Assembly: GCA_964449245.1 (NCBI GenBank)
Contig: CAYUXY010000002.1
Location: 39,463 to 103,462 of the forward strand
Length of the DNA stretch: 64,000 bases
From: an uncultured Candidatus Saccharibacteria bacterium
Lineage (GTDB): Bacteria > Patescibacteriota > Minisyncoccia > UBA6257 > GWB1-50-10
Direction: 5' to 3'
In this document: positions 1 to 64,000 of the stretch, one piece after another
How the letters are laid out: every line of letters begins with the position of its first letter
Numbering within the stretch: position 1 is the first letter of the stretch
Notes under the pieces: generated by a model
Told to the model about the DNA's origin: nothing
Databases searched by the model: none
The model's input: only the letters and a program-made list of their open reading frames with translations
Position numbers and translations under genes: made by a program

Positions 1-942
1 TTCTTTTGTCCTTTCCGTGACCGAAACAAGCATTATGTTCATAATGCCGACTCCGCCCACGACAAGAGAAACTGCCGCAACGGAAGCGAGTAAAACGGTT
101 AAAATATCGGTAATCGTCTTTATTTTATTCGCCAAATCGTCCTGCGTTTGTATATAAAAATCATCTTTCTCCGGATCGTCTATGTTGTGGTTTTCCCTAA
201 GCAGTCGCTTTATGTCTTTGGTAGTTTCCTGAACCGAATCTACCGATTCCGCCTCGACAACAATTCTGTTAAAATATCTTGTTCCGAGAATATTCTCCTG
301 TACTGACGTATACGGAGCAAAAACGGCCTTATTGAAATCAATGAATGATCCCTGCCCCTTTGGAGATACTAAACCGACTACCTTGAACTTCTGATCTTTT
401 ATTTTTATTTTTTCACCAATCGGATTAACCGATCCGAAAATTTCTTCACTTACGTCGTCTCCTATCACGGCCACCTTTGATTTTTCGTCAACGTCCGACT
501 CGGTAAAAAATTGCCCTGACGCAATCTCAAGATCAAAATTGTCTTTTATGGATTCCGTACTTCCTATGAGCATCGCATCATATGTTTCGGAATCAAAAGA
601 TGTAGTTACATATCCAAAAGTATATGGAATGACATTTACGGCCTTAGGCAAATTGGATTTTTTATTTAAATCATCAAGATCTTTTTGTTTCAGAGAATCG
701 TTAAGAAGCGTACCGGCGCTGTCAGCCGGACCTTCGGGTTCCTTACCCGGTAAAATAAAAATGTTTGAGGGCCCAAAACTCTGTATCTCGCCTATTACAA
801 GATTTTCGGCACTACGACCTATAGACATTATTGTCATAATCGAAGTAATACCTATTACAATCCCGAGCATTGTAAGCGCGGAACGGCTTTTATGAACCGA
901 TACGCCCTGAATCGCAGTTCGTATTGAATCGGTAATTTTCAT
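1..942 (-). CDS. ABC transporter permease, MacB/FtsX family (partial, C-terminus beyond window edge)
   Basis: Minus-strand translation starts MKITDSIRTAIQGVSVHKSRSALTMLGIVIGI... with ATG at 942. It has an N-terminal TM, a large periplasmic domain and a C-terminal FtsX-like TM region (VGGVGIMNIMLVSVTERTKE). It lies downstream of the ABC ATPase. No stop codon before position 1. Confidence 0.8.
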   Translation of the reverse strand, partial: MKITDSIRTAIQGVSVHKSRSALTMLGIVIGITSIMTIMSIGRSAENLVIGEIQSFGPSNIFILPGKEPEGPADSAGTLLNDSLKQKDLDDLNKKSNLPKAVNVIPYTFGYVTTSFDSETYDAMLIGSTESIKDNFDLEIASGQFFTESDVDEKSKVAVIGDDVSEEIFGSVNPIGEKIKIKDQKFKVVGLVSPKGQGSFIDFNKAVFAPYTSVQENILGTRYFNRIVVEAESVDSVQETTKDIKRLLRENHNIDDPEKDDFYIQTQDDLANKIKTITDILTVLLASVAAVSLVVGGVGIMNIMLVSVTERTKE

Positions 943-952
943 ACGCTATATG

Positions 953-1669
953 TTATTTTTTGAAGCCCTCTCTCGCGACAATCCTTCTGTTTACAACAAC
1001 CTCATCTCTGTCTATTTTTCCGTCAACAATATGAATAGTTCTACTGCCGGCTTCCGCAACGTATGATTCATGGGTTACAACAACTATAGTATGTCCCTTC
1101 TCATGTAGCTCCTGAAGAAACCCTAAAATTACACCACCGGATTTTGAATCCAGATTTCCCGTTGGTTCGTCCGCAAAAATTATTTTCGGATCGTTGACAA
1201 GCGCGCGGGCAATCGCAACTCTTTGTTTCTGTCCACCGGAAAGATGCGACGCGGGATAATCAAGCCTGTCGGACAGTCCGACAAGATCAATAACCTCCTT
1301 TGCCTTCTTCTCGCGTCCATCGATTTTTCCTCTGCGATACATAAGAGGTAGCGCAACATTTTCAAGAACAGAAAGTCGTGGTAGGAGATTAAATGACTGA
1401 AATACAAAACCTATTCTATTGTTTCTTATAAATGCGAGCTCATTGTCGGAATACTTTTGTATTTCTTTTCCCTCAAATAAATATCTTCCTCCGGACGGAC
1501 GGTCAAGACAACCGAGAATCTGCATTAAGGTAGATTTGCCGGAACCGGAGGGCCCGACTATAGTTACAAATTCGCCTTCGGTAATAGATATATCTACATC
1601 ATACAGAGCGCGGGTTTCAACTCCATCGTCCTGATAGATTTTTTCAAGTTTTTCTGTTTGTATAAGCAT
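953..1669 (-). CDS. ABC transporter ATP-binding protein (MacB/LolD-like)
   Basis: Walker [13 protein letters not shown] signature [15 protein letters not shown], Walker [13 protein letters not shown], 238 aa. Confidence 0.9.
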
Positions 1670-1684
1670 TATTTCCGGAAAATA

Positions 1685-3232
1685 TTATCGTACGATTATC
1701 GAATCTTTTTCCGACAAACCTCCCGTTATTTCTGTCTTGCCGTCCGAACCCTTAAGACCAACGGTAATTTCAACTCTCTCCGAATCGCCGTTTATTGCCT
1801 TCCACACGAAATATTTTCCATCTTCTGTTTCTATGTTTCGAGTAGGAACGGATAGAACTCCGAGCCGTTTATTCGTCAAAATATCAACATCGGCAGTCAA
1901 TCCGGAAATAATTCTCGCGTCATCTTCTGTAAAACGTATTTTGGTTTTGTATGTGGCTACACCCTCGAGGACCGTCTCCGATAAATCTATTCCTGATACG
2001 ACAGCATCGAACACAACGCCTCTGCCGTACGCATCAAGCGTTACTTTAGCCGTATCTCCAACTTTTACTTTTGCAATATCTGATTCCGTAATATATGCCT
2101 CTATATCAAAATTACCGGCACCGATTATAGATAAGACCGGAGAATTCGCTGAAATTATATTCCCCTCTTCTTCTATTATCTTCGTCACAACTCCGGAAAA
2201 AGGAGCCGTAAGAATTGTTTTCCCATATTGCGCGCGATAATACGCGAGACTTGCTTGCATTTGCTCAACTTTTGCCTCTTCATCGGCCATCTGTTCGGCC
2301 GTAGATCCTGCGCGAATAAGAGCCAGTTCGCTCTCTATTTTTTGCACTGTAATTTTCTGCGAAGAAATCGCCTGTTCCTGTGAACTAATCGATGCATACG
2401 AAGAATTTACATTGGTTCTCGCAGTGTAAACATTTGCCTTATATCCGCTGATCGTGGTTGCAGTAATGCCTTCAGCTACATCAAGAGCATCGAGCGTGCG
2501 AGTGAGATAATCTCGAATGTATGAAAGTTTTTGTTTTCCGGATAAAATGGCTGTCGTAAATTCATCAATTGTAGCATTGTCATCTAACTGCTGAAGTTCG
2601 ACTCTCCACTCATCCAAATAATGGCCGGCGTAATATCGCATCGATTCAACATCGATTTTCGCCTGCATATTAAGAACCGTAAATGTGAATTTGGGATTTG
2701 ATGTGTCGTCATCGGAAAAAAGATCGTCCGTCTTCGTACGAACGGCATCATCGGCTTTTGCATAGGCATCGTTTAATAAATCTTTTGTTGCGCGGAAATA
2801 GTTGTTTAAGTCTTGTTTTGCCTTATCAAGCTCGGCTTGTTTCACGGAAACTTCTTCAGGCCTTGCGCCATTTTTTAATTCCATAAGATTAGCCTCCGCA
2901 GATTTAAGAGTTGCGGCAGCTTTTTCCACTTCAGCCCAAAGATCGGCTCCTTCCAAACGCACGAGAATTGCCCCACGATCTACTTTTTCTCCGACAACCG
3001 GATAAATACGGCTTATTCTTCCGGACTTTTCAAATGCAAGATCTATACTTCTTGTCGGAACAACTTTTCCGGTTACACTAACTTCTTCAACAACATCTCC
3101 AAGCTCGACAGCAACAACTTCTGATTGTTTTTCTTTTCCGCCGGAAACAAGGGAAATAATTATTATAACGACGGCAACCAATACGACTCCTATTATTAAA
3201 GTTTTCTTTTTATTTTTTATTTTCAATTTCAT
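1685..3232 (-). CDS. efflux transporter periplasmic adaptor subunit (HlyD/MacA family)
   Basis: N-terminal TM helix, long coiled-coil segment and C-terminal beta-barrel-like region, 515 aa. Immediately upstream of the ABC ATPase and permease. Confidence 0.8.
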   Translation of the reverse strand: MKLKIKNKKKTLIIGVVLVAVVIIIISLVSGGKEKQSEVVAVELGDVVEEVSVTGKVVPTRSIDLAFEKSGRISRIYPVVGEKVDRGAILVRLEGADLWAEVEKAAATLKSAEANLMELKNGARPEEVSVKQAELDKAKQDLNNYFRATKDLLNDAYAKADDAVRTKTDDLFSDDDTSNPKFTFTVLNMQAKIDVESMRYYAGHYLDEWRVELQQLDDNATIDEFTTAILSGKQKLSYIRDYLTRTLDALDVAEGITATTISGYKANVYTARTNVNSSYASISSQEQAISSQKITVQKIESELALIRAGSTAEQMADEEAKVEQMQASLAYYRAQYGKTILTAPFSGVVTKIIEEEGNIISANSPVLSIIGAGNFDIEAYITESDIAKVKVGDTAKVTLDAYGRGVVFDAVVSGIDLSETVLEGVATYKTKIRFTEDDARIISGLTADVDILTNKRLGVLSVPTRNIETEDGKYFVWKAINGDSERVEITVGLKGSDGKTEITGGLSEKDSIIVR

Positions 3233-3237
3233 ATATA

Positions 3238-3564
3238 TTATTTGCTCTTCGTATTTTTTTGTTTTTTATATTCGACAATTTCTTCTTTTATCTTATCCCG
3301 CGTTTTTATTATGGCATTTCTTACATCCGAATCGTTTGTTTCAGCTCTAAGCATTTTATTAGGAACTTGAAGAGTCGCTTCGGCATAAAATATTTCGCCA
3401 TGCCGATGACGGCTCGTCGATCGTGAAATTTCGATAAAAAGATTTAATTCTCCTTCGGTTTCAAGCGAAGTGGAAAATTTTTTCAATGCTCCGAATTTAT
3501 CGTCTATAAATTTATTAATAGACTGTGTTAAGTCAAGATTTGTAGACTGGACGTTTATATTCAT
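3238..3564 (-). CDS. hpf: ribosome hibernation promoting factor (short HPF/RaiA)
   Basis: 108 aa, MNINVQSTNLDLTQSINKFIDDKFGALKKF... is typical of the sigma-54 modulation / ribosome-associated inhibitor fold. Confidence 0.8.
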   Translation of the reverse strand: MNINVQSTNLDLTQSINKFIDDKFGALKKFSTSLETEGELNLFIEISRSTSRHRHGEIFYAEATLQVPNKMLRAETNDSDVRNAIIKTRDKIKEEIVEYKKQKNTKSK

Positions 3565-3577
3565 GCAAAAAATTATA

Positions 3578-4921
3578 TCAGGAATTCGCGTTTTTCAAAA
3601 TTTTTCTTATTTCGGCCACAAAAGCATCTTCGGACATTTCTAATTGTGTCCTTTTTGCCACGTCTTTTATTTGAACGGTTCTCTTATTAAATTCATCAAT
3701 CCCTGCTAGCACAATGACAGAAAAACCCTTATTTAATGCGTATGCGAGCTGTCCTTTTATCGTTTTCTCATTTCCAAGATACAGTTCCGTCGAAATGCCG
3801 GACTTTCTCAAACCGGTAGCTATTTTCTGAACATACTGAACTGCGTTTTCGTCAAAATTCAAAACGATTACATCACCAAAAGGGTTCAACGCCGGAGAAA
3901 GATTGAGCGTCGAAAGCGCGGAAAACAGTCTGTCAAATCCTATCGAGAGACCGACTGATGGGATAGAAACATTACCAAAACGTTCGACAAGAGAATCATA
4001 TCTTCCACCGGAACATACACTGCCTATTTCAGGCATATTCAAAAGCGCGGTCTCAAAAACAATTCCGGTATAATATCCGAGACCGCGGGCAATTCGCAAA
4101 TCAACCGCATACGCCTTATCCGGAACTCCGGCGGATTTAATAAATGAGATTGCGGACCTAAGATCGGCAACACCGCTTACATCCGCTCCGCACGAAAGAA
4201 TGTTTTTTTCCGCAAAAGAAAGAGTATCCTCATTTGAAATCCCGGAAAAACAAACGAATTCTAAAATCTTTTCTGCCGTAGATTTTGAAATACCCTGAAT
4301 CGCGGAAAGTTCATTTTTAACTTCTTTTATTCCGCGCTTATCAAGTTTATCTATTATTCTTAAAACTGATTCGAGTTTTTTTTCTGAAAAGCCCGCGATA
4401 AACGGAAGCGCGTTCAATATTTTTCTACTGTTGATTTTAATCGTAAAATCGCCGATTGATAATGCTGAAAGCGTTTCGTATGCGAGTGTTATGATTTCAG
4501 CATCCGAGCACGGGGATGACGCGCCGACGATATCTGCATCACACTGGAGCAACTCCCTAAATCTCCCGAGTTGAGATTTCTCCGCACGCCATACTTTGCC
4601 AATCTGAAATCTTTTAAAAGGTTTTTTAATTGTTGTATATTGCGCAATAACTCGCGCAAGAGGAACGGTAAGGTCAAATCTTAGAGCAAGAACATCGTCT
4701 CCCTTTAACACGCTCGTTTTAAAAATCTGTTTTTTGAAATCCGGATCTCCTCCGATTAATATATTCATTTCTTCTATGCCGGGGGTTTCAAGCTCTCCAA
4801 AACCGAATAATTCAAAAACGCCACGTATGATATTGATCATACGCGCTCTCTTTGCCATATCTTCAGGCAAATAATCCCTAAATCCTGATGCGAGCTCAGG
4901 TTTTATTTTTTTCATCCGCAT
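3578..4921 (-). CDS. hisS: histidine--tRNA ligase
   Basis: 447 aa. N-terminal GFRDYLP motif (HisRS motif), class II aaRS core and C-terminal anticodon-binding domain. Confidence 0.9.
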   Translation of the reverse strand: MRMKKIKPELASGFRDYLPEDMAKRARMINIIRGVFELFGFGELETPGIEEMNILIGGDPDFKKQIFKTSVLKGDDVLALRFDLTVPLARVIAQYTTIKKPFKRFQIGKVWRAEKSQLGRFRELLQCDADIVGASSPCSDAEIITLAYETLSALSIGDFTIKINSRKILNALPFIAGFSEKKLESVLRIIDKLDKRGIKEVKNELSAIQGISKSTAEKILEFVCFSGISNEDTLSFAEKNILSCGADVSGVADLRSAISFIKSAGVPDKAYAVDLRIARGLGYYTGIVFETALLNMPEIGSVCSGGRYDSLVERFGNVSIPSVGLSIGFDRLFSALSTLNLSPALNPFGDVIVLNFDENAVQYVQKIATGLRKSGISTELYLGNEKTIKGQLAYALNKGFSVIVLAGIDEFNKRTVQIKDVAKRTQLEMSEDAFVAEIRKILKNANS

Positions 4922-4954
4922 ATTTCAATTTTAAACTTTATGTGGCAAATCTTC

Positions 4955-4990
4955 AATTAAAAGCCCGCCCCTCTTAAAGAGGGGCGGGAC
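4955..4990 (-). terminator. rho-independent terminator after RRM-protein gene
   Basis: Perfect hairpin cccgcccctc-ttaaa-gaggggcggg followed by a U-run on the minus strand. Confidence 0.6.
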
Positions 4991-5005
4991 TAGGCAAAAG
5001 CTGAT

Positions 5006-5275
5006 TTATTCTCTGGATGGACGGTCAGTCATCGGCCGAGCTTCGTTTACAACGAGAGTTCTGCCTCCGAATTCCTTTCCATTCCACATTTCAATAGCCT
5101 TTTCCATTCCTGCGTCGTCGGCCATTTCAACGAATCCAAAACCGCGAGATCTACCGGTAAATTTGTCCATCATTATTGTGACAGAAACAACTTCACCAGC
5201 CTGAGAAAACGCTTGTTTTAAATCGTCATCCGTACTCTTATACGGAATGCCTCCGACATAAAGTCTCTTTCCCAT
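5006..5275 (-). CDS. RRM-domain RNA-binding protein
   Basis: MGKRLYVGGIPY ... RGFGFVEM gives RNP2 and RNP1 motifs. The start was chosen at the internal Met of the longer tracked ORF (5006..5365). Confidence 0.8.
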   Translation of the reverse strand: MGKRLYVGGIPYKSTDDDLKQAFSQAGEVVSVTIMMDKFTGRSRGFGFVEMADDAGMEKAIEMWNGKEFGGRTLVVNEARPMTDRPSRE

Positions 5276-5447
5276 TAAAAGTGTGTATTTGTGCGTAGGG
5301 CGACCTCTCCTCCTGCATTGTTTCCTCCCATACGATGGAAAGCCACCTACGCGAAACAGAAACAAATTTATGCTGAGAACCTACTTTATTATTATCCCAC
5401 AATTCAAAAAAAATGCAACTATGAAAGACGGCCGAACACAACCGGAT

Positions 5448-5687
5448 TTATCTTAAAAACACATTTACCCTACTGCCAGGCAAAACCTCAATTAATCCGT
5501 TTGTCGCATATATATTATCGTGTTCACCATTCTTGCCGACAATCTTAATATCCCCTTTAGACAAGAGTGCGAGATACGGGCGGTGATTGTTTAAAATCGT
5601 TATTTCGCCAACAGACGTTTTTAAATTTACCGATTCGGCATCTTTAAAAAAAGTCGGTTTGCTTAATGTATAAACATTTACAACCAT
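5448..5687 (-). CDS. atpC: F0F1 ATP synthase subunit epsilon (beta-sandwich domain only)
   Basis: 79 aa, sits at the end of the atp operon, epsilon N-terminal domain-like sequence. The C-terminal helical hairpin is absent. Confidence 0.75.
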   Translation of the reverse strand: MVVNVYTLSKPTFFKDAESVNLKTSVGEITILNNHRPYLALLSKGDIKIVGKNGEHDNIYATNGLIEVLPGSRVNVFLR

Positions 5688-5694
5688 AATAAAT

Positions 5695-8033
<2,339 letters not shown>

Positions 8034-8040
8034 AAATATT

Positions 8041-9576
8041 TTATTCTTTTATCGTTTCTAAAAATCTTTCGATTGCGCTTTGCGCAAGCTTCTCGGTTTC
8101 TTCTGAAAAATCTCCAGAAGTGCGTATAGTCTCGAGTATGTTTGAATGAAGCTTTGAAAAATAAGTTACCAACTTTTCTTCGGTGTCTTTTAGACGTTCT
8201 ATGGCTATCTTGTCAAAATAACCGCGTAGAGCAGCATAAAAAACTATTGCCTGTTCTTCGAAAGGCATCGGAGCGCCATCTTGCTGTTTTAATATTTCGG
8301 TTATCATTTGTCCGCGAGAAATTTTACTTCTCGTGGATTCATCAAGATCGGAAGAAAATTGGACAAACGCCTGCAATTCTCTGAATTGCGCGAGCTCTAA
8401 TCTTAGTTTTCCCGCAATTTTTTTGATTGCTTTTGTCTGCGCGGCGGAACCGACTCTTGAAACCGAGAGTCCTGCGTTGATTGCCGGACGAATACCCTGA
8501 TAGAAAAAATCGGATTCCAAATATACCTGCCCATCGGTGATTGAAATGACGTTTGTTGGTATGTATGCGGACACATCACCGAGCTGTGTTTCAATAATCG
8601 GAAGAGCGGTTAAAGACCCGCCTCCTTTCTCTTCGCTCAACTTTGCAGACCGCTCCAAAAGACGTGAGTGCAGATAGAAAACATCGCCAGGAAACGCTTC
8701 GCGTCCCGGCGGACGGCGGAGCAAGAGAGATATTTGACGATACGCGGAAGCGTGTTTTGTAAGATCGTCGTATACAATAAGGGCATCCATTCCTTTTTCC
8801 ATGAAATATTCTCCCATAGCGCATCCGCTGTACGGAGCAAAAAACCAAAGCGATGCCGGATCAGACGACGCGGCCGATACAACTATTGTGTATTTCATCG
8901 CTCCCTCCGCCTCAAGCATACGCACAGCCTTAGCGATGTTTGCCTGCTTTTGACCTATCGCGACATAAATACATATAGGAGTTCTCCGTGTCGAATCTTT
9001 CTGTTGATTGATGATGGTATCAAGCGCAATAGCGGTTTTACCGGTTTGCCTGTCTCCAATAATAAGCTCTCTCTGTCCGCGTCCTATCGGGATCATAGAA
9101 TCAATGGCCTTGATTCCCGTATGAAGCGGAGTATTTACGGACTCTCTGGACAAAATTCCCTGAGCGCGTTTTTCAACAAAACCAAATGACGGAGTTTGCC
9201 CATCTTTGAAAATCGGCCCCTTGCCATCTATTGGCTCCCCTAACGGATTAACCACGCGTCCTATCAATGCCTCGCCAACGGGCACAGAAAGAACTTTACC
9301 GAGTCCGGTAACAACGTTGCCCGGCTTAATTTTCGCAAAATCACCGAGAACAATTGCGCCTATTGCATACTCTTCGAGGTTCGATGCGACAGCAAAAACC
9401 GGATCGGAGTCTGTTTCTATTTTCAACATTTCTTGGCTGACAACTCCGGACAAACCGGTTATTTTTACAACTCCATCAGCGACCTCAATAACCTCGCCGG
9501 CTTCTTTATGAACCGGGGTTTCATTTTCAAAATTGGCAATCTGTTTTTTGAGTTTTTCTATTATTTCGTAAGACAT
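8041..9576 (-). CDS. atpA: F0F1 ATP synthase subunit alpha
   Basis: 511 aa, Walker A GDRQTGKT, alpha-subunit signature. Confidence 0.95.
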
Positions 9577-9586
9577 TTAACTGGTT

Positions 9587-9973
9587 TTATTTATTTTCTG
9601 TTTTTACTAACGCATCTATTTTTCTCTTTATAGTTGCATCTATTATGGTTTCATCATCAATCACGATTCGCACTCCGGCTATTATATCCGGAACTATTAC
9701 ATATTTTATATCCGATTTTTTTCCAAACGCTTTTTCTATTTTAGACACGGATTCGCGAGACAATTTTCTTGCCGAATATACGACAACTCTTTTGCGTTCG
9801 TTACGAATAGACAATTCGTCTTCCAAATATTCGGTTATTTTTTCGGTTTCTCCTTTATTTCCTAATTGTACGCACATTTTTGCAAATCCTTTTATGATCG
9901 CATCCTGCTTTTTAGGATGCGCGTCTAACAGCGCAAATAGTGCTTTTGAATACAATCGAGGAGAATACTTCAT
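9587..9973 (-). CDS. atpH: F0F1 ATP synthase subunit delta (short)
   Basis: 128 aa, positioned between the b and alpha genes, OSCP-like C-terminal region. Shorter than the canonical ~177 aa. Confidence 0.7.
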   Translation of the reverse strand: MKYSPRLYSKALFALLDAHPKKQDAIIKGFAKMCVQLGNKGETEKITEYLEDELSIRNERKRVVVYSARKLSRESVSKIEKAFGKKSDIKYVIVPDIIAGVRIVIDDETIIDATIKRKIDALVKTENK

Positions 9974-10476
9974 ATTTTTATTTTCATTGCTTCGCGAACA
10001 GCCTGTTCAACAAGAGCATTATCTATGTCATCCGGAGATTTTTCTGCAATCAAACGTATTGCATTAGACACAAGAGACGCAGCCTCCTTGTTCAATTCGG
10101 CTCTTGTATCATTAGCTATCTGTTCAACTTTTTTCTCCGCTCCTTTCAAAATTTCCGCTTCTTTTAATTTAGCGCGGTTAATATATTCTGACTCTTTAGC
10201 TTCGGCGACCTTCTCCGCGGCCTCTATTACAACCAGTGATTTTTTATCTGCCTCAGACATTTTCTGAGCAAGAATCAAATCAGCGTTTTTTAATCTTTCT
10301 GATGCTGAATCAGAATCACGAATTCCCTGCTCTATCTTTTCGCGACGTTTATTCAAAACGTTGACAATGGGTTTATATAGAGTAACGCGCAAAACAATCA
10401 GAATAACCAAAAAATTCACTGCCTGAGCGAGTAAAAGTTGCCATTCAATTCCTAATTTTTCGATCAATTCTTGCAT
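9970..10476 (-). CDS. atpF: F0F1 ATP synthase subunit b
   Basis: 168 aa, N-terminal TM helix then a long charged helix. Overlaps atpH by 4 nt (ATGA). Confidence 0.8.
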   Translation of the reverse strand: MQELIEKLGIEWQLLLAQAVNFLVILIVLRVTLYKPIVNVLNKRREKIEQGIRDSDSASERLKNADLILAQKMSEADKKSLVVIEAAEKVAEAKESEYINRAKLKEAEILKGAEKKVEQIANDTRAELNKEAASLVSNAIRLIAEKSPDDIDNALVEQAVREAMKIKI

Positions 10477-10509
10477 TGGTTAATTAACTGTAAAACTTAT
10501 GATTATTGA

Positions 10510-10737
10510 TTAAACAAACTTCAAAATAAGGGAGACTACGAGGGCGTAAATAGCGAGAGCTTCCGTAAATGCGACCGCAAGAATCATAGCGGTTTGAATT
10601 TTAGGGGCAGCCTCAGGATTTCTGCTCATAGCATCCGTTGCTTTCGAACCAATCCAACCTATAGAAAAGGCCGGAACAAGCGTTCCCATTCCCATAACTA
10701 TGGCGATTGTGACTAATTTCATTATTTCTGGATCCAT
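10510..10737 (-). CDS. atpE: F0F1 ATP synthase subunit c
   Basis: 75 aa two-helix hairpin proteolipid with a conserved acidic residue in helix 2. Confidence 0.85.
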   Translation of the reverse strand: MDPEIMKLVTIAIVMGMGTLVPAFSIGWIGSKATDAMSRNPEAAPKIQTAMILAVAFTEALAIYALVVSLILKFV

Positions 10738-10775
10738 ACTTTTATATTTTTATTTTTTTATTTTCGACCTTTTTT

Positions 10776-11519
10776 CTAATGTTCGGTTTCTGCTGTAGAA
10801 ATTGAAATAAATACAAGCGTAAGCGTTGCAAACACGAATGCCTGTATAAATCCTACAAAAATTTCCATAAAAAGAAACGGCAACGGTATAAAATACGGCG
10901 CAAGCACACCTATTATAATCAAAAGAACTTCTCCGGCAAAAATATTTCCGAAAAGCCTGAACGAAAACGATATAATTTTTGCAAATTCAGAAATAAATTC
11001 CAATAAGCCGACGAACGTGTATATTGGATTTTTTAATGTAAAAAATCTCCTGCTGTATCTTATAAACCCCGCGGCGAGAATACCAAATAAATTTACACCG
11101 ATAACGGCAATTATTGCAATTGCAATTGTAAAGTTCAGATCTGCCGAGGGAGCGCGAAAAAGAGGCACAAACATATTGTGTCCATTGTGCATCTCCCAGA
11201 TGCCGATTGAGCCTACACCGGGCATAAGTCCGAGCCAGTTGGAGAGTACGACGACTAAAAATATTGTTGCTATAAGCGGTAAATACTGTTCAGTCTTTTT
11301 TCTCTCTCCTAAAACAGAGTCCATAAGGCCCATAAGACCCTCGATCGCAATTTCAACAAAATTCTGAAATCCTCCGGGAACCAAGGCCATTTTTCTCTTA
11401 ACCGCCAAACCGGCAATGATAGCTATACAAAAAACAAAAAGGCTGACAATAAGCGAATTGGTAACAGTAAAAGACCCTATATGAAACAATGCCTCCGCTT
11501 TGAGTGATATGTCCGACAT
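10776..11519 (-). CDS. atpB: F0F1 ATP synthase subunit a
   Basis: 247 aa polytopic membrane protein, first gene of the atp operon. Confidence 0.85.
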   Translation of the reverse strand: MSDISLKAEALFHIGSFTVTNSLIVSLFVFCIAIIAGLAVKRKMALVPGGFQNFVEIAIEGLMGLMDSVLGERKKTEQYLPLIATIFLVVVLSNWLGLMPGVGSIGIWEMHNGHNMFVPLFRAPSADLNFTIAIAIIAVIGVNLFGILAAGFIRYSRRFFTLKNPIYTFVGLLEFISEFAKIISFSFRLFGNIFAGEVLLIIIGVLAPYFIPLPFLFMEIFVGFIQAFVFATLTLVFISISTAETEH

Positions 11520-11660
11520 ATATGAATTTATGCAAACTTCTTAGTCGAAACGCACACCGCAAAAAATAGGAGCCGAAATAAAGTGGTCCCGACTACCAAA
11601 TGATAATAGAAATGGCATAAAAATCAAGCCATATATAAATTATGTGAATAATGCCCGATT

Positions 11661-12497
11661 TTATGCGCTAACTATTGCCTCAATCTCTGCAAAAACTTTG
11701 TTTTCCCCGTTCTTTGAAAGATTCAAGCCCCTAAGAACATCTCGATTTTCAAAAATGTCACGGCACAAAACAATTCCTCTGTCGAGCAAAAACTGTTTTT
11801 GACCTCCGTTTAGAGTAGTAATACACGTAACCGGATGCATCCTGAATCGCTCAACGAGTGCCTGTAAATTATTTTCATCTGGATAGCTCCACCCGACAAT
11901 GTTCATTCCCGCGCATTTTCCATATTGAATCGCGTCATCCGTCAATTTTGTGTTTGTGACTAACCAAACACCGTTAAATGCCATCTCACTATTTTTTTCC
12001 TTTGCGGATCGGATATCTTCAAATCTTGCGTGTACATAAAGAGCGGTTTTTACATCCGATTTTATGCCGAATTGATTATGAAATTTACATTCTATCATCT
12101 CTTTTTTGCCATTTTTTTCTGCAACCACATCTACTTCATGGTTTACACAGGCACCAGACACTTGCACGGACACAGCCGTTTTGTATCCCATTGCCTCAAA
12201 AATCCGCGCGACAAAATACTCAAATGGATGCCCGGTCGGACCCATTTCCATAATTGCCTTTCGCAGATGATATTTTGACGCGATGATCCGAGACTCTCTC
12301 GTTAAAATTTTGAATGCGGCCCGATAAATCTTTTCCGTTGAATTAAGCTTCCCGCGCTCGACATCTTTTCTGATTCGCAGAACCACCTTATCGATCAAAT
12401 CCGTGGCCGCTCCGGAACGGGAGAGCGAACGTCTAAGTTTTTCGTCTGAAAAAATCTCCTGAATCCCAGAATGTTTTGTAATTAAAACTTGCTTCAT
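11661..12497 (-). CDS. ATP-cone domain fused to Mrr-like (restriction endonuclease fold) nuclease domain protein
   Basis: N-terminal ~90 aa resembles an ATP-cone (KQVLITKHSGIQEIFSDEKLRRSL...). The C-terminal part carries Mrr_cat-like motifs (EYFVARIFEAMGY ... HEVDVVAEK ... ECKFHN). Confidence 0.65.
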   Translation of the reverse strand: MKQVLITKHSGIQEIFSDEKLRRSLSRSGAATDLIDKVVLRIRKDVERGKLNSTEKIYRAAFKILTRESRIIASKYHLRKAIMEMGPTGHPFEYFVARIFEAMGYKTAVSVQVSGACVNHEVDVVAEKNGKKEMIECKFHNQFGIKSDVKTALYVHARFEDIRSAKEKNSEMAFNGVWLVTNTKLTDDAIQYGKCAGMNIVGWSYPDENNLQALVERFRMHPVTCITTLNGGQKQFLLDRGIVLCRDIFENRDVLRGLNLSKNGENKVFAEIEAIVSA

Positions 12498-12543
12498 ATT
12501 AATTATTATACCTCACCGACAGCTTATTGCGCCAAATAAATCT

Positions 12544-13587
12544 ATGAGGTATGGTAAAATCGCATTTAAAAACAATATGAAAGATAAAACAAACAAAAAA
12601 GTAAAGGACTCCGTTGTTCAAATAGACGGTGAAATTTCAGCCGAAGATCTCGAAAAACATCGAAAAAAGATATTTGACAGACTGAAGAAAGACATTGAAA
12701 CTCCGGGATTCAGAAAAGGTAATACGCCGGATAATATTGCCAAAAACTATATCGATGAAAAAAGACTTCTTGAAGATGCGGCTTATTCAGCGCTGGAAGA
12801 GCACTATCCAATACTTTTAGAGGAATACGACATAGACCCAATCACACCACCTCACGTAGATATCAAAAAACTTTCTTTTGGAAACCCGATCTCCTTTTCT
12901 TTGTCTGTCGGAATTAAGCCGGAATTCGTTTTACCTGATTACAAAAAAATAGCGGGCAAGACCTCAGTTAAAATTGGAACGGTATCAGATGAAGAAATCG
13001 AGACTGTTATCAAGCAAATATTAGAGATGAAAAAAACCGGAGAAAATACGGATGAATTGACTGATGAATATGTAAAAAAACTCGGCAATTTTGAAACTGT
13101 CGATGAATTCAGAAAAAAAATAGGAGAAAACCTTAAAGAAGAGAAAAAAATGGAATCTGTAAGAGAAAAACGAGAGAAAATAGCCGAGTTACTTGTAAAG
13201 GAAACGAAAATGACGCTACCGGCAATGCTTACGGAAGATGAACTCGCAAGAACAATGCACCATTGGGAAGAGCGCTTAGAAGAAGCCGGACTTTCAAAAA
13301 AGGATTATCTTGAAAAAATCAAAAAAGATGAAAAAGATTTCTTAGAAGAACAAAAAATAAACATCGAGAAACAATACAAAACAAAGTTTATATTGGAAAA
13401 AATAGCCGAAAAAGAGAATATTGCTCCGACAAAAGAAGAAATTGAAAAAGAATTATCGGGTATGCTGTCATATCACAACAATCTCGACCCGGAAAGCGCC
13501 GGCAAATATGTTTTTGAATCTCTGAGAAACGAAAAAGTCATTGAATTTCTTGAACGGGCCGGCGATGATCAAAAATCAGAAAAGTAA
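12544..13587 (+). CDS. tig: trigger factor lacking the PPIase domain
   Basis: GFRKGNTP ribosome-binding signature loop in the N-terminal domain, followed directly by the C-terminal chaperone arms. 347 aa versus ~430 aa canonical. Confidence 0.75.
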   Translation: MRYGKIAFKNNMKDKTNKKVKDSVVQIDGEISAEDLEKHRKKIFDRLKKDIETPGFRKGNTPDNIAKNYIDEKRLLEDAAYSALEEHYPILLEEYDIDPITPPHVDIKKLSFGNPISFSLSVGIKPEFVLPDYKKIAGKTSVKIGTVSDEEIETVIKQILEMKKTGENTDELTDEYVKKLGNFETVDEFRKKIGENLKEEKKMESVREKREKIAELLVKETKMTLPAMLTEDELARTMHHWEERLEEAGLSKKDYLEKIKKDEKDFLEEQKINIEKQYKTKFILEKIAEKENIAPTKEEIEKELSGMLSYHNNLDPESAGKYVFESLRNEKVIEFLERAGDDQKSEK

Positions 13588-13649
13588 TCCACAAGAAAAT
13601 CTTGCCGTTCCTAATAGAAGTGATATTATAAATGAAGAATCCCACAGGA

Positions 13650-13686
13650 AAATCCCGCCACTCTGTAGAGTGGCGGGATTTTTATA
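13650..13686. terminator. bidirectional rho-independent terminator between convergent tig and pgk
   Basis: Hairpin aatcccgccactc-tgta-gagtggcgggatt flanked by an A-run and a T-run. Confidence 0.6.
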
Positions 13687-13695
13687 ATCCTAAAA

Positions 13696-14829
13696 TTATT
13701 TCAGTGATTCAATACCTGGCAATTTTTTAGCGCTTAAAAATTTGAGCATTGCTCCGCCTCCTGTTGAAACGAAAATGTTTTTCCCTAATTTAATTGGCTT
13801 AATTAAATTCATCGACTCAACCGTCTCTCCCCCGCCAACAATTATGTTGGCGGTTTTATTGTCCGCTATTGCCTTCCAAATCATTTTAGTTCCATAAGAA
13901 AATTCTTCTCTTTGAAATAAACCTACCGGGCCACTCCATATAACGGTTTTCGCGTGTTTGACGTATGAACAATATTTCAATACCGTATTCAATCCTATAT
14001 CAAGAATCCGATCATTCTCGGTTTTTAGATCTTCCGGTAAAATTATTTTTGATAAATCAGAATATTTTTTTGAAAAAGCGAGCATTTTTTCTTCGTAAAG
14101 AGACTGCCCTATCGGAAATCCTTTAGCCGCAAAAAATGTATTTGCCACGCCCCCGCCAAATAAAAATTTATCCGCCTTATTCCATAAGTTTTGAATACAT
14201 CCGATTTTATCAGAAACTTTTGCTCCGCCTATAATAACAACGAAAGGATGATCCTCTGAACTGACTGCCAAGTTAAGGCGCGATATTTCGTTCTGGAGTG
14301 ACAACCCACAAAAAGACGGGATGTATTTGGTAATAGCAACCACCGATGCGTGCTTCCGGTGACAGACAGCAAACGCGTCGTTTATATAATAGTCTCCGAA
14401 TGAGGCGAGTGTTTTGGCAAACTGCGCTGAATTATTTTCTTCTCCATTAAAAAATCTAAGGTTCTCGAAAAGAAAAATCCGCTCCGGACCATTTTTAATG
14501 AAAGAATAGTGATCCCGTCCAAAAAAGAAGCTGTGTGGTAAAAATTTAACATCGCGATTTATCTTTTTTGATAAAATACCGGCTAACGGACGCAATGTTT
14601 CTTTTTTTGCAAGCTCGGTAAGATGCCCCTCATTATCCATGGGCTCCGGTCTGCCACGATGGCTTAAAAGTACGACAATACCTTTGTTTTTCAATATAAA
14701 ATCCATCGTTGGCAGAATTGAATCGATGCGATACGAATTATGGTCAGAAAAACTGATATTTAAATCAACGCGTACGATAAAAACTTTATCTTTTATTTTA
14801 TTTTTTGGTATATCAAGAAGATATTGCAT
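13696..14829 (-). CDS. pgk: phosphoglycerate kinase
   Basis: 377 aa with typical PGK N- and C-domain motifs. Confidence 0.9.
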   Translation of the reverse strand: MQYLLDIPKNKIKDKVFIVRVDLNISFSDHNSYRIDSILPTMDFILKNKGIVVLLSHRGRPEPMDNEGHLTELAKKETLRPLAGILSKKINRDVKFLPHSFFFGRDHYSFIKNGPERIFLFENLRFFNGEENNSAQFAKTLASFGDYYINDAFAVCHRKHASVVAITKYIPSFCGLSLQNEISRLNLAVSSEDHPFVVIIGGAKVSDKIGCIQNLWNKADKFLFGGGVANTFFAAKGFPIGQSLYEEKMLAFSKKYSDLSKIILPEDLKTENDRILDIGLNTVLKYCSYVKHAKTVIWSGPVGLFQREEFSYGTKMIWKAIADNKTANIIVGGGETVESMNLIKPIKLGKNIFVSTGGGAMLKFLSAKKLPGIESLK

Positions 14830-14836
14830 AAAATTA

Positions 14837-15850
14837 TCATTTTAAAATTGAAGCGGCAAAATCAGGATCAATCACATTCACTTCCATTCCCGTACTATAT
14901 TCAAAACCACCCGGAAGATTCCAATGCGGACGGATTTCTATATGCCAATGTAAATATTTACAGTCCGCTTCGTCGATAGGGGCCGTATGAATAAAGAAGT
15001 TATAATCCGGATCATTTAGCCGTTTTCTTACCTTATAAAGAATTATCTGAAGAGCCTGCGCAATTTCACACAAATTTTCGGAAGATGAATCACATATCGC
15101 CGATGCGTGTTGTTTTGAAAAAATTTTAATTTCAAATTCATATCTCGAAAAAAACGGAGTAATTGCAATAACAGCATCGTTTTCATAAATAACACGCTTT
15201 CCTAATTTCATTTCCTCATTAAGCATCTCGCAATACACGCATTTTTTATGACGACGGAAATATCTCTCTGCTCCATCAACATTTCTTCGTATGTCGGGCG
15301 GAACAACCGGTATTGCAAGAATCTGATAATGTGGATGAAACACACTCGCTCCGGACATTGCGCCCCAGTTATGAAATATCGATACATATTTTATTTCCGG
15401 AGATTTTTGAAACATCTGAATTCGATTTTTAAACATCTGCAAAATCTGCGTGGCTATTTCAATGTCAGACGTTTCAAAATTTTTATTGTGATTTCTGGTT
15501 ATTAAAAGCTCATGTTTGCCTATTCCGGGCAAATGTTCAAAAAATGCATCTTTATCCAAAAAACGTATTATTCCGCCCTCTCTTACGGCTGGATATTTAT
15601 TTTCAAGAATTACAATCTGCCAATTTTTCTTATCCGCTTCAACGGGATATTGCATCACTAAATCATTATCTACGCTTTTAAAAGGATCTTCGAAAATGCA
15701 TTTCGACTTAGGGGCAATCTTACGTAAATTTCTTTTTTTTGTGAGATCGCTGAATCTTTTTTCAGAGCGACTGGGAACTATTAGAACCCACTCTCCTGAA
15801 ACAATATCTCTGCGAAATTCTGAATGCATATTTTTCAAAGATTTGCGCAT
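14837..15850 (-). CDS. galactose-1-phosphate uridylyltransferase family protein (HIT-like, HPHxQ motif)
   Basis: 337 aa, HPHYQ active-site motif and CxxC zinc site (CVYCEM). Confidence 0.7.
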   Translation of the reverse strand: MRKSLKNMHSEFRRDIVSGEWVLIVPSRSEKRFSDLTKKRNLRKIAPKSKCIFEDPFKSVDNDLVMQYPVEADKKNWQIVILENKYPAVREGGIIRFLDKDAFFEHLPGIGKHELLITRNHNKNFETSDIEIATQILQMFKNRIQMFQKSPEIKYVSIFHNWGAMSGASVFHPHYQILAIPVVPPDIRRNVDGAERYFRRHKKCVYCEMLNEEMKLGKRVIYENDAVIAITPFFSRYEFEIKIFSKQHASAICDSSSENLCEIAQALQIILYKVRKRLNDPDYNFFIHTAPIDEADCKYLHWHIEIRPHWNLPGGFEYSTGMEVNVIDPDFAASILK

Positions 15851-15855
15851 AAATA

Positions 15856-16587
15856 TTATTCCGGTAAATTATATTCCTTTTTCATTATCCACCAGCGAAT
15901 CTTCAAAACCTCATAGAATGTAAAAAAATAATCGCCGAAAAGCACTCTGGAATCAAAATCATTCGCCCACGATACGGGAATTTCTTTTATACGGTATCCT
16001 AACTTTTGCGCCAACATTAAAGCCTCTATATCGATTCCCCATCTGTTTATTCGTCCGCGGGAAAAAATTTTTTCGGCCGATTCTTCCGAAAAACATTTGA
16101 ATCCGCACTGAGTATCTTTGATACCGGGAACAGCGAGTAATTGTATAAAAGGATTACTCATCTTTCCAAGACATTTTTTTAAAAAATGTTGCGGGGGCGT
16201 GAGTTTTGCTCCTTTTATTGCCCTCGAGCCGATAACGATATCATATCCATCTTTTAAAAATGAAATCATTTTTTCAACTTGCTCAACCGTAGTTGAATTA
16301 TCTGAATCCATAAACAAACGATAATTTCCCTTTGCAGCAAGCATGCCTTCACGCACAACATAGCCCTTGCCCCTATTTTCTTTATTATCAATGAAACGAA
16401 GGTTTTTTATGATAGATTGAAAATTTTTAACAATATTTGCCGTGTTATCATGCGATCCGTCATTAACCACAAGAATTTCCGAAGAATATTCCGCCCGCGA
16501 CAATTTACTGTCTATATCAATAAGCGTCGGGGGCAACCTTTCGGCTTCGTTATAAACTGGTATGACTACTGATAAAAATGGTTTCAT
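15856..16587 (-). CDS. family 2 glycosyltransferase (polyprenyl-phosphate sugar transferase-like)
   Basis: VVIPVYNEAERL N-terminus, DxD-like DSD motif, 243 aa. Confidence 0.85.
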   Translation of the reverse strand: MKPFLSVVIPVYNEAERLPPTLIDIDSKLSRAEYSSEILVVNDGSHDNTANIVKNFQSIIKNLRFIDNKENRGKGYVVREGMLAAKGNYRLFMDSDNSTTVEQVEKMISFLKDGYDIVIGSRAIKGAKLTPPQHFLKKCLGKMSNPFIQLLAVPGIKDTQCGFKCFSEESAEKIFSRGRINRWGIDIEALMLAQKLGYRIKEIPVSWANDFDSRVLFGDYFFTFYEVLKIRWWIMKKEYNLPE

Positions 16588-16621
16588 ATTGTTGATATAA
16601 ATATATGAGTGTTCGTGTCAT

Positions 16622-17266
16622 TTAATTGCCGTCGGTATTATTTGCATAATTTGGGTCATTACTATTGCTCTTCTTAAATACTACATTTTTGTAAGTCAAA
16701 AAATTCCAAAGGAAAGAAACGGCGACTGCAATAAGTGCACCTATATTCGCCCAGAGCTTTTCGTTGATTCCGTTCGGAGCGCTTATACCATTTACAATAG
16801 AAGCGGCAACCGAAATATTTATTAATGTGCCAACCAATGTAAATCCGGCAAAGCGAACATATTCTCCCGCAGAAACTGGGGCCTTACTTTGAAATGTCCA
16901 GAGCTTGTTCCATAAATAGCTATTTGTTGTGCCCGCCAAGAACGAAACGGCCTTAAATAACACGAAACCGACGCCGGACGATATGCCAACAATGAAAATC
17001 AACAAATTTAGCACTCCGAGATCAAGCAAGGTATTCAAAGTACCGACTGCTGCAAATTTTCCAAATTTTTCAAAAACGGGAATCCATCTGGAAAGAAGTT
17101 TTAAAATAAACAAAGCAAATATTGCAAAAACAGAAAGCCCGATAACAAGGACTACAGCAAACAGCCACCCGAATTCAATTCCTATATTTTTCAGAGGAAT
17201 GAGAGCAAGCACACCGACAAATATCCCGATTATCCAAACCAAAAAATAATCTTTTTTTGTATTCAT
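16622..17266 (-). CDS. GtrA-family membrane protein
   Basis: FAAVGTLNTLLDLGVLNLL GtrA-like core, 4-6 TM helices. Adjacent to the GT2 gene. Confidence 0.7.
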   Translation of the reverse strand: MNTKKDYFLVWIIGIFVGVLALIPLKNIGIEFGWLFAVVLVIGLSVFAIFALFILKLLSRWIPVFEKFGKFAAVGTLNTLLDLGVLNLLIFIVGISSGVGFVLFKAVSFLAGTTNSYLWNKLWTFQSKAPVSAGEYVRFAGFTLVGTLINISVAASIVNGISAPNGINEKLWANIGALIAVAVSFLWNFLTYKNVVFKKSNSNDPNYANNTDGN

Positions 17267-17284
17267 TGATATTTAATAAAACGA

Positions 17285-19651
17285 TTAAAGACCCTTTATG
17301 CGAGCATAAATTTCCTGTTCAACCACTTCTCTCGGACGCCCATAAACATTCCGCGATAATTCTCGGAGTGCGGATATATCTGACATAGCACCACCCCTTT
17401 TGGGCAAAGGAACAGTCATATTAAACGGAGACGAAACTTGATTATTCATCAAAAGCTTTGCGTGAGCATTTAAATTATCGATATTAATTAAATTGCTTTT
17501 TTGAAAAACGGGATCAAATTGCTTTTCGAGATATTCCGCATCGTCTGCCCCAATTCTAAACACCACCATAGATCCGACGTTTCCAAACACCGCATCTCTG
17601 ATTTTATCCGGAAGCTGAGATATAAATTGATGCGCTATTATAAGACAAAGGCGGTATTTTCTCGCTTCGGATAAAATTGTTGCTATACCCGGAGTTGTGA
17701 AATTTTGAAACTCGTCCGCATACAAATAAAAATCTCTTCTTTTCTCAATTGGAACATCCGCGCGTGAAAATGCGGCCATAGTAAGTTTTTCTATTAAAAT
17801 CATTCCCAACAATCCTGCGTTCAATTCGCCTATTTTACCTTTTGAAAGATTGACCAAAAGTATCTTTCCGGAATCTATTATTTCACGGAATTTCAACGTA
17901 CTTTTCGATTGGGCTATTATCGGACGCACATAATCATTGGCAATGAAAGTGTTAAATTTACTGGTTATGTATGGGACAAGATTTGCGAGAGACGCCTCAC
18001 CTCCTGCTTTTTCCGCTTCTTTTTCCCAAAAATCTTTTGCTATTACATTACGGCAAGAACTTAGTAATCGCTTTCTAAAATCTGCGTCCGACAAAACCCT
18101 TGGAATTTCAAGTATTGTAAATCCATTAGACGGATCATCCATGAGAAGCAAAAGCGCGTTCCTTGTATATTGTTCAAACATCGGACCGCCGGTGGTTTTT
18201 AAATCATACAATGTGTCAAAAATACCCAAAAGTTCATTGATAATAAAAGTTTTTTGTTCCGGAAAATTAGGATCATACTCCAAAACATTAAGTCCAAACG
18301 GACGGTTGATATCGGACGGATCAAAAACTATAACATCACGACTGCGATTTTTAGGTACGCGAGCAAGAACGTCTTCAAACAAATCTCCGTTCGGATCAAT
18401 CACGCAAAGCCCCTCGCCATTCTCCATATCCTGAACGGAAAGATTATCCAAAAATACGGATTTACCGGTGCCAGTCTGACCAATTACATATATATGCCTT
18501 CTTCTATCCTCACGCGTCATTCTTATATCCTTCATCGAACCACGAAATGTACTTTCTCCCAATTTCAATCCTGATTTCGGAAGAATTGCAGGAGGAGCAA
18601 CTTCTTTATATCTTGATTCCTTTACCTTCGGAATATTTAGAAAAGGGGTTGGAAAGTGAAAAACGCTCGCGAGCTCTTCCGTATTCAACACATTGCTCGT
18701 ATCATCGTCATACATTCTGAATGAAAATCTATGCACGAATTCCTTGACTGAACGCGGTTTCACGATTTTAAATTCATTAAATTCGTTGGAACCGAGCTGA
18801 GAAAATCCTGCGGCTATTCCATCAACAATCGAATCGGCCGTTTCTTGACTCGGAGCCGAAGATACAATGCGAATATTTACACGGAATAACGGCTTGGATA
18901 TTTTTGATCGCAACGCCTCAATACCGCTATCATCTACTGTATTTTCTTTCTGATTTTCTTTATGATCCACACCATCTTTTTTTGTGCCCTTTGTCAAAGT
19001 ATCGCTTATGTCTGCGAGAGAAAGTGTCGATTCGGAAATAGAATTCAGAGTTCCTCCTTTTTTCAGGGTATGTATAGCAGACAAAACTCGCTTTTTATCT
19101 TTTTTCTTCGCTGGAGAAATAATAAACTGCATAGCTCCCCCTTCTCCCATTTCATTAATTTTGGACAATCCCCCAAGTATCGGCGAAAATGTGTCGCTTT
19201 GCAGAGTCTTGTAAGTTCTGACCGGAAACATAAATTTATTTTTCTGCAATATGTTAGCGGCTGAAACCGCTCCGGCATAATTAAAAATATTGTAATCTTC
19301 AACCAAATCAACTCTTGCGTCGGCCCAGATAGATTGTATATGACGCGATAACGCTGGGATTTTTTTCTCTGGAGACGCTATATAAAAATGAATTTCTTCT
19401 CCTATATAAGGAACAGCAACTTCAAAAATAATCGGCTCCTTCAAACCGAGAAGACCGCTAAAAAATTGCTCGGAAAGATTTATTTCCGTTTCGAAGTTTT
19501 TCCCTTCAGAAGAATCTTTTGGAAAGCGTACAAGCAATAATTTTAGCTTAAGAAGCTCTTTTATTTTCCTTCTGTTTGCAAAGCGTGCGAAAATAATAGC
19601 TAAAACAGCTATCAGAAATGCCACTCCGAAAAAAAAGGCTACCGGCATCAT
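17285..19651 (-). CDS. membrane-anchored HerA/VirB4-class P-loop ATPase (AAA_10/DUF87-like)
   Basis: 788 aa. N-terminal TM helix, Walker A GQTGTGKS near aa 395, Walker B-like YLYADEFQNF about 250 aa later. Size and motif spacing resemble VirB4/TrbE/HerA. Confidence 0.55.
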   Translation of the reverse strand: MMPVAFFFGVAFLIAVLAIIFARFANRRKIKELLKLKLLLVRFPKDSSEGKNFETEINLSEQFFSGLLGLKEPIIFEVAVPYIGEEIHFYIASPEKKIPALSRHIQSIWADARVDLVEDYNIFNYAGAVSAANILQKNKFMFPVRTYKTLQSDTFSPILGGLSKINEMGEGGAMQFIISPAKKKDKKRVLSAIHTLKKGGTLNSISESTLSLADISDTLTKGTKKDGVDHKENQKENTVDDSGIEALRSKISKPLFRVNIRIVSSAPSQETADSIVDGIAAGFSQLGSNEFNEFKIVKPRSVKEFVHRFSFRMYDDDTSNVLNTEELASVFHFPTPFLNIPKVKESRYKEVAPPAILPKSGLKLGESTFRGSMKDIRMTREDRRRHIYVIGQTGTGKSVFLDNLSVQDMENGEGLCVIDPNGDLFEDVLARVPKNRSRDVIVFDPSDINRPFGLNVLEYDPNFPEQKTFIINELLGIFDTLYDLKTTGGPMFEQYTRNALLLLMDDPSNGFTILEIPRVLSDADFRKRLLSSCRNVIAKDFWEKEAEKAGGEASLANLVPYITSKFNTFIANDYVRPIIAQSKSTLKFREIIDSGKILLVNLSKGKIGELNAGLLGMILIEKLTMAAFSRADVPIEKRRDFYLYADEFQNFTTPGIATILSEARKYRLCLIIAHQFISQLPDKIRDAVFGNVGSMVVFRIGADDAEYLEKQFDPVFQKSNLINIDNLNAHAKLLMNNQVSSPFNMTVPLPKRGGAMSDISALRELSRNVYGRPREVVEQEIYARIKGL

Positions 19652-19652
19652 A

Positions 19653-20060
19653 TTATTTTAAAATTCCCCTCTTTTTGAGTTCGGGAATCATTTTATCAAC
19701 CAAAGCGTCATGAAACGCATCTGCAATGAATGGCGGATGTTTTTGTGAAGCGTTTATAGCTTTTTCCAATCCTTCGCTAAGCGCTATATCGATAAGAGAT
19801 TCGACTGTTTTTTTAATCTCGTCCTGACTTACATCTTCCGTCAAATAGGCGGGGAGGCGTGTCGACGATTGTGGAACCGGAGCCGACTGTTGCCCTGCGT
19901 TAATAACAGGAATTTTTTCGGCTAAAGAACGGATGGCGTTCTTTACAGCCTCTCTCTCCGCAATATTGCGACCATTTGCATTTTCAATGGAAGATTGAAC
20001 ATGATGTCCCACATCTTCAATCTCGCGTTCAAAATTTTGGCTGAAATCAACTGTTTTCAT
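19653..20060 (-). CDS. hypothetical protein
   Basis: 135-aa ORF immediately downstream of the ATPase. No recognisable motifs. Confidence 0.45.
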   Translation of the reverse strand: MKTVDFSQNFEREIEDVGHHVQSSIENANGRNIAEREAVKNAIRSLAEKIPVINAGQQSAPVPQSSTRLPAYLTEDVSQDEIKKTVESLIDIALSEGLEKAINASQKHPPFIADAFHDALVDKMIPELKKRGILK

Positions 20061-20110
20061 AATTTCTTCATTTGATTATAAATCAAAAAAAGAATAACTC
20101 CAAAACCTTT

Positions 20111-21439
20111 TTAAAATCCGTGGATTTTAAACGACCCTGTCGTAATATCGACGTTTGTAGAAGTCGAGAAAGTTGTTCCGGGACGCGTGTATACTCCATT
20201 GTCGCCACTTCCTCCAGACCAGTCGGTTTGTTGGAAAACATCGTTTTTCCATCTCGTTACATAATCAGTAAGAGTGAGATCGGTTATTGATCCGCTTGCA
20301 TTCCACTCAACAGAAGACGTGATTCTTTGCGTAGACGGGTCCTCTAAGGATCCATCCGCGCATGGCGTAACTCCGCTTATAGTGCTTGATGCATCATTTG
20401 TTCGACACACATCGTGCACGACAAAATATCCGGAAAATACCGAACTTTCATATATTTGCTTTATTTCGCTCCCTGAAAGAGCCCGACTATAAACCCGGAA
20501 GTCATCTACAAATCCGTTCATATACGACCATGCGAGACCTATCCGCATAGTTAAGTTATCCAATAAGTGTTCTGTCCACCAAGATCCGGAATTTGTGCCT
20601 GTGGTTATTTGTTCTACGCCGTTAATGTAGAGCCTTATGGAAACTCCGTCTTGCACCCAAGCAACGTGATACCATGTGTTTAAAAATTCACCCAAATTAT
20701 CGAGGTCATATTGAATATTAACCTTTACCACATCATCATCTTCAATTACTAAATCCATAACATTATTAGCATTCACATAACTCCGGATATAATCCGTCGT
20801 GCTCCCCTCATATAAATGGAAAATGCCCTGCGTTATATTTTTCTGGCTGAATTTAACCCAATAAGAAAATGACCCTTCCGCGTATTTGAAATTTGTCTGA
20901 GCAAAATCTACGCGATTGGCTCCATCTAAAGATATACAATATCCGGATTTACATGTTGATGTGGCTCTTGATGATTCGGAAGTTAATACGCCATTTTTAT
21001 TGCTACCCATCATGTCATACGCAATTGTTCCTGATTTTTCATCGAATCCCCACCTTCCAACCAATCCATCTGAAACATTGTTGCTTGTCAATCCTTCTTT
21101 GCCTTCAATTATTATAAATTCGGTGCCGGATGCATTTAAAAAATATACAGAATTATTGCCTTTTGTAAGTCCGTAAATATTTTCCCAATCCGCGCCAGCA
21201 TAAGATCTCACCTTATCAAGAGACGCTTGAACCATACCGGAGGCAGACTGTAGATTGTCGTTTGTTGAGGTTGAACGAAGCATAAACGCCACACCCATAG
21301 CTGCGGTACCTATAAGCAACGCTCCTATTGTAAGTCCTATAAGAACTTCGATTAAGGACTGCCCAGCACGCGATCGCGTGCGGGAATTTTGAATTTTGAA
21401 TTTTGAATTTTGAATCAATTGTAAAATTAAAGAATTCAT
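20111..21439 (-). CDS. type IV pilin-like protein with LamG/concanavalin-like domain (minor pilin candidate)
   Basis: Prepilin-type motif AGQSLIEVLIGLTIGALLIG after a long leader. The C-terminal part has a LamG-like jelly-roll signature (RWGFDE ... WYHVAW ... YINGV). Confidence 0.7.
   Translation of the reverse strand: MNSLILQLIQNSKFKIQNSRTRSRAGQSLIEVLIGLTIGALLIGTAAMGVAFMLRSTSTNDNLQSASGMVQASLDKVRSYAGADWENIYGLTKGNNSVYFLNASGTEFIIIEGKEGLTSNNVSDGLVGRWGFDEKSGTIAYDMMGSNKNGVLTSESSRATSTCKSGYCISLDGANRVDFAQTNFKYAEGSFSYWVKFSQKNITQGIFHLYEGSTTDYIRSYVNANNVMDLVIEDDDVVKVNIQYDLDNLGEFLNTWYHVAWVQDGVSIRLYINGVEQITTGTNSGSWWTEHLLDNLTMRIGLAWSYMNGFVDDFRVYSRALSGSEIKQIYESSVFSGYFVVHDVCRTNDASSTISGVTPCADGSLEDPSTQRITSSVEWNASGSITDLTLTDYVTRWKNDVFQQTDWSGGSGDNGVYTRPGTTFSTSTNVDITTGSFKIHGF
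21386..21418. repeat. heptanucleotide tandem repeat (GAATTTT)x4.7 inside the 5' coding leader of the pilin-like gene
   Basis: gaattttgaattttgaattttgaattttgaatc read directly from the sequence. The unit length is not a multiple of 3. Confidence 0.8.
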
Positions 21440-21476
21440 ATTTTATTCGAAATTCGTAAATCGACATTCAGAAATT

Positions 21477-22688
21477 CTATTTGAGGTCATTATATATATT
21501 AGTTATTTCTTCAGCTGTAAGCGCTCGGCGATAAATCCGCACTTCATCAAATACTCCTGCCGGAGAATATATCTCAGCCCAACTTTGTTTACCGACATAT
21601 AACTCGCTTGCAGTATCCCAATCAGTTGTCGTACTTATATTAAGCGACCCATTTGATACGCCATTTAAATATCCATAAACTTTCGAATCTGCGCGATTTA
21701 CGACAATAGCAGCCAAATACCAGTTATTGCTATTTATAGCGTTTGTAAAATTACCAGAAACATCAAAACTTCCTCCACCGTCTCCGGCTGAGAATTTCAA
21801 ATATGCACCGGAAAATTCCCACCTCCAGCCATCATACGATCCACTATATTTATTAATCAGACTTTTTTCACCAGAAAGAGCCGTATAATCATTTACCTTA
21901 AACCATGCAACAACAGAAAAGTCTCCTGTTTGGAAATTAAGGCTTTCTCCGGAACCAAATTTTCCATACGTTCCGCTTCCGTTAAATAATGCGCAGGCTC
22001 CGGCTTTGCAATTCGGATATGAAACCCACGTAGGCACGCTCAAAAATGTACCAGTAGATCCCCTGCCGGACGCGTCATATATAGTTGAGCTTGCTCCCTC
22101 GTCAAAATGCCAATATCCAGCCAGTCCATCTTCAACCCTTACTGTAGTTTTTCCAAGAGTATTGATTACGACATCGCCCGCCAAAATTCCGTCACTTCCG
22201 GAATAAAGAGTAATGACTTTTTTTGCGTCCAATACTCCGGACAACGCGCTTAAAACCACATCGACGGTTTGTCCTAAATGCGGATTGCCAAAACGAACTC
22301 CGCGTCTTAGCGAATAAGTCTGATCAATAGTACCGGACGCGTAACTTTGGCCACTCCAAACTTTGAACGAATCCGTATCTCCGCTCGACAATCTCAATCC
22401 CCACGCCTTACCGTTTTCCTGAGTAATGGATCGTTTTTGCGTATCGCGGATAACCGCGACAAGTTCCCCTAATGTAAGCCGTAGATTTTGACTGCTCCTG
22501 TATTTTGAAAACATTACAAACCCGCCGGTAGACACTATCGCCGCAATCGCAACGACAACAAGAACCTCTATGAGAGTGAATGCCGATTTTTCACGCAATT
22601 CGTTTTTAAACGGATTGCGTTGGAAAAATCGAGCACCCCGCCCTCTAAGCGGTGATTCTTTTTTTGAGTGATCGCCAAGAACTTCCAT
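21477..22688 (-). CDS. type IV pilin-like protein with LamG-like domain
   Basis: KSAFTLIEVLVVVAIAAIV prepilin motif, LamG-like region (GYWHFDE ... WYLAAIVV ... YLNGV). The ATG start overlaps the GIY-YIG gene. A TTG at about 22598 would give a short MREKS leader. Confidence 0.65.
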   Translation of the reverse strand: MEVLGDHSKKESPLRGRGARFFQRNPFKNELREKSAFTLIEVLVVVAIAAIVSTGGFVMFSKYRSSQNLRLTLGELVAVIRDTQKRSITQENGKAWGLRLSSGDTDSFKVWSGQSYASGTIDQTYSLRRGVRFGNPHLGQTVDVVLSALSGVLDAKKVITLYSGSDGILAGDVVINTLGKTTVRVEDGLAGYWHFDEGASSTIYDASGRGSTGTFLSVPTWVSYPNCKAGACALFNGSGTYGKFGSGESLNFQTGDFSVVAWFKVNDYTALSGEKSLINKYSGSYDGWRWEFSGAYLKFSAGDGGGSFDVSGNFTNAINSNNWYLAAIVVNRADSKVYGYLNGVSNGSLNISTTTDWDTASELYVGKQSWAEIYSPAGVFDEVRIYRRALTAEEITNIYNDLK

Positions 22689-22869
22689 AATATTTTAACT
22701 TTCGCTCTCTGCTTCTTGCTTTTATTTCATCATTATACGCCTCATAGTAAATCAAAACAAAATTTGGCAAATCATTCTTGTGCTCTTTCATTCTACGTAA
22801 AAGATTATTGGTATAACCAATGTATAAATCGGAGCGCTTGATATGTTTTAGAACATATACGAAATACAT
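22645..22869 (-). CDS. GIY-YIG nuclease family protein (UPF0213-like)
   Basis: YFVYVLKHIKRSDLYIGYTNNLLRRMKEH GIY-YIG motif, 74 aa. Confidence 0.75.
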   Translation of the reverse strand: MYFVYVLKHIKRSDLYIGYTNNLLRRMKEHKNDLPNFVLIYYEAYNDEIKARSRERKLKYYGSSWRSLKKRITA

Positions 22870-22936
22870 AGAGGGCGGGGTAAGGTTTTAAAAACAAATT
22901 TTATTCGACTTTGTCTCAAAAATTTGTATAAAGCCC

Positions 22937-24148
22937 TTAGAATTGTATCGTCAACTGATAAATCGGAACTACGATAGCAAGTGCGATAAGTCCGATAACA
23001 AGACCTATCCCCATAAGCAAAATGGGCTCTAAGAAAGAAACGAGAGTTTTTAGAGAACTGTCTATTTCGCTTGTATAAAAATCAGCGAGCGTTTCAAGAA
23101 CTTCCTCAATGTGCCCCGCTCGTTCGGAGATAGAAACAAGATTAACAACCGTTTTCGGGAAAAAAGGCTCACGCTTAAATGCCTCTCCAACCGTAAGCCC
23201 TTTTGTTATTCCCTCTCTCGATATTCTAAGAAGAGCCTCTTTAAGCTCCATATGGCCAATTGAATCGGCCGTTATTTCCAACGCATCGGTAATCTGCATA
23301 CCGGCTTTTATGAGGGACGCGAGAGTTGCGGCAAATCTTTGAAGGGCGATTTTTTTTACGACTTCGCGTATAAGCGGAAGATTGTTGAAAATACTTGATA
23401 CAAATTTTTTGAAAACAAAAGACGTTCTGTGCAATACAAAAAATGCAACTCCTACCAAAAACAACAGGATTAGAATTATTCCTCCATAGTTTCCGAAGAA
23501 AAATCCAACTGCAAAAACAACCTTCGAAAACAGTGGCGGATCAAATCCGCTCTCTGAAAAAACTCCGGCAATCTTCGGTAAAGCAAAAATAACAAGAAAA
23601 ATTAGAATGAGAACGGATGTCGAAAAAAGAATAATCGGATAAAAAAGCGCGCTACGTATCTGATCTCTCAACGCTTTTTCTTTTGAAAGAGTGCCGGCCA
23701 AATGATCAAATATTGATTCAAGATTACCGGACGCTTCTCCGGCTTTTATTGAATTTACATATACTTGGCTGAATATTTTTGGATGCCTTGCAAACGCCAT
23801 ATAAAATGGCGAACCTTTCTCAAGATTGTTTTTGACTTCTAAAAGAAATGACCTAACGGACGCTTTTGTAAAATCCTCAAGAAGAATGTTGATGGCCTGA
23901 AGAAGCCCCGTGCCGATTTTCAACATAAGAGCAAGATATTTTGAAATAAAAACCTGATCGGTTAAATTAATATCTCCGCCAAATAGACTCTGACTAAAAA
24001 GAGAGCCGGCTTTTCTTACTGGCTTTATGCTGACCGGACGTAAACCCTGAGCAGAAATGGAAGATAGAACTTCTTTGATGTTCTCTGCGTCCATCTCATT
24101 CTCGACAATTTTCCCGTCAGGTTGTGATGCTGTAAAGTGATATTTCAT
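22937..24148 (-). CDS. pilC: type IV pilus assembly protein PilC / GspF family
   Basis: 403 aa with two T2SF repeats and three TM segments. Confidence 0.9.
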   Translation of the reverse strand: MKYHFTASQPDGKIVENEMDAENIKEVLSSISAQGLRPVSIKPVRKAGSLFSQSLFGGDINLTDQVFISKYLALMLKIGTGLLQAINILLEDFTKASVRSFLLEVKNNLEKGSPFYMAFARHPKIFSQVYVNSIKAGEASGNLESIFDHLAGTLSKEKALRDQIRSALFYPIILFSTSVLILIFLVIFALPKIAGVFSESGFDPPLFSKVVFAVGFFFGNYGGIILILLFLVGVAFFVLHRTSFVFKKFVSSIFNNLPLIREVVKKIALQRFAATLASLIKAGMQITDALEITADSIGHMELKEALLRISREGITKGLTVGEAFKREPFFPKTVVNLVSISERAGHIEEVLETLADFYTSEIDSSLKTLVSFLEPILLMGIGLVIGLIALAIVVPIYQLTIQF

Positions 24149-24376
24149 AACATTAATGCAAATATACTAATGTATGCTAATTATACGAATAAAAATTGTA
24201 ACTGTCATTACTGATTTATAGTTATTTAATTTTGAATAAGTGAAAAGAGTGAGTATTTTCTTCTCTGTTTTGCCCTCTGCTCTTTTTACTTTCATCTTTC
24301 GTCTGTTGTTGTCCGTATTCTGTAAATTGTCAGTTCTGTTAATTTTATTTCCATCACTCGGTAATTAAATAATTTA

Positions 24377-24450
24377 TTCGAAATTCGAAATTAGGTAAAT
24401 CGAAATTTGCATTACTTTCTACTTTACAAACTTTATAGACTTTTAACTTT
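24377..24450. repeat. dispersed intergenic repeat module A (near-identical copy at 41120..41190)
   Basis: ttcgaaattcgaaattaggtaaatcgaaatttgcattactttctactttacaaactttatagacttttaacttt. Confidence 0.8.
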
Positions 24451-24523
24451 AGTTTTTGACTAACCTGCTCCATATCATATGTTGTTTGTCGTGTATTGTT
24501 AGTTGTTTGTTATATGTCATTCA

Positions 24524-26239
24524 TTATTCCCTTATAACTCTCAAAACTTCTTCGAGGGTGGTAATTCCGAGTTCTACTTTTTTAAGTCCATCTTCGAGCA
24601 TTGTAGTCATACCTTCTGCGCGAGCAATTTTACGCAAAGCATCGAGGCTGAATTCCGGACTCATTATCAATTTTCTGACACCTTCCGTTACATTCATCGC
24701 TTCAAAAATACCAACCCTGCCCAAAAATCCGGAATTATTGCACGCCGGACATCCTCGTCCCCTATATAATACTTTTGGAATTTTAACTATATCAGGGTTA
24801 ACCGCCGAACTTTGAAATTCGAGCTGTATGGCCTTCATCGTTTCTTCATCCGGAGTATAAGATTCTATGCAATCGTTATGAATTCTCCTCGCGAGTCTTT
24901 GCGCGCACACAACATTTAAAACAGCCGCGACCAAAAATGGAGGCACGTTCATATCTATAAGACGCGGAACGGCGGTAGGAGCGTCATTTGTATGAACGCT
25001 CGAAAGCACAAGATGTCCGGTAAGCGCGGACTGCACGGCAATATTCGCCGTTTCCGCATCTCGAATTTCACCGACCATAATAATATTAGGGTCCTGACGT
25101 AATATTGAGCGAAGTCCGGTTGCAAACGTAATACCCGCAGCAGAATTTACCTGCGTCTGATTTACATAACGCATATCATATTCTATAGGATCCTCGATAG
25201 TAACTATATTAACCTCCGACCGATTCAAAATATTCATAATAGAATAAAGAGTCGTTGTTTTTCCTGAACCGGTAGGTCCGCAGACAAGAACCATTCCGTA
25301 TGTTTTTTTGACACCATTTTCCACGAGCTTTATTGTTTCATCAAAAAGTCCGAGTTCATTTAATGAAATCGGTTTTTGAGCCGCATTTAAAAGACGCATC
25401 TCTACTTTTTCTCCATAAAAAGTCGGGATTACGGAAACACGGACATCCATAAGAGCATCGCCTATTTTATGGCGGAATCTGCCGTCTTGCGGATGAGTAT
25501 GTTCGTCCACTCTAAGTCCGGAAAGTATTTTCATACGAGCAGTAATTGCGGGATGAATTTCTTTTGGCATTCTTATTATTTCTTCCAAAACACCGTCTAT
25601 GCGAAATCTTACAAGTATGGCATCATCGAGCGCTTCAAAATGAATATCGGAAGCTCTGGAAGAAATAGCGTATTCAAGAAGGTTGTCGACAATGGCGACT
25701 ATTGGAACATCTTCTGCCTCTTGGTTTAAATCCCCCTTTGATTTAGATCTCAGAGACTCTTGAATCCTGTCTTCTATAATTTTTTTAAAATCCTGCGTGA
25801 GTTGTTTGTGATATAACAAATATCCCCTATTTAAGTCTTCATCTGTGGCAAGATATGGCCTCACCTTTGATTTGAGTCTGAGCGAAAGAAAATCAATCGC
25901 CTCAAGGTCTGTCGGGTTATCCATCGCCACAGCATAAGATCCATCGTCTTCTTTTTTGAAAAGTATTATTTTTCTCTGTCTCGCGACCTCTTCCGGTATA
26001 AGATTCATTACAACTTCGTCTATCTTTTGAGTACCGAGATTAACCCTTTCAAAACCGAGAGTTTTTGCGAGCAAATTGAAGAAGAATTCTTTACTTATAA
26101 GTCCCTTTGAAACAAGAATGTCTACGACGTTCTGCCTTTTTCTGTCGGCTTCGTCTTTTACCGCGTCAAAAGTCGCCGTATCTATCACGCTCGCGGAAAT
26201 GAGCATTTCTTTAATTTGTTGCGATGGAAGTGAAATCAT
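24524..26239 (-). CDS. pilB: type IV pilus assembly ATPase PilB / GspE family
   Basis: 571 aa. N-terminal GSPII_E_N domains, Walker A GPTGSGKTTT, and the tetracysteine motif. Confidence 0.9.
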   Translation of the reverse strand: MISLPSQQIKEMLISASVIDTATFDAVKDEADRKRQNVVDILVSKGLISKEFFFNLLAKTLGFERVNLGTQKIDEVVMNLIPEEVARQRKIILFKKEDDGSYAVAMDNPTDLEAIDFLSLRLKSKVRPYLATDEDLNRGYLLYHKQLTQDFKKIIEDRIQESLRSKSKGDLNQEAEDVPIVAIVDNLLEYAISSRASDIHFEALDDAILVRFRIDGVLEEIIRMPKEIHPAITARMKILSGLRVDEHTHPQDGRFRHKIGDALMDVRVSVIPTFYGEKVEMRLLNAAQKPISLNELGLFDETIKLVENGVKKTYGMVLVCGPTGSGKTTTLYSIMNILNRSEVNIVTIEDPIEYDMRYVNQTQVNSAAGITFATGLRSILRQDPNIIMVGEIRDAETANIAVQSALTGHLVLSSVHTNDAPTAVPRLIDMNVPPFLVAAVLNVVCAQRLARRIHNDCIESYTPDEETMKAIQLEFQSSAVNPDIVKIPKVLYRGRGCPACNNSGFLGRVGIFEAMNVTEGVRKLIMSPEFSLDALRKIARAEGMTTMLEDGLKKVELGITTLEEVLRVIRE

Positions 26240-26407
26240 AAAAATTGAAAGTTAAAAAATCAAAATGGAAAATGGCGTAATATTAATTTCGATTGAATGG
26301 AAGAAGTATAAAGTTAAAAGACGAAGAACGGTCTGAATTCTATGCTATCCTCTCCTCTTTTATCTTTCTACTTTTCACTTTTGTCTTTCTGCCTTCTTCT
26401 CCGACAA

Positions 26408-27007
26408 CTAAAAACTAACAACTACCAACTTAATTAGTATACCAATAATTGCGAGCGGTAGCCAAAACAAATAAAGTGATGTTCGCTCCTTACCGGAACG
26501 ACTATGAATCCTTTGGATGATTGAAAAGACAACTGCCAGCAAAAATACGCACGCAACATAATGAATCCATAAATAATTCCACGCGGGATACCCAAGCAAA
26601 AAAATCGCAAGCGCAGCGAAATACAATTCATCCGGTTCAAAAAAACATCCGCGGGCGCGTTTATTTAAATACGTTCCGCCAAAAAATACTGCGACAGCGA
26701 CGAGCGCCGAAAAACAATAGAACAAAAGGAAGCGCATAAAGTGATAATAGAAAACATATCCTATTCCAAGATAAGGGGGAACAAGAAAACTCGCGGGCGG
26801 ACCGGCAGATTTCCATGCAAAATATTGAGCAATTACTATCCAAAAATAGTATCCGATGATAAAAGATACGGAACAAAATAAAAATACCTTCCCAATAATC
26901 TCTTTAGAAAATTTCCGTTCTTTGTTTTCCTTATTCAATCCGAAAATCTGCATAAAAAATGCGAGCAAAATAAAAAGCGCTGAAATTAACGGGACAATGT
27001 TATGCAT
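26408..27007 (-). CDS. polytopic membrane protein (hypothetical)
   Basis: 5-6 TM helices. The start was moved to the internal Met MHNIVPLISALF because the longer tracked ORF overlaps the pilin terminator. No prepilin-peptidase motifs were recognised. Confidence 0.45.
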   Translation of the reverse strand: MHNIVPLISALFILLAFFMQIFGLNKENKERKFSKEIIGKVFLFCSVSFIIGYYFWIVIAQYFAWKSAGPPASFLVPPYLGIGYVFYYHFMRFLLFYCFSALVAVAVFFGGTYLNKRARGCFFEPDELYFAALAIFLLGYPAWNYLWIHYVACVFLLAVVFSIIQRIHSRSGKERTSLYLFWLPLAIIGILIKLVVVSF

Positions 27008-27032
27008 ATAAGAATTATATAACACGGCGAAT

Positions 27033-27071
27033 ATAAAAAAACCGCGCCCCCTCAGAGGGGGGGGCGGGATA
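27033..27071 (-). terminator. rho-independent terminator after major pilin gene
   Basis: ccgcgccccc-tcaga-ggggggggcgg hairpin followed by a U-run on the minus strand. Confidence 0.6.
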
Positions 27072-27088
27072 GAAATCACAAATGTTTT

Positions 27089-27652
27089 TTACAAATCAAG
27101 TCCGGGATCATTTCCTATCTCGTAATAAGTGTCATCGTTTCCCCCATCTCTATCATTCAATTCAACGCTAGTAGTCGTCGCGGTAGAATATTTCGTGCTT
27201 TCCATATTGGCATCAATTTCAAACGTATCATAAGTGGCATTTCCCTGAAATGCGTATGCATAAGTGGTATTGTTTATTGGATCTATCGGAAGCCTTGAGA
27301 GAGGCGATCCGGCTGAAATTGCGCCAAAATTTATCGGCACCCATCCGCTTCCAGTAACTCCTGTCGAAGTTGAAATGGCATCGCACGTAAATGAGGTCGG
27401 TGGCTCAGACAACGCGGCGGTACAATTTTCGGTAGACGGAATATCAGCTCCGGAAACATCAGCCAAATAAAGCGCTATCGCGCTATGCAATGCCGCGAGG
27501 TCAGAAATTCTCGTGGAATCACGCCCCTGTTTTACAAGCTCTGCTGGATTAAGTATAACGACAACAGCTGTTGCTAAAACAGCAAGAATAGCGATAACGA
27601 CAAGTAGTTCTATAAGAGTAAAACCCTTCTTTTGTTTTTTAATTTTTACCAT
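27089..27652 (-). CDS. pilA: type IV major pilin (prepilin with canonical GFTLIELLVV N-terminus)
   Basis: MVKIKKQKKGFTLIELLVVIAILAVLA, 187 aa. Confidence 0.85.
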   Translation of the reverse strand: MVKIKKQKKGFTLIELLVVIAILAVLATAVVVILNPAELVKQGRDSTRISDLAALHSAIALYLADVSGADIPSTENCTAALSEPPTSFTCDAISTSTGVTGSGWVPINFGAISAGSPLSRLPIDPINNTTYAYAFQGNATYDTFEIDANMESTKYSTATTTSVELNDRDGGNDDTYYEIGNDPGLDL

Positions 27653-27772
27653 ATAAATGAGATAAGACCTTTTGTTCTCAATATTAAAATAATACGCTTT
27701 TAACTATTATACAATACCATCTCATAGAAAAAAAGAGGTGTGCATAACTAAAATTGTCGCATAACACGTGTC

Positions 27773-28165
27773 CTATTCCGCCAGAAGAAAGTCTTTAACT
27801 TTTGAAACCAGATCCTCCATAGAAACGCGCGCTTTTACAAAATATCCAATAGCTCCAAGAGCCTGCCCTCTTTCGATATCAGTGTCTTGCCCGAGATTTG
27901 AAATAATAACAATTGGAGCCGGATGATACTGAGAATCAGATTGAATCTTTTCCATTAATTCAAATCCTGAGAGCTTCGGGAGAATAATATCAAGTAAAAT
28001 AAGATCAGGCTTATTGGCCTTTAAATATTCAAGACCGTCGAGTCCATTTTTTTGATGCACAACGCCAAACCCCTCCTTTTCGAGTCTCTTTTTGAGAAGA
28101 TCTCCCAAAAGAGGCTCATCCTCAATAAGTAAAATATTTATTTTTTTATTTATATCTTCCATCAA
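27773..28165 (-). CDS. single-domain response regulator (CheY-like receiver)
   Basis: 130 aa REC domain with conserved DD ... D ... K pattern (ILLIEDEP ... LILLDIILP). Confidence 0.8.
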   Translation of the reverse strand: MMEDINKKINILLIEDEPLLGDLLKKRLEKEGFGVVHQKNGLDGLEYLKANKPDLILLDIILPKLSGFELMEKIQSDSQYHPAPIVIISNLGQDTDIERGQALGAIGYFVKARVSMEDLVSKVKDFLLAE

Positions 28166-28179
28166 TAGCCATCATACAC

Positions 28180-28228
28180 CAAAAAATAAAAACCCGCACT
28201 TTTTATTATATGTGCGGGTTTTTATTAA
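28180..28228 (-). terminator. rho-independent terminator downstream of 16S rRNA
   Basis: aaacccgcac-(loop)-gtgcgggttt hairpin with a flanking U-run on the minus strand. Confidence 0.55.
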
Positions 28229-28557
28229 AAGAAACTTTTTAGCTGCCCCAATTTCACCGGTGTTTAAAAAGATCCGGCAACTTTTTTTGGTACCGTGCTT
28301 GCGCACGGTATTACAAACCGCTGAAAGTTATCCGCCATTTGAAAATAGATTTCCAAATAAAAAGCGGATTGCTTTCGGCGATGTGTAATCGACTAAATTA
28401 ATTAATCCACGAACAGCTTCCGCTACCCGTGCCTTGTTACGACTTCGTCCGTGTCACCGAGCTTAGGCTGAACCCCTGTTGGAGTTTTCACCCACTCCCG
28501 GCTCCCCTGACGTGACGGGCGGTGAGTACAGGACTCGAGAACGTATTCACCGCGGCG

Positions 28558-28593
<36 letters not shown>

Positions 28594-28835
28594 AGGGCGA
28601 GTTGCAGCCCTCAATCCGAACTGGGGCGGTTTTTGATGGGATTAGCTCCGTCTTACGACTTGGCAACCCATTGTTTCCGCCATTGTAGCATGTGTGTAGC
28701 CCAGGGCGTCAAAGGGCCATGCTGATTTGACGTCGTCCTCGCCTTCCTCCGTCTATAAGACGGCAGTATCCCGTGACACATATAACACGGGAGAAGGGTT
28801 GCGCTCGTTACCCCACTTAAGGGAACACCTCACGG

Positions 28836-28866
<31 letters not shown>

Positions 28867-29121
28867 CCCGCCGTCCTTGCGGACAACAATCCTTTCGGAC
28901 TGTCTTCGTCGGGATTTCAAGCCCTGGTGAGGTGTCTCGTTTACCATCGAATTAAACCACATGCCCCACCGCTTGTGCGAGTCCCCGTCTATTCCTTTGA
29001 GTTTTAAGCTTGCGCTCGTACTTCCCAGGCGGCAGATTTAACGCGTTAGCTACGCCACCCCGAGGGTCGATACTCGAGACAGCTAATCTGCATCGTTTAG
29101 GGCGTGGACTACAAGGGTATC

Positions 29122-29765
29122 TACAATTTTGTTACTGCATAACAAAATTGCAATTTCTAATTTTGAATTTCGAAACTAATCGAAATAAAAATCTAATAAT
29201 TGCAAGCTCTGTTATGGGATGAAATATTTCTATTCATCTCTCTATGTCGCCATAGAGTTCGGCCTATATCTTCTCATCATAATGACGAGTCTGGCGTATA
29301 GTCTCTGAGGCTCCAAATTTACTATAGAAAATTATTCTTGAATCATTGTATAGACGATTCGAAGAATTTCTCAATTTTGATCTCATCGATTGCTTATCAT
29401 TGCTTCTATACAAGATCATTGCTTGATCGATTGATCAATTTTCCTATCAACATAATAAAATTGTTGCCTGCTGATTGTCTGCACCGAAAAGATTTTCACT
29501 CAACAATGAGTACTCTCGGATTCTCAGATTTTCCAGCATATAGCCAGATTATCCCCCGGACGACTTTCCGGAGGGGACTAATGCTCAATGGTACCCTTCC
29601 ACTCCGCGTATTCTTCAATACGCGAGACAATACATTTTTCAAGAAGCTCTCGGAAGTGAAAAAGATTGGTCTTTTGTAAAACAAAAGTTTTTCACTGAGA
29701 GTGCAAACCCGATTTTCCGCTGGAGAAAATCGAGGTTGGTTCTTGAAAATGAATTATCGAGCAAG
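29122..29765 (-). other. ~640-nt intervening sequence inside 16S (between GGATTAGA and GATACCC), ORF-less and highly structured
   Basis: Conserved 16S sequence is contiguous once this block is removed. No homing-endonuclease ORF. Multiple local hairpins. Boundaries are ambiguous by 2 nt. Confidence 0.7.
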
Positions 29766-30335
29766 TCTAATCCTTTTTGCTCCCCACGCTTTCGCGCCTC
29801 AGGGTCAGGAACGTCCCAGCAGAATGCCTTCGCCTTTGGTGTTCCGCACGATATCAACGGATTCCACCCCTACACCGTGCGTTCCATCTGCCTCTAACGC
29901 CCTCTAGTATGATAGTTTCCACGGCAGTTTCGGAGTTGAGCCCCGAGATTTAACCGCAGACTTATCATGCCCCCTACGCGCCCTTTACGCCCAATAAATC
30001 CGGATAACGCTTGTGGCCTTCGTATTACCGCGGCTGCTGGCACGAAGTTTGCAGCCACTTATTCCCGCCGTACTATCAGTCTTGCGACTTTCTCCGGCGG
30101 AAAAGTAGTTTACACACCTAAATGCTTCATCCTACACGCGGCGTCGCTCCATCAGGCTTTCGCCCATTGTGGAATATTCTCGACTGCTGCCTCCCGTAGG
30201 AGTAGGAACCGTATCTCAGTTTCCTCGCTGGGGAACAGGCTCTCACCTCCCCTACCGGTCGTAGTCTTGGTAGGCCATTACCCTACCAACTAACTGATCG
30301 GACCTAAGCCACTCCCAAAGCAACTTGCGTCTTTA

Positions 30336-30432
30336 CCCATCTCCAGTTCACTGAAAACAATTTCCTAAATACAAAGTTTGTAATATTAACATTCTTTGTT
30401 CAAAAAAATGTACTCAGTGAACTGGGGATGGG
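30336..30432 (-). repeat. 97-nt structured hairpin element in 16S V2 helix (copy A)
   Basis: cccatctccagttcactg ... cagtgaactggggatggg. Identical to copy B except for one compensatory base pair. Confidence 0.85.
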
Positions 30433-30515
30433 ACCATCGGGAATTAGTTCGCCTTTCGGCGAATTATGCCCGACTCTGGGGTATGTACTAAGGTGTTACT
30501 AGCTCGTTCGCCACT

Positions 30516-30612
30516 CCCAGCTCCAGTTCACTGAAAACAATTTCCTAAATACAAAGTTTGTAATATTAACATTCTTTGTTCAAAAAAATGTACTCAGTGA
30601 ACTGGGGCTGGG
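30516..30612 (-). repeat. 97-nt structured hairpin element in 16S V1 helix (copy B)
   Basis: cccagctccagttcactg ... cagtgaactggggctggg. Identical interior to copy A. Confidence 0.85.
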
Positions 30613-30764
30613 CGTTCGACTTGCATGCCTTATCCACGCCGCCAGCGTTCATCCTGGACCAGGATCAAATCCTCAAAAAAACAAATTGGGACAACTAAAA
30701 AATTTCTTTATTTTTTCGCTGTTTTAACTATTAAATTGACAAAAAACTTTCCTTTTTCACAGCA

Positions 30765-30800
30765 GGTTAAAGTATAGAGAAGAGCAGGAACACTTGTCAA
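30765..30800 (-). promoter_or_regulatory. sigma70-like promoter upstream of 16S rRNA
   Basis: Minus strand TTGACA-N18-TATACT, about 100 nt upstream of the 16S 5' end. Confidence 0.5.
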
Positions 30801-30878
30801 GAGGAAAATTGGATGCTATGCTTCTTCCATAAAAATATACGAAAACGCTGTTCGGTTGGGCGTTTTATATTAAAAAAT

Positions 30879-31136
30879 ATGAAAAAAAATCTTCATCCGG
30901 AATACCATACAGAAGCCAAAATAACGTGCGCTTGCGGTAACAAAATGACGATAGGCGCGACAAAAAAAGAAATAAAAGTTGAAATCTGCAGTAAATGCCA
31001 TCCGTTTTACACAGGTTCGCAACAGCTTATCGATACCGCCGGACGCGTAGAACGTTTCAAAGCGCGCCAATCTAAAGCGAAACCGAAAGCGGTGAAAAAA
31101 TCCGTTAAAAGAGTCAAGGCAGTATCAAAAAAATAA
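30879..31136 (+). CDS. rpmE: 50S ribosomal protein L31
   Basis: [28 protein letters not shown] ... [10 protein letters not shown] zinc-ribbon L31 signature. The start was chosen at the internal Met of the tracked ORF. Confidence 0.85.
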
Positions 31137-31199
31137 AGCGTCAGCCATCTGTTATATATTTAACTAAAAACTAACAACCAAAAAATAAAAACTGTATTT

Positions 31200-31844
31200 A
31201 TGGAACTTAATGCACAAACGAGAGTTATTCTCGGAAAAAAATCAAAGAGGGTACGGGCGGAAGGATTTATTCCATCCGAACTTTTCGGACATGGAACGGA
31301 AAATCGCCATCTTTCTGTGCCGGCGAAAGAATTCAAAAAGGTATACGACAAAGCCGGAGAAAACACCGTCATTATGCTTACGATTGACGGCAAAGAAAAA
31401 CAATCCGTGCTTATTTCCGAAACGCAATTTAACAGTCTTTCGAATATGTTTATGTCTGCCGCGTTTCGCGCAGTAAAGAAAGATGAAAAAATAACAGTTT
31501 CTGTTCCGGTAGAATATACGGGCACGGATATGGCAGTCAAAAACGGATTTATACTTATGAAATTAGTTCAAGAAATAGAAGTAGAAACTTTCCCGAACAG
31601 CATCCCCCATTCATTTATAGTTGATATAACTTCTCTCACGGAACCGGGCCAGTCAATCGAAATAAAAGACATAACCGTTCCAAAAGAAGTCCGGATTCTT
31701 ATCGCCGAAGATACCGTTCTCGCGGCAGTTACGGAAAAAGAAGAAGAGGAAATTGCCCCTGTAGCTGAAGTTCCGTCCACCACCGCAACGGAATCGGAGA
31801 AAACCCCAGAGTCAGCTTCAACAGAAAACAAAGAAAAGAAATAA
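31200..31844 (+). CDS. rplY: 50S ribosomal protein L25 / general stress protein Ctc
   Basis: 214 aa, L25 N-terminal beta-barrel plus Ctc-type C-terminal domain and an acidic tail. Confidence 0.85.
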   Translation: MELNAQTRVILGKKSKRVRAEGFIPSELFGHGTENRHLSVPAKEFKKVYDKAGENTVIMLTIDGKEKQSVLISETQFNSLSNMFMSAAFRAVKKDEKITVSVPVEYTGTDMAVKNGFILMKLVQEIEVETFPNSIPHSFIVDITSLTEPGQSIEIKDITVPKEVRILIAEDTVLAAVTEKEEEEIAPVAEVPSTTATESEKTPESASTENKEKK

Positions 31845-31893
31845 TTCAGAAATAACGAATCCCGTTTAATTTCATCGCCACTATTTAAAAATA

Positions 31894-33408
31894 GTGGCGA
31901 TGTTTTTTCAGAAAACACAAAGTATTGTATACTTGATTGATATGGATGCAGAAAAACGGCGCATAGTTTGTGATGTTATAAAAAATCCGAGATATAAACC
32001 GATTATTTCACGGAAGAAGGAATATGTACGTATTCCTTATAAATCTATTTTCAAAATTTCTGCCGTTTTAGCTGTGGTTTTCGTATTTTCATCGGGCTCC
32101 GTAAATGCCCCTTTGAATATTTTCGTGTCGGCCGAAGAAACCGAGGTTACGGCCCAGAATATGCAGGACGAACGCGCCGAACTCGAGCGACAGCTTGCTG
32201 AATACGAAGCGCAAATAGAAGAAACGCAAAAAACTATAGATGAATATAAAAAAGCCGGAAACACTTTAAAAAACGAAATATATACATTAAACGCAAAAAT
32301 TCAAAAATTGAATTTACAAATACAAGCGGTAAACGTAAATTTGGAAAAACTAAATGACCAGATAACGGAAACTCAAAAACAGATAAACCGCACGGAAAAC
32401 AAGATAGATACGCACAAAGATGCCCTCGGCGAAGCGATTCAAAGCGTCTATGAGGCCGACAATCAAAATTTGATGACAATTCTTTTTGCGAACGACAAGC
32501 TTTCTGATTTCTTTGGCACATTAAACGACATAGCGCTCGTACAAGACAATCTCCGCATATCGCTCGAAAATATAACAAAACTTAGACAAGATCTGCTTGA
32601 ACAAAAAGAAGAGCTTTCGCTCGAAAAAGAAGATGTTGAAAATCTGCGTGCGATTCAGCAATCGCAAAAATACAGCGTGCAATCGACGCAAAACCAGAAA
32701 AATTCGTTGTTGAAAGAAACTCAAGGAAAAGAATCCGAATACAAAAAGATTTTGGAAAAAACGCAGGCAAGCGCCGCGGAAATAAGAACAAGAATCTTCG
32801 AACTCTTGGGAGGCGGAGAGCTGACTTTCGAAAAAGCCTATGATTTTGCAAAGCTTGCCGAAAGCGCAACTGGCGTGCGCGCCGCTCTTATTCTCGCAAT
32901 TTTGCACAGAGAATCGTTGCTTGGTAAAAATGTCGGGAGGTGCTCGTATGAAACTGCTATGCACCCGACAAGAGACAAGCCGTATTTTCTTGATTTATTG
33001 AGCAGACTCGGAATAAATCCGTCATCCGAATCAGTAAAAGTATCTTGCGCGAATAGCCACGGTTCATACGGAGGCGCTATGGGCCCAGCGCAGTTTATTC
33101 CGTCAACGTGGAAAATATATGAAAATGCGATATCAAAAGTAACGGGCAGTAATCCTCCTAACCCATGGAATAACTCCGACGCATTTGCGGCAACGGGAGT
33201 ATACATGCGAGACCTTCTGTCTTCGGCAAGCTGTAAGTCGTACGCTAACGACAATCAGAAACTTGTAGCTTATCAGACCCTCCTCGAGCGATGCGCCGCC
33301 GCAAAATATTATGCCGGAGGAAACTGGTACACATACCGCTTCTGGTACGGCGATCCGGTAGTCCAGAAAGCAAACGAGTTTGAGGAAGATATCGCACTCA
33401 TAAAGTAA
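31894..33408 (+). CDS. secreted/membrane-anchored coiled-coil protein with C-terminal lytic-transglycosylase-like (SLT-type) domain
   Basis: Signal/TM segment, ~250-aa coiled coil, C-terminal ES ... GAMGPAQFIPSTW ... YYAGGNWY motifs. 504 aa. Confidence 0.6.
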   Translation: MAMFFQKTQSIVYLIDMDAEKRRIVCDVIKNPRYKPIISRKKEYVRIPYKSIFKISAVLAVVFVFSSGSVNAPLNIFVSAEETEVTAQNMQDERAELERQLAEYEAQIEETQKTIDEYKKAGNTLKNEIYTLNAKIQKLNLQIQAVNVNLEKLNDQITETQKQINRTENKIDTHKDALGEAIQSVYEADNQNLMTILFANDKLSDFFGTLNDIALVQDNLRISLENITKLRQDLLEQKEELSLEKEDVENLRAIQQSQKYSVQSTQNQKNSLLKETQGKESEYKKILEKTQASAAEIRTRIFELLGGGELTFEKAYDFAKLAESATGVRAALILAILHRESLLGKNVGRCSYETAMHPTRDKPYFLDLLSRLGINPSSESVKVSCANSHGSYGGAMGPAQFIPSTWKIYENAISKVTGSNPPNPWNNSDAFAATGVYMRDLLSSASCKSYANDNQKLVAYQTLLERCAAAKYYAGGNWYTYRFWYGDPVVQKANEFEEDIALIK

Positions 33409-33424
33409 GGCATATAAAAACAGC

Positions 33425-33467
33425 AAGCTCTCGTGAACGTGTTTCGTTTACGAGAGCTATTTTTTTA
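33425..33467 (+). terminator. rho-independent terminator
   Basis: agctctcgtgaacg-(loop)-cgtttacgagagct followed by TTTTTTT. Confidence 0.65.
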
Positions 33468-33786
33468 CAGACGACCGAAGCGGGGCGAAAATCCGCGTCC
33501 CTCGCCGGAAAACAGACGCCATTCCATAACTACTGGTATCGATTTCCCATTGCAAAGCTCCTCCAATCCACCTCAGCAATACGACAATTATATCTCCGTC
33601 TGTGTTAACGAAGAATACATTGTCTCTTTTTAAGAACTGCATTCTTTTTTTAATAAATGCAGCTATAACTGCGAAATTATCAAAGACTTTATCCTGCGAG
33701 AAAAAATCTCTGGCAATTTCACTCTTTTGAAGAATAAAGAAAATGAACCCCTCTTCTTCTTCAAAAAGCTCCAATTGCTTTCCCAT
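33457..33786 (-). CDS. hypothetical protein
   Basis: 109-aa ORF preceded by a perfect SD AAAGGAGGTGA 8 nt before the ATG. No recognised domain. The 3' end overlaps the convergent terminator. Confidence 0.45.
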   Translation of the reverse strand: MGKQLELFEEEEGFIFFILQKSEIARDFFSQDKVFDNFAVIAAFIKKRMQFLKRDNVFFVNTDGDIIVVLLRWIGGALQWEIDTSSYGMASVFRRGTRIFAPLRSSVKK

Positions 33787-33828
33787 CTTTCATTCACCTC
33801 CTTTCAAGGTTATCTGTTGGTTATTATA

Positions 33829-33862
33829 CAATAAAAAACCGCGATGGTCAATCGCGGTTTTA
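33829..33862 (-). terminator. rho-independent terminator after prfA
   Basis: aaccgcgat-ggtcaa-atcgcggtt followed by a U-run on the minus strand. Confidence 0.55.
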
Positions 33863-34597
33863 TTTCATTTCTCTCGCAGTCTTAATTATCTTATCCATAT
33901 CCCCCTCTAAGGTCTTCTCCACCCCGTAGAATTTTTTGCCCATTCTGTGATCGGTTATCCTGTCTTCGGGGAAATTATACGTCCTTATCTTTTCCGAACG
34001 GTCTGCGGAGCCTATCTGCTCTTTTCGTATCTGGTCAACGGACCCGACAGCTTGCTCTCGAGTTATCTCAAAAAGTTTTGCTCGGAGTATTTCCATAGCC
34101 TTTTCCCTGTTTGCGTGCTGTGTCCTTTCCTCTCGCGAAGAAATGACTATTCCTGTGGGCTTATGGGTAATCCGCACGGCAGTTTCAACTTTATTTACAT
34201 TTTGCCCTCCGGGACCGCCTGAACGGCAAAAAGTTATTTCCAAATCGCTTTCTTTTATATCAACCTCCTTTGCTTCCACGATAGGCAAAATGGCAACGGA
34301 CGCCGTTGATGTGTGAATCCTTCCCTGACGTTCCGTAACAGGCACGCGCTGAACGCGGTGAACTCCTGATTCCTGTTTCATATCGTTATATACCCCCTCG
34401 CCTTTTATTTCTGCGACAAAGGTTTTATACCCCTGCGCGCCGGATTCGGACGCGTCAACTATACCAAATCCCCATCCGCGCTTTACGGCATATCTCTGAT
34501 ACATTCTCGCCAAATCTCCGGCAAAAATCGACGCCTCATCTCCACCCGCCCCGGCTCTGATTTCAACAATAATCTTTTTTATATTTTCAACATTCAT
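33860..34597 (-). CDS. prfA: peptide chain release factor 1-type protein lacking N-terminal domain 1
   Basis: 245 aa. PVT codon-recognition tripeptide ([14 protein letters not shown]) and GGQ motif ([11 protein letters not shown]). Begins directly at the [10 protein letters not shown] region. Confidence 0.8.
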
Positions 34598-34843
34598 AAT
34601 ATTTTATTCCATTTTTTTACACACCGGGGCGAGGCTCGCCGAATTGTTTGCTGTAAGCTGGAGGCGGCCCGCCCCGGCCCTGATTTCAACAATAATCTTT
34701 TTTATATTTTCAACATTCATAATATTTTATTCCATTTTTTTACACACCGGGGCGAGGCTCGCCGAATTGTTTGCTGTAAGCTGGAGGCGGCCCGCCCCGG
34801 CCCTGATTTCAACAATAATCTTTTTTATATTATTCGTATCCAT
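34553..34843. repeat. 123-bp tandem direct repeat (about 2.4 copies) duplicating the prfA start region
   Basis: ATGs at 34597, 34720 and 34843 on the minus strand. Each upstream copy encodes [38 protein letters not shown] then a stop. Confidence 0.85.
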
Positions 34844-34910
34844 ATGATTTATAAATCAATAACACTGATGCTGACGTTCACAAGTACAAAAATTATTATC
34901 CAAAAATCCG

Positions 34911-35789
34911 CTAAAGACAAGTTTGTTTAAAAAGGCTGACTCTTTTTAAAATGAGCTCTTCCATATCGGAAACGACTGGGGAAAGCAATTTATAAGGAGC
35001 AACTTCTTGATTTGAATTTGTAAAAGATTTTTCTATGCTATTGCGCCACAAAACACGCAACTCTGTCGAAATATGTATTATTGAAACGCCGGCGGAAATT
35101 GCTTTTTTAAAATCATCATCCGAAATTCCGGAACCGCCGTGCAAAACCAACGGCACGCCTGCCGACGCACGGATTTTTGAGATTCTTTCTATGTCGAGTT
35201 TCGGATTCGGCGAGTTTTTAAGCATACCGTGTAAATTGCCTACCGCCGGAGCGAGCATATCAATCCCCGTCTTTTTTACAAATTCTCTCGCCTCTTCCGG
35301 AGTCGTAAAATGCGCTTCATGAACCGCCACTCCATCTGGAATCTCATCAAGCATCTTTGACGAAGTGCCTATATATCCGAGTTCGGCTTCTAAAATCGGT
35401 TTTTCCCCGAAAGGAGCGCGCTTTTTTAGAACGCGAACGGCTTCCTTTGTCATTCGAATATTTTCACTAAAAGATAGATTGGCTCCGTCAAAAATTATCG
35501 AATCAAATCCGGCCTTCGCCACGCGTTCTACTCCTTCAATCGAACGTGTATGATCGGCGTTTAAAAAAAGTTTTGCTCCGTTTTTGCGATAAATTTTGAC
35601 GAGAGATGCTATTTCACTGACCCCAATAAAATCCCGCTCGCTTTCGGAAACGCCTACAATAATAGGAAAATTCAATTTCACTGATACATTCGCGATAGCC
35701 TTAATCTGTTCAAGCGTTGAAACATTAAAATGCCCTATGGCAATTTTTTGCCTCTCCGCATTTTTTATTGTTTTTAATAATGATTCCAT
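34911..35789 (-). CDS. fba: class II fructose-bisphosphate aldolase
   Basis: 292 aa with class II aldolase metal-binding His residues and TIM-barrel motifs (HGGSG). Confidence 0.9.
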   Translation of the reverse strand: MESLLKTIKNAERQKIAIGHFNVSTLEQIKAIANVSVKLNFPIIVGVSESERDFIGVSEIASLVKIYRKNGAKLFLNADHTRSIEGVERVAKAGFDSIIFDGANLSFSENIRMTKEAVRVLKKRAPFGEKPILEAELGYIGTSSKMLDEIPDGVAVHEAHFTTPEEAREFVKKTGIDMLAPAVGNLHGMLKNSPNPKLDIERISKIRASAGVPLVLHGGSGISDDDFKKAISAGVSIIHISTELRVLWRNSIEKSFTNSNQEVAPYKLLSPVVSDMEELILKRVSLFKQTCL

Positions 35790-35798
35790 ATTTTTATT

Positions 35799-35959
35799 AT
35801 ATCAGCATCGCACCACTTTATTCGTATCATTCGAATGCATTAGTATATTAGCATCGCACTTATTCTATTCGTATCATTCGTATAAATTCGTATATTAGCA
35901 TTGTGTCTATTCATTCGTATCATTCGCATAAATTCGTATATTAGTATTATACCTATCTT
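35799..35959. repeat. ~47-bp tandem repeat x3.4 immediately upstream of fba
   Basis: Units tagcatcgcac ... attcgtatcattcgYataaattcgtatat repeated head-to-tail. Confidence 0.8.
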
Positions 35960-37211
35960 ACATTTCAAAATATCCCTTTAATAAATAATCTTTCATATAC
36001 CGTTCGAGTTCTTCTTCGCTAAAATATTCCATAAATATTTTGTTCCACAATGCCTCACCATGATGATAAAGATATTTTATAAGCTCCTTCTGTTTTACAA
36101 GAGACATTACGGTATCGACAAGATTAAAACTTACAAGCGCATCTTTCTCCTTATTGGAGCTGAAATACCCGCCAACCCAGTCGAGATCCGCCCAAAATTC
36201 AAGATCGTCTCCAAGACCATCTATGCTGTTTCCAAATGCAATCAGATCCTTCTCCGCTCTCATCCAATGAAGCGCCTCCGGATTCACGCGCGGTACAAAA
36301 AGTCGCGGGTCATTTTCGTCATCTTTGGCGAGATATCTTTGAACGACGAGCCATACGGATTTTTCCCCGTTTTGAGTATGCATTTCCGGAACATCTCCGC
36401 GGAGAAGCGACACGAAGTTTGAAGAAAAAGTCGCGGGAACTTTGGCAATTTCTCTGAATATGTCGGAATAAAACGGCACCTCGTGAATATAGTGAAATAT
36501 CAAACTGATCATTCTCAAAAGCTCGCCGGAAATACCGAGCGAAACCGGAATAATAAAAATCACTCCCATTTCTTTTAAATGGCTGATATTGTGCCATTTT
36601 TTCTTTACAAATTTCTCCGCTACGCCATTCCATTTTGAAGGTATGGCAAGCGCACGCACTTCACGTTCTTCAAAGTCGTCCGGAGAAAGAGATTCATATT
36701 GCTTAAAAAAAACGCCGTTAAGCCACTCCGCGCTTTCAATAAAGCGAAGCGCGCTCATTATTTCAAACAAGTCTTCTCTGCATAACATTTCATCAACCGA
36801 ATCATATCCAAGAAATTTCATAATTTCCTTCGGGGGTTCGTTGCGCAAAAATTCTCGGGCCTTCTCTTCTTTGATAAAAAATCCTTTTGGATTGCCGGCG
36901 ACATCAAGCGCGCGTTTAAGCAAATGAGAACAATCTTCGCAGTCTCCGGATTTTGGAAAGTTCAGAGCTTCGGAGATTTTTTTATCGTCAGCGTCTATCT
37001 TTGAAATAAGCGCGTTATATATGCTATGGGCATCCGCAGAAAAAGAGAGTCCCAATGCGGACAGCCTGTCAGCCATTTTTGCATCGTTATTATCGGCGAT
37101 ATTTTTAAAAATTCCATTTTTACCGGAAATTAAAGAAAGCCTGCGTTCGGCTTTTTCCAAAAAAGATTTGTCCGTTCTTAAAATTTTCGCAAGCTTTTCA
37201 ATATGATCCAT
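35958..37211 (-). CDS. hypothetical protein (417 aa)
   Basis: Long ORF with no recognisable motif. Compositionally similar to neighbouring genes. Confidence 0.55.
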   Translation of the reverse strand: MDHIEKLAKILRTDKSFLEKAERRLSLISGKNGIFKNIADNNDAKMADRLSALGLSFSADAHSIYNALISKIDADDKKISEALNFPKSGDCEDCSHLLKRALDVAGNPKGFFIKEEKAREFLRNEPPKEIMKFLGYDSVDEMLCREDLFEIMSALRFIESAEWLNGVFFKQYESLSPDDFEEREVRALAIPSKWNGVAEKFVKKKWHNISHLKEMGVIFIIPVSLGISGELLRMISLIFHYIHEVPFYSDIFREIAKVPATFSSNFVSLLRGDVPEMHTQNGEKSVWLVVQRYLAKDDENDPRLFVPRVNPEALHWMRAEKDLIAFGNSIDGLGDDLEFWADLDWVGGYFSSNKEKDALVSFNLVDTVMSLVKQKELIKYLYHHGEALWNKIFMEYFSEEELERYMKDYLLKGYFEM

Positions 37212-37223
37212 ACTTCAGAACGT

Positions 37224-38228
37224 CTATACTGATTCGATATCCGAATCAAGCTCCTGCCATCTCGGTTTTTCGATATCACGCGCAGTAAGCGCGCCTTCCG
37301 TAGCTCCGAAGTGCTCGATTACCGACGTAGCGTTTGCAGACCCGACGCGTAGCGCGTATCCGATATCGTTTTTCCTGATAAGTCCGGCAATAAATCCGGA
37401 AGCGAACGCGTCTCCGGCGCCCGTCCTGTCAACAACTTTCTTTTCCTGAAATATTCCTGCGCGATAAATATATTCTCCGTCAGAGGCGGATACTCCGTTT
37501 TTCCCATCGGTCATAACGGCAATGCCGTCTACAATATGGTCGAATTCTTTAAAAATTTTCTTTTCGTCTCGGCGCGGAATGCCGGTTAAGATCGACGCCT
37601 CATCGCGGTTTAATATGACAACGCCTACCATTCCGAAAAGCTGTTCGATGTCGGCTTTCTTCAATTTTAAATATGATGCGGATGGATTAATGGCAACACG
37701 CGTTCCTGATTTTTTAAACTTTGAAACGATTTCTTTCATCGCGCTTATTGGAATATCACCCGTTGAAATATACGCCCAATCGGCGCGCATCTTGGGAAAT
37801 GTAATATTCTTTTCGCGTATATCGCTTCCTCCTGCGCGATATGTAAAAATAGCCCGTTCCCCGTCCGGAAAAACGAGCGTAACGGAATAACCCGTGCCAA
37901 GCTTTTTGTCTATTTCAATAAAGGCGCTGATGTTTTCGGATTTCAGGCTTGATAATATTTCCCTGCCGGCGACATCGTCCCCCAAGACACCCGCTATTCC
38001 GGTTTTAAAGCCCTGCCGAGCAAATGTAATAGCGGTATTGTGCGCCCCGCCTCCGCCTGCAAAAATAGGCCTTTCTATCGAGAGTTTTGAGCCTAACGCA
38101 AAACACCCCGCTTCTGGGGCGTCAATTCCTATCTTCTTTATAAGTCCGGAGTTCGTAACAGTCTTAAACGCCGGAGCCTGAATAAACACTTCCCTGACAA
38201 TCGTCCCGATCGTAATAATATCGAACAT
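37224..38228 (-). CDS. PfkB-family carbohydrate/nucleoside kinase (ribokinase-like)
   Basis: GGGAHN N-terminal GG motif and C-terminal TGAGDAFASGF PfkB signature. 334 aa. Confidence 0.85.
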   Translation of the reverse strand: MFDIITIGTIVREVFIQAPAFKTVTNSGLIKKIGIDAPEAGCFALGSKLSIERPIFAGGGGAHNTAITFARQGFKTGIAGVLGDDVAGREILSSLKSENISAFIEIDKKLGTGYSVTLVFPDGERAIFTYRAGGSDIREKNITFPKMRADWAYISTGDIPISAMKEIVSKFKKSGTRVAINPSASYLKLKKADIEQLFGMVGVVILNRDEASILTGIPRRDEKKIFKEFDHIVDGIAVMTDGKNGVSASDGEYIYRAGIFQEKKVVDRTGAGDAFASGFIAGLIRKNDIGYALRVGSANATSVIEHFGATEGALTARDIEKPRWQELDSDIESV

Positions 38229-38249
38229 ATGCCTTATATTACCCCAAAA

Positions 38250-38290
38250 ACCATAAAAATTAAAGCACCCGATTATAAACCGGGCGCCTG
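38250..38290 (-). terminator. rho-independent terminator after small Cys-rich ORF
   Basis: RNA stem gcgcccgg/ucgggugc (with G-U pairs) followed by UUUAAUUUUUAUGG. Confidence 0.5.
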
Positions 38291-38315
38291 TTTTGTAAAA
38301 TGTTTTGTCCTTTTA

Positions 38316-38456
38316 TTATCTGAAACGCCATTTGCACTTAACGCCACCGCAACAGTGTTTCTTATGTTTACATTTACATCTTTTTACTGTAGGTGGTTTT
38401 TGATTCGCTTGTTCCACACCTACCACCGCTACGGTTATTCTAGCTTTCTTTTCCAT
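38316..38456 (-). CDS. small cationic cysteine-rich protein (46 aa), unknown function
   Basis: MEKKARITVAVVGVEQANQKPPTVKRCKCKHKKHCCGGVKCKWRFR. RBS AGAGGAA 5 nt upstream, own terminator downstream. Confidence 0.5.
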   Translation of the reverse strand: MEKKARITVAVVGVEQANQKPPTVKRCKCKHKKHCCGGVKCKWRFR

Positions 38457-38580
38457 ACTATTCCTCTTTCTTATGTAAAAGGACAAAAGTGAATTGAGTT
38501 CACAATATAACACAATCGGGCGCTTTCTGCAAGCGCCTGTGGAAAACTTATATACCGCAATGAAATTATGCAAATAAACA

Positions 38581-38608
38581 AGAAAAAATCTCCGCAAATG
38601 GGAGATTT
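38581..38608 (-). terminator. rho-independent terminator
   Basis: aaatctcc-gcaaatg-ggagattt hairpin with a U-run on the minus strand. Confidence 0.55.
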
Positions 38609-38788
38609 ATTTCTTCTTGAAATATTGTTGTATCCTGTTAATCGTTATTTCTTCTTTTAACTTTTTACTTTTCTCTTTCGTCTTGTTATTTCTCTCATCC
38701 TGTCAAAAGTCTCTTTTTGTTAATCGTTAATCCTATTAATCGTCATTTGTTCTTTTATCTTTTAACTTCTTTCATTCGATTATTAATT

Positions 38789-38868
38789 CATTCAATCGAA
38801 ATTCGAAATTAGATAAATCGAAATTTACCGTATTTTTTTCTACATACTATATACAATATTCTATATAC
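38789..38868. repeat. intergenic repeat module A plus motif B (actatatacaatattctatatac) overlapping the NUDIX stop codon
   Basis: cattcaatcgaaattcgaaattagataaatcgaaattt ... ctacatactatatacaatattctatatac. Confidence 0.75.
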
Positions 38869-39331
38869 TCATCTTTTCTTCTTCCAACGTATGTTCCAGC
38901 ACTACATCATCATCGCCAAACAAAAATTTGCCTCTAAATTTCTTTCCCGCGAGAAAAAGCGACATCCAATATATATCGCTCGGCCACATATCGGAAAATG
39001 GAATTTCCGCAATATTAAACCATTTTGGCGCCATTTCGTCAGATTCAACCGGCTCGCCCTCAAATTTGTCCGAATAAAAGATGTGCATCTCGAGAGTTTC
39101 CCCTTCTCTATTTTTTGATTCGAATTCAAGCACTCCTCGTTTTTCATAAGATAAAATCTTTATTCCGGATTCTTCAAGCATCTCGCGGACACACGTTTCT
39201 TCAACTGTTTCGTTTTCCTCTACCTTTCCGCCAAATCCATTCCACCTGCCAGCGCCGAAACGGACCTTTTTCATCCCGAGTAAAATTTCATTACCCCGCC
39301 TGATTAGACACAATGTAAAAACTTTTTTCAT
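38861..39331 (-). CDS. NUDIX hydrolase (MutT-like)
   Basis: Nudix box GGKVEENETVEETCVREMLEESG. 156 aa. Confidence 0.85.
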   Translation of the reverse strand: MKKVFTLCLIRRGNEILLGMKKVRFGAGRWNGFGGKVEENETVEETCVREMLEESGIKILSYEKRGVLEFESKNREGETLEMHIFYSDKFEGEPVESDEMAPKWFNIAEIPFSDMWPSDIYWMSLFLAGKKFRGKFLFGDDDVVLEHTLEEEKMSI

Positions 39332-39422
39332 ATTAGTATTTCGTATTTTTGTCTTTCTTCTTTTCTCTTTTAACTTACGTATTTAGAAATTTGCATTTTT
39401 ACTTTAAACTTTCATCTTTTCT

Positions 39423-39451
39423 CCCTACGGGAGATCTGCCGTAGGCAGACA
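39423..39451. repeat. palindromic core tccctacgggagatctgccgtaggcagac inside an AAAG/CTTTT-rich array (reverse-complement copy at 60499..60530)
   Basis: Two nested palindromes, tctccc-tac-gggaga and tctgcc-gta-ggcaga. Exact reverse complement occurs 21 kb away. Confidence 0.8.
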
Positions 39452-39558
39452 ACTTTATATTTCTCCCATTCAATCATTAATACATTCAATCGAAATTCGA
39501 AATTAAGTAATTAGAAATTATTTCTCCTGCATACTATATACAACATTCTATATACCAT

Positions 39559-40074
39559 TTACTTTCTTTTGAATATACCTACGGCTATTCCTATCTCCTC
39601 CTGAATTCCCTTAACACAATCGTAGTTTTTAATCTCTTCTTCATTTACCCACGCGAAATCGGTAAATGCGCCCTCTTCAGGGCGAACTTCGCCGGATTTG
39701 TATTTCACAGCAAGTTTTATAAGAACTACAGGAATCCCGTCAGGACGCACAAACGCAACGCTATTTATATAAACAAACTCGTCTTTTATCTCCACTCCTG
39801 CCTCTTCCTTTATTTCTCGTTTCAAAAGTTCTTCGACGGCGTTTTCAAAATCAAAAACATCGCCATTCATTCTCGTTGGCTTCGATAAATCAAGGTCTTT
39901 CCACTCAAGCTTTCCGCCCGGAACACAATATTTCCCCGGATGCACTTTTTCCGTTTCGCTTCTTTTTAAAATCAAACTTCTCCCGTCGCTCTCACGATAA
40001 ATAACCGCGTTTGCGACGAAATAAAAAAGTTTATTTTCTTTTGCGTTTTCAAGACTTATTTTCTCTACCGTCAT
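39559..40074 (-). CDS. NUDIX hydrolase
   Basis: GGKLEWKD ... REIKEEAGVEI Nudix box. 171 aa. Confidence 0.85.
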   Translation of the reverse strand: MTVEKISLENAKENKLFYFVANAVIYRESDGRSLILKRSETEKVHPGKYCVPGGKLEWKDLDLSKPTRMNGDVFDFENAVEELLKREIKEEAGVEIKDEFVYINSVAFVRPDGIPVVLIKLAVKYKSGEVRPEEGAFTDFAWVNEEEIKNYDCVKGIQEEIGIAVGIFKRK

Positions 40075-40088
40075 AGTTTTAAAATTAT

Positions 40089-40538
40089 TTATGGAATATA
40101 AAATAAATTTTTCTTATAGTTTTCAACCATCATTGCACTCGGAAAATACATAGGGCTTGGCAAATCGTCAACATCAAACCAACACCATTCGACTATCTCA
40201 TCCGGTTCCATAATTTGTGGCTCTCCGGAGAATTTATCCGAAAAAAGTCCTACGGTCACAAAATGCGCGTGTTCATTTTTGCAATTATTCACGCAAAACA
40301 CTTTTATTTCATCCAAATGAAGTCCTGTTTCTTCGAGCACTTCACGTTTAGCTCCGTCTTCGAAAGATTCGCCAAAATCCATCTTCCCGCCGGGCATTGT
40401 CCACGTTCCTTCTCCTCGCAACTCCGAGCTCGCCTTTTCGGCGTCAGAATGACGCCTTCCGAGCAATATTTTCCCGTCACGCATTACCATAACACCAAAC
40501 CCAGCTTTTACTATTTTCTTTTGTATTTCATTATCCAT
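40089..40538 (-). CDS. NUDIX hydrolase
   Basis: PGGKMDFGESFEDGAKREVLEETGL Nudix box. 149 aa. Confidence 0.85.
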   Translation of the reverse strand: MDNEIQKKIVKAGFGVMVMRDGKILLGRRHSDAEKASSELRGEGTWTMPGGKMDFGESFEDGAKREVLEETGLHLDEIKVFCVNNCKNEHAHFVTVGLFSDKFSGEPQIMEPDEIVEWCWFDVDDLPSPMYFPSAMMVENYKKNLFYIP

Positions 40539-40573
40539 AAGACTATTATTTTATATTTAAAAATAACCCGCCA

Positions 40574-41002
40574 CTATATTTTATCTTTATATAATTCGAA
40601 AAACTTGGGCAATTGGGAATGTAACGGTGTTGGTAGCGTGTCAAAGGTGAACCATTTTACATCTTCAAATTTATGAGGCTCTCCATTTTTTACCTTCTCT
40701 CTGTTGATAAACACCTTAAAATCAAGCGCTATCCAGTGAGTCCTCTTGCCATCGTGCTCCCTATGAACATCCCTATATCCCAAAAATTCGTAATCTAAAA
40801 CATCCGTGCAATATTCTTCTTTAATTTCTTTTTTTAATGTATTTTCGACGGTATCACCAAACTCAAGCGCGCCAGCTCCTATATCCCATGCATTATGCTC
40901 ATCACGACAATTTGCGCTTCTTTTTGCCAACAACACATTTGCCTTTCCGTCATGACAAAGATATACAACAGTTACTCCGGTATAGTCTTCTCCTTTTTTC
41001 AT
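40574..41002 (-). CDS. NUDIX hydrolase
   Basis: GAGALEFGDTVENTLKKEIKEEY Nudix box. 142 aa. Shares the start context acaaaaatacgaaatactaatATGAAAAAAG with the gene at 39331. Confidence 0.8.
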   Translation of the reverse strand: MKKGEDYTGVTVVYLCHDGKANVLLAKRSANCRDEHNAWDIGAGALEFGDTVENTLKKEIKEEYCTDVLDYEFLGYRDVHREHDGKRTHWIALDFKVFINREKVKNGEPHKFEDVKWFTFDTLPTPLHSQLPKFFELYKDKI

Positions 41003-41119
41003 ATTAGTATTTCGTATTTTTGTCTTTTGTATATTGTTTTATTATTTTGTTAACAGTCGATTGTTGTTAATCGTCATCCTGTTAATAGTTATTTAACTTC
41101 CTTCATTTAATCATTAACT

Positions 41120-41190
41120 CATTCAATCGAAATTCGAAATTAGGTAAATCGAAATTTGCATTACTTTCTACTTTATAAACTTTTAACTTT
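41120..41190. repeat. dispersed intergenic repeat module A (copy)
   Basis: cattcaatcgaaattcgaaattaggtaaatcgaaatttgcattactttctactttataaacttttaacttt. Confidence 0.8.
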
Positions 41191-41413
41191 CTTCTCCTAT
41201 ATATTCAAACCTCGGCATCTTTTTCCCGTCAATTTCAACGTCTTCCATAAACATATCAAGTGGCCTGACCCACATAGTATTTGCACCCTTACCCTTAATA
41301 GGATCCTCGTGAATATATACCGCCATCTTCTCCATAGTTTCGCTATGTAACGCGACACCAATCAATTCAACAATCATTCCTTTATAGTGCCTGTATTTTC
41401 CCAATTTGAGCAT
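41183..41413 (-). CDS. DUF1653 domain protein
   Basis: KYRHYKG ... HSET ... WVRP signature. 76 aa. Confidence 0.75.
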   Translation of the reverse strand: MLKLGKYRHYKGMIVELIGVALHSETMEKMAVYIHEDPIKGKGANTMWVRPLDMFMEDVEIDGKKMPRFEYIGEES

Positions 41414-41482
41414 AATATTATTTTTTACATTTAATAGTGCCTCGCCTAAGTTTTATTATACTACTATGATATTGATTCAGAA

Positions 41483-41944
41483 TTATTTCTGGCCATAAAA
41501 TCTTTCGTGCAATTCCGGACATTCATTCTTAAAAATTTCCTCCATTGGATCTTTCTTTTTCACTTGCTTAAATTGAATGCCTCTTTTTGACCCGCCTTTC
41601 ACTCTCAAAATAAAACTACTGACTAATTTAGAGCACTCGGTTGCTAAATTATTTAAATGCTTAAATGTTTCAATACTTAAATAACCGACATCTAACGCCG
41701 CATACAACTGCGCGCGAACTTCACCAGCCGACCCTTTTGCAATATATAAATAGTTGATAAATCCAGCCGTAGTTCCGCTTTCAAATCCCTCTGCGATATT
41801 ACTCATCACCGAAACCGACGCTCTCTGAATTTGGTCTTTAAAACCCGCGTCATTACAATTTTTGAAAGCATTATAGACATCGCGGGTTAATTCTCTGGAT
41901 TTTTGCCAACAAATAAGGTCTTCAAATTTTTCAATCGTTGCCAT
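41483..41944 (-). CDS. four-helix-bundle protein (23S rRNA intervening-sequence protein family)
   Basis: FEDLICWQKSRELTRDVY ... SNIAEGF ... YLYIAKGSAGEV matches the TIGR02436-type pattern. 153 aa. Confidence 0.75.
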   Translation of the reverse strand: MATIEKFEDLICWQKSRELTRDVYNAFKNCNDAGFKDQIQRASVSVMSNIAEGFESGTTAGFINYLYIAKGSAGEVRAQLYAALDVGYLSIETFKHLNNLATECSKLVSSFILRVKGGSKRGIQFKQVKKKDPMEEIFKNECPELHERFYGQK

Positions 41945-41950
41945 ATTAGC

Positions 41951-42178
41951 TTAATCTTGTATTGATATCTCTATCTTTTGCAACACCTCTTGAATTCTTT
42001 GCCACTGCCACAATGGCATACCATTTTTCCATTCAAATAATTTTTCTAAATCATTGGGATTTAATGGCCTATTCATTGGTAATATATGCGGGAAATAATA
42101 TTTTTCGTCAAGATTTTTAGAGTCATTATAAAACTGCGACCAAAATCTAATAAACTCGCACAAATTTAATTTATCCAT
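41951..42178 (-). CDS. hypothetical protein (75 aa)
   Basis: Small ORF upstream of secA on the same strand. Confidence 0.4.
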   Translation of the reverse strand: MDKLNLCEFIRFWSQFYNDSKNLDEKYYFPHILPMNRPLNPNDLEKLFEWKNGMPLWQWQRIQEVLQKIEISIQD

Positions 42179-42235
42179 ATATTTACTTCTCCCATGACAT
42201 TGTTTTACCCTTCGACAGGCTCAGGACAAACGTCG

Positions 42236-44767
42236 TCACGCACCATGACAACGCTTATATTTTACGGGCACCCCGTCGCTATTTTTCGCACCACACGGGC
42301 ACGGATCGTTTCTGCCAACATGTTCGGTATTCATCGAAGATATCTGTTTTTTGGATTCATTTTTCGCACTGCCAGCTATTTTATCAAGACTTATATCAAA
42401 AAGCGGAAAAACGGTATTCCACACAAGCCCGTCAAAATTATTATTCAACGCTTTAAAAAGCCCGTGCGCTTCTCTCCTATATTCTACAAGTGGCTCATGC
42501 TGGCCGTATGCGCGAATATTCACCGAATCCCGCAAGCTTTCGAGATTTTCCAGATGTTCAACCCAAAGTGTATCTATTATCCTTACAAAATGTTTCGCTA
42601 TAGTTTGTCCGCGCTCTTTTTCTATTGTCTCCGGAATTGTTTTTAATTTGTCTTCAATTTTAGCGAGCTCGGTCGCGCGTTTTTCTTCCGTTTCCGCATT
42701 TGCATCCTTGAGCGTCGAGGCAATATGACGCACATTTTCCGCAAACCGTTCGAGTGTTTCGCGCACAATTCCGAGAATTTCTCCTTTTTCTCCCGCGATA
42801 AGAATTTTCTCTCTCCTCGAATAAATTGCCGAGCGCTGTTTGTTTAACACATCGTCAAAATCAAGCAGATGTTTTCTGGCGTCAAAATTAGCGCCCTCAA
42901 CTTTCTGTTGTGCCTGATTAACCGCCTTTGAAATCATTTTTGCCTCAATCGGCGTGTCTTCGGGAAGATTGAACGCGTCCATAAGCTTTTTCACGCGGTC
43001 TCCGCCGAATATCCTCACTAAATCGTCTTCGAGAGAAAGGAAAAATTGCGATGAACCCGGATCTCCCTGCCGACCGGAACGTCCGCGAAGCTGGTTATCA
43101 ATTCTCCGCGCTTCGTGTCGCTCCGTGCCTATTACGTGTAATCCTCCCAAATTTTTAACCTTCTCCATTTCTTCGTCTGTTGGCGGATTCCCGCCAAGAA
43201 TAATATCAACGCCTCGTCCAGCCATATTCGTCGCGACAGTTACGGCACCTATCCGACCGGCTTGCGCGATAATAGCGCCTTCGCGTTCGTTGTTCTTCGC
43301 ATTCAAAACTTCGTGCGGAATTCCAGCCGTCGCAAGATATGCCGAAATTGTTTCATTATTTTCGATTGACGTCGTGCCGATAAGCACAGGCTGACCTTTT
43401 TCGTGCCTTTCTTTTACTTCTTCGGCAACCGCCTTGTATTTTGCATCTTTTGTTTTATAAATCCTGTCCGGCGATTCTTTTCTTATAAGTGGCCTGTTTG
43501 TAGGTATGGTAACAACATCCAATCCGTAAACTTTATGAAACTCTTCGGCGGACGTCTGCGCCGTTCCCGTCATACCTGCTATTTTTTTATACAATCTGAA
43601 ATAATTTTGTATGGTTATCTGCGCGTAGGTCCTGTTTTCCTCTTTTACAAAAACTCCTTCTTTAGCCTCTATCGCCTGATGAAGCCCGCCGGAATATCGC
43701 CTTCCGTGAAGCATCCGACCGGTAAATTCATCGACGATAATTATCTCGCCGTCTTTCACAACATAATTCTTGTCTTTCTTAAAAAGCGTTTTGGCTTTCA
43801 AACTTTCGTTTAAGAAATGCACCAATCGAGAATTATCCGGATCAAAAATATTTTTTATTCCGAGAGCGCGCTCAACTTTTTCAGTGCCGGTATCAGTCAG
43901 ATTTACGGTACGAAGCTTTTCGTCAACTTCATAATCTTCGCCGTCCGAAAGCTTCGTGACTATATTCGCAAACGTCTTGTAGTTATCGCTCGATGCTTCA
44001 TCGGGCGCGGCTATAATAAGCGGGGTTCTCGCTTCGTCGATTAAAATACTGTCAACCTCGTCAATAATTGCGTATGCCGGAGTTCTCTGTACTCGATCGG
44101 AAAGATTTAAAACAAGATTGTCGCGCAGATAATCAAATCCGAATTCGTGATTTGTTCCATATGTTACATCGGCAAGATACGCTTCCCTTCTCGAAATAGG
44201 ACGAAGAAATTTTTCTATGACGCGGAAACCTCCCGTTTCGTCTCTTTCTTTATCTACGGTTTCCTCCATTTCAAAAGACGGGTCATATGAATATGCCGTG
44301 TCGTGAACTATACATGAAACAGTAAGCCCAAGAGCATGATATATCTGCCCCATCCATACGGCATCTCTTCTCGCCAGATAGTCGTTAACAGTAACGACAT
44401 GAACGCCTTCTCCGGAAAGAGCATTCAGATACGCGGAAAGCGTTGCGACGAGCGTTTTTCCCTCTCCGGTCTTCATTTCGGCAATCTTGCCTTCGTGAAG
44501 CACGGCGCCTCCTATTATTTGAACATCGTAATGTCTCTTACCTGATGTACGCTTTGACGCTTCGCGAACAAGCGCAAAAGCTTCCGGCATTATTTGGTCA
44601 TTAAAACCATCATTACGAACCCTTTCTTTTAACGTGAGTGATTTTGCTTTTAATTCTTCATCCGACAGACGACTTAGCTCGTCTTCGTATGAATTAGTGA
44701 GAAAAACGAGCGTCTCGAGACGCTTTAATGGATTTCCACTGATAATTTTTGAAAATATTGAGAACAT
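42236..44767 (-). CDS. secA: preprotein translocase subunit SecA
   Basis: DEAD motor motifs and C-terminal zinc-binding CPCGAKNSDGVPVKYKRCHG. The start was set at the internal Met MFSIFSKIISGNPLKRLE. Confidence 0.9.
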   Translation of the reverse strand: MFSIFSKIISGNPLKRLETLVFLTNSYEDELSRLSDEELKAKSLTLKERVRNDGFNDQIMPEAFALVREASKRTSGKRHYDVQIIGGAVLHEGKIAEMKTGEGKTLVATLSAYLNALSGEGVHVVTVNDYLARRDAVWMGQIYHALGLTVSCIVHDTAYSYDPSFEMEETVDKERDETGGFRVIEKFLRPISRREAYLADVTYGTNHEFGFDYLRDNLVLNLSDRVQRTPAYAIIDEVDSILIDEARTPLIIAAPDEASSDNYKTFANIVTKLSDGEDYEVDEKLRTVNLTDTGTEKVERALGIKNIFDPDNSRLVHFLNESLKAKTLFKKDKNYVVKDGEIIIVDEFTGRMLHGRRYSGGLHQAIEAKEGVFVKEENRTYAQITIQNYFRLYKKIAGMTGTAQTSAEEFHKVYGLDVVTIPTNRPLIRKESPDRIYKTKDAKYKAVAEEVKERHEKGQPVLIGTTSIENNETISAYLATAGIPHEVLNAKNNEREGAIIAQAGRIGAVTVATNMAGRGVDIILGGNPPTDEEMEKVKNLGGLHVIGTERHEARRIDNQLRGRSGRQGDPGSSQFFLSLEDDLVRIFGGDRVKKLMDAFNLPEDTPIEAKMISKAVNQAQQKVEGANFDARKHLLDFDDVLNKQRSAIYSRREKILIAGEKGEILGIVRETLERFAENVRHIASTLKDANAETEEKRATELAKIEDKLKTIPETIEKERGQTIAKHFVRIIDTLWVEHLENLESLRDSVNIRAYGQHEPLVEYRREAHGLFKALNNNFDGLVWNTVFPLFDISLDKIAGSAKNESKKQISSMNTEHVGRNDPCPCGAKNSDGVPVKYKRCHGA

Positions 44768-44901
44768 ACGAAGTACAAAAACAAGCTCTCCGGCGACCGG
44801 AGTGGCCATGGCGGTGACCTCCAAATTTTTTTAAATGTTGAGCGAGTGCGCGTCCATAGCCACTCAGGGCGTCTGAAATACACGCACATTAAGGATACCA
44901 T

Positions 44902-44940
44902 ATAAAAAGAACCCCGCCAGCCCTTGCGGACTGGCGGGGA
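44902..44940 (-). terminator. rho-independent terminator after rmuC and its 3' repeat block
   Basis: ccccgccag-cccttgcgga-ctggcgggg followed by a U-run on the minus strand. Confidence 0.6.
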
Positions 44941-45164
44941 TTGGAGGGATTCCTTGCATTTCTCCGCTTCGGTAAACCGCATTGGAGACAAGAAATCTAC
45001 ACCCAACTCAACGAAAGCACTATATCATAGAAAAATTCAAAAAGCAAGAGCAAAAACAGTTATTAGTTTTTAGTTGTTGGTTTTTAGTTATAATGTATTT
45101 TCTAAAAACTAATTACTTTTAACTTCCTTTCCCCGTCTTTTTACTTTCATCTTTTAACTTTCGA

Positions 45165-46211
45165 CTATTCCTTCGGTCCTTCAATCACTTCCGGACTTAT
45201 GCCCGCAACTTCTCCGCCTATACGCATCACATCTTTGTCTATTTTTCCAAATTCTTTATACGCGCTGTTATACATACTGACAGTCGTCCCGAGATGACCT
45301 CCGAGCTTTTTCATATACGATTCGTAGCTTAATAGATGTTTGCCAAGCTCCTCTACCCTCTGCCTGATTTCTTTTGCGGATTCCTCAATTTTCAATGCGC
45401 GTAGTCCCTGCAAAACCGTCTGCAAATACGCGAGAAAATTTGTAGGAGAAACAATGATGACTTTTTTCTCCTTAAACGCGTACTCAATCATATCACGCGT
45501 GTTTACTTTTACTGCTCCGACTTTATTCACAAGAAGATCATAATAAATCGCTTCGGAGGGAATAAACATAAAAGCGAAGTCCATTGTGTTTTCTTCGGGA
45601 CGAACATACTTTGATGTTTCATCGATTCTATTTTTCAAATCAGCCTTAAACTGCCTCTCAATGACCTCTCTCGCAACGGGGTCGCGTTCATTCAAAATTC
45701 TCTCATAATTTTCGAGCGAGAACTTCGCGTCTATCGGAATAATTTTTTCTTTCACAAAAACGACTGCATCCACAATTTCTCCGTCTGCAAATTTATACTG
45801 CATTTCATACGAATTTGGAGGAAGTACGTTTTTAAGAGTTTCTTCAAGAAAATATTCGCCCAAAATGCCTCTTTGTTTTGGATTTTTCAGTATATCCTGC
45901 AAAGACTGGAGCTGATCCGCGAAACCGATAACCTGCTTATTAGTCTCGTCGAGCTTCGTAAGTTTTTCTGTAACATCGCGGACGATTTTTGCGCTCTCGC
46001 TAAACTGTCTCTCCATAGAACGCGTGGACTCGTAAATCCTCGAATCAATGGCTCGATTCATTTCGTTTAACTGCCCCTGCAAAATGGAAAGCGCCGAATC
46101 CCCTCCATCTTTTTTGCGCGATAAATGCAACACAAGAAAAATAAGGGCGCCAAAACCGACGAGAAAAATAATTGCGACGACAATGAGAAGTGTTGTGTTC
46201 ATATAATTCAA
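45165..46211 (-). CDS. rmuC: DNA recombination protein RmuC
   Basis: N-terminal TM, coiled coil and C-terminal RmuC nuclease-like domain. 348 aa. Confidence 0.8.
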   Translation of the reverse strand: MNYMNTTLLIVVAIIFLVGFGALIFLVLHLSRKKDGGDSALSILQGQLNEMNRAIDSRIYESTRSMERQFSESAKIVRDVTEKLTKLDETNKQVIGFADQLQSLQDILKNPKQRGILGEYFLEETLKNVLPPNSYEMQYKFADGEIVDAVVFVKEKIIPIDAKFSLENYERILNERDPVAREVIERQFKADLKNRIDETSKYVRPEENTMDFAFMFIPSEAIYYDLLVNKVGAVKVNTRDMIEYAFKEKKVIIVSPTNFLAYLQTVLQGLRALKIEESAKEIRQRVEELGKHLLSYESYMKKLGGHLGTTVSMYNSAYKEFGKIDKDVMRIGGEVAGISPEVIEGPKE

Positions 46212-46564
46212 TTAATCGAAGCGACAAGAGCAATAGCTACAAAAATAAGTATCCCTATAAGTATGTTTACGGATAAGAAAAGATAAGCGAGACCACGTTC
46301 CCGTAAAAAGAGATAATTGCCTATTGCCGAATTTAAAATCGCGATACAAAAACCGGCAAGCCATATGCCAAAAAGCCCTGATGACTCGCCAAACATAGTA
46401 ATACCTCGCATATTATCAAACTTTAAAACAATCGGCTCTGCGAGACGCGGAGCGAAAAAAAATGAGAAAATAAGCGATACGAGAAATATTCCGACAGAAA
46501 CAATAAAGATTGTACGCAATGTTTTGTCGGGCCAAAAATGCAATTTAATATGATATTTACCCAT
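46208..46564 (-). CDS. small membrane protein (hypothetical)
   Basis: 118 aa with 3 TM helices. Overlaps the rmuC start by 4 nt. Confidence 0.5.
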   Translation of the reverse strand: MGKYHIKLHFWPDKTLRTIFIVSVGIFLVSLIFSFFFAPRLAEPIVLKFDNMRGITMFGESSGLFGIWLAGFCIAILNSAIGNYLFLRERGLAYLFLSVNILIGILIFVAIALVASIN

Positions 46565-46597
46565 ATAATTTATTGTATCTCCGGAGACAAAAAAGCG

Positions 46598-47473
46598 CTA
46601 TCGCAAGCCAAAAACAGATATGTGTCCACCTGAAATTTCAGCTTTTATCGTTCCATATTCATCCGTCCTGAATATTTCCGCTCCAGAGTCTAAAATACGA
46701 CCGACCGCCTCCATAGACGGATGTCCATACGAATTTTTGCCAACCTCTATAAATGCGAGTTTTGGCTTTATTGCGCTTAAAAAATCATTACCGCTCGAAT
46801 ATTTCGAGCCGTGATGTGCAACCTTCAGAATATCTATCTCTGGCAAAAAAGATGCGATTGCGGATTCCGAAGCAAAGCCTACGTCTCCGGAAAAGAGCGC
46901 GCTTGCCCCGTCGCTCCTTAGAAGAGTAACCATACTATTGTCATTCATATTTTTTTGTACGCTATCGTATCTCGGCCACAAAATTTCTATTACTGAATCC
47001 CGATAATGGATTTTGTCGCCTCCGGAAACAACGATGCGCGTAATGCCTGCGCTATTTATTTCTTCTTCAAAAACTTCGAAAGATTCGCTGTCGCTTTTAA
47101 GTTTCGCGAGAGCAAGCGATCTTATAGGCATACTTTTTATAACATCCGCAAACCCGCCATAATGGTCTATTTCCGGATGTGTTAAAATCGCTAAATCTAT
47201 TTTTTTATTTGTAAAAGGAAGTATGTTGCCAATTTCGTTCGCTGATCGGCCGTTAGCCGGCCCGGCGTCTATCAAAATATTTACTCCGCCCGCAAAAGTT
47301 ATAAGCTCGCTGTCGCCTTGCCCTACGTCAAGAAAATAAAGAGCTGTTCCGTTTGTGTCTTCGGATAAAAATCCGGCAATTGCAAAAATATCAAACACGA
47401 GGCATATTGCCGTTATTGAGAAAAAAATATTCAGACGTTTTCTTTTTTCGTAATATTGTTCTCGCGATTCCAT
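46598..47473 (-). CDS. ComEC/Rec2 C-terminal metallo-beta-lactamase-fold domain protein
   Basis: LDVGQGDSELITFAGGVNILIDAGP and HHGS motifs. 291 aa. The 5' end overlaps the preceding ComEC ORF by 83 nt in another frame. Confidence 0.75.
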   Translation of the reverse strand: MESREQYYEKRKRLNIFFSITAICLVFDIFAIAGFLSEDTNGTALYFLDVGQGDSELITFAGGVNILIDAGPANGRSANEIGNILPFTNKKIDLAILTHPEIDHYGGFADVIKSMPIRSLALAKLKSDSESFEVFEEEINSAGITRIVVSGGDKIHYRDSVIEILWPRYDSVQKNMNDNSMVTLLRSDGASALFSGDVGFASESAIASFLPEIDILKVAHHGSKYSSGNDFLSAIKPKLAFIEVGKNSYGHPSMEAVGRILDSGAEIFRTDEYGTIKAEISGGHISVFGLR

Positions 47474-48917
47474 AAAAAATGATTAACGCTGTGTAATATA
47501 ATAGCACGGCTGGAGTGGAAAAATTCAGGGACACGCCTCCGCTAATTTTACCAAAAAATTCTATGATTCCTATTTCGCATTGTAACAAGAATCCGAGCAC
47601 TACTCCGGAGATAATCGAAAGAAAAGGCAGTGAAAGCTCCACAAAAACAGAGACAAACCCGAGAGCCATTGTAAACGGCGTAAGGGATAAAAGAACTATA
47701 TTTGCCGGCAAGGACGCAAGAGAGACAAAGCCAAATTTGGAAAGCAAAATTGGCAAAACCGTTATTTGCGCGGAAACGGTAGTTAACAGATTTTCTTTCC
47801 ACGAGAATATTCCTTTGTCTCCGTTTGTGTTCAAAAAAAGTTCTATTTTGGGCTTCAAATAAACGATGCCGAGTAAAGCGAGGAACGAGAGTTGAAAGCC
47901 GATATCAAAAATCAAAATTCGGGGATTATATAAAGACATAATTAGCGCCGAGAGCAAAATAACATTTTTCATACTTTCCCCGCTTCCAAATAGGCGCCCG
48001 AAAAGAATAGATGCCCCCATGATTCCTGCGCGGGCAACCGAAGGCTCCCCTCCCGTCATTATTGAAAATCCGGCTATCGAAAACAGCGATGCGAAAAACG
48101 AACCTCGCGGAGTCATAAAAAGCGTAAACAGTGATGCTACGGCAAGAATTAAAATTGTTATGTTGTATCCGGAAAGCGCGACGAGATGCGTAGTTCCACT
48201 CTTCTTCATAGCTTCATCAAATTCGGAAGAAAAATCGTTTGTATTGCCAAGCAATATACCCTTTAAAAAAGCTGCGGATTTATACGGCAAAATAGCATTA
48301 ATTGCGAGCTCGACTTTTCCTTTTATTTTAAATAGCGCGGATTTAATGAAAGAACCGTTATTATGAGAAATTAAAATAATTTCAGGAAACGATAAAATTC
48401 CATACATTCCTTCTTTTATTAAATAATTTCCATATCCGTTTTCGGGAATCTGTTTTATTTCTCCGGTAAATTCTACTTTGTCGCCATATTTGAAGACAGG
48501 AAATCTCGCGGTCTGAATAAGTATATTACCCCTATAAGGCTCTGATAATTTTACCGCAATCTCCTGCTTTTTTTCTGAAAACGCCGGCGATTTTGACACA
48601 ATACCTTGAATCGTAACGGCATCTGAAAATGGAATATTTATTTTACTATTCTGTATATCAAAAAATCCGGAATAAAACGCTCCGCAAAATATAAATGATG
48701 CCACGAATGGAAAAAACAAAAAGCCTTTCTTTTTGGAGAAAAAATAGCAAACGAGCGGAACTATAAATAAAACGAGTATGAACGGGAATGCCGTCACGCC
48801 GAAACCTAAGCTCGCAAGCGCAATTCCAATGAGCACTCCCGACGACCCCCAAAAGAATTTTTTATGCAGAGCATCAAGCGAATGCGCGAGAAAAAATGAC
48901 ATGAGCGAAAAATACAA
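47391..48917 (-). CDS. ComEC/Rec2 competence membrane-channel domain protein
   Basis: 508 aa polytopic membrane protein with a competence-domain-like core. Confidence 0.7.
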   Translation of the reverse strand: MYFSLMSFFLAHSLDALHKKFFWGSSGVLIGIALASLGFGVTAFPFILVLFIVPLVCYFFSKKKGFLFFPFVASFIFCGAFYSGFFDIQNSKINIPFSDAVTIQGIVSKSPAFSEKKQEIAVKLSEPYRGNILIQTARFPVFKYGDKVEFTGEIKQIPENGYGNYLIKEGMYGILSFPEIILISHNNGSFIKSALFKIKGKVELAINAILPYKSAAFLKGILLGNTNDFSSEFDEAMKKSGTTHLVALSGYNITILILAVASLFTLFMTPRGSFFASLFSIAGFSIMTGGEPSVARAGIMGASILFGRLFGSGESMKNVILLSALIMSLYNPRILIFDIGFQLSFLALLGIVYLKPKIELFLNTNGDKGIFSWKENLLTTVSAQITVLPILLSKFGFVSLASLPANIVLLSLTPFTMALGFVSVFVELSLPFLSIISGVVLGFLLQCEIGIIEFFGKISGGVSLNFSTPAVLLYYTALIIFYGIARTILRKKKTSEYFFLNNGNMPRV

Positions 48918-49034
48918 ATTTCGAATTACCTAATTTCGAATTTCGATTGAATGAATTAATGATAAAATTTCTGAATGCATTTGCTTGCACTAACAACTAA
49001 AAACTAATAACTACAAACTGCATTACGCCACTTT
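48915..49034. repeat. intergenic repeat modules A (reverse orientation) and E (ctaacaactaaaaactaataactacaaactgcattacgccactt)
   Basis: Module E recurs at 49713..49755, partially at 26405..26435, and in reverse complement at 45055..45090. Confidence 0.75.
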
Positions 49035-49054
49035 ATGAACTTTTAACTGATCTG

Positions 49055-49558
49055 TTACATTCTATTTCCTAACTCCTTCCTTATCACTCTCATCAGTTTT
49101 GATTTATCTTCTCCGGCACAAACAACGCCTGCATTTTCGTATCCCATTTTTTCATAGAATGCGTATGCCGTATCCCTGTACCTTTCTGCGCTCCTTCCCA
49201 TTATTTCAGTAAATCCGAGATCCTTTGCTTTTTCTTCCACGAGACTAAGAAGAGTTCTGCCAATACCCTTACCGCGACAATCTTTTTCGAGATACAAAAT
49301 CTTTAATTCGCACGGCTTTTCCGTTTTGGCAAACTCAACAATTTTTGGCAATACATCGCAAATACCGGTAATTCCGACAATGATGTCGTTATCTACAGCA
49401 ACCCAATATTTAGCATTGAATTCAGTTTTATCTTTAATATATCCCCCTATTCTTTCAATATATTTTTTTACCTCACTTTCGTCAGTCCATTCGGATAATA
49501 TCTTTTCTATCGCCGGCAAATCTTCCTCTACGGGTTTTCTAATAATTATGTTCGACAT
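49055..49558 (-). CDS. GNAT family N-acetyltransferase
   Basis: Acetyl-CoA-binding motif RGKGIGRTLL. 167 aa. Confidence 0.85.
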   Translation of the reverse strand: MSNIIIRKPVEEDLPAIEKILSEWTDESEVKKYIERIGGYIKDKTEFNAKYWVAVDNDIIVGITGICDVLPKIVEFAKTEKPCELKILYLEKDCRGKGIGRTLLSLVEEKAKDLGFTEIMGRSAERYRDTAYAFYEKMGYENAGVVCAGEDKSKLMRVIRKELGNRM

Positions 49559-49746
49559 ATCTTAATATTAATTTAATAACTGAGTAAAAAGTTGAAAGTA
49601 CAAAAGATGAAAGTGAAAAAACTAAAGCACGAATGTGGGTATTTTTCTTTCTTTTCTTTTAACTTTAAACTTTTATCTTTTTACTTTTGTCTTTTATCTT
49701 TCTGCATTCTTCTCTAACAACTAAAAACTAAAATCTAAAAACTGCA

Positions 49747-51450
49747 TTACGCCACTTCCGCTTGATAACATTCTTTGCAATAAATAATCGGAGCATTTTT
49801 CTCTAAAAATGTAGTCCTAAACGAAACTCCACACTTGGAACATTCGCGCTCTATTGTTTTGCAATAATTGATATTTTCAATCCACCTGTTTACCTTTTTC
49901 ATAATCCTACACATAGGACACTCCCGCGGAAGAGGCAAGTTCATTCTTTTTAAAAACTGAAATTCCATACCTATTATGCGAAATCCATTACCGCAGGCGG
50001 AACATTTAATAACTTCGTTTAAGATTGATTCGTCCGCGTCTTTTATATTATCAGGCAATTCATCGAAATTTTTAGTTATCTCGTGCTCTTTTTGCGGTCT
50101 GTCTATCCACCGCAATCCTTCATTTTCCGACTGCTCTCTTGTCTTCGGAAAAAATAAACTCCCAAAAGAATCGTTGTATGGAACGTCGGATAATTCCATA
50201 GGGAAAAATTCGCCGTATTTATAAATATTTCCCTTTTTATCCGTATATGGCATTTCGTCCATATGTTTTATTATTTTTTCGCGAAGAGAATTGAATTCGT
50301 CCTCTGAATATCTTTTGTTCAATATGCAATACTCTCCTTTGTTTACCGATACGCAACCAAAATGATTTTTGCCTCCATTAGACAATCTCGAATATTCGGC
50401 ATCGGATTGACCTAATCCGCTTTCCCAGCAAAATTTTATTCCAGAAATGTTTTCTCCAACGTTTACGGAATCATAAGAACGGCTCATATTATTTCCCCAG
50501 CTTGAAATGTCGTATGATTCGCTTGACGGATTATCATTTACCAAAAACAAGAATTTTGAATCCTGCGAAAAACTCGTTTCGAAGCCTTCCATCACATTTT
50601 TCGAATTGAAAATATAATTTCCGGTTGAATTAACGCAAAATCTGTCATAAAGCCCTTTATACGGGTATTTTTTATTGTTTTCTTCGGCTTGTTTTTTAAC
50701 AGCTATATATTGAGAATATGAACCTAAATCAATTTCCGATAGCTTTCTAAAATATTCTTCTTTTGATAATTGTTCATTAAAGAAGACGTACTTTTTGTTT
50801 TTTATATTTGCAGAAGCAAAACAATTTTGGCACCCAACCGCATCGCGGGTAAACAGGCATTCCATAGATTCTGTAGTGTGATCAACGCCAATACATTTAT
50901 TGTCTTGAAAACTGTGTATTGAATCGAAACACAGCTCCGAATCTGAGGTTATGGAACAATCAAAAACCTCTTTATTGTCAAAATGGTGAAAGCCATAAGC
51001 GCAATTTTCATCCCTGTCGCTATGAAAAATAAGATACGAATTTTTCTGATTCCCTACGTGGTTCGTATATGGAGAGGTGGCAATGGACGCGATGTCTGTA
51101 GAAAGCGCGGACAAGGGAGCCTCGTGCAACAACTCATTAAATTGTTCGAAAAACGGGCGCGAAAAATCATAGTCTCTTCCGTAATCATACGGGCTCCAAT
51201 TATCGCTCCACCAACATTTTGCGCAATAAACTACGTATTTTGCGTCAGGCGGATATCGCGAAACAACACTTTTTTTGCATAAATCGCAGTCTCGTTTATA
51301 AAGACGAAATGTGTTTAAAAAAGCCAATCTCCGCTCTAATCTGCACATCGGGCAAAACGTCGGTGGAGGAACGTCAATCTTCTGATAAAAAGCTTCATCG
51401 TCAGGCGTGATTTCAAAATCTGTTTTACAATTTTGGCACGGCTTATTCAT
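49747..51450 (-). CDS. cysteine-rich protein with terminal zinc-ribbon-like modules and internal repeats (paralog 1), unknown function
   Basis: 567 aa. N-terminal CQNCKTDFEITPDDEAFYQKIDVPPPTFCPMCRLERRL. The C-terminus repeats this CxxC ... CPxCR module. Internal GCxxxxNKxYCIxNxxYSxEEY repeats. Confidence 0.7.
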   Translation of the reverse strand: MNKPCQNCKTDFEITPDDEAFYQKIDVPPPTFCPMCRLERRLAFLNTFRLYKRDCDLCKKSVVSRYPPDAKYVVYCAKCWWSDNWSPYDYGRDYDFSRPFFEQFNELLHEAPLSALSTDIASIATSPYTNHVGNQKNSYLIFHSDRDENCAYGFHHFDNKEVFDCSITSDSELCFDSIHSFQDNKCIGVDHTTESMECLFTRDAVGCQNCFASANIKNKKYVFFNEQLSKEEYFRKLSEIDLGSYSQYIAVKKQAEENNKKYPYKGLYDRFCVNSTGNYIFNSKNVMEGFETSFSQDSKFLFLVNDNPSSESYDISSWGNNMSRSYDSVNVGENISGIKFCWESGLGQSDAEYSRLSNGGKNHFGCVSVNKGEYCILNKRYSEDEFNSLREKIIKHMDEMPYTDKKGNIYKYGEFFPMELSDVPYNDSFGSLFFPKTREQSENEGLRWIDRPQKEHEITKNFDELPDNIKDADESILNEVIKCSACGNGFRIIGMEFQFLKRMNLPLPRECPMCRIMKKVNRWIENINYCKTIERECSKCGVSFRTTFLEKNAPIIYCKECYQAEVA

Positions 51451-51504
51451 AATTTCTAATTACTTAATTTCGAATTTCGATTGAATGAATCAATGATTGA
51501 ATGG
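51451..51504. repeat. repeat module A (reverse orientation) directly abutting the ATG of the Cys-rich gene
   Basis: aatttctaattacttaatttcgaatttcgattgaatgaatcaatgattgaatgg. A similar copy lies at 53321..53378. Confidence 0.75.
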
Positions 51505-51598
51505 AAAAAGTATAAAGTTGTAAGACAAAAGATGAAAGTAAGAATGCAACTATTTTTCTCTGTTTTTTTTCTTTTAACTTTAAACTTTCGTCTTTTGT

Positions 51599-53320
51599 CT
51601 AACTGATTTCATTTTGGTAACACTGTTCACAATATATGACTTCCGGTCTCTCTGGAGCGTAGGATGTCATTATTTCCGCACTACATTTTGCGCAATTACG
51701 TTTCCACAATTTAAGAGGATTCCTTTGCATCAAACGCGAAAAATAACGGCAATTAGAGCACTTTCTCGGAAGCGGGATATTCATTCTTCTGTAAAATTGG
51801 AGTTCCTGCGGGACGATTCTGAAAGCCTTTGTGCAATTGCATCGTTCTTTCATATTTGGATTATCTTTATCATCCCACGTTTCGCACTGTATTATTTCTT
51901 TCAAAATATCATCGGTTACTGTGGAAATTTCTTCCGGTAAATCTTCCCACGATTTAGTCGGAACATAATCCTTATCCTTAATTTCTTTCCAAACATATCC
52001 CCGCTTTAATGCTTCGTCTTTTGAAAGATAAAAATAGTCCTGCGCCGCGCTTATGTTATACGGCAAAAATGATGCTTCCGGTGGGAAAAACTCGCCGAAT
52101 TTATATGTTTTTCCAAAACTCAAAAACGGCATATCGTCCATATGTTTTCTTATTTCCGGCAATAATTTTTCATACTCTTCTTTTGAATACTGTTTGTTCA
52201 AAATGCAGTATTGTTTATTCTTAAGCCCCACACATCCGAAAAGATACGAGGACGAATAACAATTATCACAATACGTTAAATCGTGGCACGATTCCCACGA
52301 TTCGTTAACGAATCTGATATTTGAGAGATTATATCCGCAATTCGCGGTTTCATACACAAGCTCCGCATTTCTTCCCCAGTACGAATAATCCATACAATCT
52401 TTACCCTCAATAATGGACAACAAATTCTTTCCATGCTCAACATCTCGTAATTGATAGGAATTGGACACATCATTGCAATTTGTAAGCCAATTTCCCGAGG
52501 AATTCGTGCAATTTATAGCAACCGTTGATCTGCGCGGATAATTCATTGCAAATTTTTTAAAACGTGCGCGCATCTTTTCAACACCCATTGCCGTATTGAG
52601 ATGAAAATCACGCAGTTTTATTTCATAATCCTCTTTGGAATATTGTTCATTGAATATACAATATTGCTTATTTAAAAGACTGGCGCATCCGATACAATTC
52701 GAGCAATTTCTGCAATCAAATAGAAAAAATGAATCCCTGCACTGCCTGCATTCCTGCAGATATTTGGACCCATAGCATTCGAACGCGTCTATACTGCCAA
52801 ACACGAGTTCGGATTGATGAACATTGAAGCAATCCATACAATCTCTTGATTCCCAAAGATTGTACGAGTAGCTCGAATTTTCATTATAATTCGCCCTGAT
52901 TATGAGGTAGCAACCTTTGTTATAACTCGCGCGGTTGCAAAATTCATTTCCTGCCTGATCGCCCTGAATCGTTCTCTCCGCTCTCGGAACACGAGCCTTC
53001 AATTCCCTAAACTGCTGGAAAAACGGTTTTGAAAAATCATAATCTTTTCCATATGAAATCGGATCCCAATTGTCGCTTCTGTAGCAATCCAAACAATAAA
53101 CCGGATACTCTGAGCCGGTGTCGTGCGTAGAAATTATTTTCTTTCCGCAAAGTGAACAAGTATTGCCGTATAAATATCTCTCCGCGCAAAAAGAAAGCCT
53201 CCGCTCAAATCTGCACGTCGGGCAAAATGTCGGCGGAGGAACATCAATCTTCTGATAAAAAGACTCATCATCGGGAGTGATTTCAAAATCAGCATTACAG
53301 TTCTGACACAGCTTATTCAT
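51599..53320 (-). CDS. cysteine-rich protein, tandem paralog 2 of the 49747..51450 gene
   Basis: 573 aa. About 60% identical in the N-terminal 100 aa (MNKLCQNCNADFEITPDDESFYQKIDVPPPTFCPTCRFERRL). Same internal repeats. Confidence 0.7.
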   Translation of the reverse strand: MNKLCQNCNADFEITPDDESFYQKIDVPPPTFCPTCRFERRLSFCAERYLYGNTCSLCGKKIISTHDTGSEYPVYCLDCYRSDNWDPISYGKDYDFSKPFFQQFRELKARVPRAERTIQGDQAGNEFCNRASYNKGCYLIIRANYNENSSYSYNLWESRDCMDCFNVHQSELVFGSIDAFECYGSKYLQECRQCRDSFFLFDCRNCSNCIGCASLLNKQYCIFNEQYSKEDYEIKLRDFHLNTAMGVEKMRARFKKFAMNYPRRSTVAINCTNSSGNWLTNCNDVSNSYQLRDVEHGKNLLSIIEGKDCMDYSYWGRNAELVYETANCGYNLSNIRFVNESWESCHDLTYCDNCYSSSYLFGCVGLKNKQYCILNKQYSKEEYEKLLPEIRKHMDDMPFLSFGKTYKFGEFFPPEASFLPYNISAAQDYFYLSKDEALKRGYVWKEIKDKDYVPTKSWEDLPEEISTVTDDILKEIIQCETWDDKDNPNMKERCNCTKAFRIVPQELQFYRRMNIPLPRKCSNCRYFSRLMQRNPLKLWKRNCAKCSAEIMTSYAPERPEVIYCEQCYQNEIS

Positions 53321-53564
53321 AATTTCTAATTATCTAATTTTGAATTTCGATTGAATGTATCAATGATTGAATGTCTGAATGCATTCTTCTGTGCCTATAT
53401 ACTATATACGATATTCTATATACCTTCTTACCTATTCCCCTATCTCTTCTTCAACGAAACCTTGCGCCCCTCTTTCTTTCTGTGCTTCTTTTTGGCTATT
53501 TTTTGTGTTTTATTCATATTCGATTATATTTTGATAATATCACTCATTTACGGGTTTTTCCACT

Positions 53565-54755
53565 CTAAAAATCCCCTACACATATATCGCATGAACCGCA
53601 GTTTTCTTTTGAATATTCCTCACCGAAATAAGCGAGAAGCATTTTTCTACGGCATTGTCCCGACGTGCAAAAATCAACCATTTTATCAAGCTGATAAGAC
53701 GCGATTGCCGCCCAATCGAAATTTTTGCTCTGCCCTATGAAAAACTCGTGCTTCATTTTGTCGCTATAGCTAAAAAATAAAATGCAGTCTGAAGGCAATC
53801 CGTCTCTTCCTGCGCGTCCGGTCTCCTGATAATACCCTTCTATGTTTTTGGGTAAATCGTGATGAATAACAAATCTGACGTTCTGCTTGTCTATCCCCAT
53901 TCCGAACGCAATTGTCGCAACAATGACTCTTGCTCCGCCACGCTGGAATTGCTCCTGATTTTCCGCCCTTTCTTTTTGCGGGAGCCCTGCGTGGTATGCG
54001 ACGGCGTCAATTCCATCGGAAATTAAATCCGCAACCATTTTATCCGTCGCCTTTCTGCTATGGCAATAGACAATCCCTGCATAATTCGGATGGTCTTCAA
54101 GATACGCGAGAATCTGATAATAAGTGTTTTGTTTCGGCCTGATGATATAGCTAAGGTTTTTTCTGTCAAAACTTCCACTATGTTCCGCGCACTGACTAAA
54201 ATGAAGCTGTTTCTTTATATCTTCACGGACTTTGCGCGTTGCCGTTGCGGTAAGCGCGATAAACGGCGTTTGTTTGAACGTTTCGCGAAGCGCGCCTATC
54301 TTTCTATATTCCGGTCTGAAATCGTGCCCCCACTCCGAAATACAATGAGCTTCGTCAACAGCGACGAACGATAATCCTATGTCTGACAAAAAATCAGTAA
54401 ATCCTTCCTGCGAAAGTCTTTCGGGAGCGACATACAAAAGCTTTACCCTTCCATCAAGCACTTTCTGTTTCACTTCCCGTGATTCTTTTACTCCCTGACT
54501 ACTGTTTAAATATTCCGCCGAGATGTCTTTTCTCGTAAGAGATTCCACCTGATCTTTCATAAGCGCGATTAAAGGAGAAATAACGAGCGCCGTTCCGGGG
54601 AGTTCAAGCGCCGGAAGCTGATAGCAAAGGGATTTTCCCGCGCCCGTCGGAAGTACGACGAGCACGTCTTTCTTTTGTAAAACGTCGGCAATAATATCTT
54701 CCTGAAAAGGAAGGAAGTCATCGAAACCGAAATGTTTTTTAAGGATTCTTTTCAT
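53565..54755 (-). CDS. recQ: ATP-dependent DNA helicase, short RecQ family
   Basis: Motifs I-VI (LPTGAGKS, VDEAHC, TATAT) and the RecQ zinc-binding CxxC cluster CGSCDIC. 396 aa with no HRDC domain. Confidence 0.85.
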   Translation of the reverse strand: MKRILKKHFGFDDFLPFQEDIIADVLQKKDVLVVLPTGAGKSLCYQLPALELPGTALVISPLIALMKDQVESLTRKDISAEYLNSSQGVKESREVKQKVLDGRVKLLYVAPERLSQEGFTDFLSDIGLSFVAVDEAHCISEWGHDFRPEYRKIGALRETFKQTPFIALTATATRKVREDIKKQLHFSQCAEHSGSFDRKNLSYIIRPKQNTYYQILAYLEDHPNYAGIVYCHSRKATDKMVADLISDGIDAVAYHAGLPQKERAENQEQFQRGGARVIVATIAFGMGIDKQNVRFVIHHDLPKNIEGYYQETGRAGRDGLPSDCILFFSYSDKMKHEFFIGQSKNFDWAAIASYQLDKMVDFCTSGQCRRKMLLAYFGEEYSKENCGSCDICVGDF

Positions 54756-54760
54756 AAAAT

Positions 54761-55741
54761 TTATATGTATTTTTCAGTCTTTAATATTTCTCTCATTTCT
54801 TTAACGCTATTTGCTCCCATAAGCGAGACCCGCAACTCTTTCGCGCCGTCGAATCCCGACACATACGCCTTAATGTGCTTTTTCATAATATCAAAATTTT
54901 TAGTGACGCGAGAACGATCTATATACGAGTTTCCGAAATATTTTTCGAAAAGCTTCGCGTGCTCTATAAGCATCCCGAGCTTTTCTTTTGCTGAAATATT
55001 TTTCGTTCGCGCATTAAATATAGACGGGTTACCTAACGCGCCCCTCCCAATCATAACACCATCCGCTCCGGTTTGTTTCGCGAAGCACATGCCTTCCGCA
55101 CGCGTCGTAACATCCCCGTTTCCTATTATAAGCGTGTCGGACTTCAAATCGTTTCTAATTTCTACCGCGCGTTTTACCCTCTCCCACCTTGCGGGCACTT
55201 TAGACATCTCATTCATCGTGCGCGCATGAAGCGTAACGACTGCGGGGCATACGGAAAGAAGCTCCGGAAGCCATTCGTCAAGCGTGTCGCGCGAATACCC
55301 GAGACGCGTCTTTACGGACACCGGCATTTTCCCCGCGCCTTCTTTAGTAGCCAATATTATTTCTTTCGCAAGATCCGGATTTTTAATAAGTGCCGACCCC
55401 GCGCCCTGTTTTAAAACCGCTTTGTCGGGACACCCCATATTTATATCTATTCCGTCAAATCCAAGCTCGGATATGATATGCGCAGCGCGCGTAAAATGTT
55501 TCGGCACTGCGCCGAAAACTTGCGCGACTATCGGGCGCTCACGTCGTGTGAATTTTAGAAGCGGGATAAGTTTCTCCTTCCCGCGCGAAACGAGCCCGTC
55601 AACTGAAACGAACTCTGTCCAAAAAACATCGGGCTTTCCGTATAGCGCGAGTATCTCACGAAACGCAATGTCTGTTACGTCGAGCATCGGCGCGATAGCA
55701 AAAAAAGGTTTTTTAAGTTTTTTCCAGAATCCCATTTCCAT
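54761..55741 (-). CDS. dus: tRNA-dihydrouridine synthase
   Basis: IAPMLDVTD N-terminus and the Dus TIM-barrel FMN-binding pattern. 326 aa. Confidence 0.85.
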   Translation of the reverse strand: MEMGFWKKLKKPFFAIAPMLDVTDIAFREILALYGKPDVFWTEFVSVDGLVSRGKEKLIPLLKFTRRERPIVAQVFGAVPKHFTRAAHIISELGFDGIDINMGCPDKAVLKQGAGSALIKNPDLAKEIILATKEGAGKMPVSVKTRLGYSRDTLDEWLPELLSVCPAVVTLHARTMNEMSKVPARWERVKRAVEIRNDLKSDTLIIGNGDVTTRAEGMCFAKQTGADGVMIGRGALGNPSIFNARTKNISAKEKLGMLIEHAKLFEKYFGNSYIDRSRVTKNFDIMKKHIKAYVSGFDGAKELRVSLMGANSVKEMREILKTEKYI

Positions 55742-55834
55742 AGCCTCTCCAATTGTACCTTTCGCACCCTATTTTTGTCCAAAATACGGTGAAAATGCGA
55801 ATAAAGGCACACTTCTATATTATCATATTGCAGG

Positions 55835-55863
55835 TTGACAGAGAGAGAGTTTTGTAGTAGAAT
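55835..55863 (+). promoter_or_regulatory. consensus sigma70 promoter TTGACA-N17-TAGAAT (copy 1 of a duplicated 47-bp cassette)
   Basis: gttgacagagagagagttttgtagtagaataaaagatagaaaataatt. An AAGGAG SD follows 8 nt before the ATG at 55908. Confidence 0.6.
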
Positions 55864-55907
55864 AAAAGATAGAAAATAATTAAAAAATTCATAAAGGAGT
55901 GTGCGTC

Positions 55908-56276
55908 ATGAAAAAATATGCGTACTTAATATTAATCGCCGCCTCAGGGTGGTTGGCCTTTTATAAAGTTGTTTCGACATATTGGCCATATTCTGGTGGT
56001 GAACCGCAGTACAACTGGGTAATCATTGGCATTTTTATTGCAAATAAAATGCTCCCATTGTTAATAGTAATGACCTCTATTTTTGAGGTGGGTAAGCCCA
56101 GCATCGCTGGAATCTCATCGAGATTTTTCATAGCATACGTCTACACAATGTCATTGGGAATCCCAACAAAAGGAGCAATAATGTCATCCGTGGTGATCAC
56201 AATATTTAGCTTCTTAATAAGCTTTGTAATTGCAAAAAAACAAAGGGTATTTAAAAATATTAAGTGGCCAAATTAA
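55908..56276 (+). CDS. small integral membrane protein (hypothetical)
   Basis: About 122 aa with 4 TM helices and a strong SD. ATG chosen instead of the upstream GTG in the tracked ORF. Confidence 0.55.
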   Translation: MKKYAYLILIAASGWLAFYKVVSTYWPYSGGEPQYNWVIIGIFIANKMLPLLIVMTSIFEVGKPSIAGISSRFFIAYVYTMSLGIPTKGAIMSSVVITIFSFLISFVIAKKQRVFKNIKWPN

Positions 56277-56277
56277 A

Positions 56278-56331
56278 TTTTGCCCCATTCCGACTATCGG
56301 ACTTGGGGCAAATTGTTTTTTAAATATACCC
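56278..56331 (+). terminator. rho-independent terminator
   Basis: ttgcccca-(palindromic loop)-tggggcaa followed by ttgtttttt. Confidence 0.6.
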
Positions 56332-56478
56332 TCGCCATATTTTTTGCACCCATCTCCCCGTCTATTATCGGCTTAATCCATCTGTATTTCTCCTCTTTTG
56401 TTGATTTGGGCATAGTTTGCATATGTCCTTAGACTATCTCTAAAAGTGCAATATGTGTGTGGACATTACCCGAGGGAG

Positions 56479-56507
56479 TTGACAGAGAGAGCGTTTTGTA
56501 GTAGAAT
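56479..56507 (+). promoter_or_regulatory. consensus sigma70 promoter TTGACA-N17-TAGAAT (copy 2 of the duplicated cassette)
   Basis: gttgacagagagagcgttttgtagtagaataaaagatagaaaataatt. An AAGGAGG SD lies 7 nt before the ATG at 56571. Confidence 0.6.
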
Positions 56508-56570
56508 AAAAGATAGAAAATAATTGTAATTTTAATAATACATCTAATTAGTTAGAAAGGAGGAATTGTC

Positions 56571-57158
56571 ATGAAAAAAATGATAATTCTTTTGTTTTTG
56601 TGCCTTGTTTCAACATCGTCATTAATGAGCCAGATTATCCCTCATGGGTTCGTAAGAACGGGATACAATGAAATCGCCATGAATTTTTACGGCGATGGAA
56701 TTGTTCGAACTCCGCTCGTAACTATGGTAGGAGTTGAATCTCACGCCATAGCATTCGGGAAAATGGACTCTTCTATTGCTATCGCGGCAGCAGGAATATC
56801 AATTTACAAAAATGTCTTTCGGATAGACATGCTTGCGGGCGAAAATTGGGGTAATTCCCATTTAATAGGCGCGCGCGTGTGGATTGGTAGTGAAGGAATC
56901 GTAAATCTGATGGGTGAATATTTTCACAATACAAACCGTGAACTATCCTCCCTTGATTATTGGAGGTGTTCGATAACCGTCCCCGTCAGCTCTTGGGCTG
57001 AGATGGGAGGAGAAATATCCAAGGTTCCATTCTCTGATGACGTATTTCAGGAAAAAAACGAACTTCATGGGGTGATTAACATAATTCCCCCTATTCCAGT
57101 TTCCATCGGCGTAGCTATAGGACGAAAATCGAGAGTTGAAGCTGTTCTTTATTTCTAA
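56571..57158 (+). CDS. secreted protein with signal peptide and OMP-like C-terminal beta-strand ending in Phe (hypothetical)
   Basis: MKKMIILLFLCLVSTSSLMSQ signal. Alternating hydrophobic pattern. C-terminal ...RVEAVLYF. Confidence 0.55.
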   Translation: MKKMIILLFLCLVSTSSLMSQIIPHGFVRTGYNEIAMNFYGDGIVRTPLVTMVGVESHAIAFGKMDSSIAIAAAGISIYKNVFRIDMLAGENWGNSHLIGARVWIGSEGIVNLMGEYFHNTNRELSSLDYWRCSITVPVSSWAEMGGEISKVPFSDDVFQEKNELHGVINIIPPIPVSIGVAIGRKSRVEAVLYF

Positions 57159-57164
57159 CATACC

Positions 57165-57187
57165 TAAGCGGGCCCAAAGCCCGCTTA
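57165..57187. terminator. putative bidirectional terminator hairpin
   Basis: aagcgggc-ccaaa-gcccgctt between convergent genes. The U-tracts are weak. Confidence 0.35.
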
Positions 57188-57216
57188 AAACATATCCTGA
57201 TGGAATTTTTTTTCAA

Positions 57217-59973
57217 CTATACCGCAGGGCCTATCGGTTTCGTAATGCCATTAAAAATCGGAGTTTTTGAAAACTCACCGTTTACAAATCTCGCGCGGAG
57301 TATTTCCCCTATCGTAGCATTTCCCGAAACTTCATTGGGAGACATATTTATAGATTTCATAAAGTTAACCGCCTTCACATCGGCATCTTTATTCCAAACT
57401 TCCCACATCTTGCTCGCTTTTGTGTTAAAGAATCTATCAACTCCTGCATCATCCATTTTTGTAATAGACTTCACTGAATCAATAAATTGCGTTTCGTTTG
57501 CATTAAACGTCTGTTCAAGTTCAAAAAAGTTAGTGTTCAGCCTTGCAAGAGTCTTTGCGTCCTCTGCCGAAAATTCACTCGCGGGTATATTTTTCAAATT
57601 TTCATATTGAACGACAACATCTCTTATTCCTTGACTATATAAAACATTTTCTTGCTCGGTAAGAGAAAGTGAGGAAAAACTTTTTGCATTGCGTTCCAAA
57701 TCATTCGCGGTCTTTTCAAAAAGAGTCATCATTTGCTCGTGTTCTAAAATCGGAGACGCCTCTACCGCGATTTCGGGTTCATTGTTCAAAATCGGAATAC
57801 TCGGATCGGATTGATGTCCATAAACCGTACCTGCCCGCACTTCTTCTATGTTATCCTTGCCGTCAATCACAAATTTATCGGAAACATCTTCGGAAGAATA
57901 ATCTTTAAGATTATACGTTGTTCCGTCTGTATCCACAGACTCGCTTGAGACGTCGGAAGATACGTCGTGCGTATATTCATAAGTTCTTTCAAGCGGAATG
58001 TTTCCTCCCGACGGTTTGCCGTCAATAAATTCGCGGACAGATACTTCGCCGTTTGAGTCGTGCGTAATTACATAAGCAGGGTTCCCCTCTTCGCCTTCCG
58101 GACCTAAATCGAGAACGCGAACTTCGGTTCCTTCCGCCGGATTTATATATTCATTATCTACGGCGATATTGTATGCTTCTTTTCCGGACCAAGCGTGCAC
58201 TGCGGACGCGTCCGACGGATCCCCCTCATACCCCCATTCCTTCGGATTCACCTCAAGCTGACGCTGAATCGCGTGCGTTATCCCTTCTCCCTTGCCAACC
58301 GTTGCGCGGTCAATCATTTCCGGAGTAATACTAATTTTTGGGCTCACTACTCCGGTATTCTCGAATGATAAATGTGGAGATACTGCAGCCTTCGGGTTCG
58401 GAATCAACACGTCCGAATCGTGAACCTTCATCGGGTCATAGGCATCAGCCGAGCTTTCAACATTTATTTTCGGAGTAATAAAAGGATGGCCTGCCGTATC
58501 GACAGTTGTCGAGTTCGGAGGAGCATAATCCTGCTTATACATTCCAGAATGTACTTCCGGAGTGTGGATTGGAGCGGACGGAAAATGAACGGAATCCGCC
58601 AAATTCATAACGCCCTTGGAAATAAGGTCTCCGCCATATACACCGACACGGCTTCCCAAAAGTCCGGCGAGTATCGTTCCAAGCGTCCTGTTTGCCTTAT
58701 ACCATTTTTCTTGTTTTTTGAGTTTAGAAAGATATTGCTCGCTTAAGGCGATATTTTTGTCGGCGACATCTTTCAAAATTTTATTTCTTTCAAATTCGGA
58801 AGTTGTATCTACCGCGTGTAAAAGATCATCCGATACATCTTCTATCGCCTTTGTTTCAGTTCTTTCCGTAAGCTTTTCTCTATCGTGCTTAAGCGCCTTC
58901 TCGGCAAGGGGTTGAAATATTTTTTTAGAAAGAAGATAACCAAACTCTCCGCCAACAAGAGCTCTTACTACTTTGATTCCCACAAACCCAGCGCCTCCTA
59001 CACCAAGCGCAACAACGCCGGGAAACGCGAGCGCCATTCCGCCTCCGATAATTGCGGCGGTAAGCGCAGTGCGAGTATTTCTATTCATTTTAAAATATCC
59101 GCCGACAAGCTTACTTTCCGCGAGAGCCTCGCCTGTTCGTTTGAAAAATCTGCCAATACGACCCCCCTTCGGATCAATAGCCTCTTCCATTTTTACCCTC
59201 TCGTCCTGCCAGCGCATCATTTCAGCATTTATAAGTTTCATCGAATCAACTTCGATTTTCTGAACTTTATTTTCAAAACCACTGTCTCTCCCTTCGGCTT
59301 CCGCCTTGCTTAATTCCGTTTTTGTATATGAAATTTTAAATTCACGGAGCTTGTCTCTGTATTTATCTTCTAAAACAGCTCTCTGCCCGCGTAACTCTAA
59401 TCGCGATTTATCATTTTCGAGCTTTGCTTCTGGAGATTTATCAGCATTATATTTCTCATCCGCGATTCTCATTTTTTCGGCAAGCAAACGCATTTCGTTT
59501 CTCGTCTCCGCAACTTTCGCCGCAGTCTCTATCTCGGACATTGAAAATGCCTTATTCCTTAACGCTGCTACTATATTTTCTTTTGTTGGATCTACTCCTT
59601 CAGGAAAACCGCTCGGAATTCTTTTTTGAGTCAAAAAAGAATCGGCAACAATATCAATTTCATCGCTACTCAAAACGCGCCCATGCAATTCGTCATAAAG
59701 TTTTTTGACTATTTCTCTATTTTCTTCTTTATTCGGATCTATTCCTTTACTTTTTGCAATAGCGAATGTGGCACCAAATACATCCCGTTTAGTTAACGTT
59801 CCGGATAGAATTGATGCGCATGCCTTTGAATTCGCAGCATCTAATTGATCCGGTTTGTGCTTACTTGCATCAAAACCCAAAAGAACTTCGGAAGCAAACC
59901 CGAGTTCCTTATCCGGCTCTTCGTGTGAATTTTCTTGTTCGGGCGATGCGCCTTTTTGATCAGGATTTTCCAT
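57217..59973 (-). CDS. large hypothetical protein (918 aa) with acidic N-terminal region, coiled coils and central Gly/Ala-rich TM hairpin
   Basis: Long uninterrupted ORF. TM segment ALTAAIIGGGMALAFPGVVALGVGGAGFVGI. No recognisable catalytic motif. Confidence 0.6.
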   Translation of the reverse strand: MENPDQKGASPEQENSHEEPDKELGFASEVLLGFDASKHKPDQLDAANSKACASILSGTLTKRDVFGATFAIAKSKGIDPNKEENREIVKKLYDELHGRVLSSDEIDIVADSFLTQKRIPSGFPEGVDPTKENIVAALRNKAFSMSEIETAAKVAETRNEMRLLAEKMRIADEKYNADKSPEAKLENDKSRLELRGQRAVLEDKYRDKLREFKISYTKTELSKAEAEGRDSGFENKVQKIEVDSMKLINAEMMRWQDERVKMEEAIDPKGGRIGRFFKRTGEALAESKLVGGYFKMNRNTRTALTAAIIGGGMALAFPGVVALGVGGAGFVGIKVVRALVGGEFGYLLSKKIFQPLAEKALKHDREKLTERTETKAIEDVSDDLLHAVDTTSEFERNKILKDVADKNIALSEQYLSKLKKQEKWYKANRTLGTILAGLLGSRVGVYGGDLISKGVMNLADSVHFPSAPIHTPEVHSGMYKQDYAPPNSTTVDTAGHPFITPKINVESSADAYDPMKVHDSDVLIPNPKAAVSPHLSFENTGVVSPKISITPEMIDRATVGKGEGITHAIQRQLEVNPKEWGYEGDPSDASAVHAWSGKEAYNIAVDNEYINPAEGTEVRVLDLGPEGEEGNPAYVITHDSNGEVSVREFIDGKPSGGNIPLERTYEYTHDVSSDVSSESVDTDGTTYNLKDYSSEDVSDKFVIDGKDNIEEVRAGTVYGHQSDPSIPILNNEPEIAVEASPILEHEQMMTLFEKTANDLERNAKSFSSLSLTEQENVLYSQGIRDVVVQYENLKNIPASEFSAEDAKTLARLNTNFFELEQTFNANETQFIDSVKSITKMDDAGVDRFFNTKASKMWEVWNKDADVKAVNFMKSINMSPNEVSGNATIGEILRARFVNGEFSKTPIFNGITKPIGPAV

Positions 59974-59987
59974 AAATCATCTTTCAA

Positions 59988-60296
59988 TTATTTTGCGAGC
60001 ATAATTGATTTATAATTTGCGATTTCAGCCTTTATTATATCTTCGTAATCAGGTACCTCCGTCTTCAAAAACGCTAAAATACCATCAACGTCTTCCGGAG
60101 TTGAATCAAGCATGTTAGAAAATTCTTCGCGCTTGTCAGGATTTAACGCCTCGAAAATTTTCATCCACGCGCCACGCACGATAATATACGCCGCATCATC
60201 GGCAAGACCTTCTAATGTTTCTTTATCTACATCGCCCAAACCAAGTTCTTTGAACAAATCCAGTTTGAGCATTTCTTCTATTTTTTCTTTATCCAT
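59988..60296 (-). CDS. hypothetical acidic protein (102 aa)
   Basis: ORF with ATG start. No motif recognised. Confidence 0.45.
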   Translation of the reverse strand: MDKEKIEEMLKLDLFKELGLGDVDKETLEGLADDAAYIIVRGAWMKIFEALNPDKREEFSNMLDSTPEDVDGILAFLKTEVPDYEDIIKAEIANYKSIMLAK

Positions 60297-60419
60297 TTTT
60301 TATAGTATTTAATTTATTGACCTTTATTATACCACATACCATATACCATCGTCAATGCAACATTATTTATTAAGTATAACACAAAAAAACACTGTGTTAA
60401 AAGACAAAAGATAAACTTG

Positions 60420-60600
60420 TTACTTTTAACTTTCTACTTTCGTCTTTTATCTTGTTTCTTTTGTCTTTTATCTTTTCACTTGTTACTTTTAACTTTTCTG
60501 CCTACGGCAGATCTCCCGTAGGGAGACGACTTTCTACTCTTTTGTTTTTCTTCTTTTATCTTGTTTCTTTTGTCTTTCTTTACTTTCAACTTTCTACTTT
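60420..60600. repeat. AAAG/CTTTT-rich degenerate heptad-like repeat array with internal direct repeats flanking the palindromic core (60499..60530)
   Basis: Plus strand reads cttttatcttgtttcttttgtctttt on both sides of ctgcctacggcagatctcccgtagggagac. The transcribed minus strand reads GAAAGTAGAAAGTTGAAAGTAAAGAAAGACAAAAG. Confidence 0.8.
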
Positions 60601-60612
60601 CAACTTCTTTTG

Positions 60613-60683
60613 TGCGGTCAGGGAGAATCGAACTCCCGTCCGTTGCTTGGGAAGCAACCGTCCTACCACTAAACGATGACCGC
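60613..60683 (-). tRNA. tRNA-Gly (anticodon CCC)
   Basis: Manual cloverleaf: 7-bp acceptor GCGGTCA/TGACCGC, D-arm GTTT-AGTGGTAG-GGAC, anticodon arm GTTGC-TTCCCAA-GCAAC, T-arm GGGAG-TTCGATT-CTCCC, discriminator A. CCA is not encoded. Confidence 0.85.
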
Positions 60684-60688
60684 CTGAA

Positions 60689-61012
60689 TTATTCCTGCCC
60701 TTCCGGCAAGGTTGTTCCAAATCCGGAATCCTTCGAAACTTCCGGCGGAGGAACCACGATTATAAGCTTCTCTCCCGACTTAACTACATTCATTTGTGAC
60801 TTTAATTCTTTAACAAGGTTTTCGGGATTTTTCAAACATTCTATCTTGTCCGCAATGACAGCATTTTCTTTTTTCACATTTTCGGATGCGTCTTTTAATT
60901 CAAAAACTTCTTTGCTCACAGATCTGCGTTCTCCGGAAAGGCGAATGATACCCCAACCCAAAAAAGCCACAACAATTATAAAAATAAAAAATCTAAATGC
61001 CTTCATCGGCAT
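60689..61012 (-). CDS. septum formation initiator family protein (FtsB/DivIC-like)
   Basis: 107 aa with N-terminal TM and a coiled coil. Confidence 0.6.
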   Translation of the reverse strand: MPMKAFRFFIFIIVVAFLGWGIIRLSGERRSVSKEVFELKDASENVKKENAVIADKIECLKNPENLVKELKSQMNVVKSGEKLIIVVPPPEVSKDSGFGTTLPEGQE

Positions 61013-61048
61013 TATTATACATCAAATCAAAATCAAGCGAAAAAACTA

Positions 61049-63163
61049 TTATTTCTTGCGCCCTTCAATTATTTTTTGAGAAACGTTTTGCGGAACTTCG
61101 GCATAATGCCCAAATTCCATACTGAAAGAACCACGCCCCTGCGTCATAGAACGCAAGTTTGTAACGTATCCAAACATTTCTGACAAAGGAACATCGGCGT
61201 TTACAACCCGCGAAGGCCCGCGCTCGCCCATTTCGTTTATCTTTGCGCGCTTTGAGCTTAAATCACCGGTAACATCGCCCAAAAATTCCGATGGAACGAT
61301 TGTTTGTACGGACATTATAGGCTCCAAAAGCGTTGGGTTGGCATTTCTGACGCCTTCCTGAAACGCCATCGCGGACGCAATATGAAAAGCGATTTCGGAA
61401 GAGTCGACTTCGTGGAAAGATCCGTCGAAAAGCGTAACTTTTATATCAACAACGGGGTATCCGGCAAGCACTCCCTTAGTTACTGATTCTCTGACTCCTT
61501 TTTCCACTGCAGGAATAAACTCCTGCGGAATGATGCCTCCCTTAATCGCGTTTACAAACTCAAAGCCCGCGCCTCTCTCAAGCGGTTCAACCTTAAGTTT
61601 GACGTGTCCGTATTGTCCTCGGCCTCCAGACTGACGAATATATTTTCCTTCAGCTTCTGCCGACTTCTGAATTGTTTCTTTATACGCGACTTGCGGACGT
61701 CCTACATTTGCCTCAACTCCGAATTCGCGTTTCATGCGGTCAACCAAGACTTCCAGATGTAACTCGCCCATTCCGGAAATAATTGTGTCTCCAGTTTCCG
61801 GATCGCCACTAACGCGAAACGTCGGATCTTCTTCCGCAAGCTTGTGAAGCGCAATACCCATTTTTTCCTGATCGGCTTTTGATTTCGGCTCGATTCTTAT
61901 TCCTATAACAGGCTCCGGGAAAGTTATTTTTTCCAAGATAAGCGGGTGTTCCGGATCGGTAAGGGTGTCTCCCGTTCCCGTATTTTTCATTCCCACCAAC
62001 GCGCCAAGATCTCCGGCGTAAATTTCCTCAACTTCTTCTCTGTGATTTGCGTGCATTCTCAATATGCGCCCTATTCTTTCCTGACTATTTTTTGAAGCGT
62101 TTAATATATAGCTACCCCTCTTCAGAGTTCCCGAGTATACGCGGAAAAATGTGAGCGTTCCTACAAAAGGATCTGCGGCAACTTTAAACGCGAGCGCAGA
62201 AAGAGGCTCGTCGTCAATCGGATGCCTTTCTTCCTCTTCATGACTTGAGTTAAGTCCTTTTGTGGGAGGCTTATCAGCCGGCGACGGAAGATAATCTACA
62301 ACTGCGTCCAATACAAGCTGTACACCCTTGTTTCTTAACGCGGTTCCGCAAAAAACCGGAACGAGGTTGCCGGCAATTGTTGCTTTACGCAAAGCAACTT
62401 TCAAAGCGTCCACTGAGATTTCCTTTCCATCAAGATATTCAGCGATAAGAGCATCGTCTGACTCCGCGATTTTTTCAACAAGCGTGTGCCGTTTTTCTTC
62501 CGCAATTTTTACCAAATTTTCCGGAATATCATACTGAACTATTTTCTCGCCATGCTCTCCCTCAAAACGATATGCCTTCATAATAAGCAGGTCTATGACG
62601 CCGGAAAAATCTCCTTCTTCGCCTATTGGCCACTGAAGCGTAACGGCATTCGTAGTCAATCTTTCGTGAATAGATTTAAGGCTGTTTTCAAAACTCGCTC
62701 CGGTCCTGTCGAGTTTGTTTATAAAACATATTCTCGGAACATTATAATCATCAGCATAGTGCCAGTTTGTTTCGGACTGGGGCTCTACGCCGGCGACTCC
62801 GTCAAAGACAACGACAGCGCCGTCTAAAACGCGAAGAGACCGTTTAACTTCAACTGTGAAATCGATGTGCCCCGGAGTGTCGATAAGATTAATTCTGTAT
62901 TCGTGTTTTTTTGCATCCGGCGCGTTTTTATCAATAAATGTTGGAGTCCAAAAACACGTGGTTGCGGCAGCCGTTATCGTAATGCCACGCTCGCGTTCCT
63001 GATCCATCCAGTCCATAACAGCAGCACCTTCGTGCACTTCCCCTGTTTTGTGCGAAATTCCCGTATAAAAAAGCACCCTCTCCGATGTGGTGGTTTTACC
63101 GGCGTCAATGTGCGCCACTATTCCGATATCACGTACTCTTTCGATTGGATACTGTCGTGCCAT
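61049..63163 (-). CDS. fusA: elongation factor G
   Basis: 704 aa. G1 [10 protein letters not shown]3 DTPGH and EF-G domains II-V. Confidence 0.95.
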
Positions 63164-63178
63164 ACAAATGTGTTGAAA

Positions 63179-63658
63179 TTATTTCTTTCCTTTTACAAAA
63201 CTTGCGAATGCTCTGTTCGCTTCAGCCATTCTGTGCATTTCTTGTTTTCTCTTTACTGCCGCTCCTTCATTTTTCGAAGCGGAAATAAATTCCTCTGCAA
63301 GTTTCTTTGCCATTGGAGCGCCTTTTCTTTTTCTCGCCGCGTCTATAATCCAGTGAGACGCAAGGAAAAATTTTCGCGCCGGACGAACTTCCCTAGGGAC
63401 CTGATAATTTGCGCCTCCGACCCGCTTTGAAACAACTTCCAAAAGGGGCGCGGCGTTTGTCATCGCTTTTTCAAAAATTTCCATCCCCTCTTCTTTCGTA
63501 TTTGTCTTTACTATATCAAGAGCATTATAGAAAACTTTTTCCGCGACGGCTTTTTCACCGTCGAACATAATGTAATTAATAAAACGCGTTACATCTACAC
63601 GCGAAAATTTATAATCACCCGGAAAATTTTTTTCTTTGTAATGACTGCGTTTTCTCAT
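63179..63658 (-). CDS. rpsG: 30S ribosomal protein S7
   Basis: 159 aa. S7 signature, within the str operon context. Confidence 0.9.
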   Translation of the reverse strand: MRKRSHYKEKNFPGDYKFSRVDVTRFINYIMFDGEKAVAEKVFYNALDIVKTNTKEEGMEIFEKAMTNAAPLLEVVSKRVGGANYQVPREVRPARKFFLASHWIIDAARKRKGAPMAKKLAEEFISASKNEGAAVKRKQEMHRMAEANRAFASFVKGKK

Positions 63659-63661
63659 ACT

Positions 63662-64000
63662 TTATTTTTTATCTCTCTTAGCTCCATACTTTGAGCGCTG
63701 TTGCTTTCTCGCGGTTACACCCTGCGTATCAAGTACGCCACGGATAATATGATATCTGACTCCCGGAAGGTCCTTAACTCTACCGCCACGTAAAACTACT
63801 ACGGAGTGTTCCTGAAGATTGTGTCCCTCTCCAGGGATATAAGCGCTTACTTCCATTCCGTTCGTTAAACGAACTCTCGCAACCTTTCGGAGAGCGGAGT
63901 TAGGCTTTTTCGGAGTCGTCGTAAATACCTTTAGGCAAACGCCCCTTTTGAAGGGGGATGTTGAGTACACGGGACGATTTTGTAAATAGTTAAAATAAAA
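63662..64000 (-). CDS. rpsL: 30S ribosomal protein S12 (partial, N-terminus beyond window edge)
   Basis: [31 protein letters not shown] ... [17 protein letters not shown]. The reading frame is open to the window end. Confidence 0.9.

Follow-up and report, generated by a model that had tools for sequence, protein, structure and literature searches.

An intergenic repeat module of a Saccharibacteria genome looks like an arm of a selfish, rRNA intervening sequence-like element

Module A is repeated between the genes of a 64,000-nt stretch of DNA (the window) from an uncultured Candidatus Saccharibacteria bacterium. The explanation that we consider reasonably probable is that module A is an arm of a selfish, IVS-like and MITE-like element, and that the copies in the window are its relics or derivatives. 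The element looks like a selfish insert of the kind known as rRNA "intervening sequences" (IVSs), rather than a promoter or regulatory cassette.

Results

Module A copies in the window

The window was searched with the 22-mer ATTCAATCGAAATTCRAAATTA, allowing up to 3 mismatches. Seven matches were found against 0.03 expected (none of 100 shuffles reached 7), four on the plus strand (24372, 38790, 39484 and 41121) and three on the minus strand (48931-48952, 51465-51486 and 53335-53356). A repeat search of the window returned the same families (direct repeats D4 and D9, inverted pairs I1-I11), and the core common to the copies was about 58 nt long (alignment A1). A profile built from external elements only recovered every window copy, together with a full element at 21384-21473 and a copy in an intron, and gave no more module A copies outside 21-54 kb of the window. 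The density in the window is about 10 element copies per 64 kb. The copies are real and non-random, and each one listed in the first-pass annotation exists. They are given below, with the arm type (L or R) as read in gene direction.

21384-21473, minus strand: palindrome of the generic pan-CPR type, complete and without an ORF (E 5e-10, spanning positions 3-102 of the profile)
24353-24434, plus strand: c24, solo arm, L-type (E 9e-4, D4), about 116 nt past the stop codon of pilB (24524), within the 375-nt pilB/pilC spacer
26284-26327, minus strand: c26, truncated copy, R-type (nhmmer E 0.17), about 45 nt ahead of the pilB ATG (26239)
29148-29182, minus strand: short heptamer arm in the 16S group I intron (E 2e-3)
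38765-38826, plus strand: c38, solo arm, L-type (E 2e-5), about 35 nt past the stop codon of NUDIX gene 38861-39331
39449-39521, plus strand: c39, solo arm, L-type (E 7e-6, I1), about 37 nt past the stop codon of NUDIX gene 39559-40074
41096-41183, plus strand: c41, solo arm, L-type (E 1e-5, D4, I3), 27 nt past the stop codon of DUF1653 gene 41183-41413
48917-48975, minus strand: c48, solo arm, R-type (E 1e-6, D9), ending at TTG (48917), 15 nt ahead of the first in-frame ATG of comEC (47391-48917)
51451-51521, minus strand: c51, solo arm, R-type (E 5e-6), directly abutting the ATG (51450) of a 567-aa Cys-rich gene
53321-53385, minus strand: c53, solo arm, R-type (E 2.5e-6, D5, D9), directly abutting the ATG (53320) of a 573-aa gene, a paralogue of the 567-aa gene

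The abutment on the ATGs at 51450 and 53320 agrees with what had been noted earlier. The near-identity claimed for c24 and c41 holds for about 63 nt from 24372 and 41121 and drops to 86% across 93 nt; the 3′ part of c24 (24408-24434) is a CTTT-heptamer extension that c41 shares. Between the two strands, c41 and c48 are 93% complementary across 58 nt, and c39 and c51 are 93% complementary across 73 nt, a stretch that takes in the 'AT' of the c51 start codon; c39 and c51 have unrelated flanks. The copy c26 is genuine but truncated, resembling c51 with a deletion between its two CATTCAATC repeats, and both are preceded by a (NNAAAAG)n/(CTTTTNN)n hairpin (at 51598-51525 for c51). What had been taken for a degenerate copy at 21440-21480 is one arm of the complete palindrome, which consists of a left arm, a centre and a (CAAAATT)4 right arm, folds with a z of -2.0, and has its right arm and centre in frame within the 5′ end of the pilin-like ORF 20111-21439. 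The 16S rRNA gene carries a group I intron, and the copy reported near 29150 was found in the terminal stem at the 3′ end of that intron (CATAACA..TTGCAATT / AATTGCAA..TGTTATG), the same place as a full palindrome occupies in the rRNA introns of L008 and L011.

The block ATTA-RRTAAWT-MGAAATT was common to 7/7 window arms and absent from 70 external arms; by sequence comparison, the seven copies are solo arms and bear a signature of this genome alone. It was considered whether they are by-products of local gene duplication, in which the NUDIX and the 567/573-aa paralogues carried their flanking UTRs along and no element biology is involved. For c53 such transport did occur, as c51 and c53 lie within a tandemly duplicated block (D5: 186 nt, 87% identical) that includes 133 nt of coding sequence, and NUDIX genes 38861-39331 and 40574-41002 have the last ~35 leader bases in common (D2). 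However, copies also sit at non-paralogous junctions (between pilB and pilC, upstream of comEC and upstream of pilB), and c39, which is inverted and has unrelated flanks, differs from c51 at 2 positions of 56 nt, against about 5 for c53. Local duplication is very unlikely as the general explanation, and it appears already largely refuted by the external copies described below.

The element beyond the window

The 22-mer core was found in 57 public loci (16 genome and 41 metagenome loci, 41 of them unique), nearly all from Patescibacteria (CPR bacteria), showing that the family extends to other organisms and is not restricted to the window. Fourteen of the 16 named genome loci were titled Patescibacteria, from many classes. 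In the external loci the core forms the right arm of a 90-125-nt heptamer palindrome, (AATTTYG)n...(CRAAATT)n. These palindromes are placed between stop and start codons, in 16S rRNA (L039, L046) or in the 3′ stem of a group I intron (L008 and L011, with the short arm of the window in the same context), and they fold far better than shuffled sequence (median z -3.9). Hairpin stability showed no strand bias (p=0.23) and so gives no evidence of selection on the RNA; the palindrome could act as DNA. No Rfam family covers the element. In the motif-selected loci about one further copy was present per 16 kb, and three relatives together had one copy in ~50 kb of their sequence.

The long hairpins between stop and start codons could be read as intrinsic or bidirectional transcription terminators, with the solo arms as degenerate terminators. 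The stems are A/T-rich, 30-45 bp long and without a U-tract, and the right arm often ends 5-25 nt ahead of the next ATG, leaving no room for a promoter. Some elements also lie within rRNA genes and introns, and termination there would be lethal. A terminator scan gave GC-rich terminators elsewhere in the window (44939-44912, 38289-38263) but none at module A, so that the earlier placement of the copies between stop codon and terminator was not confirmed. A terminator function is thus highly improbable.

The long form carries a PF05635 gene

In 8/8 lineages examined, both arms bracket a ~120-aa PF05635/TIGR02436 gene ("23S rRNA IVS protein"). In L036 and L042 the arms enclose the ORF exactly, and 6/6 further lineages, picked by protein homology only, again showed an arm-bracketed ORF. 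The flanks were complementary in 7/8 units (z -2.7 to -9.3), and the unit was co-oriented with both neighbour genes at all 10 loci with readable neighbours. This arrangement is the layout of the ORF-carrying rRNA IVSs of Coxiella and Leptospira. No transposase, nuclease or reverse transcriptase was linked to the arms, and to our knowledge PF05635 has no mobility function. No PF05635 pseudogene was detectable in the window spacers.

We also considered that the arms are arrays of sites bound by a multimeric protein with affinity for nucleic acids. This would be the PF05635 four-helix bundle itself or else a protein of the cold-shock or S1 type, and the dispersed arms would then make up a regulon or titration network and not a set of relics. 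The PF05635 homologue 2RLD has five chains in its entry, and PF05635 subfamilies track the arm types (AATTTYG arms going with the L036 type and AACAAAC arms with the L077 type). The arms repeat strictly every 7 nt; their cores (AAATT, AAAG, AACTA) are conserved and the other positions variable, which is not as expected from recent slippage. The exact 22-mer core is conserved across CPR classes, which could reflect a shared host factor instead of horizontal spread, and the orientation of the arms to gene ends (below) is also in line with such arrays. On the other hand, the window's own PF05635 gene (41483-41944) is of another subfamily and has no arms, and the junctions are unconserved among relatives. 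We regard the binding-array reading as unlikely.

Orientation and turnover of the solo arms

All 8 window copies fit the orientation rule, L-type after stops and R-type before starts, though only about 6 of them are independent; this fit could reflect a function instead. Relatives with 73-81% PilB identity were compared at orthologous junctions. Their pilB/pilC junction is occupied by a bare 37-nt (AATTTCC)n tract, by a PF05635 ORF in decay or by an intact PF05635 cassette, and the 375-nt spacer of the window keeps 23/29 nt of an L077-type arm. The junction that has a full palindrome in L076 is not the one that has it in the window. These differences indicate, at the sequence level, insertional turnover. 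No target-site duplication was visible at any copy.

Alternatively, several genes might have module A in common as a functional cassette that acts as a 5′ leader, in translation initiation, or as a leader combined with a promoter. The organism has no anti-Shine-Dalgarno, the 16S 3′ end being GGAUUAAUUAAUUU in place of GGAUCACCUCCUUU, and the A/U-rich heptamer tract by the start codon would recruit ribosomes (e.g., through protein S1) or RNA polymerase. Three genes start 0-15 nt from the end of an R-type arm, and pilB starts 45 nt from one. In about 19/41 external loci the right arm ends 3-30 nt ahead of an ATG, often of housekeeping genes (tsf, dnaK, groEL, rplI, rpsR, truB, mreB) and mostly without a Shine-Dalgarno. 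According to passages of PMC4679880, TAACTGA heptamers just upstream of starts in Beggiatoaceae are proposed translational regulators. However, half of the window copies are antisense to genes, after stop codons, and only three or four form an immediate gene leader. No sigma-70-like -35/-10 pair was detected in the module, although good ones are present elsewhere in the window. The leaders show no complementarity to the altered 16S tail (mean -2.10 vs -2.20 kcal/mol in shuffles, p=0.28), and pairing with this tail is no better for window arms than for external ones. Module A is missing from the corresponding junctions of relatives, and the same sequence is present in rRNA and introns too. With copies in both orientations, unstructured arms, no such promoter and unconserved junctions, the shared UTR or regulatory cassette suggested earlier is unsupported as a general explanation, and a leader function for module A seems improbable.

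Discussion

Comparison with known systems

The Coxiella IVS is cut by RNase III in vitro; its terminal inverted repeats pair into a stem of 28 bp, whose loop holds an S23p (PF05635) ORF (PMC4990558). The heptamer element resembles the IVSs of Coxiella burnetii and Leptospira (PMC4990558) in its terminal inverted repeats that form a long stem, the ~120-aa PF05635 four-helix-bundle ORF in the loop, the existence of short ORF-less versions, insertion at rRNA helix tips and a presumed selfish origin. Unlike these IVSs, most of its copies lie between protein-coding genes and not in rRNA, its arms are tandem heptamers, (AATTTYG)n/(CRAAATT)n, and it is multi-copy per genome and common to many classes of Patescibacteria. 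In the window the copies are solo arms, and RNase III cleavage of the heptamer element is only inferred.

In the passages of Tsurumaki et al. 2024 (PMC11270868) used here, CPR rRNA insertions include 23S_rRNA_IVP ORFs and short uncharacterised inserts, with short (<250 bp) non-intron 16S/23S inserts regarded as probable IVSs. The organisms and the ORF family are the same as ours, and the L039, L046 and intron-borne copies are of the same kind as those short inserts. These passages deal with rRNA genes only and hold nothing on a heptamer palindrome or on dispersal between protein genes; a term search of the paper gave no 'repeat' or 'hairpin' and one 'stem-loop', meaning rRNA structure.

The first-pass annotation had compared module A with MITE/REP-like elements. 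This comparison stands insofar as module A belongs to a multi-copy family with inverted-repeat arms that extends far beyond the window and differs in presence at orthologous junctions. Like Correia elements (CREE/NEMIS, Neisseria) and MITEs, the heptamer element is about 100-150 bp long with inverted-repeat ends, is intergenic in small genomes, is co-transcribed with its neighbours and shows insertion polymorphism among relatives. Correia element hairpin RNA is processed by RNase III. The comparison does not extend to the single arms of the window, to the heptamer-array arms, or to a TA or other target-site duplication, and we know of no cognate transposase. Because its long relative encodes the PF05635 four-helix-bundle protein and not a transposase, the nearest known kind is the rRNA IVS, not a classical MITE. 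REP/BIME sequences with RAYT are also extragenic palindromes inside operons, multi-copy and with lineage-specific sequence variants, but their units are 20-40 nt and mobilised by a Y1 HUH transposase, whereas the heptamer unit is 90-125 nt and conserved across phylum-level lineages. No Y1 HUH transposase gene was found among the ~25 window proteins scanned.

The cyanobacterial STRR heptamers are another intergenic heptamer repeat. TAACTGA repeats of Beggiatoaceae, Cyanobacteria and Bacteroidetes, as described in passages of PMC4679880, share with our element the tandem 7-nt intergenic units, the patchy phylogenetic distribution and a position often few bases from a start codon without a Shine-Dalgarno; these passages make no link between TAACTGA and PF05635. 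Unlike TAACTGA and STRR repeats, the heptamer element has a different heptamer sequence and inverted arms around a centre or an ORF, and occurs also in rRNA and introns.

Proposed origin and effects of the element

In our preferred explanation, the selfish IVS-like insert, module A is one arm, along with the inner sequence next to it, of an AT-rich, heptamer-built inverted-repeat element, (AATTTYG)n - centre - (CRAAATT)n, which is widespread in Patescibacteria and has three forms. The long form has arms around the ~120-aa four-helix-bundle PF05635/TIGR02436 gene and lies between operon genes in their orientation. The miniature form is the 90-125-nt ORF-less palindrome in stop/start gaps, at a 16S rRNA helix tip or in a peripheral group I intron stem. 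Solo arms are the third form, to which the seven or eight window copies belong. These appear to be a genome-specific subfamily, copied or homogenised among unrelated spacers in both orientations, with left-type arms staying beside stop codons and right-type arms beside start codons as in the intact element.

Such an insert would tolerate, and be tolerated in, transcribed DNA and would be transcribed by read-through. Its arms would pair into a 30-45-bp A-U-rich stem that RNase III, by analogy with the rRNA IVSs of Coxiella, Leptospira and Salmonella, would cut, and such a cut would either remove the insert from the transcript or split apart the cistrons on its two sides. This mechanism cannot directly apply to the window copies, because they are single arms with no predicted structure of their own (z about 0). 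Unable to form the stem, the solo arms are most likely relics of nested insertions and deletions, and in this organism, which has no anti-Shine-Dalgarno, three or four genes may use them as passive A/U-rich leaders.

Module A copies in the window

The window has a G+C content of ~40% and is coded nearly entirely on the minus strand. It carries pilB, pilC, pilin-like genes, four NUDIX genes, comEC, secA, rmuC and a recQ-like helicase gene. The closest named relatives of its PilB come from Jorgensen-, Brenner- and Paceibacterota MAGs and, together with the gene content, therefore place the host in the Patescibacteria (CPR). Patescibacteria genomes are very small, so abundant repeated intergenic DNA was unexpected.

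The module A copies listed in the first-pass annotation were found to exist. The 22-nt core ATTCAATCGAAATTCRAAATTA matched the window seven times with no more than 3 mismatches, against 0.03 matches expected.

Matches of the module A core in the window
24372, plus strand, start of core (copy c24)
38790, plus strand, start of core (c38)
39484, plus strand, start of core (c39)
41121, plus strand, start of core (c41)
48931-48952, minus strand, core (c48)
51465-51486, minus strand, core (c51)
53335-53356, minus strand, core (c53)

A general repeat search of the window also recovered the family (direct repeats D4 and D9, inverted repeats I1-I11), and multiple alignment gave a common core of ~58 nt. 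The ATGs at 51450 and 53320 directly abut module A, as had been described, and the copy at 26284-26327 (c26) is present but truncated. All these copies are solo arms with no complementary partner nearby. Minimum-free-energy folds of all eight spacers showed no consistent arm pairing around them, and the folding z was about 0.

The block ATTA-RRTAAWT-MGAAATT was common to all seven window copies and absent from 70 external arms (0/70). Two sub-types were distinguished, {c24, c41, c48, c38} and {c39, c51, c53}, each with both orientations. Copies c39 and c51 match by 93% over 73 nt, including the 'AT' of the start codon at c51; they lie in opposite orientation and their flanks are unrelated. Copy c53 shares a tandem gene duplication with c51 and yet is further from it than c39 is; copies have therefore been moved or homogenised within the genome independently of the adjoining genes. 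The family members in the window are mainly solo arms, and these form a genome-specific subfamily.

In terms of gene direction, left-type arms make up the plus-strand set: four copies, each 27-116 nt after a stop codon. The four minus-strand copies are right-type arms, each 0-45 nt ahead of a start codon. An intact stop-L-centre-R-ATG element has the same geometry, which held for 8/8 copies, roughly six of them independent.

Module A had also been proposed to be a shared UTR or regulatory cassette, which was not borne out as a general account of the copies. Orientation to the gene is not constant, with 4/8 copies antisense. Module A is not a sigma-70 promoter either. A promoter scan placed no site in it (promoter-like sites numbered 44, versus 42.1 in shuffles), and the best hexamers found by eye, TTCAAT-17-TAATTA/TAAATC, do not have the T that is invariant at position 6 of a -10 element.

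A 29-nt module, CTAYATACTATATACRAYATTCTATATAC (D19), adjoins module A at 38840-38868, 39527-39555 and 53395-53423; the orientation of module A relative to it is inverted at c53 compared with c38 and c39. On the minus strand this module offers TAGAAT as a candidate -10 element (39573-39545, 38887-38858).

Exact-protein look-up found Logan contigs of 1.8-3 kb from the same organism (SRR8925737/8; L017-L019) that stop at or beside repeat modules, for example a 1,807-nt contig carrying only gene 49747-51450. The repeats therefore fragment short-read assemblies.

The palindrome element beyond the window

In a scan of one genome per species, the exact 22-mer was found in 16 contigs. Fourteen were titled as Patescibacteria and spanned many classes (Moran-, Falkow-, Buchanan- and Doudnabacteria, Saccharibacteria, Paceibacterota and Minisyncoccia), and the remaining two were short or binned MAG contigs. 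A metagenome scan added 41 loci, and 41 sequences were unique overall. The family is thus not restricted to the window, and these external copies, together with the non-paralogous junctions at which copies lie, refute an origin by local duplication only.

At the external loci, the 22-mer forms one side, the right arm, of a palindrome of 90-125 nt that is in heptamer phase over its whole length.

Parts of the palindrome element
Left arm: (AATTTYG)2-5 GAAT
Centre: about CAATTTTTAATGAYTTAAT...ATTAARCATTAAAA
Right arm: ATTCAAT CGAAATT CAAAATT AAAAATT CRAAATT

The full palindromes folded far better than shuffles (median z -3.9). A profile HMM was built from 20 external elements only and then run on the window.

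Matches of the external profile in the window
21384-21473, full element, E 5e-10
Seven module A copies, right half only, E 1e-6 to 9e-4
29148-29182, intron copy, E 2e-3
26285, truncated copy, weak match, E 0.17

The sequence at 21440, described earlier as a degenerate copy, is indeed a family member but is actually one arm of the complete palindrome at 21384-21473. Terminal inverted repeats were accordingly found in this element and in the external palindromes, but not in the seven module A copies. In the pilin-like ORF at 20111-21439 (minus strand), the palindrome centre and a (CAAAATT)4 right arm lie in frame at the 5′ end. Because the N-terminal methylation motif begins just after the arm, the start codon and a portion of the leader peptide seem to come from the element at 21384-21473.

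Outside the window, the typical position is the gap separating one gene's stop codon from the start codon that follows. In ~19/41 loci the right arm ended 3-30 nt short of an ATG, often that of a housekeeping gene, and in ~9 loci the element followed the end of an opposite-strand gene. Beyond the copies selected by the 22-mer, 16 further ones were present in 252 kb of external loci, ~1 per 16 kb. Copy density was ~10 in the 64-kb window versus one in ~50 kb of three syntenic relatives.

The element is very unlikely to be a terminator: it has no U-tract, its stems are A/T-rich, and a terminator would be lethal inside rRNA. Selection on a strand-specific RNA was examined through G-U versus A-C asymmetry, and the difference in folding energy between strands was not significant. 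Rfam matches comprised only SSU and LSU rRNA, 5S, tRNA and a group I intron. Apart from chance miRNA-like matches, no curated model covered the element even to E 10, and a known RNA family was therefore rejected.

Copies in rRNA genes and group I introns

In two external loci (L039 and L046), the element stands alone as an insert in the 5′ region of the 16S gene, near helix 6 as judged by reading. In the 16S gene of L008, the 23S gene of L011 and the window 16S gene, a group I intron whose 3′ core is of the GATATAG type is followed directly by a conserved stem, (G)TAACA...TGTTA(C/T), with the element at its tip. The copy noted near 29150 was confirmed, lying in the terminal 3′ stem of the 16S group I intron.

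The window 16S gene is 2,286 nt long, as compared with a 1,533-position model, partly because of this intron and of two hairpin-forming 97-nt repeats. These repeats (CCCATCTCCAGTTCACTG...CAGTGAACTGGGGATGGG; D12, I17, I24) are 98% identical, lie 180 nt apart in the 5′ part of the gene and occupy 30336-30432 and 30516-30612. At the 3′ end of the gene (28395-28408, minus strand) the anti-Shine-Dalgarno is replaced, and cmscan aligned GGAUcACCUCCUUu to GGAUUAAUUAAUUU with high posterior probability. CACCUCC is kept in the 16S genes of L039 and L008. Upstream of window ORFs, a GGAG/GAGG/AGGA/AAGG motif was present at only 10/56 starts, and window leaders showed no sign of a compensating AT-rich Shine-Dalgarno. 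Module A could be imagined as such an alternative sequence, pairing with the altered 16S tail, but this is not the case. Complementarity to the tail in 49 gene leaders was no greater than in shuffles (p=0.28), and the window arms paired with it no better than did the 70 external arms.

A PF05635 ORF between the arms

In some external loci the element was split, with its two arms directly bracketing a ~120-aa ORF (L042 and L036); in L055 the right arm follows such an ORF. The product is a PF05635/TIGR02436 protein, known as 'four helix bundle protein' or '23S rRNA intervening sequence protein', and its nearest solved relative is PDB 2RLD. As an independent test, homologues were collected by protein search alone (3,873 at E<=1e-10) and the contigs of six were taken. 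The top homologues were 66-100% identical and came from several CPR classes. The ORF was bracketed by the same heptamer arms in 6/6 of these homology-chosen lineages, with the left arm ~120 nt upstream in L067. The flanks form 30-45-bp duplexes in 7/8 units (z -2.7 to -9.3), and the unit was co-oriented with both neighbour genes at all 10 loci with readable neighbours. The heptamers are degenerate yet phased, and arm types go with PF05635 subfamilies; these features leave some, though low, probability that the arms are protein-binding arrays.

None of the window copies carries the ORF. When the window spacers were searched by tblastn with 13 proteins for decayed PF05635 ORFs, only the intact gene at 41483-41944 was returned. 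This PF05635/TIGR02436 gene (minus strand, 153 aa) belongs to a different subfamily, has no heptamer arms and lies ~330 nt upstream of c41. On one external 1.5-Mb contig the cassette and its neighbours, a DUF4012 gene and a glycosyltransferase gene, occur twice ~1.35 Mb apart (L063, 349-8708; L064, 1349068-1357427); the pair is either a large duplication or a terminal/circular overlap.

Turnover at orthologous junctions

Three relatives with PilB identities of 81%, 75% and 73% are syntenic with the window over 13-28 kb. The spacer between pilB and pilC differed in each.

The spacer between pilB and pilC
L075: 37 nt of (AATTTCC)3-4
L077: intact PF05635 ORF between another heptamer arm pair, AACAAAC.../...GTTTGTT
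L076: decayed PF05635 ORF
Window: 375 nt, with a module A arm and an (AAAAG)/(CTTTT) hairpin

Right after the stop codon, the window spacer keeps 23/29 nt of the L077-type left arm (score 33 versus a null maximum of 29). The full palindrome lies between pilC and the next gene in L076, versus one junction further on (next/next2) in the window. Further junctions also vary in length and content between the window and the relatives. Since the junctions differ in this way, the comparison points to turnover by insertion, decay and replacement rather than to a conserved regulatory site.

The 248-nt spacer between pilC and the next gene in the window contains a 74-aa ORF with a GIY-YIG domain (22645-22869, minus strand; Pfam E 5e-11). 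This ORF is probably another small insertion, because the same spacer is only 36-77 nt in L075 and L077 and carries the palindrome in L076.

Other repeats in the window

Period 7 was not confined to module A. Lag 7 was the only lag from 4 to 12 that yielded self-similar tracts, and autocorrelation of non-coding DNA was 0.357 at lag 7 versus about 0.31 at neighbouring lags, with peaks at 7, 14 and 21. A second heptamer family, (NNAAAAG)n / (CTTTTNN)n, often forms inverted pairs, which are hairpins directly after stop codons. A third, (AACTAAA)n / (TTTAGTT)n, is in part arranged as inverted pairs (D6, I13), and the AACAAAC/GTTTGTT arms of the L077 PF05635 gene are related to it.

Further repeats in the window
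26400-26300, 39420-39332, 45164-45120, 49746-49600, 51598-51525 and 60611-60380, read on the minus strand, (NNAAAAG)n family
26401-26444, 31161-31207, 45052-45138, 48990-49033 and 49714-49757, (AACTAAA)n family
39420-39449 and 60497-60526, opposite orientations, 30-nt double GC palindrome TCTCCCTACGGGAGATCTGCCGTAGGCAGA (I14, 94% complementary)
55834-55894 and 56478-56538, 61-nt repeat, 90% identical (D17)
34545-34850 and 35798-35956, tandem-repeat regions (D8, D11, D14, D18)

The TCTCCCTACGGGAGATCTGCCGTAGGCAGA palindromes sit within AAAAG heptamer tracts, and similar GC palindromes (CCTGCCTGCCGGCAGGCAGG) lie at the centre of three external elements (L001, L006 and L053). The 61-nt repeat contains GTTGACA-N17-TAGAAT and precedes the plus-strand ORFs 55899-56276 and 56571-57158; it looks like a genuinely shared promoter cassette. 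Among the tandem repeats, a 123-nt unit (2.5 copies, 98-99% identical) lies upstream of gene 33860-34597 and overlaps its start, and gene 34911-35789 is preceded by ~46-nt repeats made up of ATTCGTATCATTCG-type units.

Discussion

The repeat family is real and belongs to a pan-Patescibacteria element that is IVS-like and MITE-like, has heptamer arms, and occurs in a long form with PF05635. The first-pass annotation had compared the modules with MITE/REP-like elements, and the comparison holds in part. Like a MITE, the element is short, non-coding and multi-copy (units of 55-125 nt), and it shows presence/absence polymorphism at the pilB/pilC, pilC/next and next/next2 junctions of the window, L075, L076 and L077. 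In contrast to a MITE, the module A copies of the window are single arms without paired terminal inverted repeats, and the long relative with the same ends encodes a PF05635/TIGR02436 four-helix bundle, not a transposase. This protein family is not known to act as a transposase. For the route of movement at the DNA level, no target-site duplication, transposase or viral copy was found. There was no direct repeat in the inspected flanks of the window copies, the external elements or the pilB/pilC series, in which A/T-richness could mask a 2-nt duplication. A viral contig collection gave 0 matches, which speaks against a phage vector.

REP/BIME elements are imperfect palindromes of 20-40 nt associated with RAYT, a Y1 transposase, whereas the element described here is 90-125 nt and heptamer-built. 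No Y1 transposase domain was present among ~25 window proteins scanned with Pfam. The TAACTGA and STRR heptamer families share the period of 7, but the units here are CRAAATT/AATTTYG. Integron attC sites, considered in view of the cassette-like NUDIX array, were rejected by eye as no R''/R' core sites were seen; the element also precedes housekeeping genes in other genomes.

The closer likeness is to rRNA intervening sequences. In the Coxiella IVS, terminal inverted repeats pair into a long stem and a PF05635 ORF occupies the loop; RNase III cuts this stem in vitro (PMC4990558). The full elements described here, as opposed to the solo arms of the window, likewise have complementary borders forming a long stem, and L036, L042 and all six homology-chosen lineages carry a PF05635 ORF in the loop. 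Unlike rRNA IVSs, most external copies and the window module A copies lie between protein-coding genes, not at rRNA helix tips; rRNA sites are limited to L039 and L046 and to the introns of L008, L011 and the window. A survey of insertions in CPR rRNA genes reported 23S_rRNA_IVP ORFs as well as short inserts that are uncharacterised, and the parts of it consulted mention neither the present palindrome nor its spread among protein genes (PMC11270868).

By analogy, an intact stem may be an RNase III substrate, so that the insert would be removed, or the cistrons separated, at the RNA level. Such processing would explain how the element is tolerated in rRNA, introns and operons. This route cannot apply to solo arms. 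Most economically, nested insertions and deletions would have left them behind as relics, and recombination or gene conversion would have spread them; they may serve passively as A/U-rich leaders.

A more far-reaching reading combines these points. Heptamer inverted repeats and the PF05635 gene would together form a previously unrecognised selfish cassette of Patescibacteria, an 'IVS outside rRNA', whose protein (probably pentameric) would recognise the heptamer arrays of the cassette's arms. Spread between CPR lineages would follow a possibly RNA-mediated route, and RNase III would remove the cassette from transcripts. ORF-less palindromes and solo arms would fill intergenic DNA, some of them co-opted as SD-independent leaders in a lineage without an anti-Shine-Dalgarno. 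We consider this reading, taken as a whole, unlikely; if true, the long-enigmatic '23S rRNA IVS protein' would gain a role that can be tested.

The short unexplained inserts of CPR rRNA genes, the widespread PF05635/TIGR02436 protein and the dispersed intergenic repeats, three things previously treated separately, appear to be forms of one heptamer-armed family. The repeats break short-read assemblies and can mislead both gene-start calls, for example at 21439, and rRNA-based surveys of CPR. If the relationship is right, the heptamer arms, stem and ORF provide a concrete substrate for probing the role of the PF05635 protein, and it would become possible to examine whether excision by RNase III permits selfish DNA to persist within transcription units, including those of rRNA.

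Follow-up and report, generated by a model that had tools for sequence, protein, structure and literature searches.

One AT-rich hairpin in two helices of a single 16S rRNA gene: a lineage-private duplication in a Jorgensenbacteria-like CPR bacterium

The 64-kb stretch of DNA analysed here, referred to as the window, contains a 16S rRNA gene that raises the question of how two of its helices have come to carry the same long hairpin. A repeat search of the window has found a 97-nt direct repeat, with copy A at 30336-30432 and copy B at 30516-30612, in which 95 of 97 positions are identical; it is returned as one direct-repeat family at these exact bounds, scored as 98% identical. The first-pass annotation had described two near-identical 97-nt hairpins in the V1 and V2 helices of one 16S gene, and the repeat search together with an Rfam alignment of the gene has borne this out. 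The T/G change in the 5' arm and the matching A/C change in the 3' arm, also described there, have proved to be the sole differences: plus-strand position 5 is T (30340) in copy A and G (30520) in copy B, position 93 is A (30428) in copy A and C (30608) in copy B, the two positions are partners within the predicted stem, and the 87-nt interior between them is identical. A 34-nt core matches nothing but the two copies in the 64 kb (0.00 matches expected from shuffles), and a stem 11-mer is restricted within the window to the four hairpin arms. Between the copies lie 83 nt of native, clade-conserved 16S spacer (h7-h9; 30433-30515, minus strand), which hold the anchor used below for fetching relatives. 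As this spacer is not duplicated, a 180-nt tandem duplication has been ruled out.

The host gene occupies 28395-30680 on the minus strand (2286 nt; Rfam RF00177, 1329.6 bits, model positions 1-1533). It exceeds the Rfam model by about 750 nt on account of three insertions, apart from which it is full-length and collinear in the Rfam alignment. Relative to the bacterial model, copy B shows as 75 nt inserted into the tip of h6 (V1) and copy A as 76 nt inserted into the tip of h10 (V2), each copy occupying the whole helix, beyond the tip alone. On the minus strand, copy A thus makes up all of h10 (RNA flanks GAUGGU and UAAAG) and copy B all of h6 (RNA flanks GUCGAACG and AGUGGCG), with pair 5/93 being U-A in the former and G-C in the latter in the RNA sense. 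The third insertion, 649 nt long and situated in the loop of h24 (the 790 loop; 29117-29765, minus strand), is unrelated in sequence to the hairpins and contains a group I intron (Rfam match 29240-29629, 65 bits); no Pfam match has been found for the ORFs inside it. The gene is enclosed by a leader-trailer stem, whose leader arm lies at 30683-30709 (minus strand; 27 nt, 89% complementary) and whose trailer arm lies at 28228-28254 (minus strand), 139 nt past the 16S 3' end. This 27-nt stem looks like an RNase III processing stem, and an equivalent one is present in the relative L052. Just past the trailer arm, a perfect 15-bp inverted repeat (AATAAAAACCCGCAC / GTGCGGGTTTTTATT, 28185-28226) is likely a bidirectional terminator between the 16S gene and a response-regulator gene.

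Folding, a check proposed along with the first-pass annotation, predicts on the rRNA strand a single continuous rod of 39 bp for each copy at about −46 kcal/mol with z near −9 (copy A, −45.9 kcal/mol, z −8.8; copy B, −47.9 kcal/mol, z −9.6). The stems had been called perfectly paired, of which the stable 39-bp rod stands, but not the perfection: the basal duplex consists of 6 + 13 bp split by one C·A mismatch at bp 7, which would be G·U on the plus strand, and the rod also has three 1×1 or 2×2 internal loops and a 2-nt bulge. With respect to composition, the element has a GC content of 36% and its interior one of 20%, as compared with 54.5% in the 16S core. No ORF has been found within the hairpin element, and no Rfam family or intron has been found on the hairpins at gathering thresholds or at E≤10, the sole Rfam matches there being generic miRNA-precursor models (15-39 bits against thresholds of 63-150). 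In the absence of any match to an intron covariance model, a group I or group II identity of the hairpins has been ruled out. An antisense function on the plus strand, considered in view of the G·U pair at bp 7 there, has been dropped: the rRNA gene around the element is highly transcribed, and the fold is slightly better on the rRNA strand.

Regarding the host, the neighbouring L25 protein finds its best named match in Candidatus Jorgensenbacteria (63% identity), and the order of the genes for L31, L25, an SLT-domain protein, a response regulator and type IV pilus components is shared with Parcubacteria contigs. Based on both, the organism is a Parcubacteria/Jorgensenbacteria-like bacterium of the ultra-small CPR. 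Neither this affiliation nor the group I intron in the gene had been noted at first pass. A 23S gene linked to this 16S has not been found in the 64-kb window by Rfam. In Jorgensenbacteria genomes of the RIFCSP type (L006-L011, ~5300-9360), the slot beside L31 is filled by 23S-5S, with 23S genes of 3.7-4.1 kb that contain inserts, and the same L31-adjacent slot holds 16S in the window, in L059 and in L005; the differing contents of this slot imply that members of this group have unlinked rRNA genes, which have undergone rearrangement.

Relatives have been gathered in two ways, 41 loci by a metagenome scan for a 16S anchor that is specific to the clade and located between h6 and h10, and closer ones through the flanking L25 and response-regulator genes. 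By BLAST and by a covariance model built on the two copies, the element is absent from the 41 clade 16S loci as well as from L005 and L059; against the fetched loci, BLAST at a word size of 7 has returned only chance matches of 11-17 nt, and the covariance model only chance hairpins (E 0.09-0.8). The search of related genomes that had been suggested at first pass has thereby come back empty in about 50 related 16S loci, including two that are about 94% identical. The nearest 16S genes are those of L059 (GCA_020059585.1) at 93.7% and of L056/L005 at 93.9%, identities that leave the branching order of the three undecided. In both L059 (CUC-GCAA-GAG) and L005 (CUC-GAAA-GAG), h10 is a minimal hairpin of 10 nt. 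Their h6, on the other hand, is an AT-rich rod of 173-176 nt (L005, locus ~160-335, minus strand; L059, 8254-8426) that is homologous between the two and unrelated to the element of the window. The arms of this rod are made of CCAAAT / CCTAAAT repeats paired with ATTTGG / ATTTAGG repeats, and it looks like a product of slippage or template switching, not of point mutation. In the wider clade, at least 15 loci have an h10 hairpin of 10-11 nt, unrelated h10 expansions of 30-100 nt are seen in a few lineages, and h6 is a general hotspot for inserts. Very long h6 inserts in L017, L038 and L039 end, upstream of AGTGGCG, in a conserved peptide-like stretch (…LGGFSKKLK), which suggests that V1 holds a protein-coding insert in these loci.

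Judged from these comparisons, the element is young and private to its lineage, and the h10 copy is clearly derived, because h10 is the minimal 10-nt hairpin in the nearest relatives. The group I intron is likewise lacking in L059 and L056, and on the basis of this absence it is as young as the hairpins; since neither is present in relatives of about 94% identity, the gain of both element and intron falls within about the last 6% of 16S divergence. Copying from h6 to h10 is the more parsimonious direction, as all close relatives have an expanded h6 and none an expanded h10. The CCC...GGG base of the element resembles the native h10 stems of several relatives, a likeness that makes the reverse direction, from h10 to h6, possible. 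The relatives lack the sequence and the nearest h10 is minimal, in agreement with the earlier view that the two hairpins have a common origin and go beyond ordinary V-region divergence.

How the second site was reached is constrained by the flanks, which have nothing in common between copies A and B beyond CCC/GGG. For this reason the copying must have been non-homologous; it would have occurred at the DNA level, through template switching during replication or ectopic conversion, and most likely from h6 to h10. The identity of the 87-nt interior would then be due to the youth of the event and/or to gene conversion between the copies. Against this copying step stands that no flank homology or microhomology beyond CCC/GGG accounts for the event. 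A mobile palindromic element (MITE-, REP- or RPE-like, or a horizontally spreading intervening sequence, IVS) that has inserted twice independently into 16S hairpin loops would also place the same module at two sites, and a hairpin inherently has terminal inverted repeats; moreover, IVSs are thought to spread horizontally, and related ones have been reported at different rRNA sites (PMC3335488, PMC11270868), while a second lineage, L028/L030, has its own module at two other sites. We nevertheless consider such an element quite improbable. No further copies have been found in the 64-kb window or in 464 kb of related DNA; a stem-plus-gap pattern of the element, run against 185,579 GTDB species representatives, has matched only once, and neither this pattern nor a 31-nt interior pattern has found anything in IMG/VR. 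The one GTDB match, a palindrome in a coding-like region of Pseudomonas, is unrelated to the element and due to chance. Neither a target-site duplication (the flanks CGAACG...AGTGGC of copy B and GATGGT...TAAAGA of copy A are without direct repeat) nor an associated transposase or homing endonuclease has been found, and both copies replace a whole helix. The first-pass term mobile is accordingly not supported in the sense of a dispersed element, in view of the lack of copies in the 64 kb, the related DNA, the GTDB representatives and IMG/VR.

The second copy might also be a product of assembly, created by a repeat-induced or strain-chimeric misjoin and absent from the actual molecule. Metagenomic assembly is difficult for rRNA genes, the Logan contigs of this organism break at 16S position ~35, and exact-protein look-ups of the spurious ORFs inside the 16S, together with the Logan contigs, have yielded no independent assembly that runs across both copies. 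In the window, however, the two copies can be told apart 5 nt in from either end, by variants that are complementary between the arms of each copy, and both copies continue into the unique 16S sequence expected at their site, which a collapse or a misjoin at a shared k-mer would not yield; the 16S is otherwise full-length and collinear, and an analogous duplication recurs in two separate metagenome assemblies (L028 and L030). Going by the sequence, an artefact is unlikely, and we give it very little credence. The Logan contigs of the same organism (L001, L002 and L053, from SRR8925738 / SRR8925737), in which L25 and the response regulator are identical, end at that 16S position or include only the last 41 nt of the gene, so that their 16S is unassembled. 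The duplication in the window is real, recent and private to its lineage, and the hairpin is neither an intron nor a carrier of an ORF nor dispersed in the DNA searched.

The recurrence in L028/L030, an unrelated Parcubacteria lineage, has been noticed when the 16S region of every relative was compared with itself. Both carry a 101-nt AT-rich module, 92% identical between its copies, in the h17 (V3) and V6 inserts of one 16S (4787-4887 and 5591-5691 in L028, and the same in L030), and each of the two inserts folds as a long hairpin. The two loci come from separate metagenomes and differ at one of 2065 nt. Their module is unrelated to the element of the window and has found no orthologues in the other fetched loci, being private to its lineage. 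A third AT-rich insert, of about 160 nt, is situated in h6 of L028/L030. Internal repeats were also flagged in L052 and L033, where they are pilin-gene paralogues and tRNAs and no rRNA inserts. In about 50 Parcubacteria 16S loci, a hairpin insert has accordingly been duplicated within its gene at least twice, and, given this second lineage, the earlier wording of a duplicating structured module is a fair description. Paralogous copies of an insert within one gene have not been described in the survey of CPR rRNA insertions (PMC11270868).

What the element is, and what becomes of it in the RNA, is a further question. On balance we find it probable that the single 16S gene of this Jorgensenbacteria-like member of the CPR carries an AT-rich rod of the IVS type, duplicated within the gene at the DNA level, and that RNase III would excise the rod. 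RNase III-excised IVSs are known from helices 25 and 45 of the 23S rRNA in Salmonella, Yersinia and Campylobacter and from the 16S rRNA of Helicobacter and Campylobacter. The AT-rich 16S IVSs that have been described have stems of 21-24 bp, and the 16S and 23S IVSs of one species are homologous (PMC3335488); in H. fennelliae the 16S IVS lies near position 175 and has a stretch in common with the 23S IVS of the same species (PMC3335488). Such stems of 21-24 bp are RNase III sites (PMC3335488, PMC8708148). Like bacterial rRNA IVSs in general, the element of the window is AT-rich, free of ORFs, located at the tip of a variable surface helix, closed by an end stem of about 20 bp and sporadic among relatives. 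In detail, it replaces the apical part of variable surface helices (h6 and h10, where relatives are short), its ends pair over about 20 bp (6 and 13 bp around one C·A) within 39 bp overall, and it is AT-rich relative to the rRNA, with sporadic occurrence among close relatives and turnover of its sequence. It differs from bacterial IVSs in being shorter (97 nt including the whole helix) and in its presence as an entire module, 98% identical between copies, in two helices that are separated by 83 nt of a single gene. Indeed, against an IVS, the inserts of 75-76 nt with respect to the model are shorter than most characterised ones.

If the rods are excised, the near-perfect 20-bp basal duplex would probably be cut by RNase III, which would also cut the 27-bp leader-trailer stem, and removal of the rods would leave the 16S in three base-paired pieces. 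RNase III-type excision is favoured by the IVS hallmarks, by the leader-trailer stem, by the RNase III of a relative and by the published removal of CPR inserts. The related Parcubacterium L039 encodes a full-length RNase III with a dsRBD. Against excision, no RNase III motif has been found in the 64-kb window. Two further features speak against it: the 5' fragments left by cuts at the two sites would be unusually small, at about 70 and 90 nt, and h6 has remained a long rod throughout the three genus-level lineages although its sequence has turned over, which could mean that the rod is retained and useful.

This persistence also speaks for twin expansion segments, in which both rods would stay in the mature 16S as two identical helices of about 39 bp, extending side by side at h6 and h10 out of the foot of the 30S body, and might be neutral or serve as a platform for protein, ribosome-ribosome or host contacts. 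The helices h6 and h10 are adjacent and surface-exposed (PMC9297842), pairing is maintained over the full rod and not merely at its base, and functional ribosomes tolerate unprocessed IVSs according to a statement in PMC8708148 that cites Gregory 1996. Retention is in our estimate a serious rival, if the less likely one, as the CPR rRNA insertions examined so far have been reported missing from transcripts (PMC11270868, PMC9297842), the interior with its 20% GC and the complete turnover of sequence among 94%-identical relatives argue against a function at the sequence level, and long, near-perfect dsRNA is a default substrate of RNase III, an enzyme that the clade has.

The single pair by which the copies differ had been taken at first pass as an indication of selection on RNA structure. 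Two random substitutions would land on one pair and preserve pairing with a chance of about 0.003, and the change between G-C and U-A is a double transversion without wobble intermediate. Orthologous copies have not been found among the relatives, which confines covariation to this one pair. During replication, template switching in hairpins can alter both sides of a pair in one event (PMC8794818). As only one pair is concerned, no wobble intermediate is available and a one-step template switch can produce the same change, the paired difference is weak evidence of selection on structure and does not by itself establish it; it may be a one-step template-switch mutation, and it could also be a remnant of native stems. 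An explicit structure evaluation has also covered a cross-copy fold, a 5' arm being paired there with the 3' arm from the opposite copy. With the actual sequences, the local fold of two hairpins (−118.5) is 10.6 kcal/mol better than the cross-copy fold (−107.9), whereas with identical copies the two would be isoenergetic (local −120.5, cross-copy −121.3). In these models the G-C/U-A difference leaves the local pairing of each copy undisturbed and penalises the cross-copy misfold by about 11 kcal/mol, and it may have been selected for that. Taken further, hairpin inserts in CPR rRNA genes might be self-propagating "helix-tip" modules that copy between rRNA hairpin loops, perhaps through an RNA intermediate or by template switches from one hairpin to another nearby, with neither intron core nor endonuclease, the one-base-pair difference being selected against cross-pairing of the rods and misfolding of the 5' domain; we regard this as speculative and unlikely. 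With template-switch (quasipalindrome) mutations, by which RNA hairpins are created and repaired, the locus has in common that perfect inverted repeats and apparently compensatory double changes in rRNA stems can arise in one step (Monttinen and Loytynoja 2022, PMC8794818), and by analogy template switching could explain both the G-C/U-A difference and the rod-like inserts. Template switching, however, copies the reverse complement over short distances, and alone leaves a direct 97-nt copy 180 nt away unexplained.

Among known systems, the insertion sequences of CPR rRNA genes (Brown 2015; Tsurumaki 2022, 2024) come from the same host group and also occur several to one single-copy rRNA gene. 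Insertions of at least 100 bp have been found in 48% of CPR 16S genes and are mostly intron-like with homing endonucleases, leaving a residue of short, ORF-less and uncharacterised inserts, which have been suggested to be IVSs of the RNase III type (PMC11270868); insertions of this group are removed from the transcripts (PMC11270868, PMC9297842). The gene in the window fits this pattern in carrying a typical group I intron, and the survey likewise contains short ORF-less inserts in less-conserved regions. The hairpins differ from it in being neither intron-like nor accompanied by a homing endonuclease, and with 75/76 nt they fall below the 100-bp threshold of the survey, for which the 649-nt insert qualifies. 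Moreover, CPR ribosomes usually have shortened versions of h6, h10 and h17, which are close neighbours on the surface (PMC9297842), whereas h6 and h10 are expanded here.

The expansion segments of eukaryotes and Asgard archaea are, like the element, helical extensions at the tips of variable surface helices. They are retained, usually GC-rich or of simple sequence, and conserved in position over large clades, whereas the element belongs to one lineage only. Different expansion segments of one gene can reportedly have simple-sequence motifs in common, which Hancock and Dover are said to have described as molecular coevolution. Small palindromic mobile elements are also found inside functional genes, such as the Rickettsia palindromic elements, MITEs and mitochondrial GC clusters, and these families are multi-copy and dispersed across the genome. 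The element resembles them as a hairpin module of about 100 nt that is tolerated in an essential gene at surface-exposed positions, and differs in that no dispersal has been detected in the DNA and databases searched.

That CPR 16S genes contain inserts is known; new are the same module in two helices and an independent parallel case. The two cases point to a simple copy mechanism for the spread of inserts. For the origin and spread of IVSs and expansion segments, horizontal transfer is usually invoked without a mechanism, and this locus and the second lineage provide concrete, datable examples of intragenic propagation in a single-copy essential gene. Helix-tip modules, if they are real, would add a separate way for expansion segments or IVSs to originate and spread. 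From a practical point of view, V1-V2 inserts lengthen amplicons and a 97-nt repeat breaks assemblies, which adds to the known under-detection of CPR in 16S surveys. As a minor observation, a 492-aa pilin-like protein in L061 (5172-6650; N_methyl, Laminin_G_3) also matches PF05635 (23S_rRNA_IVP), a domain that is normally encoded inside rRNA intervening sequences.

Follow-up and report, generated by a model that had tools for sequence, protein, structure and literature searches.

An RF1 of domains 2 to 4 and a tandem 123-nt repeat across its start codon in a Patescibacteria genome

Results

The RF1 locus and its neighbors

The stretch of DNA analyzed here (64 kb, hereafter the window) carries an intact gene for an RF1 release factor on its minus strand, and a tandem repeat with a period of 123 nt lies across the 5' end of this gene. 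The gene itself and the features next to it are as follows.

33860..34597 (-): RF1 gene, intact, 245 aa, domains 2-4 only (ORF calling, Pfam, NCBIfam, structure alignment)
34334..34342 (-): PVT motif, codons 86-88 (motif inspection)
34202..34210 (-): GGQ motif, codons 130-132 (motif inspection)
33835..33861 (-): terminator-like hairpin and T run, directly past the RF1 stop codon
34844..34910 (-): native spacer of 67 nt, from the stop of the fructose-bisphosphate aldolase (FBA) gene to the ancestral RF1 start
34920->34892 (-): weak promoter-like site (sequence prediction)

The order PfkB, hypothetical protein, FBA, RF1, SLT, L25, and L31 is kept in the relative L001, where the spacer between FBA and RF1 is 49 nt long. 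In the relative L002 the order is kept from FBA to L31, and upstream of it bAvd and RT replace PfkB and the hypothetical gene. By synteny, the window protein appears to be the housekeeping RF1 orthologue. Just 3' of RF1 there is a 109-aa ORFan with a strong promoter-like site of its own. It is strain-specific and has no counterpart in L001 or L002. The neighborhood scanned showed no integrase gene and no other gene of a mobile element.

No second release factor paralogue was found by tblastn within the 64-kb window, and the scanned ORFs of the window include no prmC, prfB, or prfC. The long ORFs in the window end in TAA (28), TAG (11), or TGA (7). Since all three codons are used as stops, the standard code is indicated, and an RF2 is expected elsewhere in the genome.

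The window protein consists of domains 2, 3, and 4

The Pfam profile PF03462 (PCRF) matched the 245-aa protein with 149.6 bits over profile positions 100-194 of 194 only, while PF00472 (RF-1) matched completely with 136.5 bits. The NCBIfam prfA equivalogs aligned from profile position 101 or 110 to the end, with scores under their cutoffs (359.4 vs. 400 and 354.7 vs. 423.25). These prfA scores are far higher than those of the other release factor profiles (prfB 228.6 bits, prfH 77.4, and ArfB 58). In alignments to solved structures, residues 8-239 corresponded to residues 110-342 of E. coli RF1 and to residues 106-339 of T. thermophilus RF1, and the best structural match was T. maritima RF1 (2fvo/1rq0, E = 1e-79). 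Domain 1, about 105-110 residues, is entirely missing by both profile and structure alignments. The protein is an RF1 built of domains 2, 3, and 4 only. An earlier, sequence-only note on this DNA had described an RF1-type factor of 245 aa with PVT and GGQ and without domain 1, and this is confirmed.

The missing domain is not supplied by a second gene in the window. There is no free-standing domain-1 ORF, and the best hit of ten RF1 domain-1 queries had an E value of 0.03 and fell inside an unrelated gene.

Domain 1 has been lost across the lineage

The best 120 homologue clusters at 90% identity are each 235-291 aa long and 72-84% identical to the window RF1. Their named members are all Patescibacteria (Jorgensenbacteria, Zambryskibacteria, and Brennerbacteria), and two are labeled just 'bacterium'. 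Many of the homologue clusters are named merely 'PCRF domain-containing protein' by NCBI. The longer entries come from read-through from an upstream in-frame ATG, and the start is otherwise shared. A search against representatives of 50%-identity clusters returned two clearly short representatives, RF1 being too conserved for clusters of this breadth to resolve the truncated clade. In five orthologues from species-representative genomes (L007, L008, L009, L013, and L015) an in-frame stop codon stands 2-4 codons 5' of the ATG, so a hidden N-terminal extension is impossible.

RF1 length is graded among the Patescibacteria. Some lineages have 341-348 aa; RAAC4_OD1, Kaiserbacteria, and Minisyncoccia have 319-329 aa, Nomurabacteria 267-270 aa, and the group containing this window 241-249 aa. 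The RF1 sequences that the same search returned from Cyanobacteria, Bacteroidota, and Ignavibacteria are 352-370 aa long. In the alignment, every residue lost from the shorter Patescibacteria proteins falls within domain 1. The earlier note had proposed to check whether a truncated RF1 is widespread in the lineage, and the answer is a clear yes.

These comparisons also bear on whether the 245-aa gene is a decaying remnant, with a full-length prfA elsewhere in the genome doing the work. Two points speak for this: our inspection covered 64 kb of the genome, and the prfA equivalog cutoffs are not reached. Decay is at odds with the more than 120 distinct clusters that are alike in length with PVT and GGQ intact, with the stops just 5' of the orthologous ATGs, and with the synteny conserved in L001 and L002. 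It is also at odds with the rate of change: dN between the window RF1 and four orthologues is 0.14-0.22 and synonymous sites are saturated, so that dN alone is reported, and it lies far under dS. Moreover, no domain-1-like ORF or release factor paralogue occurs in the window, or next to RF1 at any of the 85 RF1-bearing loci retrieved. Given the short RF1 throughout the clade, a pseudogene remnant, which the earlier note had entertained, is very unlikely, close to negligible.

The truncation is thus a lineage trait; it is neither damage nor tied to the 123-nt repeat. By its sequence conservation, the window gene would be the ordinary working RF1 of a member of the Parcubacteria-type Patescibacteria (CPR). 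Reductive evolution has probably removed the N-terminal helical domain 1 in this clade, and the protein retains the stop-codon-reading superdomain 2/4 (with PVT) and the catalytic domain 3 (with GGQ). [quoted passage not shown] The 245-aa protein would then terminate translation at UAA and UAG without the contact among domain 1, L11, and RF3.

Anatomy of the 123-nt repeat

Tandem Repeats Finder (TRF) reported a repeat at 34545..34831 (287 nt, period 123, 2.3 copies, 99% matches). By direct comparison, the layout on the minus strand is core(a0)-Y-core(a1)-Y-core(a2), followed by the rest of the RF1 gene. The core is 41 nt long (AATATAAAAAAG...GCCGGGGCGGG) and begins with the third base of codon 4 and ends with the second base of codon 18. 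Y is 82 nt long: a 70-nt segment, X, and then ATGAATGTTGAA. The parts of the array are listed here from upstream to downstream.

34791..34831 (-): core a0, part of the ancestral start (ATG 34843)
34709..34790 (-): Y copy 1
34668..34708 (-): core a1, 41 of 41 nt the same as a0
34586..34667 (-): Y copy 2, identical to copy 1, source of the working ATG 34597 and the first four RF1 codons
34545..34585 (-): core a2, inside the working RF1 gene
34727..34843 (-): uORF1, 38 codons, ancestral RF1 start joined to 20 codons of unrelated sequence
34604..34720 (-): uORF2, 38 codons, MNVEN...KKME
34747..34800 (-): GC-rich hairpin 1, about 15 bp, CCGGGGCGGGCCGCC pairing with GGCGAGCCTCGCCCCGG, 22-nt loop
34624..34677 (-): GC-rich hairpin 2, of the same structure, in the second unit
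GAAAATATAAAAAAGATTATTGTTGAAATCAGGGCCGGGGCGGGCCGCCT: X-core-X junction, diagnostic 56-mer

Three ATGs therefore stand at the 5' end of RF1 (34843, 34720, and 34597), and both TRF and the direct comparison agree with the earlier description of a 123-bp tandem repeat that recreates the start at these positions. The sole difference between the repeat units is synonymous: AGA at 34556 vs. AGG at 34679 and 34802. A 48-nt core of the unit had no chance match in 100 shuffles.

Both upstream ORFs encode 18 RF1 residues followed by RLQLTANNSASLAPVCKKME, and each ends in a TAA 6 nt ahead of the next ATG (34720 and 34597). The two 38-aa ORFs and their stop spacing had been described correctly; the N-terminus given for the first copy has to be changed. 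The upstream-most copy reads MDTNN and the other two read MNVEN. In the a0 copy, the first 12 nt and all sequence 5' of them lie outside the repeat. The extent of the shared segment was also slightly overstated, at 19 codons: identity between copies stops past residue 18 (..AGAG) in the protein and past 53 nt in the DNA. An exact look-up found neither of the two 38-aa peptides, nor a 34-aa edge-cut version, on record.

Each hairpin forms between the core end with the adjoining first part of X and a stretch of X farther downstream, and the unit folds with -34.6 kcal/mol. The stability of the fold is not distinct from that of shuffled sequences (unit, z = -1.9; whole leader, z = -0.98).

Several known kinds of element were considered for the repeat and rejected. 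An Rfam match to Termite-leu scored 18.4 bits vs. a gathering score of 51. Near-identical tandem units with identical spacers, and a third copy that has its own ATG, do not fit translational bypassing, a CRISPR-like array of repeats and spacers, or the template/variable-region (TR/VR) pair of a diversity-generating retroelement (DGR).

The upstream-most ATG is the ancestral start

The a0 start (MDTNN, ATGGATACG...) matches that of the orthologues (MDTSE, ATGGACACG...). The N-termini of the relatives (MDTSE..., MTDTQN...) and their 5' DNA (ATGGACACGAGC...) are like a0 (ATGGATACGAAT...) and unlike the MNVEN copies; the resemblance in both N-terminus and 5' DNA is to the orthologues in L002 and P0006. 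The a0 start also lies at the orthologous distance from FBA, 67 nt vs. 49 nt in L001. On these sequence comparisons, RF1 originally started at the upstream-most ATG (34843, MDTNN). This promoter-proximal copy is now cut off from the body of its gene. The unit does not duplicate promoter-proximal upstream sequence, as had been assumed: its 70-nt spacer bears no relation to the native one between FBA and RF1.

Among the genomes compared, the array occurs in this one alone. A direct repeat of at least 25 nt across the RF1 start was absent at all 83 related loci, while the same script recovers the repeat of the window. The closest syntenic relatives, L001, L002, and L003, have a single RF1 start.

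We found no source for Y. No other copy of X or Y occurs in the window (up to 3 mismatches; blastn-short), and exact 21-30-mers of X and Y had no match in public genome, metagenome, and viral contig collections, the first of which apparently does not include the source genome. These searches thus give no sign of a mobile element present in several copies. As a diverged or inverted local copy, Y did not score above chance against the RF1 gene, the native spacer, or the rest of the window (Smith-Waterman vs. shuffles); one marginal match, at about 9700, is A/T-rich low-complexity sequence. The upstream regions of RF1 in the relatives yielded no Y either.

The tandem loop in independent assemblies

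The exact aldolase protein of the window is also present in Logan k=31 assemblies of SRR8925737, and the contig was seen in two samples. Contig L004 (1046 nt, SRR8925737) ends ...ATGGATACGAATAATATAAAAAAGATTATTGTTGAAATCAGG, which is the last 31-mer unique to a0. Contig L005 (3941 nt, SRR8925738) starts AAATATAAAAAAGATTATTGTTGAAATCAGAGCC..., where the 31-mers unique to a2 begin, and extends across RF1 as far as L31. In simulated k=31 graphs, both contig ends were reproduced by two or three tandem units, and also by one unit that is polymorphic (A/G) at 34556. They were not reproduced by one unit alone or by a mixture of the no-insert and single-unit forms. Because the contigs of two runs break at the loop boundaries, the reads support a tandem loop, and an invention of the assembler is unlikely.

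The array could still be an assembly artefact if a loop was threaded by the assembler or if strain variants were merged, for example a single Y with A or G at 34556. The sequence does come from a metagenome-assembled contig, the 123-nt unit is about as long as a read, and contigs cannot resolve copy number. At k=31, a mixture with a single Y also yields unitigs that end like L004 and start like L005. Such a mixture predicts a merge after 61 nt or, once the bubble is popped, no break, whereas L005 runs for 3941 nt and the break is identical in two runs. In addition, the adjacency X-core-X needs a k-mer of about 55 nt, and at the usual final k it would hence come from real reads. The core-Y-core insertion stands even with a single Y. 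We therefore regard an artefact, one of the possibilities raised before, as unlikely; the tandem loop is taken as real, probably with two or more units, the number of copies not being countable from contigs. As in a tandem duplication, the units lie head to tail, are highly identical, and have backing outside the one assembly.

Discussion

Origin of the array

There are two independent matters at this locus. One is the lineage-wide truncated RF1, and the other is a young structural variant of one genome. Probably, this is an ordinary domain-1-less RF1 typical of its clade, together with a recent, tolerated, and likely transient structural variant at its 5' end, rather than an evolved regulator. 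Among the explanations offered earlier, a recent recombination product is the one favored by the absence of the repeat from the 83 related loci and by the single synonymous base between units.

Our reconstruction has two steps. In the first, Y and a second copy of the 41-nt core would have been inserted after codon 18 of the ancestral gene. The TAA of Y would close the old frame, and the ATG of Y with its four codons would run in frame into the duplicated core. The gene survives the insertion because the insert rebuilds an in-frame start. In the second step, unequal recombination between the 41-nt repeats would double the unit of Y plus 41 nt, giving core-Y-core-Y-core. Two 38-codon ORFs without evident function would now begin at the ancestral start and at the middle copy, and RF1 would be made from the third ATG (34597). 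This ATG may be reached by reinitiation 6 nt past the uORF stops or by independent initiation. The context of this ATG is A/T-rich and has no Shine-Dalgarno sequence, and the same is true directly upstream of the RF1 orthologues.

A different origin would be site-specific integration. Y and the 41-nt core would then be the scar of an integrative element with its att site over codons 5-18, one that brought along a replacement 5' end (promoter, ATG, and initial codons) and so kept its target gene working. The body of the element would later have been deleted and the scar duplicated. The 41-nt direct repeats flank Y as attL and attR cores would, Y gives the old frame a stop as well as a new in-frame start, and the ORFan just 3' of RF1 is strain-specific with a strong promoter-like site. 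Three successive events would be required, Y has just 82 nt, and the scanned neighborhood holds no integrase or mobile-element gene. X is also without a further copy in the window and without an exact match in the three public collections. We consider such a scar decidedly unlikely. Insertion of Y followed by unequal recombination remains the preferred reading.

Is the array a regulator?

The array might also be a functional leader of variable copy number, in which the uORFs couple RF1 synthesis to termination at UAA and the hairpins modulate access to the start, an autogenous control whose logic would loosely recall the prfB frameshift. What invites this idea is the geometry: each uORF stops precisely 6 nt ahead of the following ATG, the frames stay open for 38 codons, and the 3' arm in X is able to pair with the upstream or the downstream core. 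The variant also persists in the assembled population and is present in two sequencing runs. A leader shaped by selection is hard to reconcile with an arrangement found at none of 83 related loci and at none of the three closest syntenic loci, and the near-identical units leave no time for selection to have shaped them. The fold lies within the range of shuffles, and Rfam gave no match. Moreover, UAA is read by both RF1 and RF2, so stops of this kind allow no RF1-specific sensing. The 'leader-peptide array' proposed earlier thus finds no comparative support, and we regard such a leader as quite implausible. A new form of autogenous release factor control, through termination and reinitiation at a UAA 6 nt before each AUG, seems to us a little more implausible again; it would act on a minimal RF1 in a clade that would terminate without the contact among domain 1, L11, and RF3.

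Against the array as a tolerated variant stands its expected cost, since two translated uORFs and a 15-bp GC hairpin lie before a presumably essential gene. Its persistence could reflect selection, or the MAG could have caught a minority or transient allele.

Significance

Of the two findings the truncation is the more interesting: it is real, it spans the clade, and the shortened protein looks functional. Termination in a large group of Patescibacteria appears to proceed with an RF1 from which domain 1 is wholly missing. We found no description of a domain-1-less Patescibacteria RF1 in the searchable literature, and, of release factors without the N-terminal domain, the reviews consulted (PMC6514570) name PrfH and ArfB only. 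With other lineages intermediate, the RF1 lengths of Patescibacteria form a natural deletion series for the part of the protein that contacts L11 and RF3. The series predicts that such organisms lack RF3 or use it differently, and that the 245-aa protein releases peptides without stimulation by RF3.

The array is of narrower interest, as an insertion and a duplication caught where a presumably essential gene begins. It also calls for caution in annotation, because the ancestral RF1 start (34843) is now a decoy.

Comparison with known systems

Tandem duplication arises by unequal recombination between short direct repeats. The head-to-tail arrangement core-Y-core-Y-core with its nearly identical units resembles an ordinary tandem duplication. 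Such a duplication does not explain the first core-Y-core step, in which an 82-nt segment restored an in-frame start.

The closest regulatory parallel is prfB, where a +1 frameshift autoregulates RF2 and a short upstream frame terminates before the factor is synthesized (PMC12421855). What the two share is that a release factor gene opens with a short upstream frame. Unlike in prfB, the uORFs here are separate and each has its own ATG, and the RF1 frame is uninterrupted and involves no recoding. The stop in prfB is specific to its factor, whereas the window uORFs end in UAA and their arrangement recurs in 0 of 83 relatives.

Among release factor homologues, ArfB has a GGQ domain and a C-terminal tail but no codon-recognition domain. 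The window RF1 has this domain, and the ArfB profile covers just its residues 109-144 (58 bits vs. a cutoff of 100). PrfH (RFH, TIGR03072) is a known homologue without the N-terminal domain, and the window protein scores 77.4 with its profile vs. a cutoff of 166.65. Moreover, PrfH pairs with RtcB, whereas the window RF1 adjoins FBA and the 109-aa ORFan and keeps a genuine PVT.

The known system that the window protein matches is canonical RF1 (prfA; TIGR00019 / NF001859). Domains 2, 3, and 4 align to it end to end, the RF1-type PxT motif (PVT) and GGQ are shared, and its profile is matched better than that of RF2. The difference is domain 1, with which canonical RF1 contacts L11 and RF3 and which the window protein lacks. 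The absence of this domain puts the 245-aa protein under the equivalog cutoffs, and its orthologues are therefore named 'PCRF domain-containing protein'.

Sequence flanking the release factor gene

In the window, the space between RF1, the 245-aa release factor gene without domain 1, and the downstream SLT-domain gene contains the following feature:

33457..33786 (minus strand), gene for a 109-aa ORFan

Searches of Pfam, NCBIfam, and PHROG returned no match for this protein. The gene has a strong SD and a near-consensus promoter-like site, TTGACC-17-TATAAT, running from 33851 to 33823. In two relatives in which the RF1 locus is syntenic to that of the window, the RF1-to-SLT gap is only 87 nt (L001) and 17 nt (L002), and thus the ORFan is a second strain-specific insertion adjoining RF1.

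At 2201..2802 of L015, a locus of Candidatus Liptonbacteria Unc5, units of about 78 nt that are 82-90% identical form a long tandem array. This array lies about 200 nt upstream of the short RF1 orthologue and does not overlap the RF1 start.

Region upstream of the aldolase gene

Two features were located upstream of the fructose-bisphosphate aldolase gene, itself the upstream neighbour of RF1:

35798..35956, tandem repeat of a 46-nt unit (3.4 copies, 82% matches)
35958..37211 (minus strand), gene for a conserved hypothetical protein of 417 aa

The repeat lies in the intergenic sequence that separates the aldolase gene from the 417-aa gene. The latter is sited between PfkB and aldolase, and its L001 counterpart (411 aa) keeps this position; searched against Pfam, NCBIfam, and PHROGs, the 417-aa protein matched none of their families. 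In the relative L002 (GCA_027423625.1, DAIBZC010000005.1, 1..1648), the position that PfkB and the 417-aa gene occupy in the window is taken by a diversity-generating-retroelement pair, in which one gene is bAvd-like and the other encodes a reverse transcriptase; this pair lies directly upstream of the aldolase-RF1 pair.

Other genes in the window

Four NUDIX-domain genes in succession, then a 23S rRNA intervening-sequence protein gene, are found at 38861..41002 and 41483..41944 (both minus strand). Three large ORFs (567, 573, and 918 aa) at 49747..53320 and 57217..59973 (both minus strand) had no NCBIfam match at E <= 1e-5. The 16S rRNA gene (28395..30680, minus strand) spans 2286 nt, compared with 1533 nt for the model. 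It contains a group I intron (29240..29629, 65 bits) and additional extra sequence, a pattern typical of insertion-bearing rRNA genes in CPR.

Follow-up and report, generated by a model that had tools for sequence, protein, structure and literature searches.

A candidate orphan gene for a small basic protein in a conserved slot between NUDIX and pfkB genes of a Parcubacteria-type bacterium

Small zinc-binding ribosomal proteins such as bL36, bL32, bL33 and the zinc form of uS14, and other tiny basic proteins associated with the ribosome, such as bS21, bS22/Sra and bTHX, are about 40-70 aa long, very basic and highly expressed, and they sometimes carry a four-ligand Cys/His zinc site. In Flavobacteriia, where nearly all genes are devoid of a Shine-Dalgarno (SD) motif, the rpsU gene encoding bS21 nevertheless retains a strong one, and the anti-SD of the ribosome is present but sequestered. 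Loss of the anti-SD has been reported for a subgroup of Parcubacteria (PMC9297842).

The locus described here lies in a 64-kb stretch of DNA (the window, by which we mean the whole stretch analysed) from a CPR bacterium of Parcubacteria type. For the proteins encoded around it, the nearest relatives are no more than 46-58% identical and come from Brennerbacteria, Wolfebacteria, Jorgensenbacteria and Paceibacterota MAGs. A 632-nt spacer separates a NUDIX gene from a pfkB-family kinase gene and houses a small ORF, with all three genes on the same strand (Table 1). The single further contig of the same organism (Logan SRR8925738, L161) is identical to the window and ends within the ORF, so that it carries no signal on variation in the population. 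The original prediction had placed a 46-aa small gene at this position without naming a strand; the ORF is indeed there, with the predicted length, and is read from the minus strand. We assign a probability of roughly 0.55 to the reading that the locus is a small monocistronic unit between NUDIX and a leaderless pfkB, encoding a lineage-specific orphan in a conserved slot.

The product of the ORF is exactly MEKKARITVAVVGVEQANQKPPTVKRCKCKHKKHCCGGVKCKWRFR, a peptide with a net charge of +11.6 and a pI of 10.2. It contains five Cys (C27, 29, 35, 36 and 41) and two His, all seven of which fall within the last 20 residues, where six Cys had been expected from the original prediction. Together they form the pattern CxCxHxxHCCxxxxC, in which seven potential ligands lie in 15 residues, and a 6-nt tandem duplication, TGTAAATGTAAA, accounts for part of the Cys/Lys cluster. 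A Lys-interspersed CKCK...CC arrangement of this kind resembles the CxC and CC motifs of metallothioneins; unlike these, the peptide has only five Cys and matches no family. It also departs from the small ribosomal proteins, both in its ligand spacing (CxCxHxxHCCxxxxC, as against CxxC...CxxC/H) and in being encoded outside a ribosomal operon. No ribosomal protein family profile matched it (Pfam and NCBIfam at E up to 10; PDB by phmmer), and the ligand pattern corresponded to no canonical zinc or metal site in Pfam, NCBIfam or PDB. The Cys/His cluster could possibly bind zinc or another metal.

Broader searches for homologues of the peptide, as the original prediction had proposed, recovered none in any database searched. 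A word-index search gave no candidates, and phmmer against 1.84 billion representatives returned only three matches, all of them long repeat proteins that had spuriously accumulated weak matches. Pfam and NCBIfam yielded no peptide matches at E up to 10; PHROGs, PDB (phmmer) and tblastn against phages were equally negative, and degenerate-pattern scans of viral and metagenome contigs produced nothing like the peptide. Finally, tblastn against syntenic loci (80, later about 170) found no homologue; one match in the distant locus L002 (CGGTSNRWRSR) was rejected as an out-of-frame chance match.

Architecture of the NUDIX-pfkB spacer

Read along the minus strand, the proposed unit would comprise an extended -10 promoter, a leader of about 45 nt carrying AGAGGAA, the 46-codon ORF and an intrinsic terminator (Table 1). 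The leader runs from AACTCAATTCACT through a pyrimidine tract to AGAGGAA, and the terminator hairpin follows 27 nt past the stop codon, with UUUAAUUUUUAUGGUUUUU coming next. The downstream hairpin and U-tract named in the original prediction were thus recovered. Its AGAGGAA motif was recovered as well, although the 5-nt spacer given for it was not, as the distance to the ATG is either shorter or longer by one nucleotide depending on whether it is counted from the motif or from its GAGG core. The spacer is still best read as holding an independent small gene, one that has a promoter-like element, a start signal and a terminator to itself and lies in a positionally conserved cassette.

Table 1. 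Features of the NUDIX-pfkB spacer and genes discussed in the text (positions in the window)
Feature	Position	Strand	Details
NUDIX gene	38861-39331	minus	
Terminator-like hairpin and T-run closing the upstream NUDIX unit	38586..38608	minus	8 pairs, then TTTCTTGTTT
GC-rich hairpin GGCGCTTGCAGAAAGCGCC	38519..38537	minus	-14.6 kcal/mol; upstream of and overlapping the -35 region
Extended -10 element TGTTATATT (TGnTATATT)	38504..38512	minus	aligned counterparts in relatives: GATATAAT, GATACAAT, CTATAAA
Conserved 5'UTR start AACTCAATTCACT	38488..38500	minus	alignment with relatives
5' arm TTTTGTCCTTTTA of perfect 13-nt inverted repeat	38476..38488	minus	over the conserved pyrimidine tract of the 5'UTR
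SD-like purine motif AGAGGAA	38461..38467	minus	4 nt (TAGT) to ATG; 6 nt from GAGG core
46-codon ORF and TAA stop	38316..38456	minus	ATG 38456-38454; TAA 38318-38316
3' arm TAAAAGGACAAAA of 13-nt inverted repeat	38303..38315	minus	immediately 3' of the stop codon
Promoter-like TTTACA-16-TATAAT	38299-38272		overlaps the small-gene terminator
Intrinsic-terminator-like hairpin and U-rich tail	38250..38289	minus	stem 38289-38263, 12 pairs, -17.0 kcal/mol
Leaderless-type pfkB promoter	38229..38241	minus	TAATAT, 7 nt, then ATG at 38228
pfkB-family kinase gene	37224-38228	minus	
16S rRNA gene	28395-30680	minus	2286 nt; group I intron inside

Upstream of the small gene, the NUDIX unit closes with a terminator-like hairpin of its own, and the GC-rich hairpin that follows is likely a second terminator or an insulator; the same hairpin-then-promoter layout is found in one of the relatives (L172). 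Downstream, pfkB is preceded by a leaderless-type promoter, and this layout is kept in most of the relatives examined, with a distance of 7-9 nt (14 nt in L170).

A small-gene slot shared by the closest relatives

We compared the closest loci, in which pfkB is 54-58% identical to that of the window (L162, L163/164, L166-168, L169, L170/L174, L171 and L172). Their gene order runs from SecA to NUDIX, small genes, pfkB, a 411/417-aa protein, an aldolase (FBA) and a release factor, with a CTP-transferase gene flanking the slot in place of NUDIX in some of them, and a called small gene occupies the NUDIX-pfkB slot in every one of these closest pfkB relatives. No comparable slot was seen in relatives whose pfkB is at most 52% identical; in L002, for example, a transketolase gene lies directly upstream.

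The closest relatives have a cassette in common, which consists of a -10 box, an alignable 5'UTR (ACTCAATYCACT), a pyrimidine tract and an AGGAGG-like motif, and continues with an ATG about 50 nt past the -10 box, a hairpin-plus-T terminator and the leaderless pfkB promoter. The 5'UTR starts with GACTCAATCCACT in L163, GTCCAATTCACT in L172 and TCCAACTCACT in L162, and the -10 box precedes this conserved start by about 4-9 nt in the window and the relatives alike. At the site of AGAGGAA, the relatives carry AAGGAGG, ACGGAGG or GGGAGG. By chance, a 12-mer matching at a fixed offset with one mismatch or none should turn up only about 1e-5 times per locus. We therefore take the cassette to be orthologous, which makes the window ATG correspond in position to starts already accepted by gene callers in the relatives.

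The slot encodes proteins of 61 and 124 aa in L162, 123 aa in L163, 54 and 77 aa in L166, 60 aa in L169, 55 aa in L170 and 52 aa in L172, and possibly one of 27 aa in L171, which was called in this analysis. In 7/8 loci the first slot ORF is 27-61 aa long, with a net charge of +9.5 to +12.8 and a pI of 10.2-12.0. The window ORF agrees with these first ORFs in position, in its cassette, in length (27-61 aa) and in net charge (at least +9.5), and lacks detectable sequence homology to them. The small basic proteins of the relatives (hypothetical proteins such as P0124/P0126/P0125/P0127/P0128) are like the window peptide in position, promoter and 5'UTR, motif-ATG distance, terminator, size (46-61 aa) and charge (+10 to +13), but differ from it in a conserved TK(Y/R)IF..R motif, which is absent from the window peptide.

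At the level of sequence, three of the slot proteins (L166-54, L169-60 and L172-52) are mutually related, with E values from 7e-8 to 0.003, and a profile of this family retrieved only five proteins (clusters) among 5.8 billion, giving no bridge to the window peptide. Direct comparison of the peptide with the relatives' slot proteins was likewise not significant (best Smith-Waterman shuffle p 0.09; phmmer E at least 0.13). The relatives' proteins contain 0-3 Cys each, as against five Cys and two His in the window, and these Cys are not conserved even within the only multi-member slot family, so that Cys-richness is a private feature of the window lineage. The original prediction had regarded a lack of conservation in related genomes, together with a missing translation signal, as the mark of a chance ORF; in the event, the peptide sequence is not conserved, whereas the cassette and the position of the start codon are.

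Taken alone, the ORF is only weakly non-random, and its coding statistics are ambiguous. Of the 167 nt that separate the ATG from the terminator stem it takes up 141, and when the stretch from ATG to terminator is subjected to dinucleotide shuffling, 2.9% of the shuffles keep at least 46 codons open from the fixed ATG (P = 0.029). Five Cys in 46 residues have a probability of about 1e-4 at the window Cys frequency of 1.0%. Under a 3-periodic third-order Markov model trained on 44 long ORFs of the window, the ORF frame ranks first of six, with a score of -0.040 per nt, which is under that of 99% of real 141-nt gene segments and is equalled by 15% of spurious ORFs. Local GC at the ORF is 0.35-0.39, compared with 0.22-0.29 in the adjacent spacer, and is lower than in typical coding sequence. 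The best evidence for a gene is the comparative evidence, which carries the case.

In the strongest alternative the cassette is real, but this lineage has lost or scrambled the small gene once encoded there, and the 46-codon frame is fortuitous, without a selected product. This alternative would explain why the peptide has no sequence conservation in any relative, why its coding score is one that spurious ORFs also reach, and why the exact peptide has no record as a called gene in public annotation; the duplication that makes part of the Cys/Lys cluster fits it too, as does the fact that AGAGGAA is the weakest version of the motif among the relatives. Moreover, A/G-rich spacer DNA yields Lys/Arg-rich peptides by default, and the basic character shared with the slot proteins is in part compositional. 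Against decay stand a frame that remains open over nearly the precise distance between the conserved ATG and the terminator and scores best of six, a size and charge in agreement with the relatives' first slot ORFs, and a local GC above that of the neighbouring spacer. On balance we consider a decayed or chance ORF unlikely, and hold that the ORF is probably a genuine orphan gene for a small basic protein.

In the closest relatives the conserved slot always opens with a small ORF that looks strongly expressed, usually of 27-61 aa and extremely basic, and the product of the window ORF may be an abundant small basic protein that binds nucleic acid or the ribosome. This role is inferred, as is translation itself. 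The one comparative clue is that the slot proteins are small, extremely basic, apparently strongly expressed and fast-evolving, which points to a nucleic-acid- or ribosome-binding mini-protein; for the window peptide, the charge is suggestive of such an association. The role of the window protein would perhaps be nucleic-acid or metal binding, and its Cys/His cluster (CxCxH..HCC....C) might coordinate a metal ion or fold into a beta-hairpin. If translated, it would be one more unannotated lineage-specific small protein of CPR bacteria, useful for annotation and ordinary in kind. More valuable is the context, which illustrates how one conserved expression cassette is able to carry small proteins diverged beyond recognition.

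Other readings of the transcript and the peptide

Could the transcript of about 250 nt act as a structured non-coding RNA, with the ORF incidental to it? Folding of positions 38500-38250 of the minus strand gives a minimum free energy (MFE) of -63.3 kcal/mol, compared with -47.8 +/- 4.1 kcal/mol for shuffles (z = -3.8), and in the MFE fold the two arms of the inverted repeat pair the leader with the sequence after the stop codon in a perfect 13-bp stem that closes the ORF into a loop. This closing stem is possibly stabilising, but it is absent in all relatives, and 9% of shuffles of the low-complexity spacer contain a perfect 13-nt inverted repeat, so that the repeat is not significant alone. 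Rfam gave no match for the region, with E values up to 10 allowed. The relatives' transcripts, moreover, differ greatly in length and encode called proteins of 52-124 aa, and the position of the ATG is conserved, which argues against a non-coding RNA. We therefore regard this reading as very unlikely.

The original prediction had likened the peptide to a leader followed by a core, or to an antimicrobial peptide. A secreted cationic peptide with antimicrobial or host-interaction function, or a RiPP precursor whose enzymes are encoded elsewhere, would suit a CPR bacterium, as these are episymbionts that must interact with hosts. The C-terminal 20-mer is cationic and Cys-rich, contains Trp/Phe, and follows a KR dibasic site, and it resembles beta-hairpin antimicrobial peptides of the tachyplesin, protegrin and hepcidin type, which are likewise short, highly cationic and rich in Cys, Trp and Arg. 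A hairpin was also suggested by AlphaFold2, run without an alignment, which placed a low-confidence beta-hairpin at residues 27-36; the pLDDT of 63.5 was too low, however, and ruled out a fold search.

The peptide departs from that type in most other respects, having an odd number of Cys, no signal peptide, no processing or export genes, a cytoplasmic context and no homology. An odd count is hard to reconcile with an antimicrobial peptide stabilised by disulfides. The hydrophobic run at the N-terminus, ITVAVVGV, spans just eight residues and, by inspection, comes with no AxA-type site, so that no signal peptide of Sec type is recognised, and a double-glycine leader is equally lacking. A Pfam scan of nearly all ORFs of at least 100 aa in the 64-kb window detected no RiPP maturation enzymes (radical SAM/SPASM, LanB/C/M or YcaO), no dedicated peptidase and no C39-peptidase ABC transporter. 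The sole ABC/HlyD pair lies 35 kb away from the small ORF. Leader families (Nif11/NHLP, double-glycine, SCIFF and others) gave no matches at E up to 10, no GG/GA cleavage motif was present, and neither leader nor core matched a family in Pfam or NCBIfam. The Cys cluster, finally, is missing from the relatives' syntenic proteins. A secreted peptide or RiPP precursor is thus highly improbable, and on the best reading the product is neither a RiPP precursor nor an attenuator leader peptide.

The idea that the ORF controls pfkB, as an attenuator leader peptide or as part of an invertible or mobile mini-element, draws on the small ORF and terminator directly upstream of pfkB on the same strand and on the 160-bp segment flanked by 13-nt inverted repeats, but is hardly credible: pfkB is served by a separate leaderless promoter that most of the examined relatives share, and the MFE fold shows an isolated terminator with no antiterminator alternative overlapping the ORF end, both of which make attenuation unlikely; the genes downstream of the slot are glycolytic and not for Cys or Lys biosynthesis; the inverted repeat is non-significant and absent in relatives; and the 64 kb encode no recombinase, for which reason an inverton or MITE was rejected.

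An AGGAGG-like motif and a 16S rRNA lacking CCUCC

The original prediction had treated AGAGGAA as a good SD and as evidence of expression. This argument does not stand, as the 16S rRNA of the window organism carries no anti-SD and the window genes show no overall SD signal. The 16S tail is GGAUUAAUUAAUUU, with the 3' end reading ...GUUCGUGGAUUAAUUAAUUU instead of ...GGAUCACCUCCUU, and is devoid of CCUCC. The only CCUCC of the 16S gene is located inside the group I intron, which ruled out a relocated anti-SD within the 16S insertions, and none was found within 4 kb downstream of the gene. Classical SD:anti-SD pairing is therefore impossible for AGAGGAA. In agreement with this, a pairing-energy profile over 55 window genes had no SD dip, and about ten of the window genes look leaderless. 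For an altered SD that would match the AU-rich tail of the 16S there was no more than a weak trend, which is explainable by AT-richness near starts, and the idea was rejected. Sequestration of the SD-like motif by the pyrimidine tract was rejected as well, the 5'UTR folds being no more stable than those of shuffles.

The motif is nonetheless a feature of the slot across relatives. The 16S of L174 likewise has no anti-SD (GGAUCAAUUAUAUCU), yet its slot gene carries GGAAGGAGG, whereas a well-placed motif was present in 0/20 of its other genes, and the same slot-specific pattern was observed in L162, L163, L166, L169 and L172. That the slot gene is almost the sole carrier of an AGGAGG-like motif in these genomes implies that the motif is under selection there. 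Its conservation thus supports functional constraint on the cassette, and not SD-mediated initiation.

The situation recalls that of rpsU in Flavobacteriia, in that nearly all genes are without an SD and a strong one is retained by a single gene for a small basic protein. It differs in that the 16S here lacks the anti-SD sequence altogether, rather than keeping it sequestered, and in that the slot proteins are not bS21. A novel though doubtful proposal is that a clade without an anti-SD, whose housekeeping genes carry no SD, keeps the AGGAGG motif, acting independently of any anti-SD, before the gene of a fast-evolving, extremely basic, lineage-specific translation or ribosome factor, of which the window peptide would be one version. 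The basic protein might, for example, bind the motif in an autoregulatory manner, another RNA might pair with it, or a component of the ribosome might recognise it. An AGGAGG motif conserved where ribosomes cannot pair with it is a concrete puzzle, more intriguing than the ORF itself; it could merit follow-up and is open to survey across many Parcubacteria genomes that lack the anti-SD. Outside the slot, AGGAGG-like motifs precede a few other leadered genes, whose products have no Pfam match.

Shine-Dalgarno-like motifs and the 16S rRNA gene

The 16S rRNA encoded in the window lacks an anti-Shine-Dalgarno sequence, its 3' end (28395-28420, minus strand) reading GGAUUAAUUAAUUU, and the sole CCUCC within the gene lies inside an intron. 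The 16S 3' tail of a close Parcubacteria relative (L174, 18070-18100) reads GGAUCAAUUAUAUCU and is likewise devoid of the sequence, a loss already known in one Parcubacteria subgroup (PMC9297842). In the window's 16S gene, two insertions of about 75 nt each, bearing near-identical hairpins, are located close to the 5' end.

Housekeeping genes in the window have no Shine-Dalgarno motif. Despite this and the loss of the anti-Shine-Dalgarno sequence, perfect AGGAGG or AAGGAG motifs stand 6-9 nt 5' of the ATG in a small number of monocistronic genes that have a leader and match no Pfam family. Among the closest relatives (loci L162, L163, L166, L169, L170/L174 and L172), an AGGAGG-type motif is nearly confined to the gene in the slot between NUDIX and pfkB, which in the window holds the small gene.

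Gene starts and hairpins around the small gene

In approximately 10 of the 55 window genes, a TATAAT-like box occurs 5-9 nt before the ATG, suggesting that leaderless mRNAs are widespread in this organism. The box-to-ATG arrangement of pfkB is kept in most relatives examined, with a spacing of 14 nt in L170.

Two minus-strand hairpins, one on either side of the small gene, have in common ACAGGCGC...GCGCCCG(A/G)TT, followed in both copies by a -10-like box (TTATATT and TATAAT). The second copy comprises TTTACA-16-TATAAT (11/12 matches) and overlaps the terminator. The common hairpin sequence and the recurring box suggest that a module of hairpin plus promoter has been duplicated. Upstream of the small gene, the spacer (38610-38860) is of low complexity (22-29% GC) and contains a 49-nt direct repeat (84% identity), the motif TTAATCGT in three copies, and short arrays of 7 nt; purine-rich spacer repeats at 60400-60600 resemble those found here.

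Features of the window
Feature	Position	Strand	Detail
Starts with TATAAT-like box	38229-38241; 34790-35810; 3565-3590; 12498-12520		examples
Hairpins flanking small gene	38258-38291; 38507-38540	-	
Spacer direct repeat	38632-38680; 38730-38778		
109-aa gene	33457-33786	-	perfect SD-like motif, 33787-33805
122-aa membrane protein gene	55908-56276	+	perfect SD-like motif, 55890-55907
195-aa secreted protein gene	56571-57158	+	perfect SD-like motif, 56553-56570
16S rRNA gene	28395-30680	-	2286 nt
Group I intron in 16S gene	29240-29629	-	
Inverted repeats of 16S insertion hairpins	30513-30543/30585-30615; 30336-30363/30405-30432		
Four tandem NUDIX hydrolase genes	38861-41002	-	
417-aa protein gene	35958-37211	-	follows pfkB
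Class I release factor	33860-34597	-	245 aa
23S rRNA intervening-sequence protein gene	41483-41944	-	stand-alone
Adjoining small ORF	41183-41365	-	
Type IV pilus or competence-like cluster	17285-27652	-	
ComEC	47391-48902		

Neighboring and other genes

Across the Parcubacteria relatives, pfkB is always followed by a counterpart (411-455 aa) of the 417-aa protein, for which Pfam, NCBIfam and PHROG gave no match; the two genes are a conserved pair of unassigned function, and the 417-aa protein gene adjoins a class II aldolase. Within the NUDIX tandem, the same 25 nt, AAAGACAAAAATACGAAATACTAAT, precede two of the genes without any difference, namely those at 38861-39331 and 40574-41002. The release factor is short, its PCRF match beginning only at profile position 100, and those of relatives are equally short (243-275 aa), such that this clade appears to lack the N-terminal domain.

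A probable small ORF of about 60 aa, absent from the annotation, adjoins the 23S rRNA intervening-sequence protein gene, and we suspect, judging by eye only, that it is DUF1653-like; in L170, a PF07866 gene occupies the matching relative place. The pilus or competence-like cluster encodes a T2SSE ATPase, T2SSF, a TraG/TrwB-like coupling protein and several N-methyl prepilins with Laminin_G_3 domains, which together with ComEC form surface machinery typical of CPR.
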